From assembly GCA_035084275.1 (NCBI GenBank), contig CM068745.1:41788001-41852000 (forward strand): a stretch of DNA of 64,000 nucleotides, written 5' to 3'. The position numbers and the translations under genes are program-made. The notes below the pieces were generated by a model. That model saw only the letters and a list, made by a program, of their open reading frames with translations, made no database searches and was not told the origin of the DNA. Positions 1 through 64,000 of this stretch are shown in pieces. The stretch's first letter is position 1. Each line of letters opens with the position of its first letter. Source of the stretch: Hydrolagus colliei (taxonomy: Eukaryota).

Positions 1-734
1 ACTGAAAAGTAATATGCTAACCGTCTAACAACCAGGTTCCTACTTACTGCCAGGTAAACTGGCATGGGATTAAAGAAATTTGCCTAATGTTTTACCCTGC
101 CTGAGATTCAAACCCTAGTCTTCTTATTGGTGAGGTGAGTGCTCTAACCAATATGCTATTTATATTATTCAATTAACTCAAATGTATCATCATATATATA
201 ATGCTGTATAATTATAATGTCAAACACTTAAAATTTCATCCAACTATTCCTAGACTACAAAATAACCATGTAAAAAATGATATGAAAATGATATAAAAGC
301 AACACTACCCTCTGTTGATGGGAGAGGAACAACAGTCATTTGAATTACAGAACAATAATAATCCTTCCATTTGATAATAGCACCTTGTCACCTGTTATTG
401 AGACATCGCAAGGCTCTTCCAGAATATCCTCTTAAGTGAATTAACTATAATTTAAGGCCAAAAGAAGAACCAAAACTTGCAGCAAACAAAAGTTAACCTG
501 TATCACTCATCGCACCCTTGACCAATAAGTCTACCATACATGCTATTACAAGATCACAAGATTAGTTTGGATAAGGAAACACCTTTGGCCTGTTGATCTC
601 ATCCTTACAGATTACTTCACCTATAGTCCCTCCTTCACAGCATCAAGTTATTTTTTAAACAAGTCCAGCGTACTCGCCTCAACCATCTTGGCAACCTGTT
701 CCAATCGTCAATTACCTTCCTAATCTTTCCTTAA

Positions 735-928
735 TTCCTTTGCCTCGCCCCCTCCCTGGCCTCTTTCAAGTCCCACCTCAAAATTCTCCTTTTTGATGGT
801 CCCATCGGCAACTCATAATGCCCCCCCATCCCTCCCCACCCCATCCCCAGCTCAGGGTCTGACACAGTTCAGTACCTTGGGACGTCCTCCTGACGTGAAA
901 AGCACTATACAAGTGTAATTTTGTTGGT
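735..928 (+). mobile_element. L2 3' tip
   Basis: Ends ttgggacgtcctcctgacgtgaaaagcactatac plus a tail. Confidence 0.75.
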
Positions 929-2584
929 GTATAGTATCTTCAAGGATTATCATATCTGTTCTGAAAATGCCTTTTGCAACTCTAAATTGATATCCTTTTG
1001 ATTTGCACCCTGGTGCATTTTAAAGATTTCAATTCAATTAAGAATTTTGTGCAGCTCTAGGAGATCCCTCTGAAGCAACTTCTCTCCAGATTGGAGACTG
1101 CTTGCTTGTCTAAACCAACACAAGAAATCATCCTAATTGCTCTCCTCTGCACTTGCTCTGGAGCCTGGGAAGGAGCTTTATGACGCCATGACCAGAATTG
1201 TACATTTTCAACTGTCCCAACAATTTGAATATTGCAAGTTTGATAATTAGAAACAAGTAAATATAGAAAATGTTGACTGTGTTCAGAGAAAATGAGAGAA
1301 AACTGGCATTAAATATAATCTTCTCAATAGGAATTAAATTGGATATGGGAAGAGGGGACAGGGGGGAGCACAGATACTTTCAATCAACTCTCTTAAATTA
1401 CTGACTGAACTCTTTTGACTGAAGAGTCCGGCATGGAGGGCGCTATATAAATCAAAGTTGTTGTTGTTAACATAGTTGAATAAAGATATCTGAGACAGTA
1501 GTTGAAAGACGCTATACAATTGTAATTTTGTTGTTGATTATTGTTGTTGTTCTTAATGAGAAGGTTATATTTGCATATCACTTTTTGTCACTTGCTTTAA
1601 ATATAGTCAACATTTTTTTATATGTACAAGTTCTAACTTACAATATCCAAATTGCCAGATCAATTGAAGCTGCATGACCTCTGATCAACCTCGATCTCAT
1701 TGCCTGGTGTATTTTTATTCTATCGAGGCTTGAGTTTGGTATCATTTGGCAACATCGTGAGTTTCCATGCTGCCTGACAGCCTCTGATGGTTTGTGGACA
1801 AGCTTGCTCTATTCAAAATGGCCTCTGTTTTCACAAATACATTATCTGAAACCTCATTTATATTTCAGCAGCAACAAATTACAATTATAGTTTACCCATC
1901 ACACAGAAATGCATCTTGGAGTACTGCAGTTATAGTTGATGTCAATAGGAATGAGGTTTTAGACCATGCATTGAAAACATAAATAGAATTTATGTTTATC
2001 AGAAAACAGTTATGTGCTGTTTACTCTTTACTTAAAATAGCTATGTAAAAAAAACCTATTTACTTCGGTCTTATTTGGCCCAATTATTCATTTTCAGCAC
2101 AAGAGCAAAAGATAAATATTTGATGTGGTTAGAAGCTGAACAAATCAAAATCAAAGGAATTGAAGGTGAGGAGACCTTTGTTGTATTTCTGAACTCTACA
2201 TCCTATGGTATTATACTGCCACTAAATGGCAATCAATGCTTACGCAAACTGCAGCCTACCCCAAATATAATGATAAATCTAAAATATCAATCCAATTGCA
2301 TTTAAAATTTGCTGAACAAGGAAATGTATGCATCTGGTACAGACTCGGCCAATGTATTGTTGAATTCAGTTTTAACTTTAAAGATTGTTTTCTGCAGTTC
2401 ATGAAAGAAATAACCAGTTTCAAAACTAATTCAAAATTCTACACTGCATTTAAGATTCTAACAAATTCTGCATGCCCTAAAATATTTTCTTAATAGAGCG
2501 AATCTGGACTCAAAATCTGGAATTTCTACCCACAGGTTTTCAATCAATGTTGTTGTTGGGAATACTGTATATAATTTACATTGT

Positions 2585-2902
2585 GGATTCCTGTAGCTCA
2601 GTGGTTAGAGCACTCGCCTTGCAAGCAAGCAACTGGATTCAATTCCAGGCAGGGTGAAACCTTGGGAAAGTTTCCTTACTCCACACATCTAATAATAATC
2701 CCTTAATAATAATAATAATTTGTTAATTTCAATCCACGACTGTTTGTGAGACCCTGCTTGTGTGTAATTGGTTCCTGGGTTTTGCCCACAATATACATAG
2801 TCATTTTATACACAATTCACTTTACAGTATATTCTTTGAAACGCTTTGAGACATCTCGAAGGCATGAAAAGCACTATATCAAATTCAAGGATTATTATTA
2901 TT
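2585..2902 (+). mobile_element. tRNA-derived SINE with L2-like 3' end and (ATT)n tail, copy-A-specific
   Basis: A box tagctcagtgg, B box ggattcaattcc. Absent at the homologous site of copy B (~22930). Confidence 0.88.
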
Positions 2903-2999
2903 TTATTTCAACAGTAACACCCTTCATATGAACAACATTAGAGAACTTCTCAGTAATTTTGAGCTTCTGGTTGGAATTATAGTTGATCATTGATACACT

Positions 3000-3176
3000 G
3001 TGTTGTAGGCTTGCAACTCTGCATTGAATTCATTAATTGCTTCAAATTTCTGTAGGTCCTGTTCATGTAAACTTAAAGGTCACATATCTACAACTTCCTC
3101 CCCACATTACCATTATGTAACCTAAACAAAGCCATTCTATTCAGAGCGCAGGAAGACCAGAAATAGCTTGTAAGTA
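3000..3176 (+). promoter_or_regulatory. Candidate promoter and non-coding first exon (copy A)
   Basis: Same motifs as copy B, with donor gtaagta at 3170. Confidence 0.4.
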
Positions 3177-5349
3177 TATCCTGTAGTTCCTCATAATAAT
3201 TTTTTTTCATTTAACTATTGCTTCACCATTAATGTTGAGGATTTGCATTCCTGATAACATTTATGTTATTAGACTTTTCTTAAGGTAAGATTCCTAGTGT
3301 GCGGGATTTTGCAACAGTACAAATGCGTCCTGTTTATTTATTTACATTCTCAGTGAGATTCCCAGACAGGACGGTTATACACTTGCCACTCAGGCTCTGG
3401 TTTTACTTCCAGCCCACATTATTACTCCAGGCAGTTTTTTGGGAGGAGATGCTGAGATGCATTGTCGGAGGTGCCATTCTTCTGCTGAGCTATTGAACTA
3501 AAATCCCATCTACCTTTGCGGGTGGACATTAAAGAATCTACTACACCATTTGAAAAGAGAAGGAAATCTTTTCCTTTTCATGGTCAACCAAACCCGATAA
3601 AGTTGGTCATTCACCTCACCACTGTGGACATGTCTATGCGCAAGTTTGTGGTCATACTCACTTGCAAAATGCATAGGCACTCACATTTCAGTAAATCCAT
3701 GTAGTGCTTTGTAATATGAATATGAAACATATGTATACAAACCTAAACAAATAAGAACTGAAACTGAAGTGAAAATGCAAAAGGTCAGTCCATTCTGAGA
3801 ATACCCACTAGACAACCAAAGATGTTGGAAGGAAGTGAGTCATTTCATCAAATTTGTTAGATTTGAAGTGTTTCATAGAATATACCGAAAAGTGCAGTGA
3901 TTCTGTGAGGTGGAGCGCCTTGGGGCGTCCACCCGACATAAAAGGCGCATTAGAAATGTAATTTTGTTGTTGTTGTGTGGCTAAATACAGTAGTCTATTT
4001 GTGCCCAACAACAATCCACAAACATGCATGAAATTAATCATCAATTTTATTTGGAGAATTGGTTGCCAAAACACTGGGAGAAACTCCCCTCTGCCCTGGG
4101 TTCTCATCAGCACCTTCCGATCTCAGACTCTGACAGCATCAATAAAATAGGATGCACTCTCAGTAGACAGCCTCTGGGTTTTGTTCGCCTCCCAAAATAA
4201 ACATGACCAATTTTACATAAATACACATCTTTACAGCGCATGACTTTGTTTTTGCAAACAGTAAACTTAATCACCCTGCACTACATACACACACACAAAC
4301 ACACATGCACACACTCCTACAAACATGCACATACACTGAATCTAGTAGTGGACAGTTGCTACATAGCACAGCACAGCTATGTAGTCCAAAGATTCTAAAA
4401 ACGTAAACATGAACCAAGTGCCATTGAGCAAAACAGTTTTTTTATTTAAGAATTTGATGGACATACATAAAGAAACAGTTTCAGTATTTTGCACATAAAA
4501 AATGCAGTATATTATTACCTCAGAGCTTTTAAATAACTTCAAATCTAACAAGTTTGAAAGAAAAATGAAGAAACTCCCTGCTGATTCCTTAAAATATGAA
4601 ACACTTAAAACAGCAACAACAAAATTACATTTGTAGAGTGCCTTTCACGTTAGGAGGACGTCCCAAGGCACTGGGATATCTTACAGTGAGGTTGATAAAG
4701 TGAACATAAGTTACCCGGGAGTAAAAGCATAATGAGGGTGGTTGTTAAGACCAAAATTGTCCATAGTCTTCTCTTCAAAGACTCCATTGCAACATTCACT
4801 GCTTTACTTGCCTGAAACCTTATGTTGAGGAATTTTGTTTGATCTCTCTTTTAAAATTCTTTGGTAGATACCACTCAAGGTGAGGAGAACTGAAGTAGAT
4901 AAAAATCTAAATTCTCAGATCTGATGTAAGTATCCTGTTCTAAGTGAGATAAACCTTCTTAACGCATTAGGAGAAGTTGCAAAGTTGCATCATGCTTCAG
5001 ATTGAATGAGAGAATGGATTAATTATCTTGAGGATAGTCAAGTGTCTGACACACATGAAAATCCATCACAGTGTTGAGTCTCCAAACTAAACTACTGAGC
5101 AATACATATATTGTAACTAACTTTGGAAGTGCGGAAGCTGCTAATGGAGGATAATTCAGGCTTTAACACGTAAACATGGTGAGTAAACCCACAGGTCACT
5201 CTGTCTTTTCTGGACTGCAACAAGCGAGCAGGTCATGCTATTTGAGGCTGTAAAGTAGGGGGATAAAGGACGCCTGCAGTCTATAGTAGGGTAGATACAT
5301 TGGCTGATAACTAGCAAATTATATTGCATCCATGTATATAGCACCATTC

Positions 5350-5860
5350 AAATCAAGTGGATGTTCCTAGGCACTGGACAGTTGAGGGTTTGCACCCGAC
5401 CTGGGAATTGGATTCAAGAGAGATAAAGGAGAAGGGGCATAATGTGGGAATATGATTGAAGGCGAGGTCAACAAGGAAGGTCCTTAAGATGGACCTTGCA
5501 GTGTGAGGCAATGGACTCAAAGGGAGGGCTTTACAAGTAAGAACATGGATCTGAAACTTCATTATCTGGGGGATGGAAACCAGTGGAGCGGGGTGAAGAT
5601 AAAGGTCATAGGGTCACAAATTTGGTGTGGGGAAGATCATGGACTGCAGAAAGGTGCTGTACAAATGTAATTTTTTTGTCTTTTTCATTCTCAATAATCT
5701 GCAGATTGTGGAGGGAAGAGTTGGGAATTCTGGTGGGCAGGAAGATCTGCCCACCAGAAAACATGAGGGTCTCGGGAGCCCAAGGTTGTGTCAGAGGGAG
5801 GCTATGTTGTGGAGGTGGGTGAAGGCTGAATGGGTCAAGGCATGGATGTGGGGTTTAAAG
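5350..5860 (-). mobile_element. Old L2 fragment inside the inverted segment, counterpart of 26510-27060 (+)
   Basis: Reverse-complement match to 26510-27060. Confidence 0.75.
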
Positions 5861-6414
5861 CGCAGTTGGGAGTCGAACAAAACCCAGAGGCTGTTGTTAA
5901 AAAATATAATTAAGAGAAAATTATGCAGTCACACTTATGGTATCACAACAAGCTGGGCTCAGTAGTAGGTCAGAAGATTCAAGGAATTTTAGTAGTAGAA
6001 TTGAATTGTCAAAATAAATAATTACAAGTTCAGATCTCAGCCTTTTACACATCCACCTTTGAAGCTCTGTGATTTAATTTAGAGAATAAAAGAGCAATAC
6101 AGTGTGATCTTTGTTAGTTAATCTGCTACATCTTTTTTAGTCTCTGAGCTGTTCATTGGTGTTCTTTGGTGTGATTCTTTTGCTCCCTATTTCTTCCTTG
6201 AGTCTCATCATAAGGTCTTCTTTGTCAGCCCTTTCTACAGTGTTACTGTTCTTTAGTAGCTTATAGGTCAAATTTAAGGCTTGAACAAAGGCCTGTCTTA
6301 CTAAAGTCGGCCTATCAGAGTAGTCTGTCACTTTAAGAGCCTTTTTCCTGTTCAATCTTACTCTGACTTTTTTTCACCTCACCTAGTTCTCATTTCTTAC
6401 TTTCTAAGAATAGA

Positions 6415-7096
6415 TTATTTTCTAGAGGGGGAGAAGATAGATAGTGTTAGTGTTCAAAGGGATTTGGGTGTCCTTGTACACCAGTCCCAAAAAATTAGTT
6501 TGCAGGTGCAGCAAGCAACTAAGAAGGCGAACGGCATGCTAGCGTTCATTTCAAAAGGTTTAGAGTACAAGAGTAGGGAAGTCTTGCTGCAACTGTATAG
6601 GGCTTTGGTGAGACCGCACCTAGAGTATTGTGTGCAGTTTTGGTCTCCTTATTTAAAAAAAAGGACATACTTTCCTTAGAGGGGGTGTAGCATAGATTCA
6701 CTAGGTTAGTTCCTGGGATGAGGGGACTGACCTATGAGGATAGGTTGAATAAACTAGGGCTGTATTCTCTAGAGTACAGAAGAATTAGGGGGGATCTTAT
6801 TGAAACATATAAGATTCTTAAAGGGCTAGATAAAGTAGACACTGAGGGACTGTTTCCCCTGGTAGGAGAATCTATAACCAGGGGTCACAGTCTTAAAATT
6901 AAGGGTCAGCCTTTTAGAACAGAGTTGAGGAAACATTTCTTCACTCAGAGGGTAGTGGAATTCACTACCCCAGAAGGCTGTAGATGCTCAGTCCTTGAGA
7001 CTGATAGGTTTTTGAAAAATAGAGGGATTAGGGGATATGGGGATAGGGCAGGTAATTAAGAGTTAGGTCAGAACATCAGCCATGATCTTATCAAAT
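6415..7096 (+). mobile_element. CR1-clade LINE 3' fragment running into the gap
   Basis: KANGMLAFI...LYRALVRPHLEYCVQFWSP and RIRGDLIETYKI are CR1 ORF2 C-terminal motifs. Confidence 0.92.
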
Positions 7097-7376
7097 NNNN
7101 NNNNNNNNNNNNNNNNNNNNNNNNNNNNNNNNNNNNNNNNNNNNNNNNNNNNNNNNNNNNNNNNNNNNNNNNNNNNNNNNNNNNNNNNNNNNNNNNNNNN
7201 NNNNNNNNNNNNNNNNNNNNNNNNNNNNNNNNNNNNNNNNNNNNNNNNNNNNNNNNNNNNNNNNNNNNNNNNNNNNNNNNNNNNNNNNNNNNNNNNNNNN
7301 NNNNNNNNNNNNNNNNNNNNNNNNNNNNNNNNNNNNNNNNNNNNNNNNNNNNNNNNNNNNNNNNNNNNNNNNNNNN
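7097..7376. other. Assembly gap (280 N)
   Basis: Run of N. Confidence 1.
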
Positions 7377-7404
7377 AAGTGTGAGAGAACTCAAGGGAGA
7401 AAGA

Positions 7405-7426
7405 GAGAGAGAGAGAGAGAGAGAGA
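7405..7426. repeat. (GA)n microsatellite
   Basis: Direct reading. Confidence 0.9.
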
Positions 7427-7919
7427 AAATATGTGGAAGACAGCTCATAGACCTGGTAATTATTCTTGGATTTGAGTAGAATACACCATCACAATGTATA
7501 TGTAGAAGGACTGGAGTTAGTAATAATAAAAAATATTAATCCTCTCAATGCGGGAAATGTAGGGGAAGGCGTATCATCTTCTCCGTTCTTTTTATTTCCA
7601 TGCTTTCAGCCACTACACCCAGAAACTTTGGATCTCCCTCCCTTAACCCCTTTGCCTAATCCCCTCCTTTCCCGTCTTCAACTTGCACTTTAAGACCTTT
7701 CTCTTCAACCACGCTTACAGTCATCTTCTCCATCCCACTGCTCGGCCTTGGGCTCCGCCATTGTGAAGCACTCCGAGAACCTGCCCAGCGTGGAGGATGC
7801 TATATCAATGTAAGTCTTTGGTGTTGTTGTTATGGATTGGGGGAAATCTTTTTTTAAAACAAAGCAGATTAATGCAGTATTGTGACAAAGGCTGGTGTGG
7901 GTTGGGAAGGGCTGGGAGA

Positions 7920-9480
7920 AACAACAACAACTTCGATTTATATAGCGCCCTCCATGCCGGCATCTCAGAGCACTTTAAATAGTGGATCCCAGGACCGAGC
8001 CAGGGGCAGGGGTAGAAAGGTGACCAAGGGTGCGGTCGAAGAGAAAGCTCTTCAGCTGGGACCTGAAACTGAGAAAAGAGGGGGCAAGACGAAGGTAGTG
8101 AGGGAGGGAATTCCAGAGCCTCAGGGCATAGTGGCTGAAGGCCCACTGCGGAGGGTGGAGCAGAGCCAGACCCGGTGGAGCGAAGGCAACGGGAGCTGTT
8201 AGAGGAGAGAGGAGGTCAGAGAGGTAGGTGGGTGCAGAGGAGTGGAGGGATTTGAAAACAAGGGTGAGGATCTTGAAGTCGATCCTCTCGGGGATAGGGA
8301 GCCAGTGAAGTCTGGCAAGGACTGGGGTAATGGGGGAGCGAAGTTTGGTGCGGGTGAGTATGCAGGCAGCAGAGTTTTGGATGAGTTGGATTTTATGGAT
8401 TGTGGTGAAGGGGAGACTGGCGAGGAGGGCATTTGAATAGTCAGCCGTGAGGTGACGAAGGCGTGGACCAGGGTTTCAGTGGCGTTTGAGGTGAGGTATT
8501 GCCGGAGAAGGGCGATCCGCCGGAGGTGGAAGAAGGCGATGCTGGTGAGGGACCGGATGTGGGGGAGGAAGGACAGTTGGGGGTCGAACCTGATGCCAAG
8601 GTTGCGCACACGTTTGGAGAGTTTCAGGGGGAGACCAGGAAGGTGGAGAAGGTGAGAGCCATGTGAATGGAAACGTTGACGAGAGCCAAAGAGTATGGCC
8701 TCCGTCTTGTCAACATTCAGCTGCAAGAAATTTGCACTCATCCAGCTCCTGATGCCTGACAGGCAGGCTCACAGAACATCAGGGGACTGGGGGTCGCAAA
8801 GTGAAGTGGAGAAATAGAGTTGCGTGTCATCCACATACATGTGGAAGTGTGCCCCATGACTATGGATGACATCCCTAAGAGGGAGCGTATAGATGAGGAA
8901 AAGGAGAGGGCCAAGGATGGATCCCTGGGGTACCCCACAGGTAACTGGGTAAGAGCAGGAGGAAAAGCCGTTTGTGGAGATGTACTGCTGGCGGTTTGTG
9001 AGGTAGGACTAGCACCAGGCGAGTGCAGTCCCACTGAGGTGGATGACAGAGGACAGGCGGTGAAGGAGGATGGTGTGGTCGACTGTGTTGAACGCAGCGG
9101 ACGGTTCCAGGAGGATAAGGAGACAGAGGGAGCCCTGGTCACAGATAGAGAGGACGTCGTTTGTGATTTTCACAAGCACAGTCTCTGTATTGTGGGCAGA
9201 GCGGAAACCGGACTGAAGGGGTTCGAAGAGGGAGTGGCAGGAGAGGTGGGCGCAGAGTTGGTTGGCAACAATGCGTTCCAGTGCTTTTGAAAGGAAGGGC
9301 AGGTTAGAAATAGGGCGTTAGTGACTAGGGTTTGAGGGATCTAAGGAGAGTTTCTTAAGGAGTGGGGTGATGGCAGCAGTTGTGAAGGGGGCAGGGACTG
9401 ATCCCGTGGAGAGGAACTGGTTGATGATATCAGCCAGCAGTGGTCAGAGGAGAGGGAGCTGGGTGAGCAGTATGTTGCAG
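7920..9480 (-). mobile_element. L2-clade LINE (second subfamily), copy-A-specific insertion
   Basis: RT C-terminal motifs (FLQLNVDKTEAILFGS, LGIRFDPQLSF). Absent at the homologous site of copy B (~35575). Confidence 0.93.
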
Positions 9481-9687
9481 GGTAAGGGCAATTTGATAGT
9501 TGATATTGGAATGCTGAAGGGTTTTTTCACCAATGGCAGAATGGGTGTAATGTGCTGAGAATCCAGAAACCGTCAACATTAGTCCACAAAATTCAGTGAT
9601 GGAAAAATTTGGTGAGGAGAATTCTCTAAACTAGCCTAACCAGACCACTTGGCCTGAGTGTGAGAATGAGTTGAAGTAATTTATATA

Positions 9688-10249
9688 AGTAGACCCTTGC
9701 CGAATGCGGGGGTTACATTCCTGGAAAACTCGGTAAAATCGCGTTCGGTAAGCTTAATCAGTAATGGGAAAAAAAGGGTTAGGGGAATCTATCCACAGGC
9801 TATCCAACCTCTAGCCTCGAGGCACATCCACAACCGACCAACGCAAGGTACATACGGAGGTGGGCTACAGCCGGCTGGCCCACTCTCCCCGCTCTCACTG
9901 ACTCACTGGAGACAATAAAACAGCACCTTATATTACCACAGCTTGGCTAAATTATTTTACCTTTGGTCCTGGAAGTGTTGGGAGATTCTCTCTTTCTCTC
10001 TCTCTTTCTTTCTCTCTGTCTCTTCTGTTTACCATGCAATGCCATCAGGTTATTCCGAGGCTGAGGAAAGTGTGTCCTCCCAAGTGTACATTGCGCGGAG
10101 TCGGCATCCTCCCAAATGTGCATGCGCGCGGGGCCAGCCAGCGCCTATACGCAAATTTTACTCGCGTTACGCAAAAATGTGCCGCATTTATTTTTTCGCG
10201 TTTAGGCAAATCCATACTCAAGAAAGTCGCGTTTGACAAGGGTTGACTG
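9688..10249. mobile_element. Tigger/pogo-like non-autonomous DNA transposon upstream of V exon A
   Basis: Imperfect TIRs (agtagacccttgccgaatgcg / cagtcaacccttgtcaaacgcg), TA flanks, CpG-rich. Copy B keeps only the right part. Confidence 0.65.
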
Positions 10250-10271
10250 TATATGTGTATTTTTTCTCTAG

Positions 10272-10625
10272 CTGTTTTAACTACGGGAAATGGAAATGCC
10301 ATGGAATATATACAAACACTGAGCAGCAATGTCACCTTGAATTGTTCAAAACCTTACATAAATCCAACGTTAATTGTATGGTACAAAAGTGATCTGTTTG
10401 GAGTAAAAGAATACAAGTGTATAATAATTCAGGATTGCTCATCAAATAGAATCCATACAAATTATACCACCAGAGTAACAATTCCAAATACAACTTGTAA
10501 TTTACCAAGTAAAGATTTTTATCTTCAGATTGAGTCTGCAGACTTGACTGATGAAGGGAATTACAAATGTGAAATTGCAACTCAAGATGGAACTTTTTCT
10601 GAAACCTTTTCGTTAACAGTCATAG
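10272..10625 (+). CDS. Orphan Ig V-set exon (copy A), paralogue of 36231-36584
   Basis: Same acceptor and donor, 354 nt, no stop or indel, 23 nt differences from copy B. No C2 or TM exon was found between 10.7 and 20.3 kb. Whether it is expressed is unknown. Confidence 0.75.
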
Positions 10626-11393
10626 GTAAGAATACTTGTGCTGGAATCTTCCCATTACCAATTTTACTACATATCACTTACAAATATAGTCAATTAACTT
10701 TACAGTATATTTTGTGTGAAGTGCTTTGAGGGGTAAATTATGAGATTCTATACTGAGGCTAGCTGGTTAAATGACACCACAAACTTCAATTTAGTGCCTT
10801 AACGTTTATTTCAAAAATTCACTTTGAATTTCAAAGTCAGTGTGATCACAGCCATGGGGAACTCAATGTCTTTAATTATAAAAAAGGTAGAAATTTAAAT
10901 GGAATTGTAGTAGTGCTAGAGCATTACACAACATGATTTTCATTTCGAATTTGTTAATCCTACCTGAGTTGTTTGTGGAAGCAACACTTGGCTATAGCTA
11001 ATGCCATGCACAGAAGACACATGCTATACAGGACAATAGCACGGATCACAAATGGCGATATCTCTGGAATCTATAAAAGATGGCACTAATTAGCTATTTT
11101 ATTGCATGTTTGCCATTTTAGGAACATTTTGATGAGAGATTTCTCTCTAAAAATATAGATATGCTTTTATTATTATAAAAAGAACTACAGCTATGTTTCA
11201 ATTCTTAGTTGCTTGCTGTATCTGCAAACTAATTTTTTGCGACTGGTGTACAATGACACCCAAATCCTTCTGAACACTAACACTATTTAATCTATCCCTT
11301 TCTTGAAAATAATCTGTTTTTCTATTTTTGCTACCTATTTGAATAACTTCATACTTCCCCACATTAAATTCCATCTGCCACCTACTTTACCCC

Positions 11394-12541
11394 AAACATG
11401 GGGTAAATTTCCACATGTATGCGGATGACACCCAACTGTACCTTTCCGCCTCATCCCTCAACCCCCAGACCATTGATGTTCTGACAGCATGTCTGTCCGA
11501 CATCGAGTCCTGGATGAGGGACAACTTCCTTCAATTGAACGTGAGCAAGACCGAGGCCCTCCTGATTGGCTCAAGCCAGCGCCTCCACACATCGGGCGCT
11601 GCCAGCCTCAACATCCAAGGCGATACTCTCCACCTCACAAAGCCAGTCAGGAACCTCGGCATCACGTTCGACCATAAACTTTCCTTCCTCCCCCACATCC
11701 GTGCCTTGACTGGCACCGCTTATTTCCACTTGCGCAACATTGCCAGGCTCCGCAATTATCTCACCCCACATGCTGCCGACACACTCGTGCGTGCAGCATA
11801 CATCACCTCACGGCTGGACTACGGAAACTCTCTCCTCGTCGGCCTCCCCAGCTCCTCCATTCACAGGCTGCAGGCCATCCAAAACTCTGCAGCCCGTGTA
11901 CTATCCCGCACCCGCCTCCATGACCACATAACCCCCACCCTCGCCCGTCTCCACTGGCTCCCCATCCTCCAGAGGATCAAGTTCAAGATCCTCGTCCTCA
12001 CCTTCAAGGCCTTACACGGCCTTGCCCCGCCTTATCTATCCGACTTACTCACCCCCTATAAGCCCACCCGGACCCTCCGTTCAGCAGGACTTGGCCTGCT
12101 CCAAGCCCCCCCGCCCGAACCTCCCCACCATCGGAGGCCGGGCCTTCAGTTTCTCTGCTCCCACCCTATGGAATTCCATCCCCCAATCCCTCTGCCTTGT
12201 TTCCTCCCTTTCCTCTTTCAAGGCCGGTTTGAAGAATTTCCTCTTCGACCGTGCCTTTTGTTCCCCACCGAACTTTTCAACCTCCACCTTACGGAATGCC
12301 ATCCCTCAATCCCTCCGTTTTGCCTCTTCCCTTTCCTCTTTCAAGGCCGATTTGAAGACTTTCCTCTTCGATCGTGCCTTTTGTTCCACCCCGAACTCTT
12401 TTACCTCCCCTTCGTGTTTCACCCCTTCCCAAACACTCTCCTCCCAGCTCGGGTCACACGCCTCTTGTTCAGCGCCTTGGGACGTCCTCCCGACGTGAAA
12501 GGCGCTCTATAAATGTAAATTGTTGTTGTTGTTGTTGTTGT
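11394..12541 (+). mobile_element. L2-clade LINE 3' fragment with internal ~123-bp duplication
   Basis: ORF begins [11 protein letters not shown], followed by the 3' stem-loop and (GTT)n tail. Confidence 0.95.
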
Positions 12542-14360
12542 TTACTTTCCAAATTGTTTCAAGAACAAATCAGATAGATTTCTGCTAGAAAATAATATTG
12601 AGTGAACAGTACTGTATATAGTTTGGGACATGACATGTCAAGCTACTGCCAGGTTGGTGGAAGGCTAATTGGATACACCTTGATGTTATTTCACATAGCA
12701 AATTCTTATGTTCTTATGTGACATTGCCAGAGTGTAGCAGAAATTTCAGCCACAGAGCAAACCAGTTCTTCCTGCTGTACCTTTGCCAACTACCAAGCCA
12801 GTTACTAAGCAACTGCCAGCTATGCAATGAAAGGTCATGAACTGCTGCCTTGACAAGCAAGTGAGGAAGTTGCTAAGCTGTATTATGCAATTATTTAACA
12901 TCAACTGGAGGCCTTGCTGGAGCAACAATGTCTACACCATGAACAAACAAAACACTGCTATATTTTACATTCGATTAAAAGACAGCTCTTTAACACCAAT
13001 GAAACAAAACCTCTGATATCATTTATTTTTCAACAGTTCCTCCACTTGCAGGCCAAGAGGCACCCAACACTGCAAACTGACAATACCAACATAGTGTGCA
13101 TTTACTATCCAACAACTTTCACTCAAATCGTCCATGACTACTGTATATGCAATTCACAGAAATGTTGGAATTGTAGCATTGCTTTGGAATATTTATAGGA
13201 ATATATGCTTTGTGGAGGACAAGCAGTTGAACACTTTAATTTCATGTTTCGCAAACTCTCTAATTCACAATGTAGTAGGTTCTCAGGTCCACTACTATCT
13301 AATGCTCCTTTCATAAAGTATGGCTCACATAGAACTCAGCTCCATGTACCACACAATCTGCAGCTGCTCTCAGTACTAAATGTAACTGTACCACAATTTT
13401 GAGCCCCTGATCAGAAGGCTTCTCAATAACCCCTCTCCCGCCCTGCCCCCTACACATATATCCCCATCACATCCCACATCAGGAACACCATTGCTTATTT
13501 TATGCATATGTTATTCCAAGTACTGTACTCAGGAAGACTTTCTATTCAATAATTCGCCATTGAGGAGCTATGTGATGTGCATAACAACAACTTATTAAAA
13601 TGCACATTCTCACCTCTTTGTAAGATTGCATACTATCAAACTGATAAAGAGCTCACATGATTAATAAGGATATCTTGGCAGTTCTGAAGCAATGATTTTC
13701 TGGTTCACTTGGGAGGAGCACTCCAGTATTACACCTATAAACTCAAGGGTTTTATTGTTTATCACATTTCGCTCAACATAGTAATATTTGTGGTATGACG
13801 TTCGTAATCAATACAAGGAATGAATGGGTTAAGAAATTCTTCAACTTACTGTTTCTTAATTAGGCCCACCCTCACTAATGCTTGTTTGTGAAGAGCATAA
13901 TTTAGGTTACAGTGCTGTGTATTCACATGCCAACACTGCAAACTGACAGTGCATGGCAACTTATCCACATCGGAATGCAAAATTAGAGGGAGAGAAAGAG
14001 GGGTTGGCACAATGTGGTACAGTTCTACAGTGACAGAGTAACTAATGCATTGATCTTTTAGTGAGCAGTCAATTGTTTAGCCACAAACACACATGGCCCA
14101 TGGAATCCAATGTCTCATAGTGTGCAACAATGGTGTCTAATCATGTCCAATCCCTTTACATTTGTTTAGTTCTTTTGTACACCAACATTTTGACACATGA
14201 TGATGAAATAGGGTGTAGCCTGAGGCCATTCCACGCAAACTCACATTTTGATTGTCGAATCATATTTTTGAATTCACCCATCCAATCATCATTTCACACA
14301 TTTGAGGCCCCAAGGCTATTAAGGTTTTAATCTCAGTAATTTGGATTTCCTCTGATACCA

Positions 14361-15365
14361 TGAACAACAGCAACAAAATTATATTTGTATAGTGCCTTTC
14401 ACGTAATCTGGAGGACATTTCAAGGCGCTGGACATTCAGTGTTTCTGACCCGAGCTGGTGTTGGGTTCGAGGTAAGTAGAGGGAAAGGAGGGGAGGTAGG
14501 GTGAATGATGGGAACGTTGAAGAGAAGTATGGAACTCTGGAAATTGATGCTGCCAATGCCTGATGTGTGAAGGCTCTGGCGCGAGCCAATCAGAAGCGCC
14601 TCGGTCTTGTTCATGTTTAACTCTAGAAGGTTAGCTCTCATCTAGGACTTGATGTCTGATAGGCAGCAGGACAACAGTGGTCCTGGAATTGAGGGTAGAG
14701 GCAGAAAGATGGAGTTGGGTGTCATCCACATACATGTGGACGTTGAACCTGTGTCTGCGGATGATTTTACCAAGGGGGAACATATAGATATTGAAAAGTA
14801 GTGAGCCAAGGACAGAGCCTTAGGGGATACCACCGGTGACAGTGTTAGGGCTGGATGAGAAGCTGTTGGTGGAGACAAAGTGGACACCGTGAGAGAGATA
14901 AGAGTCGCATCCAGGCAAGGGCAGCTCCATGAAAGTTGAGCTGGGAGGAGAGGCGGTGAAGGAGGATAGATTGATCGATAGTGTTGACATCAGTGAGGTC
15001 AAGGAGGACAAATAAGCATAGAGAACCTGGATCACGGATGGTTAAAATGTCATTAGAGACTTTGACCAGGGCTGTCTCCGTGCTATGGGCAGCATGGAAG
15101 CCGGATTGGAGGGGTTCAAAGAGGGAATGGTGAGAAAGAAAGGAGTGAATCTGCAAAGTAACAACTCTTTCCAGTTCCTTGGAAAGGAATAGTAGGTTGG
15201 AGATGGGGCGATAACTGGAGAGTAGGAATGGGTCCAGGGAAAGTTTTTTTTAGGTGGATGAAGGGTGGATCACGAGGGAGAGGTAATGGGGGTTAGCAGT
15301 AGATTGGGTAGAGGTGGCTCATCGGATCCCCTCAATATTAGATTTGAGGAAGTCCAGCATCTCTT
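14361..15365 (-). mobile_element. Degraded L2 fragments
   Basis: Decayed RT motifs (LQSGF...STETALVKVSNDIL, NKTEALLIGS). Confidence 0.8.
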
Positions 15366-15709
15366 CATAAATACCAAGTGTGAAGAATTCAATTAAACAG
15401 TTAATTGTCCTTCCTTGACACCTTCACATCATAAAATCCTTTCAAGATCTCATCTAAGCCGATTGCAAGGTACCAAGCGTTCAATTAATCAGGACAATGT
15501 TAGGCTAGCTCAAAGCCACACATTTCTGAGCATGAATGTTGACTAATGGGTCTTCTCCTTAGAGTTGAGTCTTTTGTATCAACACAATGCTTGAGATAGA
15601 CAGTTTGATACCATTCTTCCAAACAAGGAAATTAATAACACCTATCCATCAAGGCTTCATCAAACTTATCCCAGAACCTAAAAACACAGGCCTCACTCCA
15701 TTTGGTTCT

Positions 15710-18632
15710 ACAACAACAACAACAACAAATTACATTTATAGAGCGCCTTTCACGTCGGGAGGACGTCCCAAGGCGCTGCACAGGAGGCGTGTGACCCGAG
15801 CTGAGAGGGGAGTGTTTGGGAAGGGGTGAAACACGAAGGGGAGATAAAAGAGTTTGGGGTGGAACAAAAGGCACGATCGAAGAGGAAAGTCTTCAAAACG
15901 GCCTTGAAAGAGGAAAGGGAAGAAACAAAACGGAGGGATTGAGGGATGGCATTCCATAGGGTGGGAGCGGAGAAACTGAAGGGCCGGCCTCCGATGGTGG
16001 GGCTTTTCGGGCGGGGGGCTTGGAGCAGGCCGAGTCCTGTTGAACGGAGGGTCCGGGTGGGCATGTAGGGGGAGAGTAGATCGGTTAAATAGGGCGGGGC
16101 AAGGCCGTGTAAGGCCTTGTAGGTGAGGACGAGGATCTTGAACTCGATCCTCTGGAGGATGGGGAGCCAGTGGAGACGGGCGAGGGTGGGGGTTATGTGG
16201 TCGCGGAGGCGGGTGCAGGATAGTACACGGGCTGCAGAGTTTTGGATCACCTGCAGCCTGTGAATGGAGGAACTGGGGAGGCCGATGAGGAGAGAGTTTC
16301 CGTAGTCCAGCCGTGAGGTGATGTATGCGTGCACGAGTGTTTCGGCAGCGCGGGGGGTAAGATAGTTGCGGAGCCTGGCAATGTTGCGCAGGTGGAAATA
16401 AGCGGTGCCGGTAAAGGCGCGGATGTGCGGGAGGAAGGAAAGTTTTTGATTGAACATGATGCCGAGTTTCCTGACTGGCTTTGTGAAGTGGAGAGTGCAG
16501 CCTTGGATATTGAGGCTGGCAGCGCCCGATGTGCGGAGGCGCTGGCTTGAGCCAATCAGGAGGGCCTCGGTCTTACTCACGTTCAATTGCAAAATGTTGT
16601 CCCTCGTCCAGGACTCGATGTCGGACAGACATGCTGTCAGAACATCGATCGTCTGGGGGTTGAGGGATGAGGCAGAAAGGTACAACTGGGTGTCGTCCGC
16701 ATACATGTGGAAATTTACCCCATGTTTGCGGATGACGTCGCCCAGAGGGAGCGTGTAAAGGGTGAAAAGGAGGGGGCCAAGGACAGAGCACTGAGGGACG
16801 CCGTGAGAAACTGTGCAGGGGTTTGAAGAAAAACCGTTAGAAGAAACAAAATGTAAACGGTGGGTCAAATAAGAATGGAACCAGTCAAGGACTGTGCCTT
16901 GAAGGTTGAGGTGGGAGGAAAGACGTTGAAGGAGGATGGTGTGATCGACTGTGTCGAACGCAGCAGACAGGTCAAGGAGAACGAGGAGGCAGAGGGAGCC
17001 CTGGTCACAGGTGGTTAGGATGTCATTTATGACCTTTACCAGGGCAGTTTCTGTGCTGTGGATAGGGCGGAAACCTGATTGGAGGGGTTGAAAAAGTGAT
17101 TGAGTTGAAAGGAAAGAGCGGAGCTGGGAGGCAACCACTCTTTCAAGGACCTTGGATAGAAACGGGAGGTTGGAGATGGGTCGATAACTTGATGGTTGCG
17201 ACTCATCAAGGGAGGGTTTCTTCAGGATAGGGGTGATGGTGGCTGTTTTAAGGGAGGTAGGGATGGTGCCTGAGGAGAGGGAAAGGTTAATGGTGTCAGA
17301 AATGAGCGGGGCTAACAAATGGAGCTGGGTGCGGAGGAGGGGGGTGGGGATGGGGTCCAATGAGCACGTGGTGGGTTTCATGGAGGTAATTGTTTTTGTG
17401 ACTGAAAGCGGGGTGGTGGGGTTGAAAGTGTGAAATGGGGGGTGAGTAGGGGTTGAGGTAGCTGATGAGGGCGCGGAGGTGGAGGAGTGGTGGGGGGAGG
17501 AAACCGCAGAACGGATTTTCTCAATTTTGGACTCGAGGAAGTCCAGCATCTCCTCACAACGAACGTTTGAGGAGAGGATCTGCGAGGTGAGGCGGGGGGG
17601 GCGGAGGAGCTGGTTGGTGGTGGCGAAGAGGAGGCGGTGGTTGTCCTTCGCTTCCAGGATTATCCTGGAGTAGAAGGCTGATTTGGCGGTGGCTAGGGCA
17701 GAGCAGTAAAATTTGATGCGGTCCAGCCAGATTTGCCGGTGGACCGTGAGGCCAGATTTGAGCCAGGTGCGTTCAACTGCTCTCACTTGGCTTTTGAGGG
17801 AACGGAGATGAGTTGTGTGCCACGGTGATGATCGGGAATGGGAGACGGTTTTGGAGGTGAGGGGGGGCCAGGGTGTCGAGGGTAGTGGAGAGGGTGTTTT
17901 GGAGGGCGGTGGAGGCAGAGGATGGGATCGGTACAAAAAGAATGCCATTGTGGGAAGAGGTCGGAGTTTTCTTGGGCAGAGGTGAAAGTTTGAGGGGGAA
18001 TCTTCTTCCAGGGCCGGTAGAAGATGGTGGTGGGTTTGGAGGTGGAGGGGGGAGGGATAGAGGTGTTGCAGGAAATGAAAAAATGGCCTTGTCTGTGATG
18101 GTGACGCCAGAGACGTTGAGGCCTCGGGTGATCACCAGATCGAGAGGATGGCCGTGGGTGTAGGTGGTAGTGTTAATATGAAGGGAGAAGTTGAAAGACG
18201 AAAGTAAAGAGGAAAATTCAGAGGAAATGGGGCAGGAGGGGGTGAAATGGAGGTTGAAATCGCCAAGAATAATAAGGCGATCAGAGGAGGCACAAAGGGA
18301 AGTTAAAAGTGAAGAAAAATCTGAAATGAAATTTCAGGGTTTGGGGGGGCGATAAACTAATAGGATTTTGAAAGAATTGTGGGAGGAGTGAGAGAGGGTG
18401 AGCTGTTCAAAAGAGGGGAAGGAGCCGGAAAAATAGGGGGATAGGGCGAGTGATGACTTTGAAATGAGGGCCACACCACCGCCACGACGGTTGGGTCGAG
18501 GAGCATGGTGGGATGTGTAGTTGGGTGGTGTGGCTTCAACAAGGGGGAAAGTGTCGCCTGGGGTGATCCAAGTCTCCGTCAGGGCCATGATGTCAACGTT
18601 CTCATCAAGGATGAGATCGTTGATGGCCAGGT
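15710..18632 (-). mobile_element. L2-clade LINE, 5'-truncated, most of ORF2 (APE endonuclease plus RT)
   Basis: 732-aa ORF 15750-17948 with YRPISNL, LLDLSAAFDTVDH, GVPQ and YADD. Upstream fragments carry IMALTETW and LLVYRPP in shifted frames. (GTT)n tail at ~15710-15728. Confidence 0.95.
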
Positions 18633-20794
18633 TCAAATTCTCGCTCTCACATTGCTTAAGTTCAATAAAGATTGTCTCAGTTCTGTTTCATACATTTAGG
18701 AGTTTCAAACAATAATTTTAATAAGGATTTTAAGCCTCTTCTTACCCATGTGACTGAAGCTGACAAATTTAACACAAAGTTTACTGCCTATTCACAGCAA
18801 TTCCAGTTTTGAACAAAAACTGATTATAGATTGCGTATCATGAATCCTCCAATCAAGATTTACGTCAGTACATTGAGCTCACAATTTAAGATGACACCCT
18901 GATCAGTTTGGGGGATTGTTGGATTGTTGGATGGTGGATGTGCCGTCCTTTGGAATGAGATATCAAACCAAGCTACAGTCTATTATTTAAAAACAGAACA
19001 GTTTCTCCGGGTGTCCTAGCCAACAATCATTCAGATACAAATGATCATTCACTTTATTCACTGGTAGTCCGGCACTAGCCTTGAAAAATATGCAGGCACT
19101 ATGACATGCAGTAAATCCTGTGAAAATCATTGAAACATTCTGATGATGTGTTAAATGTTATGGCAAGAATGAAAGATACTCGGACTTCAAGAACATCATT
19201 ATTATTATTGTTATTGTTAATACAGTATTGGGGGCAAGTTTGTACGTTCATAAATTTTTTAATGGTTATTATTGCCATACGCTAAGTATTAATCCTTTGT
19301 ATGAGACCAAAGTCCCAGGGCACAGTTTGCAAGGAGAAAAGAGTTTCTCTTGGTGTCCTGGCCACAGTTCCCAATAAAATTAACTTCATGGCTGTTTGTT
19401 ATGTTCACCCCAAAACACAGCAGTTCACAGTAAAATGCTGTGAAGGTCTTTGAGACATCTCGATGATGTGATAAGGAGTTGTATCAAATGGAAATGTTTG
19501 CTTATTTGATGGTGGGTGCTGATTGACGATAAAGACAGTATTTGCAATGGTTTGGTGTTTGACACCAAATAAACACTGGGTGGTAGCAAACCAGTCACAG
19601 AGTGATTTTCTGGACCAGCTTTTCTCTCAGATGATCAGCCGACATTTTGAGAATGTTTGGATTACATTCTATTGCATTATATTGTTGCTTGATATACATT
19701 TGATGAAGAAAGGCAAATTCATTTTTGCCATTTAGGGACATAAACTCAAATGGTGAAACAAATAGTCCTTCACTGGATCATGACTAAAAGTTAAATATTA
19801 TATAATAGTATCAAAGTAAACCATGCTCCAGGGGGCTACAATATATATTTTTAAATGCAGTGTGATCAGGATAGGGATTCAATTAAATGGGCCTGAGGGC
19901 TTTATTTATCCAAAGAAGAATGTTGTGAATTTGAAGTTTTCGTCCGGTCATTTGAGAAAGCAGCAGATGGAAGAAACTATTCTGGGAGAGGTATGCTGTC
20001 CTCTCGTGGTCAAGAAATGGTAAAGACTGAACCATTGCAAATTATGTCCTTGAGTTAATTAGCTGTTGTATTCATTACAACACTGTGATAATAATAATTC
20101 TTCAGTTCGATATAGTGCCTTATCATATCTTCTAGCTTTACAGAATATTATGTAGATTGAAAGAAAAGCCAAAAGTCGCTGGGAATACTCAGCAGCACAG
20201 GCAGCAAAATCATGGATTAAGAAAACAATCTTTTTTTTTGAAGGTATTATTATCCCGGAAAAGCAATCCCTCAAGCAATCTGCTAATCCACCTGAGTTAT
20301 TGCCAGGTAAACAGACTAAGGAAATTTGCCTAATGTGTTACCCTGCCTGGCAATCCAAAACCACGATCCTCTTATTTATGAGGCAAATACTCTAACCAAT
20401 ATGCTACAGAACTCCAGTAAATCTATATTTGTTGTTGTATAATTATAATTACATCAAACACTTAAGATGTCACAAATTGTATCCCATTATTGCCAGACTA
20501 CTAAAATAAGCATATAAAAGATCAAGTTGATGGGAGAGGAACAACAACCATTTGAATTACAGAATAATAAGTGGCCAAAACAAGAACTAAAACACGTACC
20601 TAGCAGCTCACCTCGGATTTGACCAATCAGTCTATCATATAGGCTATCACAAGATCACAAGATTGGTTTGAATAAGGAGGGATCTTTGGCCAGTTGATCT
20701 CATTGTTCCAGATTACAGTCCCTCCTTCATAACATAAAGTTATTTTTCAAACAAGTTCAGTGTCCTGACTTCAACCTTTCTGGAAACCTGTTCC

Positions 20795-21088
20795 AATAAT
20801 AATAATAATAATAATAATAATAAACCTTGCATTTGATATAGTGCTTTTCACATCTTCTAGAAGACTCAAAGCACTTCACAGAATATACTCTAAAGTAAAT
20901 TGAACATGTATTTGTGGGCAATATGCAGCTGCCAACTGCACAGTTTAAATTCTTTATTGATTTTTTGAGCAATTATCATCAGGCTTGTGGAGTAAGGAAA
21001 CTTGCCCAAGATATCGTCCTGCCTGGAATCAAACCCAAGTCTCTCGCTTGCAAGGCAAGTGCTCTAACCTCTGAACTACAGGACTCCA
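20795..21088 (-). mobile_element. tRNA-derived SINE, same family
   Basis: Head, body and tail are the reverse complement of 2585-2902. Confidence 0.88.
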
Positions 21089-23039
21089 CAACCATTAATT
21101 TCTTTCCTATTCTTCCTGGTGCAGTATCTGCAAGGATTATAGTCTCTGTCCTGAAAATGCCCTTTGCAACTCTAAATCTTGTGCCTACTGATGTACACCC
21201 TTCAGATTTACACCGAGGCATTTTGAAATATTCAATCCCATTAAGAATTTTATCCACCTCTAGGATATCCGCTCTAAAGCAACTTCTCTCAAGATTGGAG
21301 ACTCCTCAGTTGTCTAATCCAACATGAGGGATCATCCTAATTGCTCTCCTCTGCACTTCGTCCATCGATACTGGAAAGCAGACCAGAAATGTACATTTCC
21401 AACTGTCTGACAAATTGCAAGTTTGAAAATTCGAAACAGTTAAATATAAAAAATGGTGACTATATTCAAAGTAATTAAGGAAAAACTGACATTAAATATA
21501 ATCTTCTCATTAGGAATCAAATTGGATATGGGGAGAAGGGACGGGGGAGATTGTTTCAATCAATCAAGTATTGATTGAAACAATACTTTCAATCAACAAT
21601 CTTATATCATTGACTTAACTCTTTTGACTGGATAATAAGTGGTGTACTATATAACAATTTGCAACTACAAATAAATTCTGGTCGTTTCCTGACAGTTGAA
21701 GGCTTTGGTAACAAACTTGCTCTATCCAAAATGGTACCTGGTTTCACCAACAGTATCCAAAAGTTTAGTCTATCAACAAAAGATTAAAGGAGCAATTTCA
21801 TGCAATGCAGACACAACCTGTCTACTTACAAACAGTTATGCTCACTTCACTTCACCTAATAAGAATTCAGCACATACCTTAACGTAGTTGAGTGAAGATA
21901 TCCAATGCAGTGGTTGGTTCCTAATGAGATGACTATATTTGCATATCACTTTTTGACAATTGCTTTAAAAACAGTCAACTTTTTTTTATAAGTCCAAGTT
22001 CTGACTTACAAGATCCAAATTGCCAAATCAACTGAAGCTGTATGACCTTTGATTCGATCTGATTGTCTGGTGTATTTTTATTTTATTCTTCAGAAAACAA
22101 GACAACATTGTGAGTTTCCATCCTGTCTGATGGTTTGGGAATAAGCCTGCTCTATTCAAACTGGAGTCTAGTTACACAAGTATATTATTTGAAACCTCAT
22201 TCCTATATCAGTGGTTTGGGACGTCCTCACAATGTGAAAGGCACTCTATAAATATAATTTTGTTGTTGTATTTCAATGACAACTTACACTTATATTTTGC
22301 CCTTCACAAAGAAAAAAATGCATGTTGGAGTACTGTAGTTACTTTTGTGTAGTTAATAGGAATGAGGTTTCAGACAATGCGTTGGAAACATAGATAGAAT
22401 TGATGTCTATTGGAAAACAGTCATGTGCTGTTTAGTCGATACTTAAAATAGCTATGTAAAAAAACTCTATTTACTTCAGCCTTATTTGGCCCAAGTATTC
22501 CCTTTCAACACAAAAGCAAAAGATGAATATTTGATGTGGTTGGAAGCTGAACAAATTAAAATCAAGTTGAAGATGTGGAGATCTTGGTTACATTTCTGAA
22601 CTCTACATCCTGTGGTTTATCACTGAATTATACTGAACTATACACATTATTCTGTGGTTTGCTGAATAAGTAAATGTATGCAGCTGAATCAGTGACAGCC
22701 AATTTATTGTTGAATTCAGGTTTAACTTTAAAGATTGTTTACCGCAGTTCGTGAAAGAAATAGGCAGTTTCAAAGCTAGCTTCAAAATTCTAGACTGCAT
22801 TTAAGATTCTGACAAATTCTGTAAGCCCTAAAATACTTTCTTAATAGAATAAATCGACTCAGAATCTAGAATTTCTACTCACAGGATTTCAACCATTTTT
22901 TATTGTTGGGAATAGTGCATATAATTTATATTTCATTTTAACAGTAACACCCTTCCAACGTACAAAATTAGAGAACTTCTCAGCAATTTTGAGCTACTGT
23001 CCAATGGTAGAAATTATATATGATTATTGATATATACCG

Positions 23040-23218
23040 TGTTGTAGGCTTGCAACTCTGCATTGAATTCATTAAATGCTACAAACTTGTGTAGGTCGTA
23101 CTCATGTAATCTTAAAGGTCACATATCTACAACTTCCTCCCCACATTACCATCATGTAACCTAAACAAAGCCATTCTATTCAGAGTGCAGGAAGACACCA
23201 GAAATAGCTTGTAAGTAT
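23040..23218 (+). promoter_or_regulatory. Candidate promoter and non-coding first exon (copy B)
   Basis: Near-identical to 3000-3176. Contains an ETS/PU.1-type AACTTCCTC, CAGGAAG, an AAAGGTCA half-site, and a conserved donor GCTT|gtaagta at 23211. Confidence 0.45.
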
Positions 23219-24101
23219 TTCCCCATAGAAAAATATTTTTTCGTATAACCATTGCTTCACAATTAAAGTTGAGGATTTATAATCTGATGACATTTATGTC
23301 ATTAGACTCTTCTTAATATAACATTCCTCATGTGCAGGATATTGCAACAGTACAACTGAGACCTGTTCGTTTGTTCAGATTCTCAGTGAGATTCTCAGCC
23401 AGGATCAGATAGTTCGATAATACACTTGCCACATAGCCTCTGATATTAATTGCAGCCCATATTATGACTCCAGTGCAGTTTTTTGGGAGGGTTGCAAAGG
23501 TGCATTGTCAGAGATGCCATTCTTCAGATGAGCCATGAGACTACAACAACAAAATTACATTTTTAGAGCGGCTTTCACATCGGGAGGACTAAGTAAGATA
23601 AACTAAGAACTCATGTGCCTCTGCAGGTGGACATTGAATAATCTATGGCACTATTTGAATGGATTAAAAACTTAATTCACGACTGTTTGGGGGTCATTGA
23701 GTGCACAATTTGCTGCCATGTTTCACCCACGAAATATAGTTATTTCACTTTACAATTTATTCTGTGAAGTGCTTTGAGATAATACAAATATATCAAATGT
23801 AAGCATTGTTATTATTTGAAATGAGTGTAATGTTCACATTTATCACAAGCCTTATTAAGAATTTTTAATGTTACATTTACTATAATTAATTGTACTAACT
23901 AATAAACTAACAATTTGTTTGAAAAGAAAAAAGAAAGGAAAATTATTCAGTCTATTTAAATAAATCCAATAAGATTATGAAGTTTTTTTTCTAGAAAGTG
24001 GCTGTAACATGGTTTTTCAGCACAAATTTCCTAGTGTTGCTGAATTATAGTAACAGCTAGTACTGTAAGACTGTACAACTGAAGCTTTTTGTTTTTCACA
24101 G

Positions 24102-24225
24102 TGACCCTGATACATAATCTTCAATCAGTTTTGTGGACATTAAAGCAAAAACAAGATGAAGACAATACTGCTGGTGACCTGTTGCTGCTATCGCTGTATA
24201 TTTCACAAGTTATTGGACTAGGCTG
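24102..24225 (+). CDS. Candidate leader (signal peptide) exon of copy B, frame-disrupted as assembled
   Basis: Acceptor tttttgtttttcacag, donor CTG|gtaagg. ATG at 24156 gives MKTILLVT and runs to TAG 24219. The adjacent frame gives LLLLSLYISQVIGLG, so one extra base would produce a typical signal peptide. Confidence 0.5.
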
Positions 24226-24394
24226 GTAAGGAAATCCAGGAAGGCAAAAACATATGAATATATCGATCTAGACAAACCAGAACTGAAACTAAAGTAAAAA
24301 TGCGCAAGGTCAGTTTATTGTGAGAATACCAACCTGACAACCAGAGATTTTGGAAGGAAGCGAGTCAATTTATAAGCTTCTCTTCTAGCCCCCG

Positions 24395-25378
24395 CACTGT
24401 CACCTGTGGCATCCCCCAGGGCTCTGTCCTTGGCCTGTCACTTTTCAACATCTACATGCTCCCATTTGGTGACATCATCCGCAGACATGGGGTTAACTTC
24501 CACATGTATGCGGATGACACCCAACTCTATCTCTCTGCCTCCACCCTCGATTCCAGGACTACCACTGTCTTCGCAGAAGTGGATGTGGGGTACACCATTG
24601 TGCGTAATTGGCTGCCGTGTTTCTCCCACAAATATACACTCAATTCACTTTACAGTATATTCTGTGAAGGATTATTATTATTATTATTACTATTATTATT
24701 ATTATTATAACTCGCTCTGCCTTTCTCCATCTCCACAACATTTCCCGACTCCACCACTACCTCACCCCCAAAGTCACTGAAACCCTCATTCATGCCGTCA
24801 TTACATTCTGGCTTGATGATGCAAATGCTCTCCTTGTCGGCCTTCCCAATTCCTCCCTCCACAGGCTGCAGATAATCCAGAGGTCTGTGGTGCATATAGT
24901 CTACCGTTCCAAACTCTATGACCCCATCTCCCCCATCCTCGCCTGACTCCATTGGCTCCCCATCATTCAGAGGATCCAATTCAAGATCATAGTCCTCACA
25001 TTTAAAGCCCTCCACAACCTTGCCTCACCCTACATCCATGACCTCCTATCCCCTTACCAACCTGCCCGCCCCCTCCACTCTTCAGTCTCTGGCCTGCTCC
25101 ACATCCCCCGACCCATTCACCCCAACATTGGCAGGTGAGCCTTAGCTACTCTACCCCAAACCTCTGAAACTCCATCCCACAGTCCCTCCGCCTCGCATCC
25201 CATCTGGCCTCCTTCAAGTCCCGCCTCAAGACTCTCCTCTTCGATGGACCCATCGGCAACTCCTAATGTCCCCCTTCCCTCCCCCACCCTGTCCTCAGCT
25301 CGGGTCTGAAACAGTGACTATCCAGCGCCTTGGGACATACTCCTGACATGAAATGCAAGTGTAATTTTGTTGTTGTTA
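24395..25378 (+). mobile_element. Old L2 fragment with nested SINE 3' part (~24570-24708)
   Basis: [17 protein letters not shown] motif, interrupted by a SINE body and ATT tail. Confidence 0.85.
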
Positions 25379-25605
25379 TATCTGAGGTTAACTAAAAGCA
25401 CTGTAGTAATAATATATTGTATTTTTCATGGAGCAGTCAAAAAAACACAAAATGCAGCAGCCGATTTGTGCACAGAAACTTCCCACAAACATGCTTGAAA
25501 CAAATCATTAATTTTATTTGGGGAATTGTTCACCAGGATACTGGGAGACACTCCCATCAGCATGTTCTGATCTCAGTTGCTGACAGCATCATTAATCTCC
25601 ACCTC

Positions 25606-26470
25606 AACAACAATAACAACAACTTCGATTTATATAGTGCCCTCCATGCTGGACGGCGTCTCAGAGCGCTTCACAATAGCGGATCTCGAGACCGAGCCAG
25701 GGGCAGGGGTAGAAAGGTGACCAAAGGCACGGTCAAAGAGAAAGGTCTTCAGCTGGGACCTGAAACTGGGAAAAGAGGGGGCGAGGCAAAGGTAGTGAGG
25801 AAGGAAATTCCAGAGCCTCGGGGCATAGTGGCTGAAGGCACAGCCGCAGAGGGTGGAGCGGAGGATTTGGGAGATATGGAGGAGGCCAGATCCAGTGGAG
25901 CGAAGGCAATGGCAGCTGGTTTGAGGAGAGAGGAGGTCAGAGAGGTAGGGGGTGCAGAGGAGTGGAGTGATTTGAAAATAAGGGCGAGGATCTTGAAGTC
26001 GGGATTTGAAAACAAGGGTGAGGATCTTGAAGCCGTCCTCTCTGGGATAGGGAACCAGTGAGGTCTGGCAAGAACTGGGGTAATGGGGGAGCGAAGTTTG
26101 GTGCAGGTGAGTATACAGGCGGCAGAGTTTTGGATGAGTTGGACTTTATGGATTGTGGTGGAGGGAAGACCGGCGAGGAGGGCATTTGTATAGTCCAGCT
26201 GTGAGGTGACGAAGGCGTGGACCAGGGTTTCAGTGGCTTTTGGGGTGAGGTATTGCCAGAGACTGGCGATCCGTCGGAGGTGGAAAAAAGCGGTGCTGGT
26301 GAGGGACCGCATGTGGGGGAGGAAGGACAATTGGGGGTCGGACCTGGCGCCTAGGTTGTGCACGGGTTTGGAGAGTTTCAGGGGGAGACCGGGAAGGTGG
26401 AGGAGGTGAGAGCGATGTGAATGGAGACGTTTGACGAGAGCCAAAGAGTATGGCCTCCATCTCACCAAGC
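25606..26470 (-). mobile_element. L2-clade LINE 3' fragment (second subfamily), copy-B-specific
   Basis: Highly similar to 7920-8700, with a tail. Confidence 0.92.
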
Positions 26471-27154
26471 CAGTAGTAGCCTCTGCGTTTTGTTCAGCTC
26501 CCAACTGCCCTATAAACTGTACATCCATGCCTTGACCCATTCAGCTTCATCCCCCTCCACAACATAGCCTCCCTCTGACACAACATTGGGGTCCTGAGAT
26601 CCTCATCCATATTTTCATCATATCCAGGCTTGATTACGCTAACTTCATGCCCACCAGAAATTCCAAACTCCACAATCTGCAGATTATTGATAACAACAAA
26701 AACAACAACAGAATTACATTTGTATAGCGCCTTTCTGCAGTCCATATCCTCCCCACACCAACTCTGTGACACTATAACCTCTATCCTTGCCCTGCTCCAT
26801 TGGCTCACATCCCCCAGAGAATCGAGTTCCAGATCCTTGTTCTCACATTTAAAGCCCTCCCTATGAGTCAATTTGCCTCACCCCCTTCTCTTTCCTTCTG
26901 CAAGGTTTGTTTCAAGAACTTCCTCTTTGTCCTCGCCTTCAATCATATTCCCACACCCCCCCCTTCTCCTTTACCTCTCTTGAATTCAACCCCCAACTTG
27001 GGTGCAAACCCTCAACTGTCCAGCGGACATCCACCCGATGTGAAAGGTGCTATACACAACCATTTTGATGCTTGCATTCAATATGGAGTACTTTGCATTT
27101 ATCTAAACATTACACTAAACATAATTTGCCAATCATCAGCCAATGTATATTCAA

Positions 27155-27990
27155 CAACAACAACAAAATTATACTTGTATAGCGCCTTTCAAGTCAGAAG
27201 GACATCCTGAGGTGCTGGACAGTCACTGTTTCAGACCCGAGCTGGCTCTCAGGGGGAGGGAAGGTGGGGGATTAGAAGTTGCCGGTGAGACCATCGAACA
27301 GCAGAGTCTTGACGCGGGACTTGAAGGAGGCTAGGGAGGGGGCAAGGCGAAGGCACTGCGGAGTGGAGTTCCTGAGGGCAGAGGGCAAAAAAGGCTTATT
27401 TAGTAACAGCCCGCCAATGGTGGGGCGGAAGGGTCAGGGGACGAGGAGCAGGTTGGAGCCTTCTGAGCGGAGGGGCAGGCAGATTGATGAGGGGTTAGAA
27501 GGTCACAGATGTAGGGTGGGGTGAGGTTGTGGAGGGCTTTAAATGTGAGGACCAAGATCTTGAATTGGATCCTCTGGATGATGGGGAGCGATGAGGATGG
27601 GTGAGATGGGGTCACGGAGTTTGGAACGGTAGAGGACACGGGCTGCAGAATTCTGGATCCTCTGCAACCTGTGGAGGGAGGAATTGGGAAGGCTGACAAG
27701 CATTTGCATAGGAGCCGGGATGTAATGAAGTAATGAATGAGGGTTTCAGTGGCTTTGGGGTTGAGGTAATAATCCTTGCATTTTCATATAGTGCTTTTCA
27801 CATCTTCTAGACATCTCAAAGCGCTTCACAGAATATACTGTAAAGTGAATTGACTGTATATTTGCGAAACACGGCAGCCAATTACACACAGCAGTGTCCC
27901 ATAAACAGTCGTGGATTGAAATTAGTGGCAGAGTAAGGCAATATTGCGGAGAGGGGGAAAGGCAGAGCGAGTCATTGCTTGGATGTGGGG
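27155..27990 (-). mobile_element. Old L2 fragment with nested SINE (~27768-27920)
   Basis: IQRIQFKILVLTFKALH motif and L2 tail. Confidence 0.8.
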
Positions 27991-28854
27991 GAGGAAAAAC
28001 CATTGAGGGTGGAACAAGTCACCTAAGTTCTGTAGAGCACAGGCTTTCTTTATACCCCACTTTGCTGCCTAAAATAGCAGGACTTGCTTGCTTGTTGCGA
28101 TCCATAAAAGATAGCGTGGCCTGTGGGTTTGCTCACCATGTTTACATGTTAAAGCCTGAAGTATGCCATATTAGCAGCTTCTGCACTGCCAGTATCTAAA
28201 GTTAGTTACAAGACATGTATTGCTCAGTAGTTTAGTTTGGAAATTCAACACTGTGATGGGTTTCCATGTGTGCCAGACACTTGATGTTCCCCCCCAAAAT
28301 TAATCCATTCTCTGAAAATCTGAAAGTCCACAAAATACATCTGAAACATGATGTAACTTCCCCTAATATGCTAAGAAGGTTTCTCTCATTTAGAACAGGA
28401 AATCTACATTAGATCTGAGAACTGATGTAGGTTTCCTATCTGCTTCAGTAGCCATCTATGAAAAAGTACCGTTCTCTTCGAGTTTGAGTGATATCTACCA
28501 ATGAAAACAGTGAATGTTGAAATGGAGTCTTTGAAGGGAAGAATGTGGACAACTTTGCTTTTAAAAACCACCCTCATTACTTTTCTACTCCCAGGTAGGT
28601 TATGCTCACTTTTATCAACCTCATTTTATGAAATCCCAGTACTTTGGGATGTCCTCCCGATATGAAAAGTGCTATACAAGTGTAATTTTGTTGTTGTTGT
28701 TGTTTTAAGTGTCTCATATTTGATGGATTCAGCAGGGAGCCTCTTAATTTTTATTCGTTCCACTCCTGGTCTGCAAAATACTGAAGCTGCTTCTTTGTGC
28801 TATGTTGCACCTGTCCATTATTGCATTGAGTGTCTGTGTATGTTTGTTTTCTGC

Positions 28855-28855
28855 T

Positions 28856-28884
<29 letters not shown>
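28855..28884. repeat. (TG)n microsatellite
   Basis: Direct reading. Confidence 0.95.
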
Positions 28885-28886
<2 letters not shown>

Positions 28887-31800
28887 CGCAAAGTGATTAA
28901 GTTTATTGTTTGTGAAAACAAAAGTTATGCGCTGTAAAGATGTGTATTTATGTAAAATTGGTCATGTTTATTTTCACGGTCAACTTTTTGTCCAGTTAGT
29001 GATACTGAATACAGTAGTTTGTAAATGTTAAATGAACAAATTGAGCTTGAGAGTTAAAAATAATTGCACTGAAGCCATTTACATTTCTGATGTAATAGGC
29101 TGCTATCTCTGGCTTAGGTTGTTCTTCATAATCTTTTAAAATATGTGGGTTTGATGTCCACATCAGGAGTTCAGCTCACAGTATCGGCTGATACTCTGGT
29201 GCAGTGCAAGGGGAGTGCTGCATTACCAGATGATATGTTTAAACTAAGGTCCCAGTTTTAGATGTCCTCCTGAATTCAAAGGTTCTAAATCAAATGCAAC
29301 AATTATTTTTATTATTAATATGTCAATGTTTAATTGTAGTCTCATTTGTGGTATTTCCTAACATATTCCTCAGAAAGAAATATGTAATTTTCAAATTTAT
29401 CAGACATTGAATTGATTGGAGAATATATTCAATGTGAATTTGGGGGGGAATGAGAAATATAATAAAAAATATAGAGAAATGAATATAAAACTAATCCTGT
29501 CAACATTTTGCTGAGATATAATTTTTAATAAAATATATAAATCTAAATAAATAATTATTTCAAATCATATTTCAATTGATAACATTTGATACAATGCCTG
29601 AAGGTAAACGATGATGAAAAATCTTGATTTTATCTTTCAAATTTAAATAAATAAATTTACATTCAATACCTCATCTTATCTTATAGGCCAGATTCCTAGT
29701 CATTTTAGTGAGCTTTATTACTGTTTATAATCAATTAGAAAATAACCCAAAACAAAAGCAAAATAAATACAGAATAAAGTAGAGGCTTGCTATATTTACA
29801 AAATGTTGCAATACCATTCAAAATAGGCTTTTCTCAATAAAACATTGTGAATATGATCTTATGCCTTTAAGCATTTTCTTACGCCCGTAAAAATTCCAAT
29901 TGCTAATCTTTCAACGGCGTTAGGTTTCTATAAATTTTATCTCAATAACAAGCATTGGTTGGAAATCTTATAATTGGCTCATTCTGGTAGGGATTTATTG
30001 GTGCTGTATAGAGAGAATCCCTCTTTAGGTGATACCAGAAAAAAATGTTTAATTAATTCATGTGAGTTTGGATACAAACCTTGACCCAGAATGGCATAAA
30101 GTAAGAAATCTATTCGGGTGCAAAGCCTGAGAGAGAGGTCATAGATTGTTGGTGTGCAACCCCCTGATGGCTTAAGTTGGAGTATTAATTGATGAATACA
30201 AGGAAGCTCTCTTAGAGGCAGATAAGAGATTTGCTGGGAACAAAGGACTGATGGTAATTTCCTGTAGTTACATTGATTTGCAGGAAATATTTGCAGATAT
30301 TCATTGAGCATTATTCTTATTACTGTATCTGTAAACACATAGAAAATAAGTACACAGAAAAAAGACTTAAATTCTAGGTGTAGACCAGGCACTCACTCTT
30401 AGTCACGCTCTCTGAATCAGGCGGTTTTGGTGCAAGTCTCACATCGCTACTTTGAACTCATGTTCTTGACTTGACAGTCTTATATAATACTGAGAGAAGT
30501 GCTAAATTGAAGTATTGTGAAGTACTATCCTGTGAAGTTAACTAGATCATAAAATGCTTTTAAGTGCTATGAGATATCTCAATGACATGGAAAGGTTCTT
30601 TGAAACATTTCTTCCTGATGTGACAGACATTTATAAATGTAAATTTTATTAATTTTGCTATTTAGCTCTGCATAGATTAATTTCAATCTACCAGGAGGTT
30701 CATGTTAAAATAATATTCTGGCTTTACAGTAAGTGCAGCAATTGTTTAGGTCTATTTTTATCTTACAACCAAAATGTAGGTTTCTAAAAGGGCTTTGAAA
30801 AAGAACAATGGACTTTATAAAGAGAATACCAAAAAATGAGGCCACAGAAAGACAATGTGAAACTAGTTGCAAGTCAATGTAAAATTGCCACAGGTTTTGC
30901 TATGGGGAAGTGTGATTTTAGTTATACAGAAGCTCAGCAGCAGAAAAGATCGGCTGTATTACTTGGACCATTTTGCTTCTATGCAATTTCTTCCCGCTCT
31001 CCCTTATCCAGTTCAGGTTCATAATCTGCTGCTTTGAGACGATCTTCCAATATGAAAGGCATTAGAGTATATCAATGCAAATTATATTGTATTAATTGAC
31101 TCCAAAATGCTGATAATAGGAGACTGTTTTTCCTTTAATGATTGTATTTGTTTTAATATACAGTACTACAAAAATAAGTACACTCATTATAAGAAGGAAA
31201 GTACAATAAAGTCAATGTTTTCACCTCTCCCATAAATTTATAGATTAGTTCCTCAATTTGTAGGATTAGATTTACAATAATAATAATAATCCTTGAATTT
31301 GATATTGCGCTTTTCAAGTCTTCTAGACGTCTAAAAGCACTCCACAGAATAAAGTGAATTGACTGATATTTGTGGGTGAAATGCGGTAGCCAATTGCGCA
31401 CAGCAGTGACCCACAAACACTCGTGAATTGAAATGACCAATTTTATTATTGTGTTTTTTTTTGGAGGGATTATTATTATTAGGTGTGTGGAGTAAGGAAA
31501 TTTGCCCAAGGTTTCACTCTGACCTGCCTGGTCTAACATTAACATTTACAAGATTTATTTCATCAGCAAAATTGATACAGGTAAAGTGCCTTTAGATCAA
31601 ACAATAAAAAATTAAAATAAATAATTAAAAAGTATAATTTTAACAATGCTCACTACTTTCTTTGACAACTATTAAATAACATTTTTTTAAAATCATGTGT
31701 TCATACAATTTTAAACATTTACACATCCAATACAAAGAAAGATTCATTTATATATTTTTTAAATCCCTGCAGTTGTACTACTGTGTATAATGTTTTTGAA

Positions 31801-32094
31801 ACATTTGAAAACATTTGAAAACACAGGATTCACTGTGGTGTGAAAACTGTATACAGTATTTGGAGGGGACATCTTATTAAAGCAAATTTCATAGGCTTTC
31901 ACTATATGATCTGAAAATCATTATGACTAATATCTCAATCTAATGTGTAGATCATTTATAAAAAATACTATTCCTAAACTCCTCAACTAACATTAGGTAT
32001 ACTGTAGTATTTTTACTACAATTGCCATTGTGAAGTGTTACAAATGTGCTTTATAATTGCAAATTGGTGTTGTAGATCCAAATGAAGGCCTGTG

Positions 32095-32400
32095 TAATAA
32101 TAATAATAATAATAATACAGTACTTGCTTTGCTATAGCACTTTTCATGTCTTCTAGACGTCTCAAAGCGTTTGACAGAATATACTGTAACGTGAATTGAC
32201 TGTTTGTTTGTGGGCAAAACACAGCAGACAATTGAGCACAGCAGTGTCCCACGAACAATCGTAGATTAAGTGACCAAATTATTTTTGGAGGGATTATTAT
32301 TAGGCATGTGGAGTAAGAAAACTGGCCCAAGGTTTCACCCTGCCGGGAATCGAACTCTGGTCTCTCACTTGCGAGGCAAGTGCTAAGCTAAAGGATTCCA
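32095..32400 (-). mobile_element. tRNA-derived SINE, same family (a head-truncated copy lies at 31276-31531)
   Basis: Head, body and AAT tail. Confidence 0.85.
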
Positions 32401-33359
32401 TGTATGAACCTTATAGACTTAAAATATTTGTTCTTTGCAACTTCAGATCACTGAAACGTTTGCTTGAAATTCTACTTGCATTCCAATGTTGCAAAGACAC
32501 TTATTATATTCAAAGTGACCCCATTTAAAGTGTTCTCAAATAGAGTTGTGATGAACACCTACTCTTTATTTAGCCTGACACCACTGAGCACTGCAGTTTT
32601 TTTTAATCTGCTTTGAAGTCAAACTGTATCATGAACTTTCATTCTGATGGTTTGTGCTACTTTTTCATATAAAAAGGAGCAGTCTATAATGTAGCTAAAT
32701 GACAGTGCCAGCCTGGCTCAAATTGATAGGACTCTTATCTCTGAATCAGATGGCTGTGAGTTCAAGCCCCACTTCAGGACTTTAAGATTGTAGTCTACTC
32801 TGACACAGGAGTGCTGTATTTATCGAATCATAGAATTTTGCAGCACTGAAGCTGCCATTCGGCCCATCATGCCTGTACAATTAATGCGATTTTCTCGATT
32901 GTGAATTCAACTATACGTGAAGAAAAAAATGCATCACTTTTATGCATAACGCCCGTAAAAGTGGCGTAGCATTTAGTCTCAAAGCTGTTCATTGTTTTCT
33001 GATTCTTTTGTTCCCTATTTCTTCCTTGAAGTCTCCTCTTCAGGTCTTCTGTGTTAGCCCTTTCTACAGTGTCACTGTTCATTAACAGTTTATAGGTAAC
33101 TCAAATTTAAGGTTTGAATAGAGGCTTGTCTTATTAAAGTCGGCCATTCAGGGAAGTCTGTCGCATTAAGAGCCTTTCTTTTTCCTGTTCATTCCTTCTG
33201 TTTAGCAGAGCTATCAAGTTTCTGTTCTGTAACCACATTATTTTCAGGGTCTTTCTTGAACTTACTCTGACTGTCTTCACCTCACTTGGTTCCCACTTCT
33301 TACTTTCTCACTTTCTTACTTTCTCACTTCTCTGATTTTTCAATGTTCTTTGTCACTTT

Positions 33360-34025
33360 GTCCTCCCCCACATCCGGTCCCTCACCAGCACCGCTTTTTT
33401 CCAGCTCCGACAGATCCCCCTTCTCCAGCAATATCTCACCCCAAAAGCCGCTGAAACCCTGGTCCATGCCTTTGTCACCTCTCGGCTGGACTATTCCAAT
33501 GCCCTCCTCACCGGTCTGCCCTCCACCACAATCCATAAAATCCAACTCATTCAACTCTGCCACCCGCAATCTCATCTGCACCAAACTTCGCTCCCCGATT
33601 ACCCCAGTCCATGCCAGACTTCACTGGCTCCCTGTCCCAGAGGATCAATTTCAAGATCCCTTGTTTTCAAAGCCCTTCACTCCTCTGCAACCCCCTAGCT
33701 CTCCAACCTCCTCTCTCCTCAAACCAGCACCTATTGCCTTCGCTGCACTGGGTCTGGCCTCTTCCTTATCCGCCGAATCCTCCACCCCATCATCGACAGC
33801 CTTGCCTTCAGCAACTACGCCCCGAGGCTCTGGAACTCCCTTCCTCACTCCCTTCGCCTCTCCCCAGTTTTAGGTCTCAGCTAAAAACCTTTCTCTTCGA
33901 CCACGCCTTTGGTCACCTTTCTCCCCCCTTGTCCCTGGCTCGGGCCTCGGATCTGTTAGTGTGAAGCGCTCTGAGATGCCGTCCGACGTGGTGGGCGCTA
34001 TATAAATCAAAGTTATTGTTATTGT
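33360..34025 (+). mobile_element. L2-clade LINE 3' fragment (second subfamily)
   Basis: Reverse complement of the 7920 and 25606 copies, with a (GTT/ATT) tail. Confidence 0.9.
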
Positions 34026-34355
34026 TGATTTCTCATTATATTTCGCTATGTTCCAAATTTTTTTACCTTTCTCTTAACTTTTTCTGAGTGAAATCTGTAA
34101 TTAATATTCACTATATTTCTTGCTGTATTAGGCATTCTGTATCCCAGTTACTTATTCCTAGTTATCCGCTCAGCAAAGAAAACCTTCCCAGTATCTGAAA
34201 TTGCTTTTTGCATCTCTGAACCTTGGTTCACTTGCTCAAACATTTTGGTGCATGCTAAACTATTGTTCTGGATTTATATTCTCATTTTCATTAAAAATTT
34301 TATACACCTCTATGTGGTTGCCTCTGATTTGTTTCCTCAAAGGATAATAATAATA

Positions 34356-34564
34356 CAGTAAAAGCGCGTTTATCCGGCACCCTCAGGACCTGGCTAATGC
34401 CGGTTAAAGCGAGTGCCGGATATTCGGCCGAAAACATAATTTAAAAAATTAATCATATATTTTTCCGGATAAATTCTGGTTAATCGAATGCGGACCATTT
34501 TTTTCCGGTGCTGGTTATACGGAAGTTACGGTTGATTGGGTCACGGATAAACGGGCTTTTACTG
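34356..34564. mobile_element. 209-bp MITE of Tc1/mariner (Tigger/pogo-like) type
   Basis: 21-bp TIRs (cagtaaaagcgcgtttatccg; 20/21 match) flanked by TA on both sides. Confidence 0.88.
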
Positions 34565-35970
34565 TACAGTACTGGCTTTTGATATAACACCTTGTCACAT
34601 GATCTAGATATCTCAAAGCGCTTCACAGAATATATTGTAAAATGAATGGACTATATTTTGCAGGTGAAACTCGGCAACCAATTACACACAGAGAGTCTTG
34701 GATTGAGTAACCAAAATATTATTATTTTTCAAGGGATTATTAATCCCAGAAAAGCTATCTACCTTCGACTAACTAACAACTAGGTTCCTACTTAGGATTC
34801 CAATTCTCATCAGGATGTAAAATTATTAAATAAGAGTACACAGACACACTCAGAGAGGTTTTATAATCAACATTTTATCTTAGTAATTGGAAGTATTATA
34901 CATTTCAATACAAATCATCATTTGGTTAGTTCTATAAGAGCAGAACTGATCAAGAATTCAATGGTCCTGCACACTTGCAGTATGTGGAATATGTAGTTAA
35001 TTTAAGAACAGGTACCAGCATATGAGAGAAAAAGAGGAAGAGAGAGAAAAAGTACAAGACTGAGTAATAAAGTGCAAGAGAACTCAAGGGAGAAAATGTG
35101 TTTGAGGGAGGGAGAGAGAGAGAGAAAATATGTGGAGAAGAGACCATGCATATCAAAAATGCAAGGATTTGCTAACAAGAGAGGTGGATGCTTATTTTGG
35201 AAGCACAGGTTTGTGGGGTTATGGGGAGAGAGGCGGGGAGTGGGATTGACCTTGAAATAGCTCTTTTCAAAGAGCAGGAACAGACTCGATGAGCCAAATT
35301 ACCTCCTTTTGTGCTCAAAAATTCTATGATTCTATGATTATTCTTATTATGGATCTTGAAACTACTATCAGAATTGAGTAGAATACACCAAACCGTATAT
35401 GTAGAAGGACTGGAGTTAGGAATAATAAAGAAAACGTAATCAACTCAATGTGAGAATTGTTGGGGAAGGAGTATCACCCTCTTCATTTCTGTTATATAGG
35501 GTGGGGTGGAATCTTAACAAAAAGCAGTTTCATGCAGAATTGTGACAAAGGCTGGTGAAGGTTGGGAAGCGCTGGGGCTAAGGGTGATTTGATGGTTCAT
35601 ATTGGAATACTGAAGAGTTTTTTCACCAATGGTAGAATAAACGAAGGTGCTGTCTTGTGCTGAGAATCAATATACTGTACAGTCAACAATGACGCACAAA
35701 ATTCAGGGTTGAAGAGTTTGTCTAATCATTCCTCACAGCTCAATCCTCCAACACACACTTTTGTTCCTTGCTGCTTTTCTCTGCACAATCACTGGGGCCA
35801 GGGCAACCCCCTTAAACCATGGTGAGGAGAATTGTATTCCATTCTCTAAACTTGACCTGACCAGAGCACTTGACCTGCATGTGAGTATGAATTGAAGAAA
35901 TTTAAGATCATTAATATCTTAAATTAAGATGATTAATTTAAGTAATTGAAGTAAATAAGATCATTGATAT

Positions 35971-36208
35971 ACGTCCTCCCAAATGCACATGCGCATGGGG
36001 CCAGCCAGCCGAGGAATCATCATACTTAGTCAGGAGCTGCCGGCATCCTCCCAAATGTGCCGGCATCCTCCCAAATGCGCTGGCTGGCGGGGCCAGCCAG
36101 CGTGTATACGCAAATTTTACTCGCGCTACGCAAAAAACTGCCGCATTTATTTTTCCGCGTTTAGGCGAATCCATATTTAAGAAAGTCACCTTCAGCAAGG
36201 GTTGACTG
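35971..36208. mobile_element. Right half of the same MITE upstream of V exon B
   Basis: Aligns to 10073-10249 and ends in caagggttgactg|TA. Confidence 0.65.
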
Positions 36209-36230
36209 TATATGTTTATTTTTTCTCTAG

Positions 36231-36584
36231 GTGTTTTAACTACGGAAAATGGAAATGCCACAGAATATATACGAACACTGAGCAGCAATGTCATCTTGAA
36301 TTGTTCAAAACCTCACATAAATCCAACGTTAATTGTATGGTACAAAAGTGATCTGTTTGAAGAGAAAGAATACAAGCAAATAATAAGTCAGGATTGCTCA
36401 TCAAATAGAATCCAAACAAATTATAGCACCAAAGTAACTATTCTAAATACAACTTGTAATTTACCAAGTAAAGATTTTTATCTTCAGATTGAGTCTGTAG
36501 ACTTGACTGATGAAGGGAATTACAAATGTGAAATTGCAGCTCGAGATGGAACCTTTTCTGAAACCTTTTCGTTAACAGTCATAG
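36231..36584 (+). CDS. Ig V-set exon of CD200-receptor-like type I membrane protein (copy B)
   Basis: Acceptor ttttttctctag at 36219-36230, donor G|gtaaga, 354 nt, phase 1-1, open. Encodes LNC...IVWYK...YLQIESVDLTDEGNYKCEIAARDGTFSETFSLTVI (V-set B-Cys, C-Trp, D-x-G-x-Y-x-C). The family call rests on recalled similarity to CD200R (YRC...TPDGNF) and the V-C2-TM layout; nectin/CD200-type relatives are not excluded. Confidence 0.9.
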
Positions 36585-37099
36585 GTAAGAATACTTGTAC
36601 TGGAATCTTCCCATTACCAATTTTGTTTCATCCTTTGTAGAATAGATGCACTGATATTGTAAGTTTAAATAATTTATAGTAAGTGTATCTAAATCTGGGA
36701 TGGGTGGGGTGTGCGGGTATTAAAATGTGTCGAAGATGATGATTATCAATGATCAAACCTGTAATAATATGATGGAATTTTTGTTACTAATTATTGACTT
36801 GTTTCAGATTAGAATGTCCCTCTCGATTATATGAGGGTTTGCAGTGTAGGGCCTTTTGCATTTTATGGGCTACTTATCTATCAGATCAGAGATAGCACCG
36901 GAATGCTGATTTACAGGATACAGGCTAAAAGGTCTAGAATTTTGATCTTAAATCAGGCATTTGTTGTTGTTGTTCTTGTTGTAAATCAGACATCCACAAT
37001 CAACAGAAGTTCGATTTTTTGACATCTGGCTTTGGCGTGAATGGTTATCACTCTTATCATTTTAAGAAAACTTATGTTTTGTTGCGAACTTTTTTTTAG

Positions 37100-37369
37100 C
37101 ACCACCCAATATTTCTACCAGTTGCGAAATTCATTCAAATGAAAGAACAGCCGCAGTGTGCACTATGTCAAATGGGAAACCAGAGTGGAATATCACATGG
37201 CAGCCAACCAATGAGGGAAATATCTTTACTACTGTTCAGAACAATGATAGCACTGTGACTGTACAAAGTAAGTATTTCATAACAGACACAAAGAACTACA
37301 GGGGAAACCTGATCTGCATTGTGACACATCCAGCATTGATGGAGAGACAAAACTATACATTTCCAATCG
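37100..37369 (+). CDS. Ig C2-type exon of CD200-receptor-like protein
   Basis: Acceptor tttttttag, donor G|gtaagt, 270 nt, phase 1-1. Encodes APPNIS...TAAVCTMSNGKPEWNITWQP...NDSTVTVQSKY...LICIVTHP, resembling CD200R domain 2 (TAVC..GKPAAQISW...NGTVTVKS...VTCHVSH). Confidence 0.9.
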
Positions 37370-37908
37370 GTAAGTATATCTACATCAAATATTGCATTAC
37401 TGGTTTATGTTGCTGAAGCTTATATTGAATCACGACACAAATATATAAAAACTGATAAAGTTTGTCCCACTCCACCTCTGTGGTCTCCTGTAATATAACT
37501 ACTACATTAAGTATTAAATCTAAAATGTTCACTGTCCACTCAAAGTTAGTTCATGCTCCCTTGTTTTAGCTTTTGTGACGATGCTGAATATATCAGCAGG
37601 GTTAAATTTAGGGAATTCTTGTGTAAATCCAATATTATCTGCTTTAGTTTTACAATGGTATTCCTGTTTCATTAAGCATTTCTGTTCATGGCCTTTGATA
37701 AAGAAGTGAGGATATTTCACTTATGTATTTTATATACTTTATATTACACTTTTACTGTTAACAGCTGATCATAATGTTGTGGTGATCATAATCAAAAGTA
37801 GCAATGATGCATTGAAACATGTCTATATCATTAGAAAGAAATCTCTCATGTAATAATATTAGTTGCAAAAAATCTCATGCAAAGCTAATTTGTGCCTGTC
37901 TTTCATAG

Positions 37909-38020
37909 ATTGCAGTCAACGTGATGCAACACAAGTGAACCTTCCTGTTGTCCTGGGTAGCTTGTGTCTTCTGTGTTTTGCACTAATTCTAGCTATGTGC
38001 TTCTTCCACAAACAACTCAG
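37909..38020 (+). CDS. Stalk/transmembrane exon (DCSQRDATQVNLPVVLGSLCLLCFALILAMCFFHKQL)
   Basis: Acceptor tgcctgtctttcatag, donor AG|gtgaga, 112 nt, phase 1-2. About 22 hydrophobic residues with no charged residue, followed by HKQLR. Confidence 0.88.
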
Positions 38021-38978
38021 GTGAGATTAACAATCCTAATTTACCTCAGTAAGTCTGTGTTGCTCCCAAAGGTAGGTTACATAGAAAGGCTGTGAGTAGC
38101 ATTGAAGTTGTCTTGGGAAATTGCACTGATTTAAGATACTAGAATGATGGACAGAATTATTAGTATAGGCAGCATAATTGCAGGAACATTGAACAGTAAC
38201 CTAATAATATGGTATAATAATAATTCTTACATTTGGTGTAGCACTCTTTATATCAGGAGGACATCCCAAGATGTTCCATGTGATACATTGTGATACTGTA
38301 CCGCAATATATACAGTGTGTTTTGCGAGTGATGTTTGTCTTGTCTAATGATTAGGAACAATGAAGGATAAAGATCTCCATTCCAGTCAGAGTCACATTTA
38401 TTACCCCATTTATTCATAATATTGTAACACCATCCCACTCATCTTACTTGTGATACTAAACAGGTCAGCATACAAGATTGACTTCAGTTGACAGGAAGGC
38501 ATTTTGTAAGATGTAGCTATGAAACAGTAATCAGAAGAGGGGAGAAAGCAGATATGAGTAGAGGTTAGAGATGAATAAAAAGTCTCAAAGATTCATTAAA
38601 TTCTAAAAATAAGACTTTGGATTAATTAATATTGAAAATTTCTCATGTATTTCTGAGAACTATGATAAATCTAAAAGATGTGAAAAGAGCTACATCAAAT
38701 GCAAGGATTATTATTATAAGAATATCCGTCGTGAAAGGCGCTCCATAAATGTAATTTTGTTGTTTGGTGTTGATACTGTAAAAATATGGCTAATAGTATC
38801 AACTTTTATTTAGATTTTACTGTTTGCATTTCATATTTAACATTTGTGGTTTGTGTAATGTTCATATGTCGTATAAATGTCTACCAAAAGAATGTGTGTG
38901 TTTCTTGGTGTTGGGGGAAAGGAAACAGAGCATCAGAAAACATACATTGTAAAATTTACATTTTTATTTTGCTTACAG

Positions 38979-39006
38979 AAACAAAGTTCCTTCATTTTCC
39001 CATCAG
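38979..39006 (+). CDS. Short cytoplasmic exon (R-NKVPSFSHQ)
   Basis: Acceptor tttttattttgcttacag, donor CAG|gtacgt, 28 nt, phase 2-0. Restores frame between the TM exon and the last exon. Confidence 0.72.
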
Positions 39007-40231
39007 GTACGTCATCTATAAAATATTTGAGCTATTTTGGTCTGCCTTTCTCAACTGCTTGATCTTATGGTTTATACTCATCTGTGAAGAAATTTCATCT
39101 TGGTCTAGGTTCACTCTATTTATCTAACACTTCAAAACATCTATGATATGGCGAATTGTTGATTTCAGTCTTAACTGAAGCATTTTTCTGTACTTCACAA
39201 AGCTTGAAACCTACCCCATTCTGCTATTTGACTATCAACTCTGAAAACCAGATCTAAAAACGAAATTATTAAATAATTTCATGAATTGTTTTTCATTTTC
39301 CTTTGATCTATCATTATTGATTTCCCCTCAATTGCAATTAACCATAATTACAGGAAAAATTATGGTACTTGGAAAACTCACTTCAGTAGTATAATTAATC
39401 AGCAAAGAATGCGTGTATTTATTTGATAACATAGGCAGATGAAATGTCTGAGATTTTGGTACAGTATTCAAAAATAATTTGGACCATTTTAAGAAATAAG
39501 CCAAGAAGGAATACAAATACGAAGAGGTCATTATGCCACTATTCTGCAACTTTAGAAGATATGGCAGTTCTTTTAATACTATTTGGCTGCCTAACTTCAT
39601 GTAATTGAAACATTAAAATATCTTCCAATATGTCTGCAAATCCAAATCAATAATTTATACATGGAACAGGAGATCTCCCAGTACAGATCTCTGATGCACC
39701 ACACTTAATAACTTAAACCTATTTTGACTGAACTCGGCTAATGACTACTCTTCACTTGATCCTGTTCAGCCATTTTGAATCCATGTCCATACTTCACCCT
39801 TGAAACCCAATGACATTGGTGTGTTTAACAGTCTCAGATACTTCATCAAAAATCTTTTGTAGTTCTAGGTATACTATGTACTTGTATATGGATTCCCACA
39901 TCAAAACATATTGATGAGGTTGGTTAGACAGAATCTTATCAAGCCATTCTAGCTCTGATTTATTAAGTTATCATCATGATTCATTCCTTTAGCTTTACAA
40001 TCATTGATGTCAGGCTAATGGGTCCGTAGTTATCATGTATGGATTTGACACCATTCTGAAGGGTATTACATTTTCTTGATGAGAATAAAGCACTACAGTA
40101 GTTAGAAACCTGTCCCACTCCCAGCTTGGGTGCCTATACAGCTGTGTGAAGTGCTCTGAGACATCTTCCCAACAGTGAAAAGTTATCTCCCCCTCTCTAA
40201 CTTCTCCTTAAAAACCTCCCAACAAGCCCCA

Positions 40232-40330
40232 GTTCTGACAAAGAGTCGTGGACCCAAAATGTTGACTCACTTTCCTCTCTCCATGGATACCGCCTGACCT
40301 GCTGAGTTTTCCCAGCAACTTCTGTTTTTG
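40232..40330 (+). mobile_element. Penelope-like 3' fragment with decayed hammerhead motif
   Basis: ctgacaaagagtcgtggacccaaaatgttgac...gcctgacctgctgagttttcccagc resembles the recalled shark repeat ctgacgaagggtctcg.cccgaaacgtcgac...gcctgacctgctgag. Confidence 0.55.
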
Positions 40331-40400
40331 TGAAAGTTTTTTTGCATTATTTTTGCATTGTATGGATTCTAGAATGAACTCCCAGATCTGTTACTTACAG

Positions 40401-40487
40401 AAAGAGCCGAAATCAAATGATTCCTTCATACATCTAGAGAACATTGTCTATGATTCACTGCAACAGCACAGGCAAAGAGAACTCTGA
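40401..40487 (+). CDS. Terminal cytoplasmic exon KEPKSNDSFIHLENIVYDSLQQHRQREL* with ITIM-like IVYDSL
   Basis: Acceptor ctgttacttacag, phase 0, TGA at 40485-40487. AATAAA at 40641-40646 is a candidate polyA signal. Confidence 0.72.
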   Translation, partial: KEPKSNDSFIHLENIVYDSLQQHRQREL

Positions 40488-42039
40488 ATGTGCACTGGAG
40501 AATAACAACAACAACACCAAAATTACATTTCTACAGCACCTTTCACGTCAGGAGGAAGTCACAAGGCCCTGGGAAGTACAGTTCTGTTAACTTATGGCTA
40601 TGATGTGTTAATTATCACCTGGTGTAATTATCATATTGGTAATAAATTTAGCCAATGTGATCAGTTGGTGTTTGGAGTCTGTATGACTAATTGCCTTTAT
40701 CAATGGTATAATATTAATTTGCACCAAAGTTAATTAACATATCACCGGGCACAATTATCTATTCTGTTGTAATGTGTTTGACTGACAAGTTTCTGTGCGC
40801 TTCAACAGGAATTTTCTACAGGACAATTCTTGCATAGGCTGGGGAAGACAAGCAGACATTGGAGAGCATGTGTGTGTGTTGGGAGTGGGGTGGTGAGTGA
40901 TTGTTAGTTACAGAAGGGAGGCTTCAGGGGAATACAAGACTATGGGCTGTCAAGAAGATGTTAGCACACCCTCCAGATTACTTTCATTCAATATTTGAAA
41001 CTTCATCACTAATATAGCAGAGATCAGATCGCTGTGATCACTACTGAGTGTAGATAATTGCAGAAACAAACACATATTCTACTGCTCATTGACACTTTAC
41101 ATTCGATTACTAATACACTGCATCAATACAATGGCTCTTTTTACATCTGGTCAGGTATCAATCATTGTTGCAAGATTGCAACAATGACAAATAGTTACAT
41201 TTAATTCAAAAGGATAATTTTAATTTTAAAAAGCATGCTAACACTGACAAATCATTATATTTGATTGATGTATCTTGAACTGTTTATTTTATAATACACA
41301 TAATGCATTGCTTAATGATTGCTAATAGGCTTGTGTAAATTGAAGGAGGGATGGGCTGAAAATGTATAATGATTTAATTTAATAATGAATAAGATTTATT
41401 TGTTTGCACCAAAAGAGAGAAAATGCATTTAGATGAATAGCAGCTAAATTATGAAGAAACTTTACTTTGCTACACCTATGACTTATTCATTATAATAATT
41501 TAAAAATAATAGACATAGTTTTGACAGTTGTTTTTTGTTTTACTATATTCATTCAGTACAAGTGTTGATTTTCCTCCTCTTATACAGAGAAAAAAAATCG
41601 TTTCCCATGGGATAATTATCACCAGTTATATGTAATTATCCTAAAAATGGACAATGCCGTTGTTTTGTATCCTCAAAAATGTGTCCTCAAAGATGAGCTA
41701 CCCGCCCCACTCCCTACAACATCTCCAAAACTGACTTTGTGCTCACTGGATTTTAATATAGTGATGGAACGCACTATTTGATTCCTCATCTCTATGCCGG
41801 TTTTTAATTTGATTCTTTTACTTTTGAAATCATTTTAGATCATCATTACAAAATGAGAAATTCACGTTCTCTGGGTCTCAATGCAAGATCAGTGTTAAAT
41901 AAGTATGAAGTGCCACCAAAGAGAATACAATCTCCTTCCAGACATTTATGGAGGAATGTGCGGGACATTAATTAGACCCCCAAAATTAAGTAGTCAATTA
42001 TATTAACCAAATCAAAATTGAAACAAGCACAAAACAAAA

Positions 42040-42470
42040 TTACATTTATAGAGGTGAAGGGACTGTGGCTTGGAGTTCCAGATTGCGGCGGCAGAGAAGC
42101 TGAAAGCCTGGCCACCAATGGTGGAGAGGGTCAGGCGGGAGACATGGAACAGACAGGAGCCTGTTGAATGGAAGGGGGCGGGCAGGTTCATAGTGAGTAA
42201 GCAGGTCAGAGAGTTAGAAAGGGGCAAGGCTGTAAATGGTCTTGAAAGTGAGGACGAGGATCCTGAATTTGATCCTCTGGGGTATGGGGAGCCAATGGAG
42301 CCAGGCGAAGGTGGGAGTGATGCGGTCGCGGAGCTTAGTGTGGGACAGGACATGAGCTGCAGAGTTCTGGATGATCTGCAGCTTGTGAAGGGAAGAGCCG
42401 GGACGGCCCATGAGGAGGGAGTTTCCATAGTCAAGCCTTGGTGTAACGAATGCATGGACATGCAAAAACA
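42040..42470 (-). mobile_element. L2 3' fragment
   Basis: RLDYGNSLL...LHWLPIPQRIKFRILVLTFK. Confidence 0.85.
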
Positions 42471-43455
42471 ATTGTTTTTTCTCAGCCTCAGTATTTTTAG
42501 CACCTAAAATTATTTGATGCGATGATCACTGAAAGTCTGGTTCAGAGGCTAGTCACACGCTGAAGTGCTCAAGTCAGTATTGTACATATGATTCTCATTA
42601 TCAGCCAGGATGATGTATGTTTAAGTAGCAGAAACTGAACATTCGCTATAGTAACCGAAACCACATTTGACATTTTACCTTCAATGTGTTGCACAATTCA
42701 CTGGACAAAGATGTCAATTATTAACCATCTACCTACTTTCACCCCAAAACAAAGATTACACATTGAAACAATCGGCCTCAAACCTAGCCTACCAGATCGA
42801 TAAAATGTGAATTTTGGTTGGGAAGAAGGTGAATGTGGTAATATAACTAAATGTCACCCTTAGAAACAATGGAGTTAATATTGATAGTGGAATATGGAGT
42901 CAATATGCTAAGGGAATAGTAAAGAAAGTCTGTGGTGTTTGATTTACAAGTGTAAGTTTGTTGATGTTAATAATTAACACTGATGTAAATTCACTTTAAA
43001 TCAAATGTATTTGTATTAGAAACTAAATACTGTACTTAGTGACTGTATTGCAACATTCACATTGAATAAAGTACTGTATATTATTAAGTGACCACCAGGT
43101 GACAGCAACCTCTTTTATTTTGAAATAGATTTTTGCTTGTTTTGTTTAAACACGTTAAAACATCATTAAACAACTATCTGGATCCGCTAAAGAAACTAGT
43201 CTCTCTCCAGCACAGGGTTTTCTTCCTGATACGGACTGAAACCTGAGATCATGATCAGGGAATTAAACACTGGGTGGGGAAGAGCACCCATTTTGCCCCC
43301 TTCAACATAACCCACCCCGAAAACACCTAATAAACAAGATTAACAAGAACATACTATAATTTGAATATTAAACATTCAAACAAAGATGGCAATGACAGAA
43401 CTATCAGAAGCCACCAGGGTGGCAACACAGCCCCCTGGTGGTGATGTGATGTTTA

Positions 43456-46035
43456 CACAACAACAACAACAAATTGCACTTATGGAGCGCCCTTCACGTC
43501 GGGAGGACGTCCCAAGGCGCTGCACAGGAGGCGTGTGACCTGAGCTGGGAGGGGAGTGTTCGGGAGGGGGTAAGAAACGTAGGGGAGGTCGAAGAATTAG
43601 GGGGGAACAGAAGGCACGGTCGAAAAGGAAAGTCTTCAAACCGGCCTTGAAAGAGGAAAGGGAGGAAACAAGACGGAGGGATTGGGGGATGAAGTTCCAA
43701 AGGGTGGGAGCGGAAAAACTGAAGGCCCGGCCTCCGATGGTGGGGCGGTTCAGGCAGGGGGCCTGGAGCAGGCCAAGTCCTGCTGAACGGAGGGTCAGGG
43801 TGGGCTTGTAGGGGGAGAGTAGGTCGGAAAGATAGGGCGGGGCAAGGCCATGTAAGGCCTTGAAGGTGAGGACGAGGATCTTGAACTCGATCCTCTGGAG
43901 GATGGGGAGCCAGTGGAGATGGGCAAAGGTGGGGGTTATGTGGTTGCGGAGGCGGGTGCGGGATCGTACATGGGCTGCAGAGTTTTGGATGGCCTGCAGC
44001 CTGTGAATGGAGGAGCTGGGGAGGCCGACAAGGAGAGAGTTCCCATAGTCCAGCCTTGAGGTGATGTACGCGTGCACGAGTGTTTCGGCAGCGTGGGGAG
44101 TGAGATAGTTGCGGAGCCTGGCAATGTTGCGCAGGTGGAAATAGGCGGTACCGGTCAAGGCGCGGATGTGGGGGAGAAAGGAGAGTTTGGGGTCGAACGT
44201 GATGCCGAAGTTCCTGACTGGCTTTGTGAGGTGGAGAGTACAGCCTTGGATGTTGATGCTGTCAGCGCCCGATGTGCGGAGGCGCTGGCTTGAGCCAATC
44301 AGGAGGGCCTCAGTCTTGCTCACGTTCAATTGGAGGAAATTGTCCCTCGTCCAGGACTCAATGTCGGTCAAACATGCTGTCAGAACATCGATGGTCTGGG
44401 GGTTGAGAGATGAGGCAGAGAGGTACAGCTGGGTGTCGTCCGCATATATGTGGAAGTTTACCCCATTTTGCGGATGACATTGCCCAGAGGGAGTATGTGA
44501 AAAGCAGGGGGCCAAGGACAGAGCCCTGGGGGACGCCATGAGAGACTGTACGGGGGTTTGAGGAAAAACTATTGGAGGATACGAAATGTAGGCGGTGGGT
44601 CAGGTAGGAGTGGAACCATTCAAGGACTGTGCCTTGAAGGTTGAGGTGGGAAGAAAGGCATTGGAGGAGGATAGTGTGATCAACTGTGTCGAATGCAGCA
44701 GACAAGTCAAGGAGGACGAGGAGGCAGAGGGAGCCCTGGTCGCAGGCGGTTAGGATGTCTTTAGTAACCTTGACCGTTACCGCAGTTACCGTGCTGTGAG
44801 CAGGGCGGAAACGTGATTGGAGGGGTTCAAGGAGTGAGTGAGTTGAAAGGAAAGAGCGGAGCTGGGAGGCAACCACTCTTTCAAGGACCTTAGAAAGGAA
44901 TGGGAGGTAGGTAATGGGTCGGTAGCTTGATGGCTGCGATGCATCAAGGGAGGGTTTTTTCAGGATAGCGGTGATGGTGGCTGTTTTAAGGGAGGTGGGG
45001 ACGGTGCCAGAGGAAAGGGAGAGGTTGATGGTGTCAGAGATGAGCGTGGCCAAGAGGTGGAGCTGGGTGCAGAGGAGGGAGGTGGGGATGGGGTCCAGTG
45101 AACACGTGGTGGGTTTCATGGAAGTGATTGTTCTTGTGACTGAGGACGGGGAGGTGGGGGTGAAAGTGTGAAAAGGAGGGTGGGTGGGGGGGGTGGAGTA
45201 ACGGATGGAAGGGCGGAGGTGGAGGAAAGGTGAGGGGGAGGAAACCGCAGAACGGATTCTCTCGATTTTGGACTCGAGGAAGTCCAGCATCTCCTCACAA
45301 CGTGCGTTAGAGGAGAGGGTTTGCGAAGCGAGGCGAGGGGGGGCGGAGGAGCTGGTTGTTGGTGGCAAAGAGGTGGTTGTCCTTCACTTCCAGGATTATC
45401 CTGGAGTAGAAGGCTGATTTGGCGGTGGCTAGGGCGGAGCAGTAATTTTTGATGCGGTCCAGCCAGATTTGCCGGTGGACCGTGAGGCCAGATTTGAGCC
45501 AGGTGCGTTCAACTGCTCTCACTTGGCTCTTGAGGGAGCGGAGGTGAGTTGTGTACCACGGTGATGATCGGGAGTGGGAGACAATTCGAGAGGTGAGGGA
45601 GGCCAGGGTGTCGAGGGTAGTGGAGAGGGTGTTGTGGAGTGTGGTGGAGGCAGAGGATGGGTCGGTACAGGAAGAGTGCCACAGGGGGAGGAGGTCGGAG
45701 GTTTCGAGGGCAACGGTGAAAGTTTGTCGGTGAATCTTCTTCCAGGGCCGGTAGAAGATGGTGGTGGGTTTGGAGGTGGAGGGGGGAGGGATAGAGGTGT
45801 TGAGAGAAATTAAAAAATTGTCTGAAATGGCTTTGTCGGTGATGGTGACGCCAGAGACGTTGAGGCCTCGGTTGATCACCAGCTCGAGCGGATGGCCGTG
45901 GATGTGGGTGGCAGTGTGAATGTGAAAGAAAAGGTTAAAGGACGAGAGCAAAAAGGAAAATTCAAAGGAGGTGGATCAGGAAGGGGTGAAATGGAGGTTG
46001 AAGTCGCCAAGAATGATGAGGCAATCAGAGGAGAC
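43456..46035 (-). mobile_element. L2-clade LINE, 5'-truncated, frameshifted ORF2
   Basis: Overlapping ORFs 43376-44539, 44358-45368 and 45307-45951 encode RT and late endonuclease motifs. (GTT)n tail. Confidence 0.95.
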
Positions 46036-49000
46036 CTGACTGTTCAGCGCTTTGGAACGTCCTCCCGACATGAAAGGTGCTCTGTAAGTGCAATTTTGTT
46101 GTTGTTGTTGTTGTTGTTACCAGAAGGACTCCTTGCTGTATTCCATTATTAAAGAATATTTGAAATTGCTGCATATTAAACCCCACTTCAAGAGCAGCTT
46201 CAAATGACAAACAAAATCACTTTCAATCTTTGGCATGTCCATCATAAAAGTTAAAAATTTAGGATTGGAAGTTGTCAAGCGTTTTAGCCACAACATGGCA
46301 TAAAGCACAAACTACATACAACAACACTGGCATTTATAAAGTGCTCTTCATGAGGGTAGCGAAAACTGCGTGCTATAAACCAAATATCAATAGAACAATG
46401 TACATAACTGCTTCTATTCAACCATTGTATACCACTCTAATATATTTAAGCAGTTTGAGACATCGATAAGATGTGGAAAGTGCTATATAAATGTAAGGAT
46501 TATTATTATATTTATCCTTTTTATTCTTTATTCCAAGTAACAGGGATTTTTAAAAATCAAAACACAGTGACACTTCAGTTGTGAATGTGAATTAGGAAGC
46601 AGGTGAATATGTTTAAAATCTAGACAAATTCAAACATATATTTGCATCTTGTATTTCATTAATCCAGTTAACATTTCCTAATCAAATTAAACAATACAGT
46701 GCTGAATTATTTGCAATGGATTCTTTGATTGAATGTTAGGATAGAAGTGATATACTCTGCACAACACATGTTATGCTTTCTCGAAATGTGTCATTTCTCA
46801 ATAGGTTCAGTAATAGCATCATTGTAGATATTGGGTAGAAAACACTGCGATTAATATCACATAACATACCACAATTTTCCTCTGGGAATTCCGTTGCCTT
46901 AAACTGTACAGACTGTATTCAACCTAAATCACAGGAAATCACTGAGGCTGAAGCGAACATTTAAAGGTATAAACTGGAAACATACATTGCAAAAAATATC
47001 TGATTGGAATAGTGCACATTTGATTTCTCTCAAAGCTTTTCTTGTGAGGTGCTCTATCAAAAGAACATGTTATGCTCTTTTTGTTCAACATAACAAAATC
47101 ATGGGCAGGGACAATAATCCATGTTTAAATTCACTATGTTTAATTTGCTGTGTACACATAAATAATTATATTCAAAGACACTAATCATCATAATAATAAT
47201 CCTTGAATTTGATGTAGCGCTTTTCACATCTTATAGACGTCTCAAAGCATTTCGGAGAATATACTGTACAGTGAATTGACAATATCTTGGGTAAAACGCG
47301 GCAGCCAATCGTATACAGCAGTGTCCCAGAAACATCATAATCCCAAATTACTATTTTTTTAAAAAGATTATTATCCTTGGAAAAGCGATCCATCAATCAA
47401 CTAACAACTGGGTGCCTACTTACTGTTAGGTAAACAGGTATTATATCAAGGTTGTGCATGGCATGCTTTGGTCAGATACTAAGATGTAATTCACGGGGTG
47501 ATCAGCAGATAGGAGAGGTTACCAAGAAAGTTGGATGAACACTGGGTTCATTTAAGGAATAACTTGATGTTTAAATGGGGAAACAATAGGATTGTGATCC
47601 TTGAAGGATGAGAGCAAATAAGTATTGTTTAACTAGTTTAAATAATTGCACTTTTAACACTGCGTGAGAAGCTTGTGAGTTGAGTTTCAAGTCGAGACTT
47701 TGATCTTATTGTCTATGTTGATCCTTCAGTCCAGGGGATGTGCTACATTGCCAAAGATATCATCTCAGATGCTAATGAAAAACTTCATCTGCCTCGTCGG
47801 GTGGACATTAAACATCCCTCAGCACTATTCGAAAAGAGAAGGGAGTTTCTTTCTGTGTCCCAGTCAATCATACCCCAGATTTAAGGATGCAAGGATTTAA
47901 TTTTTTTAAATCTAAATCTTTCTTGTGATTTGGGGATGTCTGTTTACCACTCACAAGAAAAATATCTTCATATGTAATGCTTATTCTGTTAAAATTCTCT
48001 GGCTCCGTCTGCTATTGTTGAAATGTATTGCGTGAACACATCATCTGTTATATTGGGAGGATGTCTCAAAGAGCCTCACAGAATTCATTGTAAAGTGTAG
48101 TGTAATGTTGTACATAGCAGTTCATTTGTGCATTTGCAATCAAGTGAATACTGTATCAATTTTATCTGGGGGATTGTTGGCCAGGACTCTGAAAGAAACA
48201 ACTCTTCTGAAGTAGAGCCTGGCTGAACAGTCAGATGGGACCTTATTTTAATGTCTCATCTAAAGAACCTCACTTCCGACTATGCAGAACTGCTCAAGCA
48301 GTGTGTTGAGTGTCAACTCAGACCTGTTCTGGCCAATATTTAAGCCATTAATCAAGATACTGTATATTCAGTTAAGAAAAAATTGCAAACACTAACGATC
48401 GAACACAAACTTACATAGACTTGTGTGAAAGTTCAGGGGTGGATTGTTGATGGGCCCTCTAGCCACAGTTTGGCTATTACTGCCCTAGGTTAGGAGCTCA
48501 CAGTTGTGACATGACTCTTAATCTCACGACCTTCCGATTCAGACGAGATAGTTAGATTGACACACACTGTCTTATGTATGAGGACAAACACAAATTTCCA
48601 ACGATGCTATTTTTAAAAGGATATTTATTTAAAAGAATGTCTGATTTGCTGTAACCATAGTGGAAAGCAGCTGCAGATAATGGTGTTCCAAGTTTCAACA
48701 TTTTTCATGAGCCAATTACAGTACAGGTATTTAGATTTTTTCAGTGATGCATACTTTATCATATTTATTTCAGCTTCGGCAAGAATATGTTAAGACAGCT
48801 GCTTCACTTTTTTTTCCAGATTTCTACAGTGTAATGAAAGTTAAATCCATAATTTTTCAGTAAATAAAAACAGATTTAACTTTTCCCTTTGTTAATTTCT
48901 CTGAGCCAGTTTATTTGTCTTCTGAAGATATTGGATTTTTAAAAATTCTCTTTCTACACCATCTTTTCTTGTCCTCCTCGAATTCCCTGCCACTTTTAGC

Positions 49001-50189
49001 ATTTTTGCCCATTCTATTCATCCTCATTGTCTCTCCTCTCGTATCCATTCCATGACACCACACATTCCTGCTTCCAAAATTATCACCAAACATATGTACA
49101 CATCCTTATGGAGTTAACATAGACACAAGATGAATATGCACAAGCTCACAACTCTTAGCTTTCACTAACCAGGCTTAAATAATATTGCATGTGTACACTC
49201 AGCCACATTTCAAGTTCTTTAAGCTGTGACCCCAGAATATAATCAGGATCAGCCCACCTTAGTCAAATAGCACAAATACTAGATTCTGAGAGAATCCACT
49301 CCAATAATACTCAGCTTCTGGGCCTAAACGTTGGCATTGCAATGCCGCAGATCTGCAATCCAGCTGAATAAGGTAAGCCTCTTACAAACCAAAGAACATG
49401 AAGGCAATATCAAGACAGCGGACACATCTGGTTGTACAGATGAGTTGCAGCAATTGCCAGTGATTGTGCAAGGCAATTATCATGCAGAAAGAATCTGGTT
49501 GATAATTGCCTTAAATTGGCTTTGGCTTAAATTTTTCAAATTCCTCCTGAGATTGTTATTACAAGGAACTCACTATAAGGAACTCACTATGAAACACCAC
49601 AAATCGAACCACATGATATCTTCTCTCTTACATATACTTTGAAGGGAAGTGGCATGAAAGCAAACTTCCGGACCAGATGCTCCTGTTCTGAAAAGTACTC
49701 GATGTTCTGTGAAAAGATGCTTTCTTTTTTATACTGCTGGATTTCTAATTGTGTTGGCCGACTCTCACTCACATATCATTGAGAAGAACTTGATGTTTTC
49801 TGCAGAATCTACTGGTTATTTGAAATAATGTGTAAATTAAGGATTGTAGCAATTGGTGCTTGTACAATTCTGTTAAGTAAATCACCCTCTAAATTATACA
49901 AAAAACAAATGCTTTATCCATACCTTTACTAAACAATACAAATTGATTTAAATAATATGTATGGATCATAGGCTTTGTGTACCTAGCAGCAGGCAGAATT
50001 GGGAGTTCCTAAAACTAAACACATCTCTACAGAACAGGTAACACAATGTTACTGTGAATGTAAAAGGGGTGTTCAATGGGGGTTTATCACATAAAGTTCT
50101 TAAAATATGAGCCTCGGGAAAGTCACTCATAGGATTACCACTGAATAGCACCTGCATTTTCTTTTGAGCTTAAGCTTGTCCTGTTTGTT

Positions 50190-50510
50190 TGGAGCAGGGA
50201 GCAGTTCATCTCCACATCAATCTTTATCTTCTAGCAACATCTCCTCGTCCCCTTACTTTCATTCCGATTCACCTCAAAACAGCCCACAATAACCCCCACG
50301 GTGAAGAAACCGTCCCTGGACCATCCCTGCTTTCCAATTCCCGGCCCATCTCCAACCAACCTTTTCTAAACCTGAAGATCTTTATTTTCGACTATGCTTT
50401 TGGTCACCTTCTCCCCTCTCCCTCTAGCTCAGTCCAGGGATCCGTTATTGGGAAGCACTCTGAGATGCCGTCTAGTGTGGAGGATACTATATAAATCCAA
50501 GTGGTTGTTG
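50190..50510 (+). mobile_element. Degraded L2 3' fragment (second subfamily)
   Basis: Ends gcactctgagatgccgtctagtgtggaggatactatataaat. Confidence 0.7.
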
Positions 50511-50579
50511 TTCTTTCCAAGTTTTTTGAAAGCCGCCTCTTCCTAGCTTCGCTCTTTTCTCCTCCATTGGTTCTTCTCT

Positions 50580-52170
50580 CGCCTCAACCTTCAAGGTTCT
50601 GTCCTTGACTGGTTCAGGTTCTATCTCTCACACAGTTTTCACTTTGTCTCCGCCAATGGTTTCTCTTCCAGCCCCCGCACCGTCTTGTGTGGTGTTCCTC
50701 AGGGCTCTGTCCTCAGTCCCCTCCTCTTCAACCTCAACATTTTCCTCTTTGGTGGCATCATCTGCAGATATGGGGTACATTTCCACATCTCTCTGCCTCC
50801 ACCCTCAATTGCAGGACTACTGCTGTTCTGACAGATTATAGGTCAGACATCAAGTCCTGGATGAGAGACAACTTTCTACAGTTGAATGTCAGCAAAACTG
50901 AGGCCCTCCTGATCGGCTTGTGCCAGCACCTCCGCACCTCAGGCACAGGCAGCATCAGCATCCACAGACGCACACTCCACCTAACCAAGCCAGTCAGGAA
51001 CCTTGATGTCTTGTTTGACGATGAACTTTCCTTTCTCTCCCATATGCATTGCATGCCATGACCAGCACTGCCTTCCACCATTCTGTAATATTGCCCATCT
51101 CCGCCAATGCCTCATTCCCCAGGCTGCTGAAACCCTTCCATACGCATTTGGCACCTGAAGGCTCGACTAAGGCAACTCCCTCCTTGTCAGCCTTCCCAAC
51201 TCTTTCCTCCACAAGCTGAAAATCATCCAAAACTCTGCAGTTCACATCCTCTACCGCACCAGGCTCCGCAATCCCATCACTCCCACTTATGCCTGGCTCC
51301 ACCCGCCAGGCATAATTTTGTGACCCTGCGGCGAAGTAAGGACTGATACAATTGTTGTAGAATTAATATGCATGTTTATTAATTCAGGTTAGTAATAATT
51401 ATAAGAACTTAAAAGTATTCATCACAATAATGCTTACATATCGATGCATAGCTCACAATGATTTAAGTTGACCAAACCAAATGCTGTGGGAGATAGAGTA
51501 GCAAGGTACAATTTAATATCCAGATTAATCCAAATATAAGTCCATCAAATGGTATCCAGGTATTGTTGTACGATTTCTAGTTCGATTTCCAAGTACTATT
51601 GTACATCTAGAGTTGCTTCACTCATAGTCTTAATCTTCTCTTCTTCCGAAGCTGAAACATGGATTCGCGACTCCAAGTTCCAATTTCTCTTTTGACTTCC
51701 TCAATTTCTCCTATTCCTTCCTTCTTCCTTGAATCGATCTCTCTTTATTCAGTTGATTGTGTGACCTTTCACCCAAATCGCCAATATAATTTGAGATATT
51801 AATTAACGCATTCATTACAGAATTCTACACTATCAACCTGCCCGCTCTCTTCATTCAGCAGCCCGTCCTGCCCTACCATTGGTGACAGAGCTTTCAGCCT
51901 CCCTGCCCTCACGCTTTGGAACTCCATCCCACAATTCCTTCACCTTGCTCTCTCCCTTGCCTCCTTCAAGACCGGTCTCAAGACAGTCCTCTTCAATTGT
52001 GCCTTCACCTGCCACCCTATCTCTCTGCCCTCCCTCATCCCAACCCTGCCCCTCCCCCCCTCCCCCCCCCATCCCAAATGCTCCGGTCCTGATCCCTGAC
52101 TGTCCAGCGTCTTGGAATGTCATCCGACATGAAAGGCGCTCTACAAATGTCATTTTATTGTTGTTGTAAT
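50580..52170 (+). mobile_element. Old L2 fragment split by a ~0.5-kb AT-rich insertion (~51310-51830)
   Basis: DNFLQLNVSKTEALLIG motif before the insertion. The L2 3' end and tail resume after it. Confidence 0.8.
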
Positions 52171-53460
52171 TAAAGACTGGAACAGGTTTACCAGGAAAGG
52201 TGTTTGAGAACTTATTTCTAAAATTAGCTGCATTTTGTGATGAAGCAGTTTGCTGCTGTTATGGGTGAAATGGCAAGGAGGAAAGAAATCGGTTAATGAT
52301 ATTCCTTGCATTTGATGAAGCACGTTATCATGTTGTTAAGACATCTCAAAGCGCTTCACAGAATATACTGTAACTTGCTGTGTATTTTATTGGCAAAACG
52401 TGGAAGCCAACTTGATTATATGTTTTGTGGCCTGAAGTACCTTCTTCATCCGAATGAGTCTTGTGAACTTGTCACCTATTGATTTGGTGAATATCATCCT
52501 TTGAGTATGTATAGTGTGCTGTAACATAGTACAGTGTGCTCTAATGTCATAACATAGACAAGTGAGCAGCAACATGCTGTAGAGTGGTCAATGTACTTAC
52601 AAATCAATATCCAATTAATATTATAATTATTTTCAAAGTGATAACACATCAAACACATGAAATTGTGCTTGTTTCACTTCTATATGGCACACTCAAACTA
52701 TCTGACACACTCATACTGTGTGCCATGCTCACACTAACTAGCACACTAATATTATCTGGCACACTCACACCATGTGGCACACACAATATTATGTTTTGTG
52801 GATGTGGGTGGATAGGAGAGAATTATTGAGCCCAAGTCTTTCCAACTTTGTGAAATTCATGTGTCACCATTAATCAATGCGTAAGCTCAGTGTGCAAGTG
52901 AGGGAGTGTGGAGACATCACATGTGTCAGACTGCCAAAAGGCAAACAGAACCTTCCATTTACATTCAAATTGTACAGTCCTCTCTGTCACTCACAGTTAC
53001 ACACAGCAGTAATCACTATTAACCAATCATCACTGACTTCATGGCTGTTTGTTGGACATATCTGTGCACAATGTCGCTGCTCCGTTCATCCATATGAAAA
53101 CAAATCAGGCAGCGCTCTTGTCTCTGAGTTAGAAGGTTATGCATTCAAGTTCCACATTGGGATTTTGAGCTCACAGCCTATGTTGATATTCCACTGCAAT
53201 GCTGGGGTGTTCTGCTTTGTTAGACCACATTGTTCAGATGAGACATTAAACTGAAGTCCAGTCTTCCTGTTCAGGTGAATGTTAAAAACAGTATTCAAAA
53301 AGAGAAGGGAGCTCTCCTTTCTGGTATCTCAATACAGTACCTAGTTTTTCTTAACTCTGAGTGCTTACCTTTCTATATATTTCCTAAAAAGGAGCACTTT
53401 TGTTCCACCTCTGTCACACTGACCACCTCCGTCTGTACATCACAACCAATGCACGACCAG

Positions 53461-53793
53461 TGGAGTCCTGTAGCTCAGTGGTTAGAGAACTTGCCTTACA
53501 AGCTTGGGATCTGTGTTCGAATCCAGGTAGGTCAGGCCGAAACCTTGGGTAGTTTCTTTACTACAGATGCTTAATAATAATGCCTTAAAAAAAACACAAT
53601 AATAAAATTGATCATTTCAATCCATGACTGTTTGTGGGACACTGCTGTGCACAATTGACTGCCACCTTTTGCCCACCAATGTACAGTCAATTCACTTTAC
53701 AATATATTCGGTGAAGCACTTTGAGATGTCTAAAAGAGACGTGAACACTGCTATATCAAATGCAAGGATTATTATTATTATTATTATTATTAT
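53461..53793 (+). mobile_element. tRNA-derived SINE, same family, full length
   Basis: tggagtcctgtagctcagtggttagag head and (ATT)n tail. Confidence 0.88.
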
Positions 53794-55865
53794 GATTATC
53801 TGAAACCTTGACCAGGCCTTCGCTACTTCCTGGCAGGACTATTCCAATACTCTCTTCGTTGGTCTCCCTAGCTCCACCATAATTCAATTAATTCAAGTCT
53901 CCACTGCCCTATTACCCAACAGCAGAAACCTCCATACTCCAATCACACCTGTCCTGGCTCCCAATTACTGAACGGATCAATTTCAAGATTACAAATGTAA
54001 GAATTATAAGATCCTCTCATCATTTTCAAATCGCTTCATGCCCTCACATTTCCTTAGTCATGTTTGTTTGTGAATGGGTGTGTGTTTTGCGTGTATATCC
54101 ATGCATGTGTACATGTTGATGTGTGAGAACCTCTGCAAGTGCTGATGTTTGTGTGTCATAGAAAGATAGAATGGCCAGGTGTAGGCCATTTTCCCTTCGA
54201 GCCTTATCTGCCATTCTATACAATGATAGCTGATCTGTACCTCAAGTCCATTTACCCACCATTGCCCTGTATCCCTTAATACCTTGACCCAACAAATATT
54301 ATTTGTGTAGGTGCATATGTGTGTGTCCTTGTATTTATGTGAGTGTGTGGGACGGTAGGGGCATGGGGGAGAGATGAGGGATGGGGGTGAAGGGAACGAA
54401 ACAGTAAATGTGCCTAAGTCTTTCATCTTCTCACATTCATAACCTGACAGATGCTTTGCAAATTGAACCCTGCTTTAACAAAAATGAAAATTGCACTTAA
54501 TACACAAACCGACACCTTACTTGAAGTTGAATAAGTAATTATATCAATATGTGCAAGGAGGGAATATGTTACAACAATCTCCCGTCAAAGTTTGCAATTA
54601 AGCCACACTCTCTCTGCAGCAGACCACTCATTGACTGCCAGCGAAGCTGTCTTATCAAACTATAGTAAAATGTATTACCAGTCAAATGTGAATTACAAAT
54701 TTGCACCTTTTCTCCAGCTTTCATTGTGAGGTATCAACTTCCAGCTAATATCAGCGGGACTGCAGAGAGATCACATCCACCCTTTACAGATGAGTGACAT
54801 TTATGGACCCTCACAGCATCTTCTCGCTTCAAGGCCATTGTGACTGACAATTACTTGTAATACATTTAGAATTCCTTTCGATTTTCTTTAGTCTCTTTTT
54901 TCAAGCAGGATGCTTTTTGCGGTGTTTATTAAGTTGGTCCTTGTGTTTGCAAATATGTGAAGTGGGTCAATCCAACAGTGCTTTCCAACTGACTGTGTTG
55001 GGAGGACATCTCGATGTGCTTAACAATCCCTCCAACTCGCTTCCTTCCTCACCTCGTTCAAGGTCCATTTCTTTCACCATGCTTTCATTCATCTTCCCCC
55101 TCTCCTCTCTGTCCTCCTCCCAGCCCTTTTAGGGTCTTATTCTAAACTCGGCTGTCCAGCCAGCAATCAAGCACTTTTTGATGTCCTCCAACATGAAAGG
55201 AAGACACTTATTATAAATAATAATAATAATCCTTGCATTTGATTATTGCGCCTTATCACGTCTCCTGTAAAGTGATTTTGTCTGTATTTTGGCAGTTTGT
55301 GCACAGAAAGGCCACGTTTTGCCCATAACATAGACAGTTAATTCACTTTACAATATGTCTCTGAAGTGCTATGAGACATCTCGAAGATGTGATAAGGCAT
55401 TATATAAAATGTAAGAATTATTATTATTATTAATTATTATTGTTGTAGACCAGTCACGGTATCTACACATTATATATACACAGTCACTACACATTGAATT
55501 ATTTAATACCCATTATTATTCAATTACTAATTCTTATAAATAGTGTTTAAATATTCATAATAATTCTTATTAAATCTAATTCATAATAAGTATTCGAGAC
55601 AACACAGATCAGGCTGATGAGCACAATAAGTGAATGGGTTGTTTGGGTTGAATGATATTGTGGGGTTGGAGGGAAAGGACTGAGTGAGACCATGGAGGGA
55701 TTTAAACGCGAGAAGGAGGATCTTGAACTCGATCCGCTGGAGGTTGTCGCCTCAGGTGAGTTGAGTTTATCATTGTCTTTCTGTCTGATAAGAGAACCCT
55801 AGTTGTAAATGCTATTGAACACTAAGTTCTGAGCCATGGCGTAATGAGACCGAGTCACACTGTTG

Positions 55866-56157
55866 AATAATAATAATCCTTACATTTGATATAGTGTCTT
55901 ATCACATTGGTAAGACATCTCAAAGCCCTTCACAGAATATACTGTAAAGTGAAATGACTGTATATTTGTGGGCAAAATGCAGCAGCCAGTTGTGCACAGC
56001 AGTGTCCTACAAACAGTCGTGCATTGAAATGACCAATTTATTATAGATTTTTTTGACAGATTATTATTAGGCGTGTGGAATAAGGAAACTTGCACAAGGT
56101 TTTGCCTTGCCTGGATTCGAACACAGGTCTCATGCTTGTAAGGTGAGTGCTCTAACT
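55866..56157 (-). mobile_element. tRNA-derived SINE, same family
   Basis: Reverse-complement match to the family. Confidence 0.85.
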
Positions 56158-56454
56158 CCTCCCTTGGTTGGTACTGAGCAGCCAAGGAGACTGAAAGCTC
56201 CTAGAGACGCAAAACAAAGTAATTGGAACAGTGTAAAGCAAAAATAACATCTCTGACCCTATTCAGCAAGCTGGAAATGGCTGCTAATGGGATTGACTGT
56301 AAGCCAAATGCCCATCGTATTGCAGTGCATACGGGACAGTGGAAATCCCCTGCTTCATTTCCCTTCTGTTCAAAGCCCCACAGTTCACGAAAACTGAAAT
56401 GTGCGGAGTAATAAACCTTGCTTAAGATTTCACCCCATCCTGGAATCAAAGCAG

Positions 56455-56688
56455 GCTTTTCAGCCACTATGCCCCGAGGCTTTGGAATTCCCTCCCTCAC
56501 TACCTTCGTCTTGCCCCCTCTTTTCTCAGTTTCAGATCCCAGCTGAAGATCTTTCTCTTCGACCGCGCCTTTGGTCATCTTTCTACCCCTGCCCCTGGCT
56601 CGGTCCTGGGATCAACTATTGTGAAGCGCTCTGAGATGCTGTCCGGGGTGGAGGGCGCTATATAAATCGATGTTATTGTTGTTGTTGT
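56455..56688 (+). mobile_element. L2 3' fragment (second subfamily)
   Basis: Matches the 3' end of 33360-34025. Confidence 0.85.
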
Positions 56689-57884
56689 TTTCTCGCTTGT
56701 GAGGTGGTTGTGTTAACTATTACAGCACGGAACTCTCTATGGGATTCCCATGTACAAGCACATATGCACAAATAGACACACAGTGGAGCTATGCAAATTA
56801 AGTTCACTACAAAGCAAAGTGAAGGCCTCTTTTCCCTGCTCCCCACCCAATTCCCCCACCACCAGATCCCCTGAGAGATATTGAGGCAGAGCAAATGAAT
56901 CTCAGGGAATTGCTGTCACAGTCTCTTTCAATCTGCTTACTGAGCCATGTGAAACGATAAAGCAGCAGAAAGAAACACAAGCAGGGTCCAACCACAGGGA
57001 AATACTTTCCATTCAGAGACACTCCGTGGAGTGGACAACATTCTGAATGAAGGGCAAACTGCCTGGCCTCCTAGTAAGCAGTGACACATATCAGAACAGG
57101 CATTGTGTCACTACATATCAACAACCCAACAAAGCCTTTTGGAGAGATGCTCAGTGAGAGAATCATGGCCTTGCCCCTACCTCTGTGACCTCCTGACTCC
57201 CTACCAACCTGTCTGCTCCCTCCACTCACCGGGTTTTGGCCTGCTCCATGTCCCCCAACACCCCTGCCCCACCAGCAGCAGTGGGGCAGGGGTGTAATAA
57301 TTTGGTCACTCAATCAACTGTTTGCCGGACACCGCTGTGCGCTGTGTCTGCTGCATGTCGCCCATACCATCTACTTTACAATACATTCTGCGAAGCGCAT
57401 TGAGACATCTCAACAATGTGATAATGGAAGGATTATCAAATGCAAGGATTACTATTATAGCCTTTGCATGAGCGAGTTGGAGCCGAGATTTCATACTGAC
57501 TTTGGAAAATATACAGCTTGAAAAATACATGCGGGATAGTTAAAGATCTTTTGAAGTGGCCACATGCATTAGCTGGGGCTGTTAACAGATTTAATGGATG
57601 CACTCAGCAGCTTCTTTTGCTGGACTGTGTCATTATTGAATCTGCAAGGGACTGAAAGAGACAATCTTTCCCTAAAGAGTTCCTGGTTGAGAAAGTATTA
57701 TGCAGTCATCAGAATTAACAACATTTATACAGCACCTTTCACATCGGGAGGACATCCCAAGATGCTGAATAAGATCTTATTCTCCAAATAAGATCTTATT
57801 CTCTAAATAAGATAAATCTTTCACTTCACGGCTGTTGGTGGGACACTGCTTTAATTGGCTGCCGCGTTTGCCCACAAAATATAT

Positions 57885-58309
57885 GCTCCCCCATTACCCC
57901 AGTCCTTGCCAGATTTCACTGGCTCCCTGTCCCTGAGAGGATCGACTTCAAAATCCTCACCCTTGTTTTCAAGTCCCTCCACTCCTCTGCAACCCCCTAC
58001 CTCTCTGATCTCCTCTCTCCCCAAACCAGCACCCTCTGCCTTCGCTCCACCGGGTCTGGCTTCCTCCATGTCCACCGAATCCTCCACTCCACCCTCGGCG
58101 GCCGTGCCTTCAGCCAAGACTGGAACTACCTTCCTCACTCCCCTCGCCTTGTGCCCTCTCTTCCCAGTTTCAGGTTACAGTTCAAGACCTTTCTCTTTGA
58201 CCGCAGCTTTGGTCACCTTTCTATCCCTGCCCCTGGCTCAGTCCGAGATCTGCTATTGTGAAGCGCTCTGAGATGCCGTCCAGCATGGAGGGCGCTATAT
58301 AAATCGCAG

Positions 58310-58342
<33 letters not shown>
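57885..58342 (+). mobile_element. L2 3' fragment (second subfamily) with long (GTT)n tail
   Basis: Matches the 7920 and 33360 copies. Confidence 0.85.
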
Positions 58343-58343
<1 letters not shown>

Positions 58344-58431
58344 AGTCACCGCACTTTACAGTAAATCCTGTGAAACACTTTGAGGCATCATGTTGACATG
58401 AAAAACACTAAATCAAATGTAATTATTATCA

Positions 58432-58620
58432 TAAACACAAGAATTAGGAGCAGGAGTAGGCCATTCGGCCCCCCGAGCCTACCCTGCCATTCAATAAGAT
58501 CATGGCTGATCTTCTAATCTAACTCCACCTACCCGCCTTATCGCCATATCCCTTAATCCCCTGATCCACAAGAAATCTATCAATCTCAGTCTTGAATATG
58601 TTCAAGGACTGAGCATCTAC
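58432..58620 (-). mobile_element. CR1 3'-end fragment
   Basis: aggagcaggagtaggccattcggccc...aataagatcatggctgatc is the reverse complement of a fish-type CR1 3' UTR (recalled). A more decayed copy lies at ~54140-54300. Confidence 0.7.
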
Positions 58621-61015
58621 AACAAATACTTGCCTCTATATAGCATTATTCATGTAGTACCAGCACAGACACAATGAAGGAAGAGCAGGGGAATTAGATT
58701 GGAGAGCCTCAATGGTCATATTAACACTAAAAACAGCTTGTTGGCTCAAATGATCTCCATTTTGTCCACTATTGTTTATCATAGTATATTCATAAAAAAA
58801 ACACAGGTACAATCGTGCAGGTGAGTCAGTGATAATTATCACATCAAGCGCCCCTCATTTTCCAGCTCCCAGCTCCAATGTTTATTGTCAATAACGGACA
58901 ATTGAAATTAAGACATTAAAATTCAGGTTATATTAGGTCTGTGCGTGTGTCTGAATGTGTCTATCTGTGTGTGTATCTGACTGTCTGTATGTGTATGTGT
59001 CTGAGTGTGTGTCTTTGTGTGTGTGTCTGAGTGTGTGTGTTGCTGTATGTGTGAGCACCTGTGTGTTTGGAGGGTAAATAATGAGGTAGGCAGTTTTAAA
59101 TCTGGCTTTTAGCATTGTTGAGCACTCCAGCCTTCATTGGATTAATGGATTCCCATGACATTTATCTTCATGTTTTGTCCCCCACAAGAATTTACTGAGT
59201 TAGGCAGATGGCTGCAGCCAGAACTTGCACTGACAATTCATTCATACAGCCCAAGGAGAGATACTCAGCAAACCAGAGATTCAATTCCTTTCCCAAAGTG
59301 TGATTAAAACCCACCATTTGCCAAGTCTGACTTCACTTCGGAACACTCAGGCTCTGGTACTGTCAAACACAAATTCCATCCGCCTGCTTCATTAGCAAAG
59401 TGATTTTGGCTTTCTTCTTTGGACTGGTAACATGAATTATGTTTCTATCACATTTTAATCTAAGAATAACATGTGTTGAAAAGCTCTAAGGAGAATTGCG
59501 GTATGTGAGAACTTTCAGAGTGTGTTTTTCTTCTCTGATGCAATTGGCTGCCATCTTTTGCCTACAAAATGCACAATAAATCCACTTTACAGTATATTCT
59601 GTGAAGCGCTTTGAGACATCTCAACAACATGATATGGTGCTCTATCAAATACAAGGATTATTATTCTTATGATTGGTGCTAATCGTGTGCTGTTTCATAG
59701 CAAGTTCATCTTTTTAACTGAGAAATCAGGGGTTTCACTGTGCAGCATAGAGAAAGGGAAATCACTATGTCAGTGTGGTCAACCTGGCTCAGTTGGTAGT
59801 ACTCTCTTCTCTGAATCAGAAGGTGGTCATTTCAAACCCCACGTCGAGACTTTGAACTGGCAGTGCAAGTCAGGGTGGTCCAACTGGTGCCCTTGAGCTG
59901 CATCTGGCCAGGGGATCATTTAATCCGGCCAGTGAACCATTTCCAACTTCATTGTCCAAACAGCAAATAATAATAATCCTTGCATTTGATATGATGCTTT
60001 TCACATCTTCTACACATCTCAAAGCGCTTCACAGAATATACTGTAAAGTGAATTGACTATATATTTGTGGGCGATACACAGTGATGGAGAGCTGCCTGTT
60101 CGAATGGACATTGAAGATCCCATGGAATGATTCAAAAAGAGAAGCAAAATTTCTCCTGGTGTCCTGCACCAACAATTGGTCACTCTCCTCATGACTGTTT
60201 GTGCAATGTTGCTGTGTGCAAATTGGCTGTTGCATCCACCCACATAAAACACAATCACCAGACTTTACAGTAAATCCTGTGAAGCGTTTGAGGCATTCCA
60301 TCACTTTAATAATAATAATTCTTGCATTGAAATAGTCCCTTGACATGTCATTGAGACATGTCAAAGAGCTTCACAGAATATATCACAGAGTGAATTGATG
60401 CATATTTTGTGGCTAAAACTCAGCAGCCAATTGCGTATAACAGTGTCCCACAAACAGCATTGTCCCACAAACAGTTGTGGATTGAATGACAAAACTAATC
60501 ATTTATTTTGACAGATTATTACCCCGAGCAGTGATCCGCCAATCACCTAACAATCGGGTTCCTACTTACTGTTAGGTAAACAGAGGCATGTAGAGGAAGA
60601 AAACTCGCCTAATGTTTTGGCCTGCCAAGAATCAAAACTGGTTTCTCTCACTTGCGAGTGCTCTGACCAATATGTTACATATATACTGAAATAAATGGGC
60701 CAAATAATGAACAATAACCATTAATCATTACAACAACTGTAATTATTATAGCTAATTCCAACAATAATAATTTATAGTAATGGCCACTATAATTCTTGCA
60801 TAATTTGACAATGCAACTGCGTAACACTCATTTGTCTCTGAGCATTTCACAGCAATGACAAAATAAAAACAATTCTCTTCCATTTGTTGCAGCGCCTTTC
60901 ACATCGAGAGGTCCCAAAGCACTTCACAGGATTTACTGTAAGGCACAGTGACTGCATTGTGTATGAGAACACAGCAGCAAATTTGCATTCAAGAATGCCC
61001 TACAAACAGCCATAT

Positions 61016-61404
61016 AATAATAAATAATAATTCTTCCATTTGATATAGCGCTCTATCCCATGTCATTGCGATAACTCAAAGCGCTTCTAAGAATACTGTA
61101 TACTACAAAGTGGATTGACAGTATATTTAGTGGATGGAAAGCAGCACTCATGTGTACACAGTATTGTCCCAAAGTCGTGAATTGAGTGACCAAATTATTA
61201 TTTTTATTATTACCTTAATAAAGGCTTATTACCCTCAGAAAGTAATCCACCAATCAACCAACAACCAGGTTCCTACTTACTGTTAGGTAAACATAGACAG
61301 TTGGAGTAAGGAAACTTGCCTAAGGTTTTGCCCTGCCTGAAAATCAAACCTGGGTCCTCTCGCTCGCAAGATGAGCACTCTAAGCAATATGCTACAGGAT
61401 TCCA
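61016..61404 (-). mobile_element. tRNA-derived SINE, long variant with extra central module
   Basis: Contains caaccaggttcctacttactgttaggtaaac between head and body. The same module occurs at 28-60, 34770-34792, 47405-47435 and 60550-60585. Confidence 0.75.
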
Positions 61405-62039
61405 CAAAACTCGTGAATGTGAATCGAATGAACAATTTTATCTGGCCAGGACCTAGGTTAGTATCAAATACAAGGGTTATTATTATTATCAAAGTGTTGG
61501 CAGTTTTGACGGATTCTGGGTCAGGTTTCCTCTGATCTCCCTGTACATTTAACTTGGTATTCTGCTAATCAGCATTTTGATCCTATAATCTGGAAAATAA
61601 ATTTTATTTCTTACTTTTACCTTATTGCTTTATGTTGCATGTAGTAAGCTGTGACAAGAATCCTAAACCCTTGAGTGTGTGACTTTGATCCCTCTCAACA
61701 AGCTCTTGGTTTGTTAAGCAGTCAATGCCCAACTCGGTTTCTAAGCTCGAAATACTTCACATCAGAAGTTTCGATTTGATTCTCCGTGGAAACTCAAACC
61801 CAACATGATTTATTTTATACAGACTTGAGTCTGATCCCATGGCGCTATCTGAGAAGCCAAGGGAGTTCCTTTCCAGTGTCCTGGCCAACAATTCCCAAAT
61901 AAAACTGATGATTTATTCCATGGTTGTTTGTAGATATCTATGTGCAATTGGGCTATTGTATTCACCTACAAAATACAGTTACTGTACTTTACAGTATAAA
62001 TCTGCACCTATAGCAATAAATGAATCACAAGCTCTATCT

Positions 62040-62300
62040 CTTGAAGCCAGTCAAGAACCTGGTTGTCTTTTTGACACTGAACTGTCCTTCCTCCCCCACA
62101 TCCACACCATGACCAGCTCTGCCTTCCACCACCTCTATAATATTGCCGGACTCCACCTCACCCCTCAGGCTGCCAAAACCCTTGTCCATGCATTGGTCAC
62201 ATCAAGGCTCGATTATGGAAAATCCCTCATCTTCATTCTTGGCTCTTCCCTTCACAAGCTGCAGATCATCCAAAATTCTGCAGCTCATGTCCTCTCCCTC
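62040..62300 (+). mobile_element. Old L2 fragment followed by a SINE 3' part to ~62423
   Basis: TLVHALVTSRLDYG...LHKLQIIQNSAA. Confidence 0.75.
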
Positions 62301-62817
62301 ACTGAGCTCCATGTGTCACCCAAAAATATGCAGTCAATTCACTTTACAGTATATGCTGTGAAGCACTTTGAGATGTCTAGAAGATGTGAAAAGGCACTAT
62401 ATCAAATGCAATGATTATTATTAAAGTATTAGATGCAGTTTGGCGAGCAACAAGCTTGGGGACCCCAAAGTGTGGGTTGGGGTACACTTAGAGTCTAACC
62501 AGCTAAAACCTCATAGCTTGCCATCGATAGCTCAGTCAAGTTGCTTGTCCAGCTAGGAGTACCCTACATAAATCCCAGAACCCTGTGTAGCAAATACAGT
62601 CTTTTCGGTGGAATGAGAAAACCCAGTGGATTGCATTTTCCATGATGGATTGTGGATCTCGCTCTCCCAGCTTGCTCCACTTTCCCACACTCTCTCAGGT
62701 GTAATGAGGTGGGGGCGGGGGGGCGAAATGAAACAGAGCAAGACATTCAGGCTCCACACGGATGTTAAGTGCTCATGCGCTCTGCCACAAGGTGAAAGCT
62801 GTCAAGTGTCAGCATGG

Positions 62818-63205
62818 TGTCAGCCTGGCTCAGTTGGTAGCACTCTTGCTTCTGAGTCAGAAGGTTGTGGATTCAAATCTCATGTAGGATCTTTGAGCTC
62901 ACAGTCTATGCTGAGTATTTCATTGGGGAGTGGGGGAGTATTGCCTTGTTGTCCTTCGGGTGAGATGTTAAACCACAGTTCCATTTGTGCTTGTTCAGAT
63001 GGATGGTCAAGATCCCATGGTGCTACAATTCCCCTGATAGTGTTGGTCATTCACTTTACAGTTGTTTGCAGGACATTGTATGAAATGCTTTTGGTCATGT
63101 TTTCCTTCCCTCCACTTCCCATCCAGCTTGGGCACCCAGTTAGCCATGTAAAGAGCTTTGAGATGTCCTCCTAATGTGAAAGGTTCTGTATAAATGTAAA
63201 TTATA
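62818..63205 (+). mobile_element. Deu-domain SINE (SacSINE1/AmnSINE1-like), near full length, old
   Basis: tRNA-like head (tggctcagttgg, ggattcaaatc), central ttcgggtgagatgttaaacc...ggatggtcaagatcccatggtgcta matching the recalled Deu domain, and an L2-like tail. Partial copies at ~3420-3600, 23465-23810, 47690-47880, 53105-53340 and 59778-59850. Confidence 0.7.
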
Positions 63206-63454
63206 TTTTATTGACAGTAAATGCTTGTGAAACACTTTGAGATGATTTAATATTGTAGACACAAGATCCAAAGATCATAAGATGACAAGTATGATCTGAA
63301 TGAAGAAGGCTTTTTGGCCCTTACAAACTCATCCCTCAACCCGTTCTAGGCAATGGATTCCAGAAAAACTTCCTGGTTTCTGTCCTGTAATTGCACTGTA
63401 CAGCACAGTAGTAGGGGGCAGGGAGCCATCCCACTCCGCATCCTATTAACTCTG

Positions 63455-63790
63455 CAATAACAACAACAAAATTATATTTGTAGAGAGCCTTTTTCAGGAA
63501 GCGGACAGGACTTGAGGAAAGGGGATGCTTGATGGACAAACAAGATCTGCAGGTTCCTGACTAGTTTGGTGAGGTAGAGTGTGCATCCATGGATGCTGCC
63601 AATGCCTGAGGTGTGGAAGCGCTGGGACGAGCCAATCAGGAGGGCCTCAGTCTTGCTGACATTCAGCTGTAGAAGGTATTCTCTTATCCAGAACTTGAAA
63701 CTGACTGTTGTCCTGGAATCGAGGGCAAAGGCAAAGAGATAGAATTGGGTGTCATCCGGGTACATGTAGAATTTGACCCCATATCTGTGG
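63455..63790 (-). mobile_element. Old L2 fragment
   Basis: YMYPDDTQFYL...LQLNVSKTEALLIGS. Confidence 0.75.
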
Positions 63791-64000
63791 ATGATCAATC
63801 AATCAAACTTACATTTATCTAGTGCCTTTCACGTCGAGAGGACATCACAAGGTGATGTACAGTTAGGTAGGGACAAGAGCAGGTGGGGAGGGGTCGGAGC
63901 AGGATGAAGAAGAGTAGGAAAATTGTCTGTATATTTGTGGGTGAAACGCGGCAGCCAAATTGTGCACAGTAGTGTCCCACAAACAGTCATAGAAGTGGGA

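Follow-up and report, generated by a model that had tools for sequence, protein, structure and literature searches.

The window, a 64,000-nucleotide stretch of Hydrolagus colliei DNA, carries a CD200R-like receptor gene (gene B) that is intact and apparently unannotated, and a scrambled partial duplicate (copy A) in which only the V exon, V_A, is intact and in its original orientation. On balance, V_A is probably a pseudogene exon that gene conversion has kept similar to gene B and that has since diverged in a neutral-like manner. A preliminary description had read V_A and the V exon of gene B (V_B) as functional ligand-binding domains of paired CD200R-type receptors, homogenized by conversion and then diversified under pathogen-driven selection on the GFCC′ face. 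If that reading were correct, the CD200R family would offer an early-vertebrate case of paired receptors evolving under pressure from pathogens. What the evidence favors is more ordinary, namely an immune-receptor locus that was duplicated in tandem and has partly decayed, with one Ig V exon homogenized with its functional neighbor. The locus documents an intact CD200R-like gene in a holocephalan-type genome and provides a worked example in which “mostly non-synonymous differences” are the neutral expectation, the lesson being that paralogue dN/dS should be read together with gene anatomy.

Table 1. Features of the receptor locus, with positions and strands as numbered in the window
Feature	Positions	Strand	Remarks
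Duplicated unit 1	44–10672	+	Colinear with 20297–36631 except for TE indels and one inversion
Local inversion in unit 1	4194–5892	−	Relative to 26478–28974 in unit 2; contains L_A
L_A, leader-exon homologue of copy A (MESLKRRLWTILVLTTTLIMLLLP-G)	4715–4787	−	Strand opposite to V_A
High-identity ungapped block around V_A; putative gene-conversion tract	10102–10672	+	Pairs with 36061–36631
V_A, orphan V-set Ig exon	10272–10625	+	354 nt, phase 1-1; ORF and AG/GTAAG splice sites intact
Inverted TM-exon relic adjoining V_A	10964–11070	−	~72% identical to TM_B region
Duplicated unit 2, carrying L_B and V_B	20297–36631	+	
L_B, leader exon of gene B (MESLKGRMWTTLLLKTTLITFLLP-G)	28522–28594	+	Donor GTAGGT
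Partner high-identity block around V_B	36061–36631	+	
V_B, V exon of intact CD200R-like gene B	36231–36584	+	354 nt, phase 1-1; AG/GTAAG splice sites
C2_B, C2-set Ig exon of gene B	37100–37369	+	
TM_B, stalk and transmembrane exon of gene B (LPVVLGSLCLLCFALILAMCFFHKQL)	37909–38020	+	
Last exon of gene B	40373–40487	+	Cytoplasmic tail with ENIVYDSL, then stop codon TGA

Gene B comprises five exons on the + strand (28522–40487) with canonical splice sites and consistent phases, and its 924-nt coding sequence specifies 307 amino acids. The leader exons were located with the full-length C. milii protein, a de novo hydrophobicity scan being uninformative. The C. milii Ensembl-type models P0001–P0003 were discarded as guides to the gene ends, as their termini are intron or TE read-through. 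Pfam places a V-set domain at the N-terminus of the ectodomain followed by a C2-set domain (V-set and C2-set_2, both above cut-offs), and the AlphaFold model of this region (pLDDT 85.5) consists of two β-sandwich domains. The best sequence match in the PDB is CD200R1 (4bfg, E=3.2e-12, phmmer) and the best fold match is CD200RLa (4bfe, E=2.8e-15, TM-score 0.77/0.85, Foldseek), both by a small margin, with nectin-1/3 scoring almost as well as the CD200R structures. The nearest full-length relatives are named CD200 receptors by NCBI, including “CD200 receptor 1-B-like” proteins of cartilaginous fish and the C. milii “CD200 receptor 2” (XP_007901225.1), and the TM exon and the ENIVYDSL tail motif have conserved counterparts in the CD200R-like proteins of shark, ray, and C. 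milii. Sequence and model together suggest that gene B is a CD200R-like receptor gene, whose product may bind CD200. The window holds no third V exon or second C2 exon detectable by tblastn (E up to 10), neither V exon was found in any annotated protein, and a literature search for CD200R in elephant shark returned no paper.

Copy A has a very different anatomy. Homology between the two copies ends 40 bp past V_A, at about 10666, and comparison of the region downstream of V_A with the V_B–C2 intron, the C2 exon, and the sequence beyond yields nothing except TE matches and the inverted TM relic. This relic carries a 6-nt deletion and a 1-nt insertion that together produce a stop in the phase-1 reading frame. 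The lysine within it (LAIAKCCF) was considered as a hallmark of activating receptors and rejected, the same lysine being present in the tyrosine-tailed C. milii protein P0171. No C2 or tail exon for copy A occurs anywhere in the window, nor does a same-strand leader upstream of V_A. The anatomy thus runs counter to the paired-receptor framing: only V_B resides in an intact gene, while V_A is accompanied by an inverted leader and a frameshifted, inverted TM relic and lacks C2 and cytoplasmic exons. In place of two complete genes with near-identical ectodomains there is gene B alone, with no second signaling module, and a paired-receptor status of V_A and V_B is not supported. The inversion and truncation of copy A could be assembly errors, and an N gap is present at 7097–7376. 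The intact V_A reading frame is unsurprising because, under neutrality, the probability of no stop is ~0.6–0.7 and that of no indel ~0.24. We infer that V_A is non-functional; a transcript starting to the left of the window may use it.

The two V exons align without gaps and are 93.5% identical. The counts given in the preliminary description are exact, with 23 nucleotide differences (16 transitions and 7 transversions) across 354 positions and 19 codons (18 full codons and the 5′ split codon), of which 17 are amino-acid-changing and two purely silent (Thr ACA/ACT and ACT/ACC). The further claim that the exons differ almost only at amino-acid-changing sites is therefore true as a count and shows no excess over the neutral expectation. 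Because ~79% of sites in the V exon are non-synonymous, mostly non-synonymous differences are what neutrality predicts: random substitutions on the exon yield 15–17 amino-acid-changing codons, with P(≥16)=0.48–0.76 and P(≤2 silent codons)=0.04–0.15. By the Nei–Gojobori method (NG86), dN/dS is 1.27 (Fisher p=0.49), while likelihood estimates of ω are 1.9–2.3 (κ ~6; likelihood-ratio test against 1, p=0.16–0.29). Even the most favorable count of the preliminary description, 21N/2S, gives p=0.10. The exon dN of 0.069 is low, not high, relative to the neutral flank divergence of 0.18. The comparison that had been proposed as decisive for neutral decay, namely dN/dS indistinguishable from 1 together with exon dS equal to flank divergence, gives a divided answer. 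The dN/dS ratio cannot be told apart from 1, whereas exon dS (0.054; 4/74 synonymous sites differ) is lower than the divergence of the distal flanks (p=0.009–0.019).

The differences are unevenly distributed over codon positions, with 14/23 at position 2 (P ~0.005–0.015, post hoc). This excess is unexplained, and pure neutrality does not predict it. The V_A/V_B locus is enriched in multi-nucleotide differences, in the intron as well as the exon; such differences are known to generate false signals of positive selection. Polarized at the protein level only, with C. milii CD200R2 (P0171) as the outgroup, the derived replacements number 7 on A and 8 on B. Functional V_B thus changes as fast as the presumed pseudogene V_A, and such a split would have a probability of 0.01 if ω on the B lineage were 0.3.

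The motif pairs singled out earlier, FGVKEYKCIII/FEEKEYKQIIS and ATQDG/AARDG, are present in V_A/V_B and map in the AlphaFold model to the C–C′ loop plus C′ strand and to the F–G turn, respectively. Their location was thus correctly described, while the clustering there does not exceed chance, four replacements in an 11-residue window giving a scan statistic of P=0.79. The CC′ loop, C′, C″, or FG turn hold 9/16 variable residues, and one of the V sites, 104, aligns with P110, a contact residue in mouse CD200R. Only 2/16 fall in the core strands B, C, E, F, and G (P=0.03), of which E, F, and G are invariant between V_A and V_B. This sparing of the core hints at residual constraint or reflects a more recent 3′ part of the conversion tract. 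Avoidance of core strands is also predicted by relaxed purifying selection.

Several of these observations agree with the paired-receptor model set out at the beginning, namely the ω point estimates above 1 with ω ≤0.5 rejected, the excess of second-position and often radical changes, the location of 9/16 variable residues in CC′, C′, C″, or FG, the alignment of site 104 with P110, and the equal replacement counts on both lineages with core strands spared. The evolution of CD200R has moreover been reported to be rapid, under presumed pressure from pathogens (PMC3664923). The model is nonetheless unlikely, as ω exceeds 1 significantly in no test (p=0.10–0.49), the clustering is within chance, the window offers V_A no usable exon for leader, C2, TM, or tail, and an activating-type partner is absent. 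In addition, half of the second-position changes fall on the lineage of the scrambled copy, and the multi-nucleotide differences extend into the intron. Diversifying selection on V_A/V_B is not supported, ω being inseparable from 1 and the replacements not significantly clustered.

The other half of the earlier proposal, that gene conversion homogenized the exons, fares better. The underlying divergences are close to those first described: the adjacent upstream intron, put at about 12%, differs at 20 sites in 170 bp (11.8%), and the colinear distal flanks, put at about 15%, differ at 574/3588 sites (16.0%), with 72 indel events in the aligned flanks of the two units. The ungapped block around the V exons differs at 47/571 bp (8.2%; p=4e-7 against the distal flanks), roughly half the divergence seen in the remainder of the duplicated unit and in the leader exon pair (L_A versus L_B, 12/73 nt, 16.4%). 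The block contains no indels, against ~5.9 expected from the flank indel/mismatch ratio. Its CpG-context sites are preserved, 6/32 (19%) differing compared with 47/87 (54%) distally (p=7e-4). Only one difference occurs in the 40 bp downstream of the donor site, and a conserved CpG-rich patch of 170 bp, with no match in Rfam, precedes both V exons. Taken with the low exon dS, the block divergence, missing indels, and preserved CpG sites moderately support homogenization of the V block by non-allelic gene conversion, as judged from two sequences at one locus.

A history without conversion, in which purifying selection has acted on the V exons and the splice-proximal intron ever since one old duplication and low dS reflects sampling noise or exonic splicing-signal constraint, is about as improbable as the paired-receptor model. 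It draws on the comparison of exon dS with the adjacent intron, which reveals no significant difference (p=0.18–0.33), and on the intron-only sites of the block, whose divergence (24/217, 11.1%) differs from that of the distal flanks only at the borderline (p=0.054). Within the 571-bp block, a changepoint test likewise gives no significant evidence of a sharp tract boundary (p=0.10), and the E, F, and G strands are invariant. Purifying selection, however, predicts ω well below 1, yet ω ≤0.5 is the only range rejected by maximum likelihood. The preserved intronic CpG sites, the absence of intronic indels, and the near-identity after the donor site are left unexplained, as is the leader exon of the same duplicated unit having diverged at the full flank rate.

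Under the preferred reading of V_A as a converted pseudogene exon, an order of events and a direction of conversion consistent with these data can be proposed. An old segmental duplication (flank K ~0.18) would have copied the leader–intron–V part of the gene. Copy A would have lost, or never had, the C2, TM, and tail exons, and its leader would have been inverted. Later non-allelic gene conversion between V_B and V_A may have reset up to ~570 bp around the V exon, where the high-identity block now has K ~0.07–0.10. The 23 exon differences would then have arisen after conversion, essentially without protein-level constraint (ω ~1–2), as expected when a pseudo-exon free of constraint is paired with a receptor V domain that evolves fast. 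Counting against a decay model are the 7:8 replacement split, the sparing of core strands, the second-position excess, the non-significant changepoint, and the borderline intron-only contrast.

It is quite improbable that V_A works in another way, either as a V exon used alternatively or additionally in a transcript starting upstream of the window (e.g., V_A–V_B–C2) or as a retained pseudo-V donor for V_B. The exon has intact splice sites and an ORF, lies upstream of gene B on the same strand, and shares the CpG-rich patch with V_B. Because both V exons are symmetric in phase (1-1), a V_A–V_B–C2 transcript would stay in frame, and multi-unit V–C2 relatives exist, such as the Polyodon protein P0010. 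Against this stand the position of the ATG-bearing leader exon of gene B downstream of V_A, the missing same-strand leader, the lack of an annotated protein with either exon, and an intactness expected by chance at the observed divergence. Least probable of all is that V_A has been retained as a germline pseudo-V cassette or alternative V exon that swaps patches with V_B and supplies CC′/FG ligand-face variation; selection on such patchwise exchange would then have left the second-position excess, multi-nucleotide changes, and equal replacement rates as its footprints, and the locus would be the germline counterpart of pseudo-V donor systems, in a holocephalan CD200R-like innate receptor.

Gene B resembles the CD200R family, which in mammals includes CD200R1 and CD200RLa–e, in its V-set plus C2-set ectodomain, single TM segment, and short tail with a tyrosine motif. 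Its F–G motif CEIAARDGTF resembles mouse CETVTPEGNF, and its V domain has an extra cysteine pair, Cys55 and Cys75, which both V exons share with P0171. The pair is a candidate for the additional intrasheet disulfide that joins the C′ strand to the C″–D loop in CD200R V domains: the first cysteine lines up with the C′ cysteine of 4bfe, and the second does not align exactly. V_A also carries an unpaired Cys49. In contrast, gene B is only 20–26% identical to mammalian CD200R structures, its C–C′ hairpin is ~7 residues longer, and its tail motif, N-I-V-Y, lacks the proline of the NPxY motif of inhibitory mammalian CD200R1. The D–E disulfide described in the C2 domain of mouse CD200R (PMC3664923) is absent from C2_B, whose cysteines are those of the B and F strands and one N-terminal residue, with none in the D/E region. 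Also unlike the CD200R family, the window contains no activating partner gene.

Exon-restricted conversion in paired immune receptors is known from SIGLEC11 and the SIGLEC16 pseudogene. Gene conversion restricted to V/N-domain exons also accompanies concerted evolution of the CEACAM1/CEACAM3 type (PMC7042247, PMC5112662). The present locus shares with these systems a short tract over a ligand-binding Ig exon that is far more similar than the surrounding paralogous DNA, and the possibility that one partner is a pseudogene. It differs in that conversion was shown there with several sequences and species, compared with two sequences from one locus here, and in that both partners, or the converted gene, are expressed there, whereas V_A and V_B are known from DNA alone. 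The inverted leader, missing downstream exons, frameshifted TM relic, TE-rich setting, and ω near 1 align copy A with decaying tandem-duplicate relics of the IgSF. Unlike such relics, V_A is still intact and closely matches its functional neighbor, which calls for recent homogenization or some constraint.

Gene B, which carries V_B, one of two paralogous immunoglobulin V exons in the window, spans five exons (28522-40487, +) when read with the full-length Callorhinchus milii CD200 receptor 2 as guide. All exons have AG/GT borders and consistent phases, and the 924-nt CDS encodes 307 aa with the C-terminal end ...FIHLENIVYDSLQQHRQREL. In a search of solved structures, the joined V_B and C2 exons match CD200R1 best (4bfg, 3e-12), and an AlphaFold model (pLDDT 85.5) is closest to mouse CD200RLa (4bfe, TM-score 0.77/0.85), with nectin-1 a close second. 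The nearest database proteins are C. milii entries (66-71% identity). Across the full library, further matches come from sharks, rays, reptiles, and teleosts, with NCBI names such as "CD200 receptor 1-B-like", and from C. milii "CD200 receptor 2" (XP_007901225.1); the last is the closest, with 65-76% identity per exon. The databases searched yielded no protein identical or nearly identical to the gene B product, and gene B appears to be unannotated there; the source is probably a holocephalan different from C. milii, or the gene a paralogue in that species. Fold, closest relatives, and architecture concur that gene B is most likely a CD200R-family member. It lacks the C2-domain D-E disulfide of mouse CD200R and a strict NPxY motif. 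Among the C. milii models, RefSeq XP_007901225.1 is coherent, while the N- and C-termini of UniProt models P0001-P0003 are intron or SINE read-through (e.g., ...CKYIYNKYYITDVCC, which matches the window intron following the C2 exon).

Coordinates of gene B, copy A, and retrotransposon features in the window
Feature	Position	Strand	Remarks
Gene B leader exon (L_B)	28522-28594	+	guided by C. milii XP_007901225.1
Gene B V exon (V_B)	36231-36584	+	guided by C. milii XP_007901225.1; 354 nt; polypyrimidine tract and AG before, GTAAG after
Gene B C2 exon	37100-37369	+	guided by C. milii XP_007901225.1
Gene B stalk/TM exon	37909-38020	+	guided by C. milii XP_007901225.1
Gene B tail exon	40373-40487	+	guided by C. 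milii XP_007901225.1
V_A exon	10272-10625	+	354 nt; polypyrimidine tract and AG before, GTAAG after
Unit 1 leader homologue (L_A)	4787-4715	-	MESLKRRLWTILVLTTTLIMLLLP; homology to gene B leader
Local inversion with L_A	4194-5892 vs 28974-26478	inverted	clean
TM-exon relic	11070-10964	-	340 bp downstream of V_A; ~72% identical to gene B TM region
Non-LTR retrotransposon copies	15713-18289; 43457-46033; 11343-12509; 8200-9320

The second V exon, V_A, is an orphan exon of a rearranged, truncated duplicate (copy A), which is not a gene. This follows from the lack of a second C2 or tail exon within the window, a break in homology, the inverted orientation of the leader and TM relic, and the position of V_A upstream of the gene B ATG exon. 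Unit 1 (44-10672, the copy A side) is colinear with unit 2 (20297-36631, holding L_B and V_B), and the homology ends ~40 bp past V_A at the start of SINE-like sequence. L_A, whose reading frame is still open and whose GT donor persists, could instead serve a minus-strand gene left of the window. In the TM relic, loss of 6 nt and gain of 1 nt create a stop in the phase-1 frame by which the family enters this exon. Its divergence (~28%) exceeds that of the duplicated flanks, so the relic may be a remnant of an earlier gene copy that has disappeared apart from this piece. This anatomy contradicts the paired-receptor framing of the preliminary description; the premise of such a pair, two receptor genes with opposite signalling, fails here. 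A Lys in the relic was considered as an activating hallmark and rejected, since LAKCFF also occurs in C. milii CD200R2, a protein with a tyrosine tail. Unit 1 contains 280 consecutive N (7097-7376), which leaves some assembly uncertainty for copy A.

The window is vertebrate, TE-rich DNA (41% GC, CpG observed/expected 0.39). Several non-LTR retrotransposon copies have long reverse-transcriptase-like ORFs with a YADDTQLY motif, including one of 793 aa (15753-18131, -); the pair at 15.7-18.3 and 43.5-46.0 kb is 88% identical.

V_A and V_B align without gaps, and each encodes a V-set Ig domain (Pfam PF07686, 4e-9 and 5e-8). They differ at 23 sites (16 transitions, 7 transversions) spread over 18 full codons and the split first codon; the residue changes in 17 codons, and two codons are purely silent (Thr ACA/ACT and ACT/ACC). 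The 170 bp upstream are 11.8% different, and the flanks 16.0% (14 colinear blocks, 3588 aligned sites). These values reproduce all figures previously reported for exon, intron, and flanks, and the two peptides singled out earlier lie in frame on the plus strand. V_A has an additional, presumably unpaired Cys (KEYKCIII, 10418-10420), and N-glycosylation sequons differ between the copies at residues 8-10 (NAM vs NAT, 10301-10303) and 19-21 (NVT vs NVI, 10334-10336).

All measures together are best read as later homogenisation of at most ~570 bp around the V exon. The V block (10102-10672 vs 36061-36631) differs at 47/571 sites (8.2%) vs 16.0% in the flanks (p=4e-7) and holds no indels, where a ratio of 72 events to 574 mismatches predicts ~5.9. 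CpG-context sites differ at 6/32 vs 47/87 distally (p=7e-4), intron-only sites at 24/217 (11.1%; vs flanks p=0.054, non-CpG p=0.055), and the leader exons of the same two units at 12/73 (16.4%; 5/3/4 over codon positions). Across the block, divergence declines from 12% (-170..-41) to 2.5% (+1..+40), with no significant changepoint (p=0.10). Equality of exon dS and flank divergence, the mark of neutral decay named in the preliminary description, fails against the distal flanks, relative to which synonymous differences (4/74) are fewer (p=0.009, non-CpG 0.019); relative to the adjacent intron they are not significantly fewer (p=0.18-0.33). With the flanks as yardstick, dN is low as well as dS. 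Conversion as proposed earlier is moderately supported, and it acts on every class of site, not just on silent ones. Such homogenisation would account for V_A still being intact in a dead copy; with ~11-12 substitutions on the V_A lineage, the exon would escape a stop with P=0.57-0.68 and an indel with P ~0.24. Immediately upstream of both V-exon acceptors lies a CpG-rich patch (10102-10271, 36061-36230; observed/expected 1.3-1.5 vs 0.39 window-wide) with short direct repeats at its 5′ edge (TCCTCCCAAATG...). No Rfam family matches it; a regulatory element kept hypomethylated is one possible explanation, and a recent origin of the sequence is another.

The pattern of V_A/V_B differences is genuine, yet it is what unconstrained mutation yields. 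With ~74 synonymous and ~277 non-synonymous sites, ~79% of random changes are non-synonymous. Nei-Gojobori counts (Sd=3.8, Nd=18.2) give dS=0.054, dN=0.069, and omega=1.27 (one-sided Fisher p=0.49), so that the reported preponderance of amino-acid-changing differences is exact as a count and no excess over neutrality; the tally most favourable to it (21N/2S) reaches p=0.10. Pairwise GY94 likelihood under three codon-frequency models places omega at 1.9-2.3 (kappa ~6) and does not separate it from 1 (LRT p=0.16-0.29), while omega <=0.5 is rejected (2dlnL 5.5-7.6). Neutral simulations restricted to outcomes free of stop codons lead to an altered amino acid in 15-17 codons (P(16 or more)=0.48-0.76) and to 4.4-6.1 silent codons (P(2 or fewer)=0.04-0.15). 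The data rule out ordinary purifying selection, positive selection is undemonstrated, and the selective component, claimed earlier as diversifying selection, is unproven. The proposed clustering of replacements at C-C′ and F-G does not survive either, four replacements in an 11-residue window being no more than chance (scan P=0.79).

When replacements are polarised at the protein level against C. milii CD200R2, seven derived ones fall on A and eight on B, so that the functional V_B changes at the rate of the presumed pseudogene; an omega of 0.3 for B would yield this split with P=0.01. Either V_B is near-unconstrained or adaptively evolving, or polarisation is blurred by patchy conversion. Core strands B, C, E, F, and G hold 2/16 variable residues (P=0.03), which indicates avoidance; variable residues lie at the N-terminus/A strand, BC loop, CC′ loop, C′, C″, C″-D, and FG turn, and the mouse CD200R contact residue P110 aligns with variable site 104. 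Of the 23 differences, 14 hit codon position 2 (3/14/6; p=0.015 by chi-square, ~0.005 by simulation), a post hoc observation that holds in single-nucleotide events (2/11/3, hand tally), is common to both lineages, and has an unexplained cause. Adjacent differences are also in excess in the V block (11 vs 3.8 expected, P<0.001), in intron and exon alike, e.g., TGT/CAA at 10418-10420 and a triple at 10234-10236, which points to multi-nucleotide mutation or micro-conversion. Such events inflate codon-model signals.

Conversion restricted to the V exon is known from SIGLEC11/16. Rapid evolution of CD200R is on record (PMC3664923), and in CEACAM families an immune receptor undergoes V-exon-restricted conversion with a paralogue or pseudogene next to it (PMC7042247, PMC5112662). 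V_A and V_B resemble the CEACAM and SIGLEC11/16 cases in that conversion would be limited to the V exon of a receptor and its neighbouring copy, and the locus is a fresh instance of this already known pattern.
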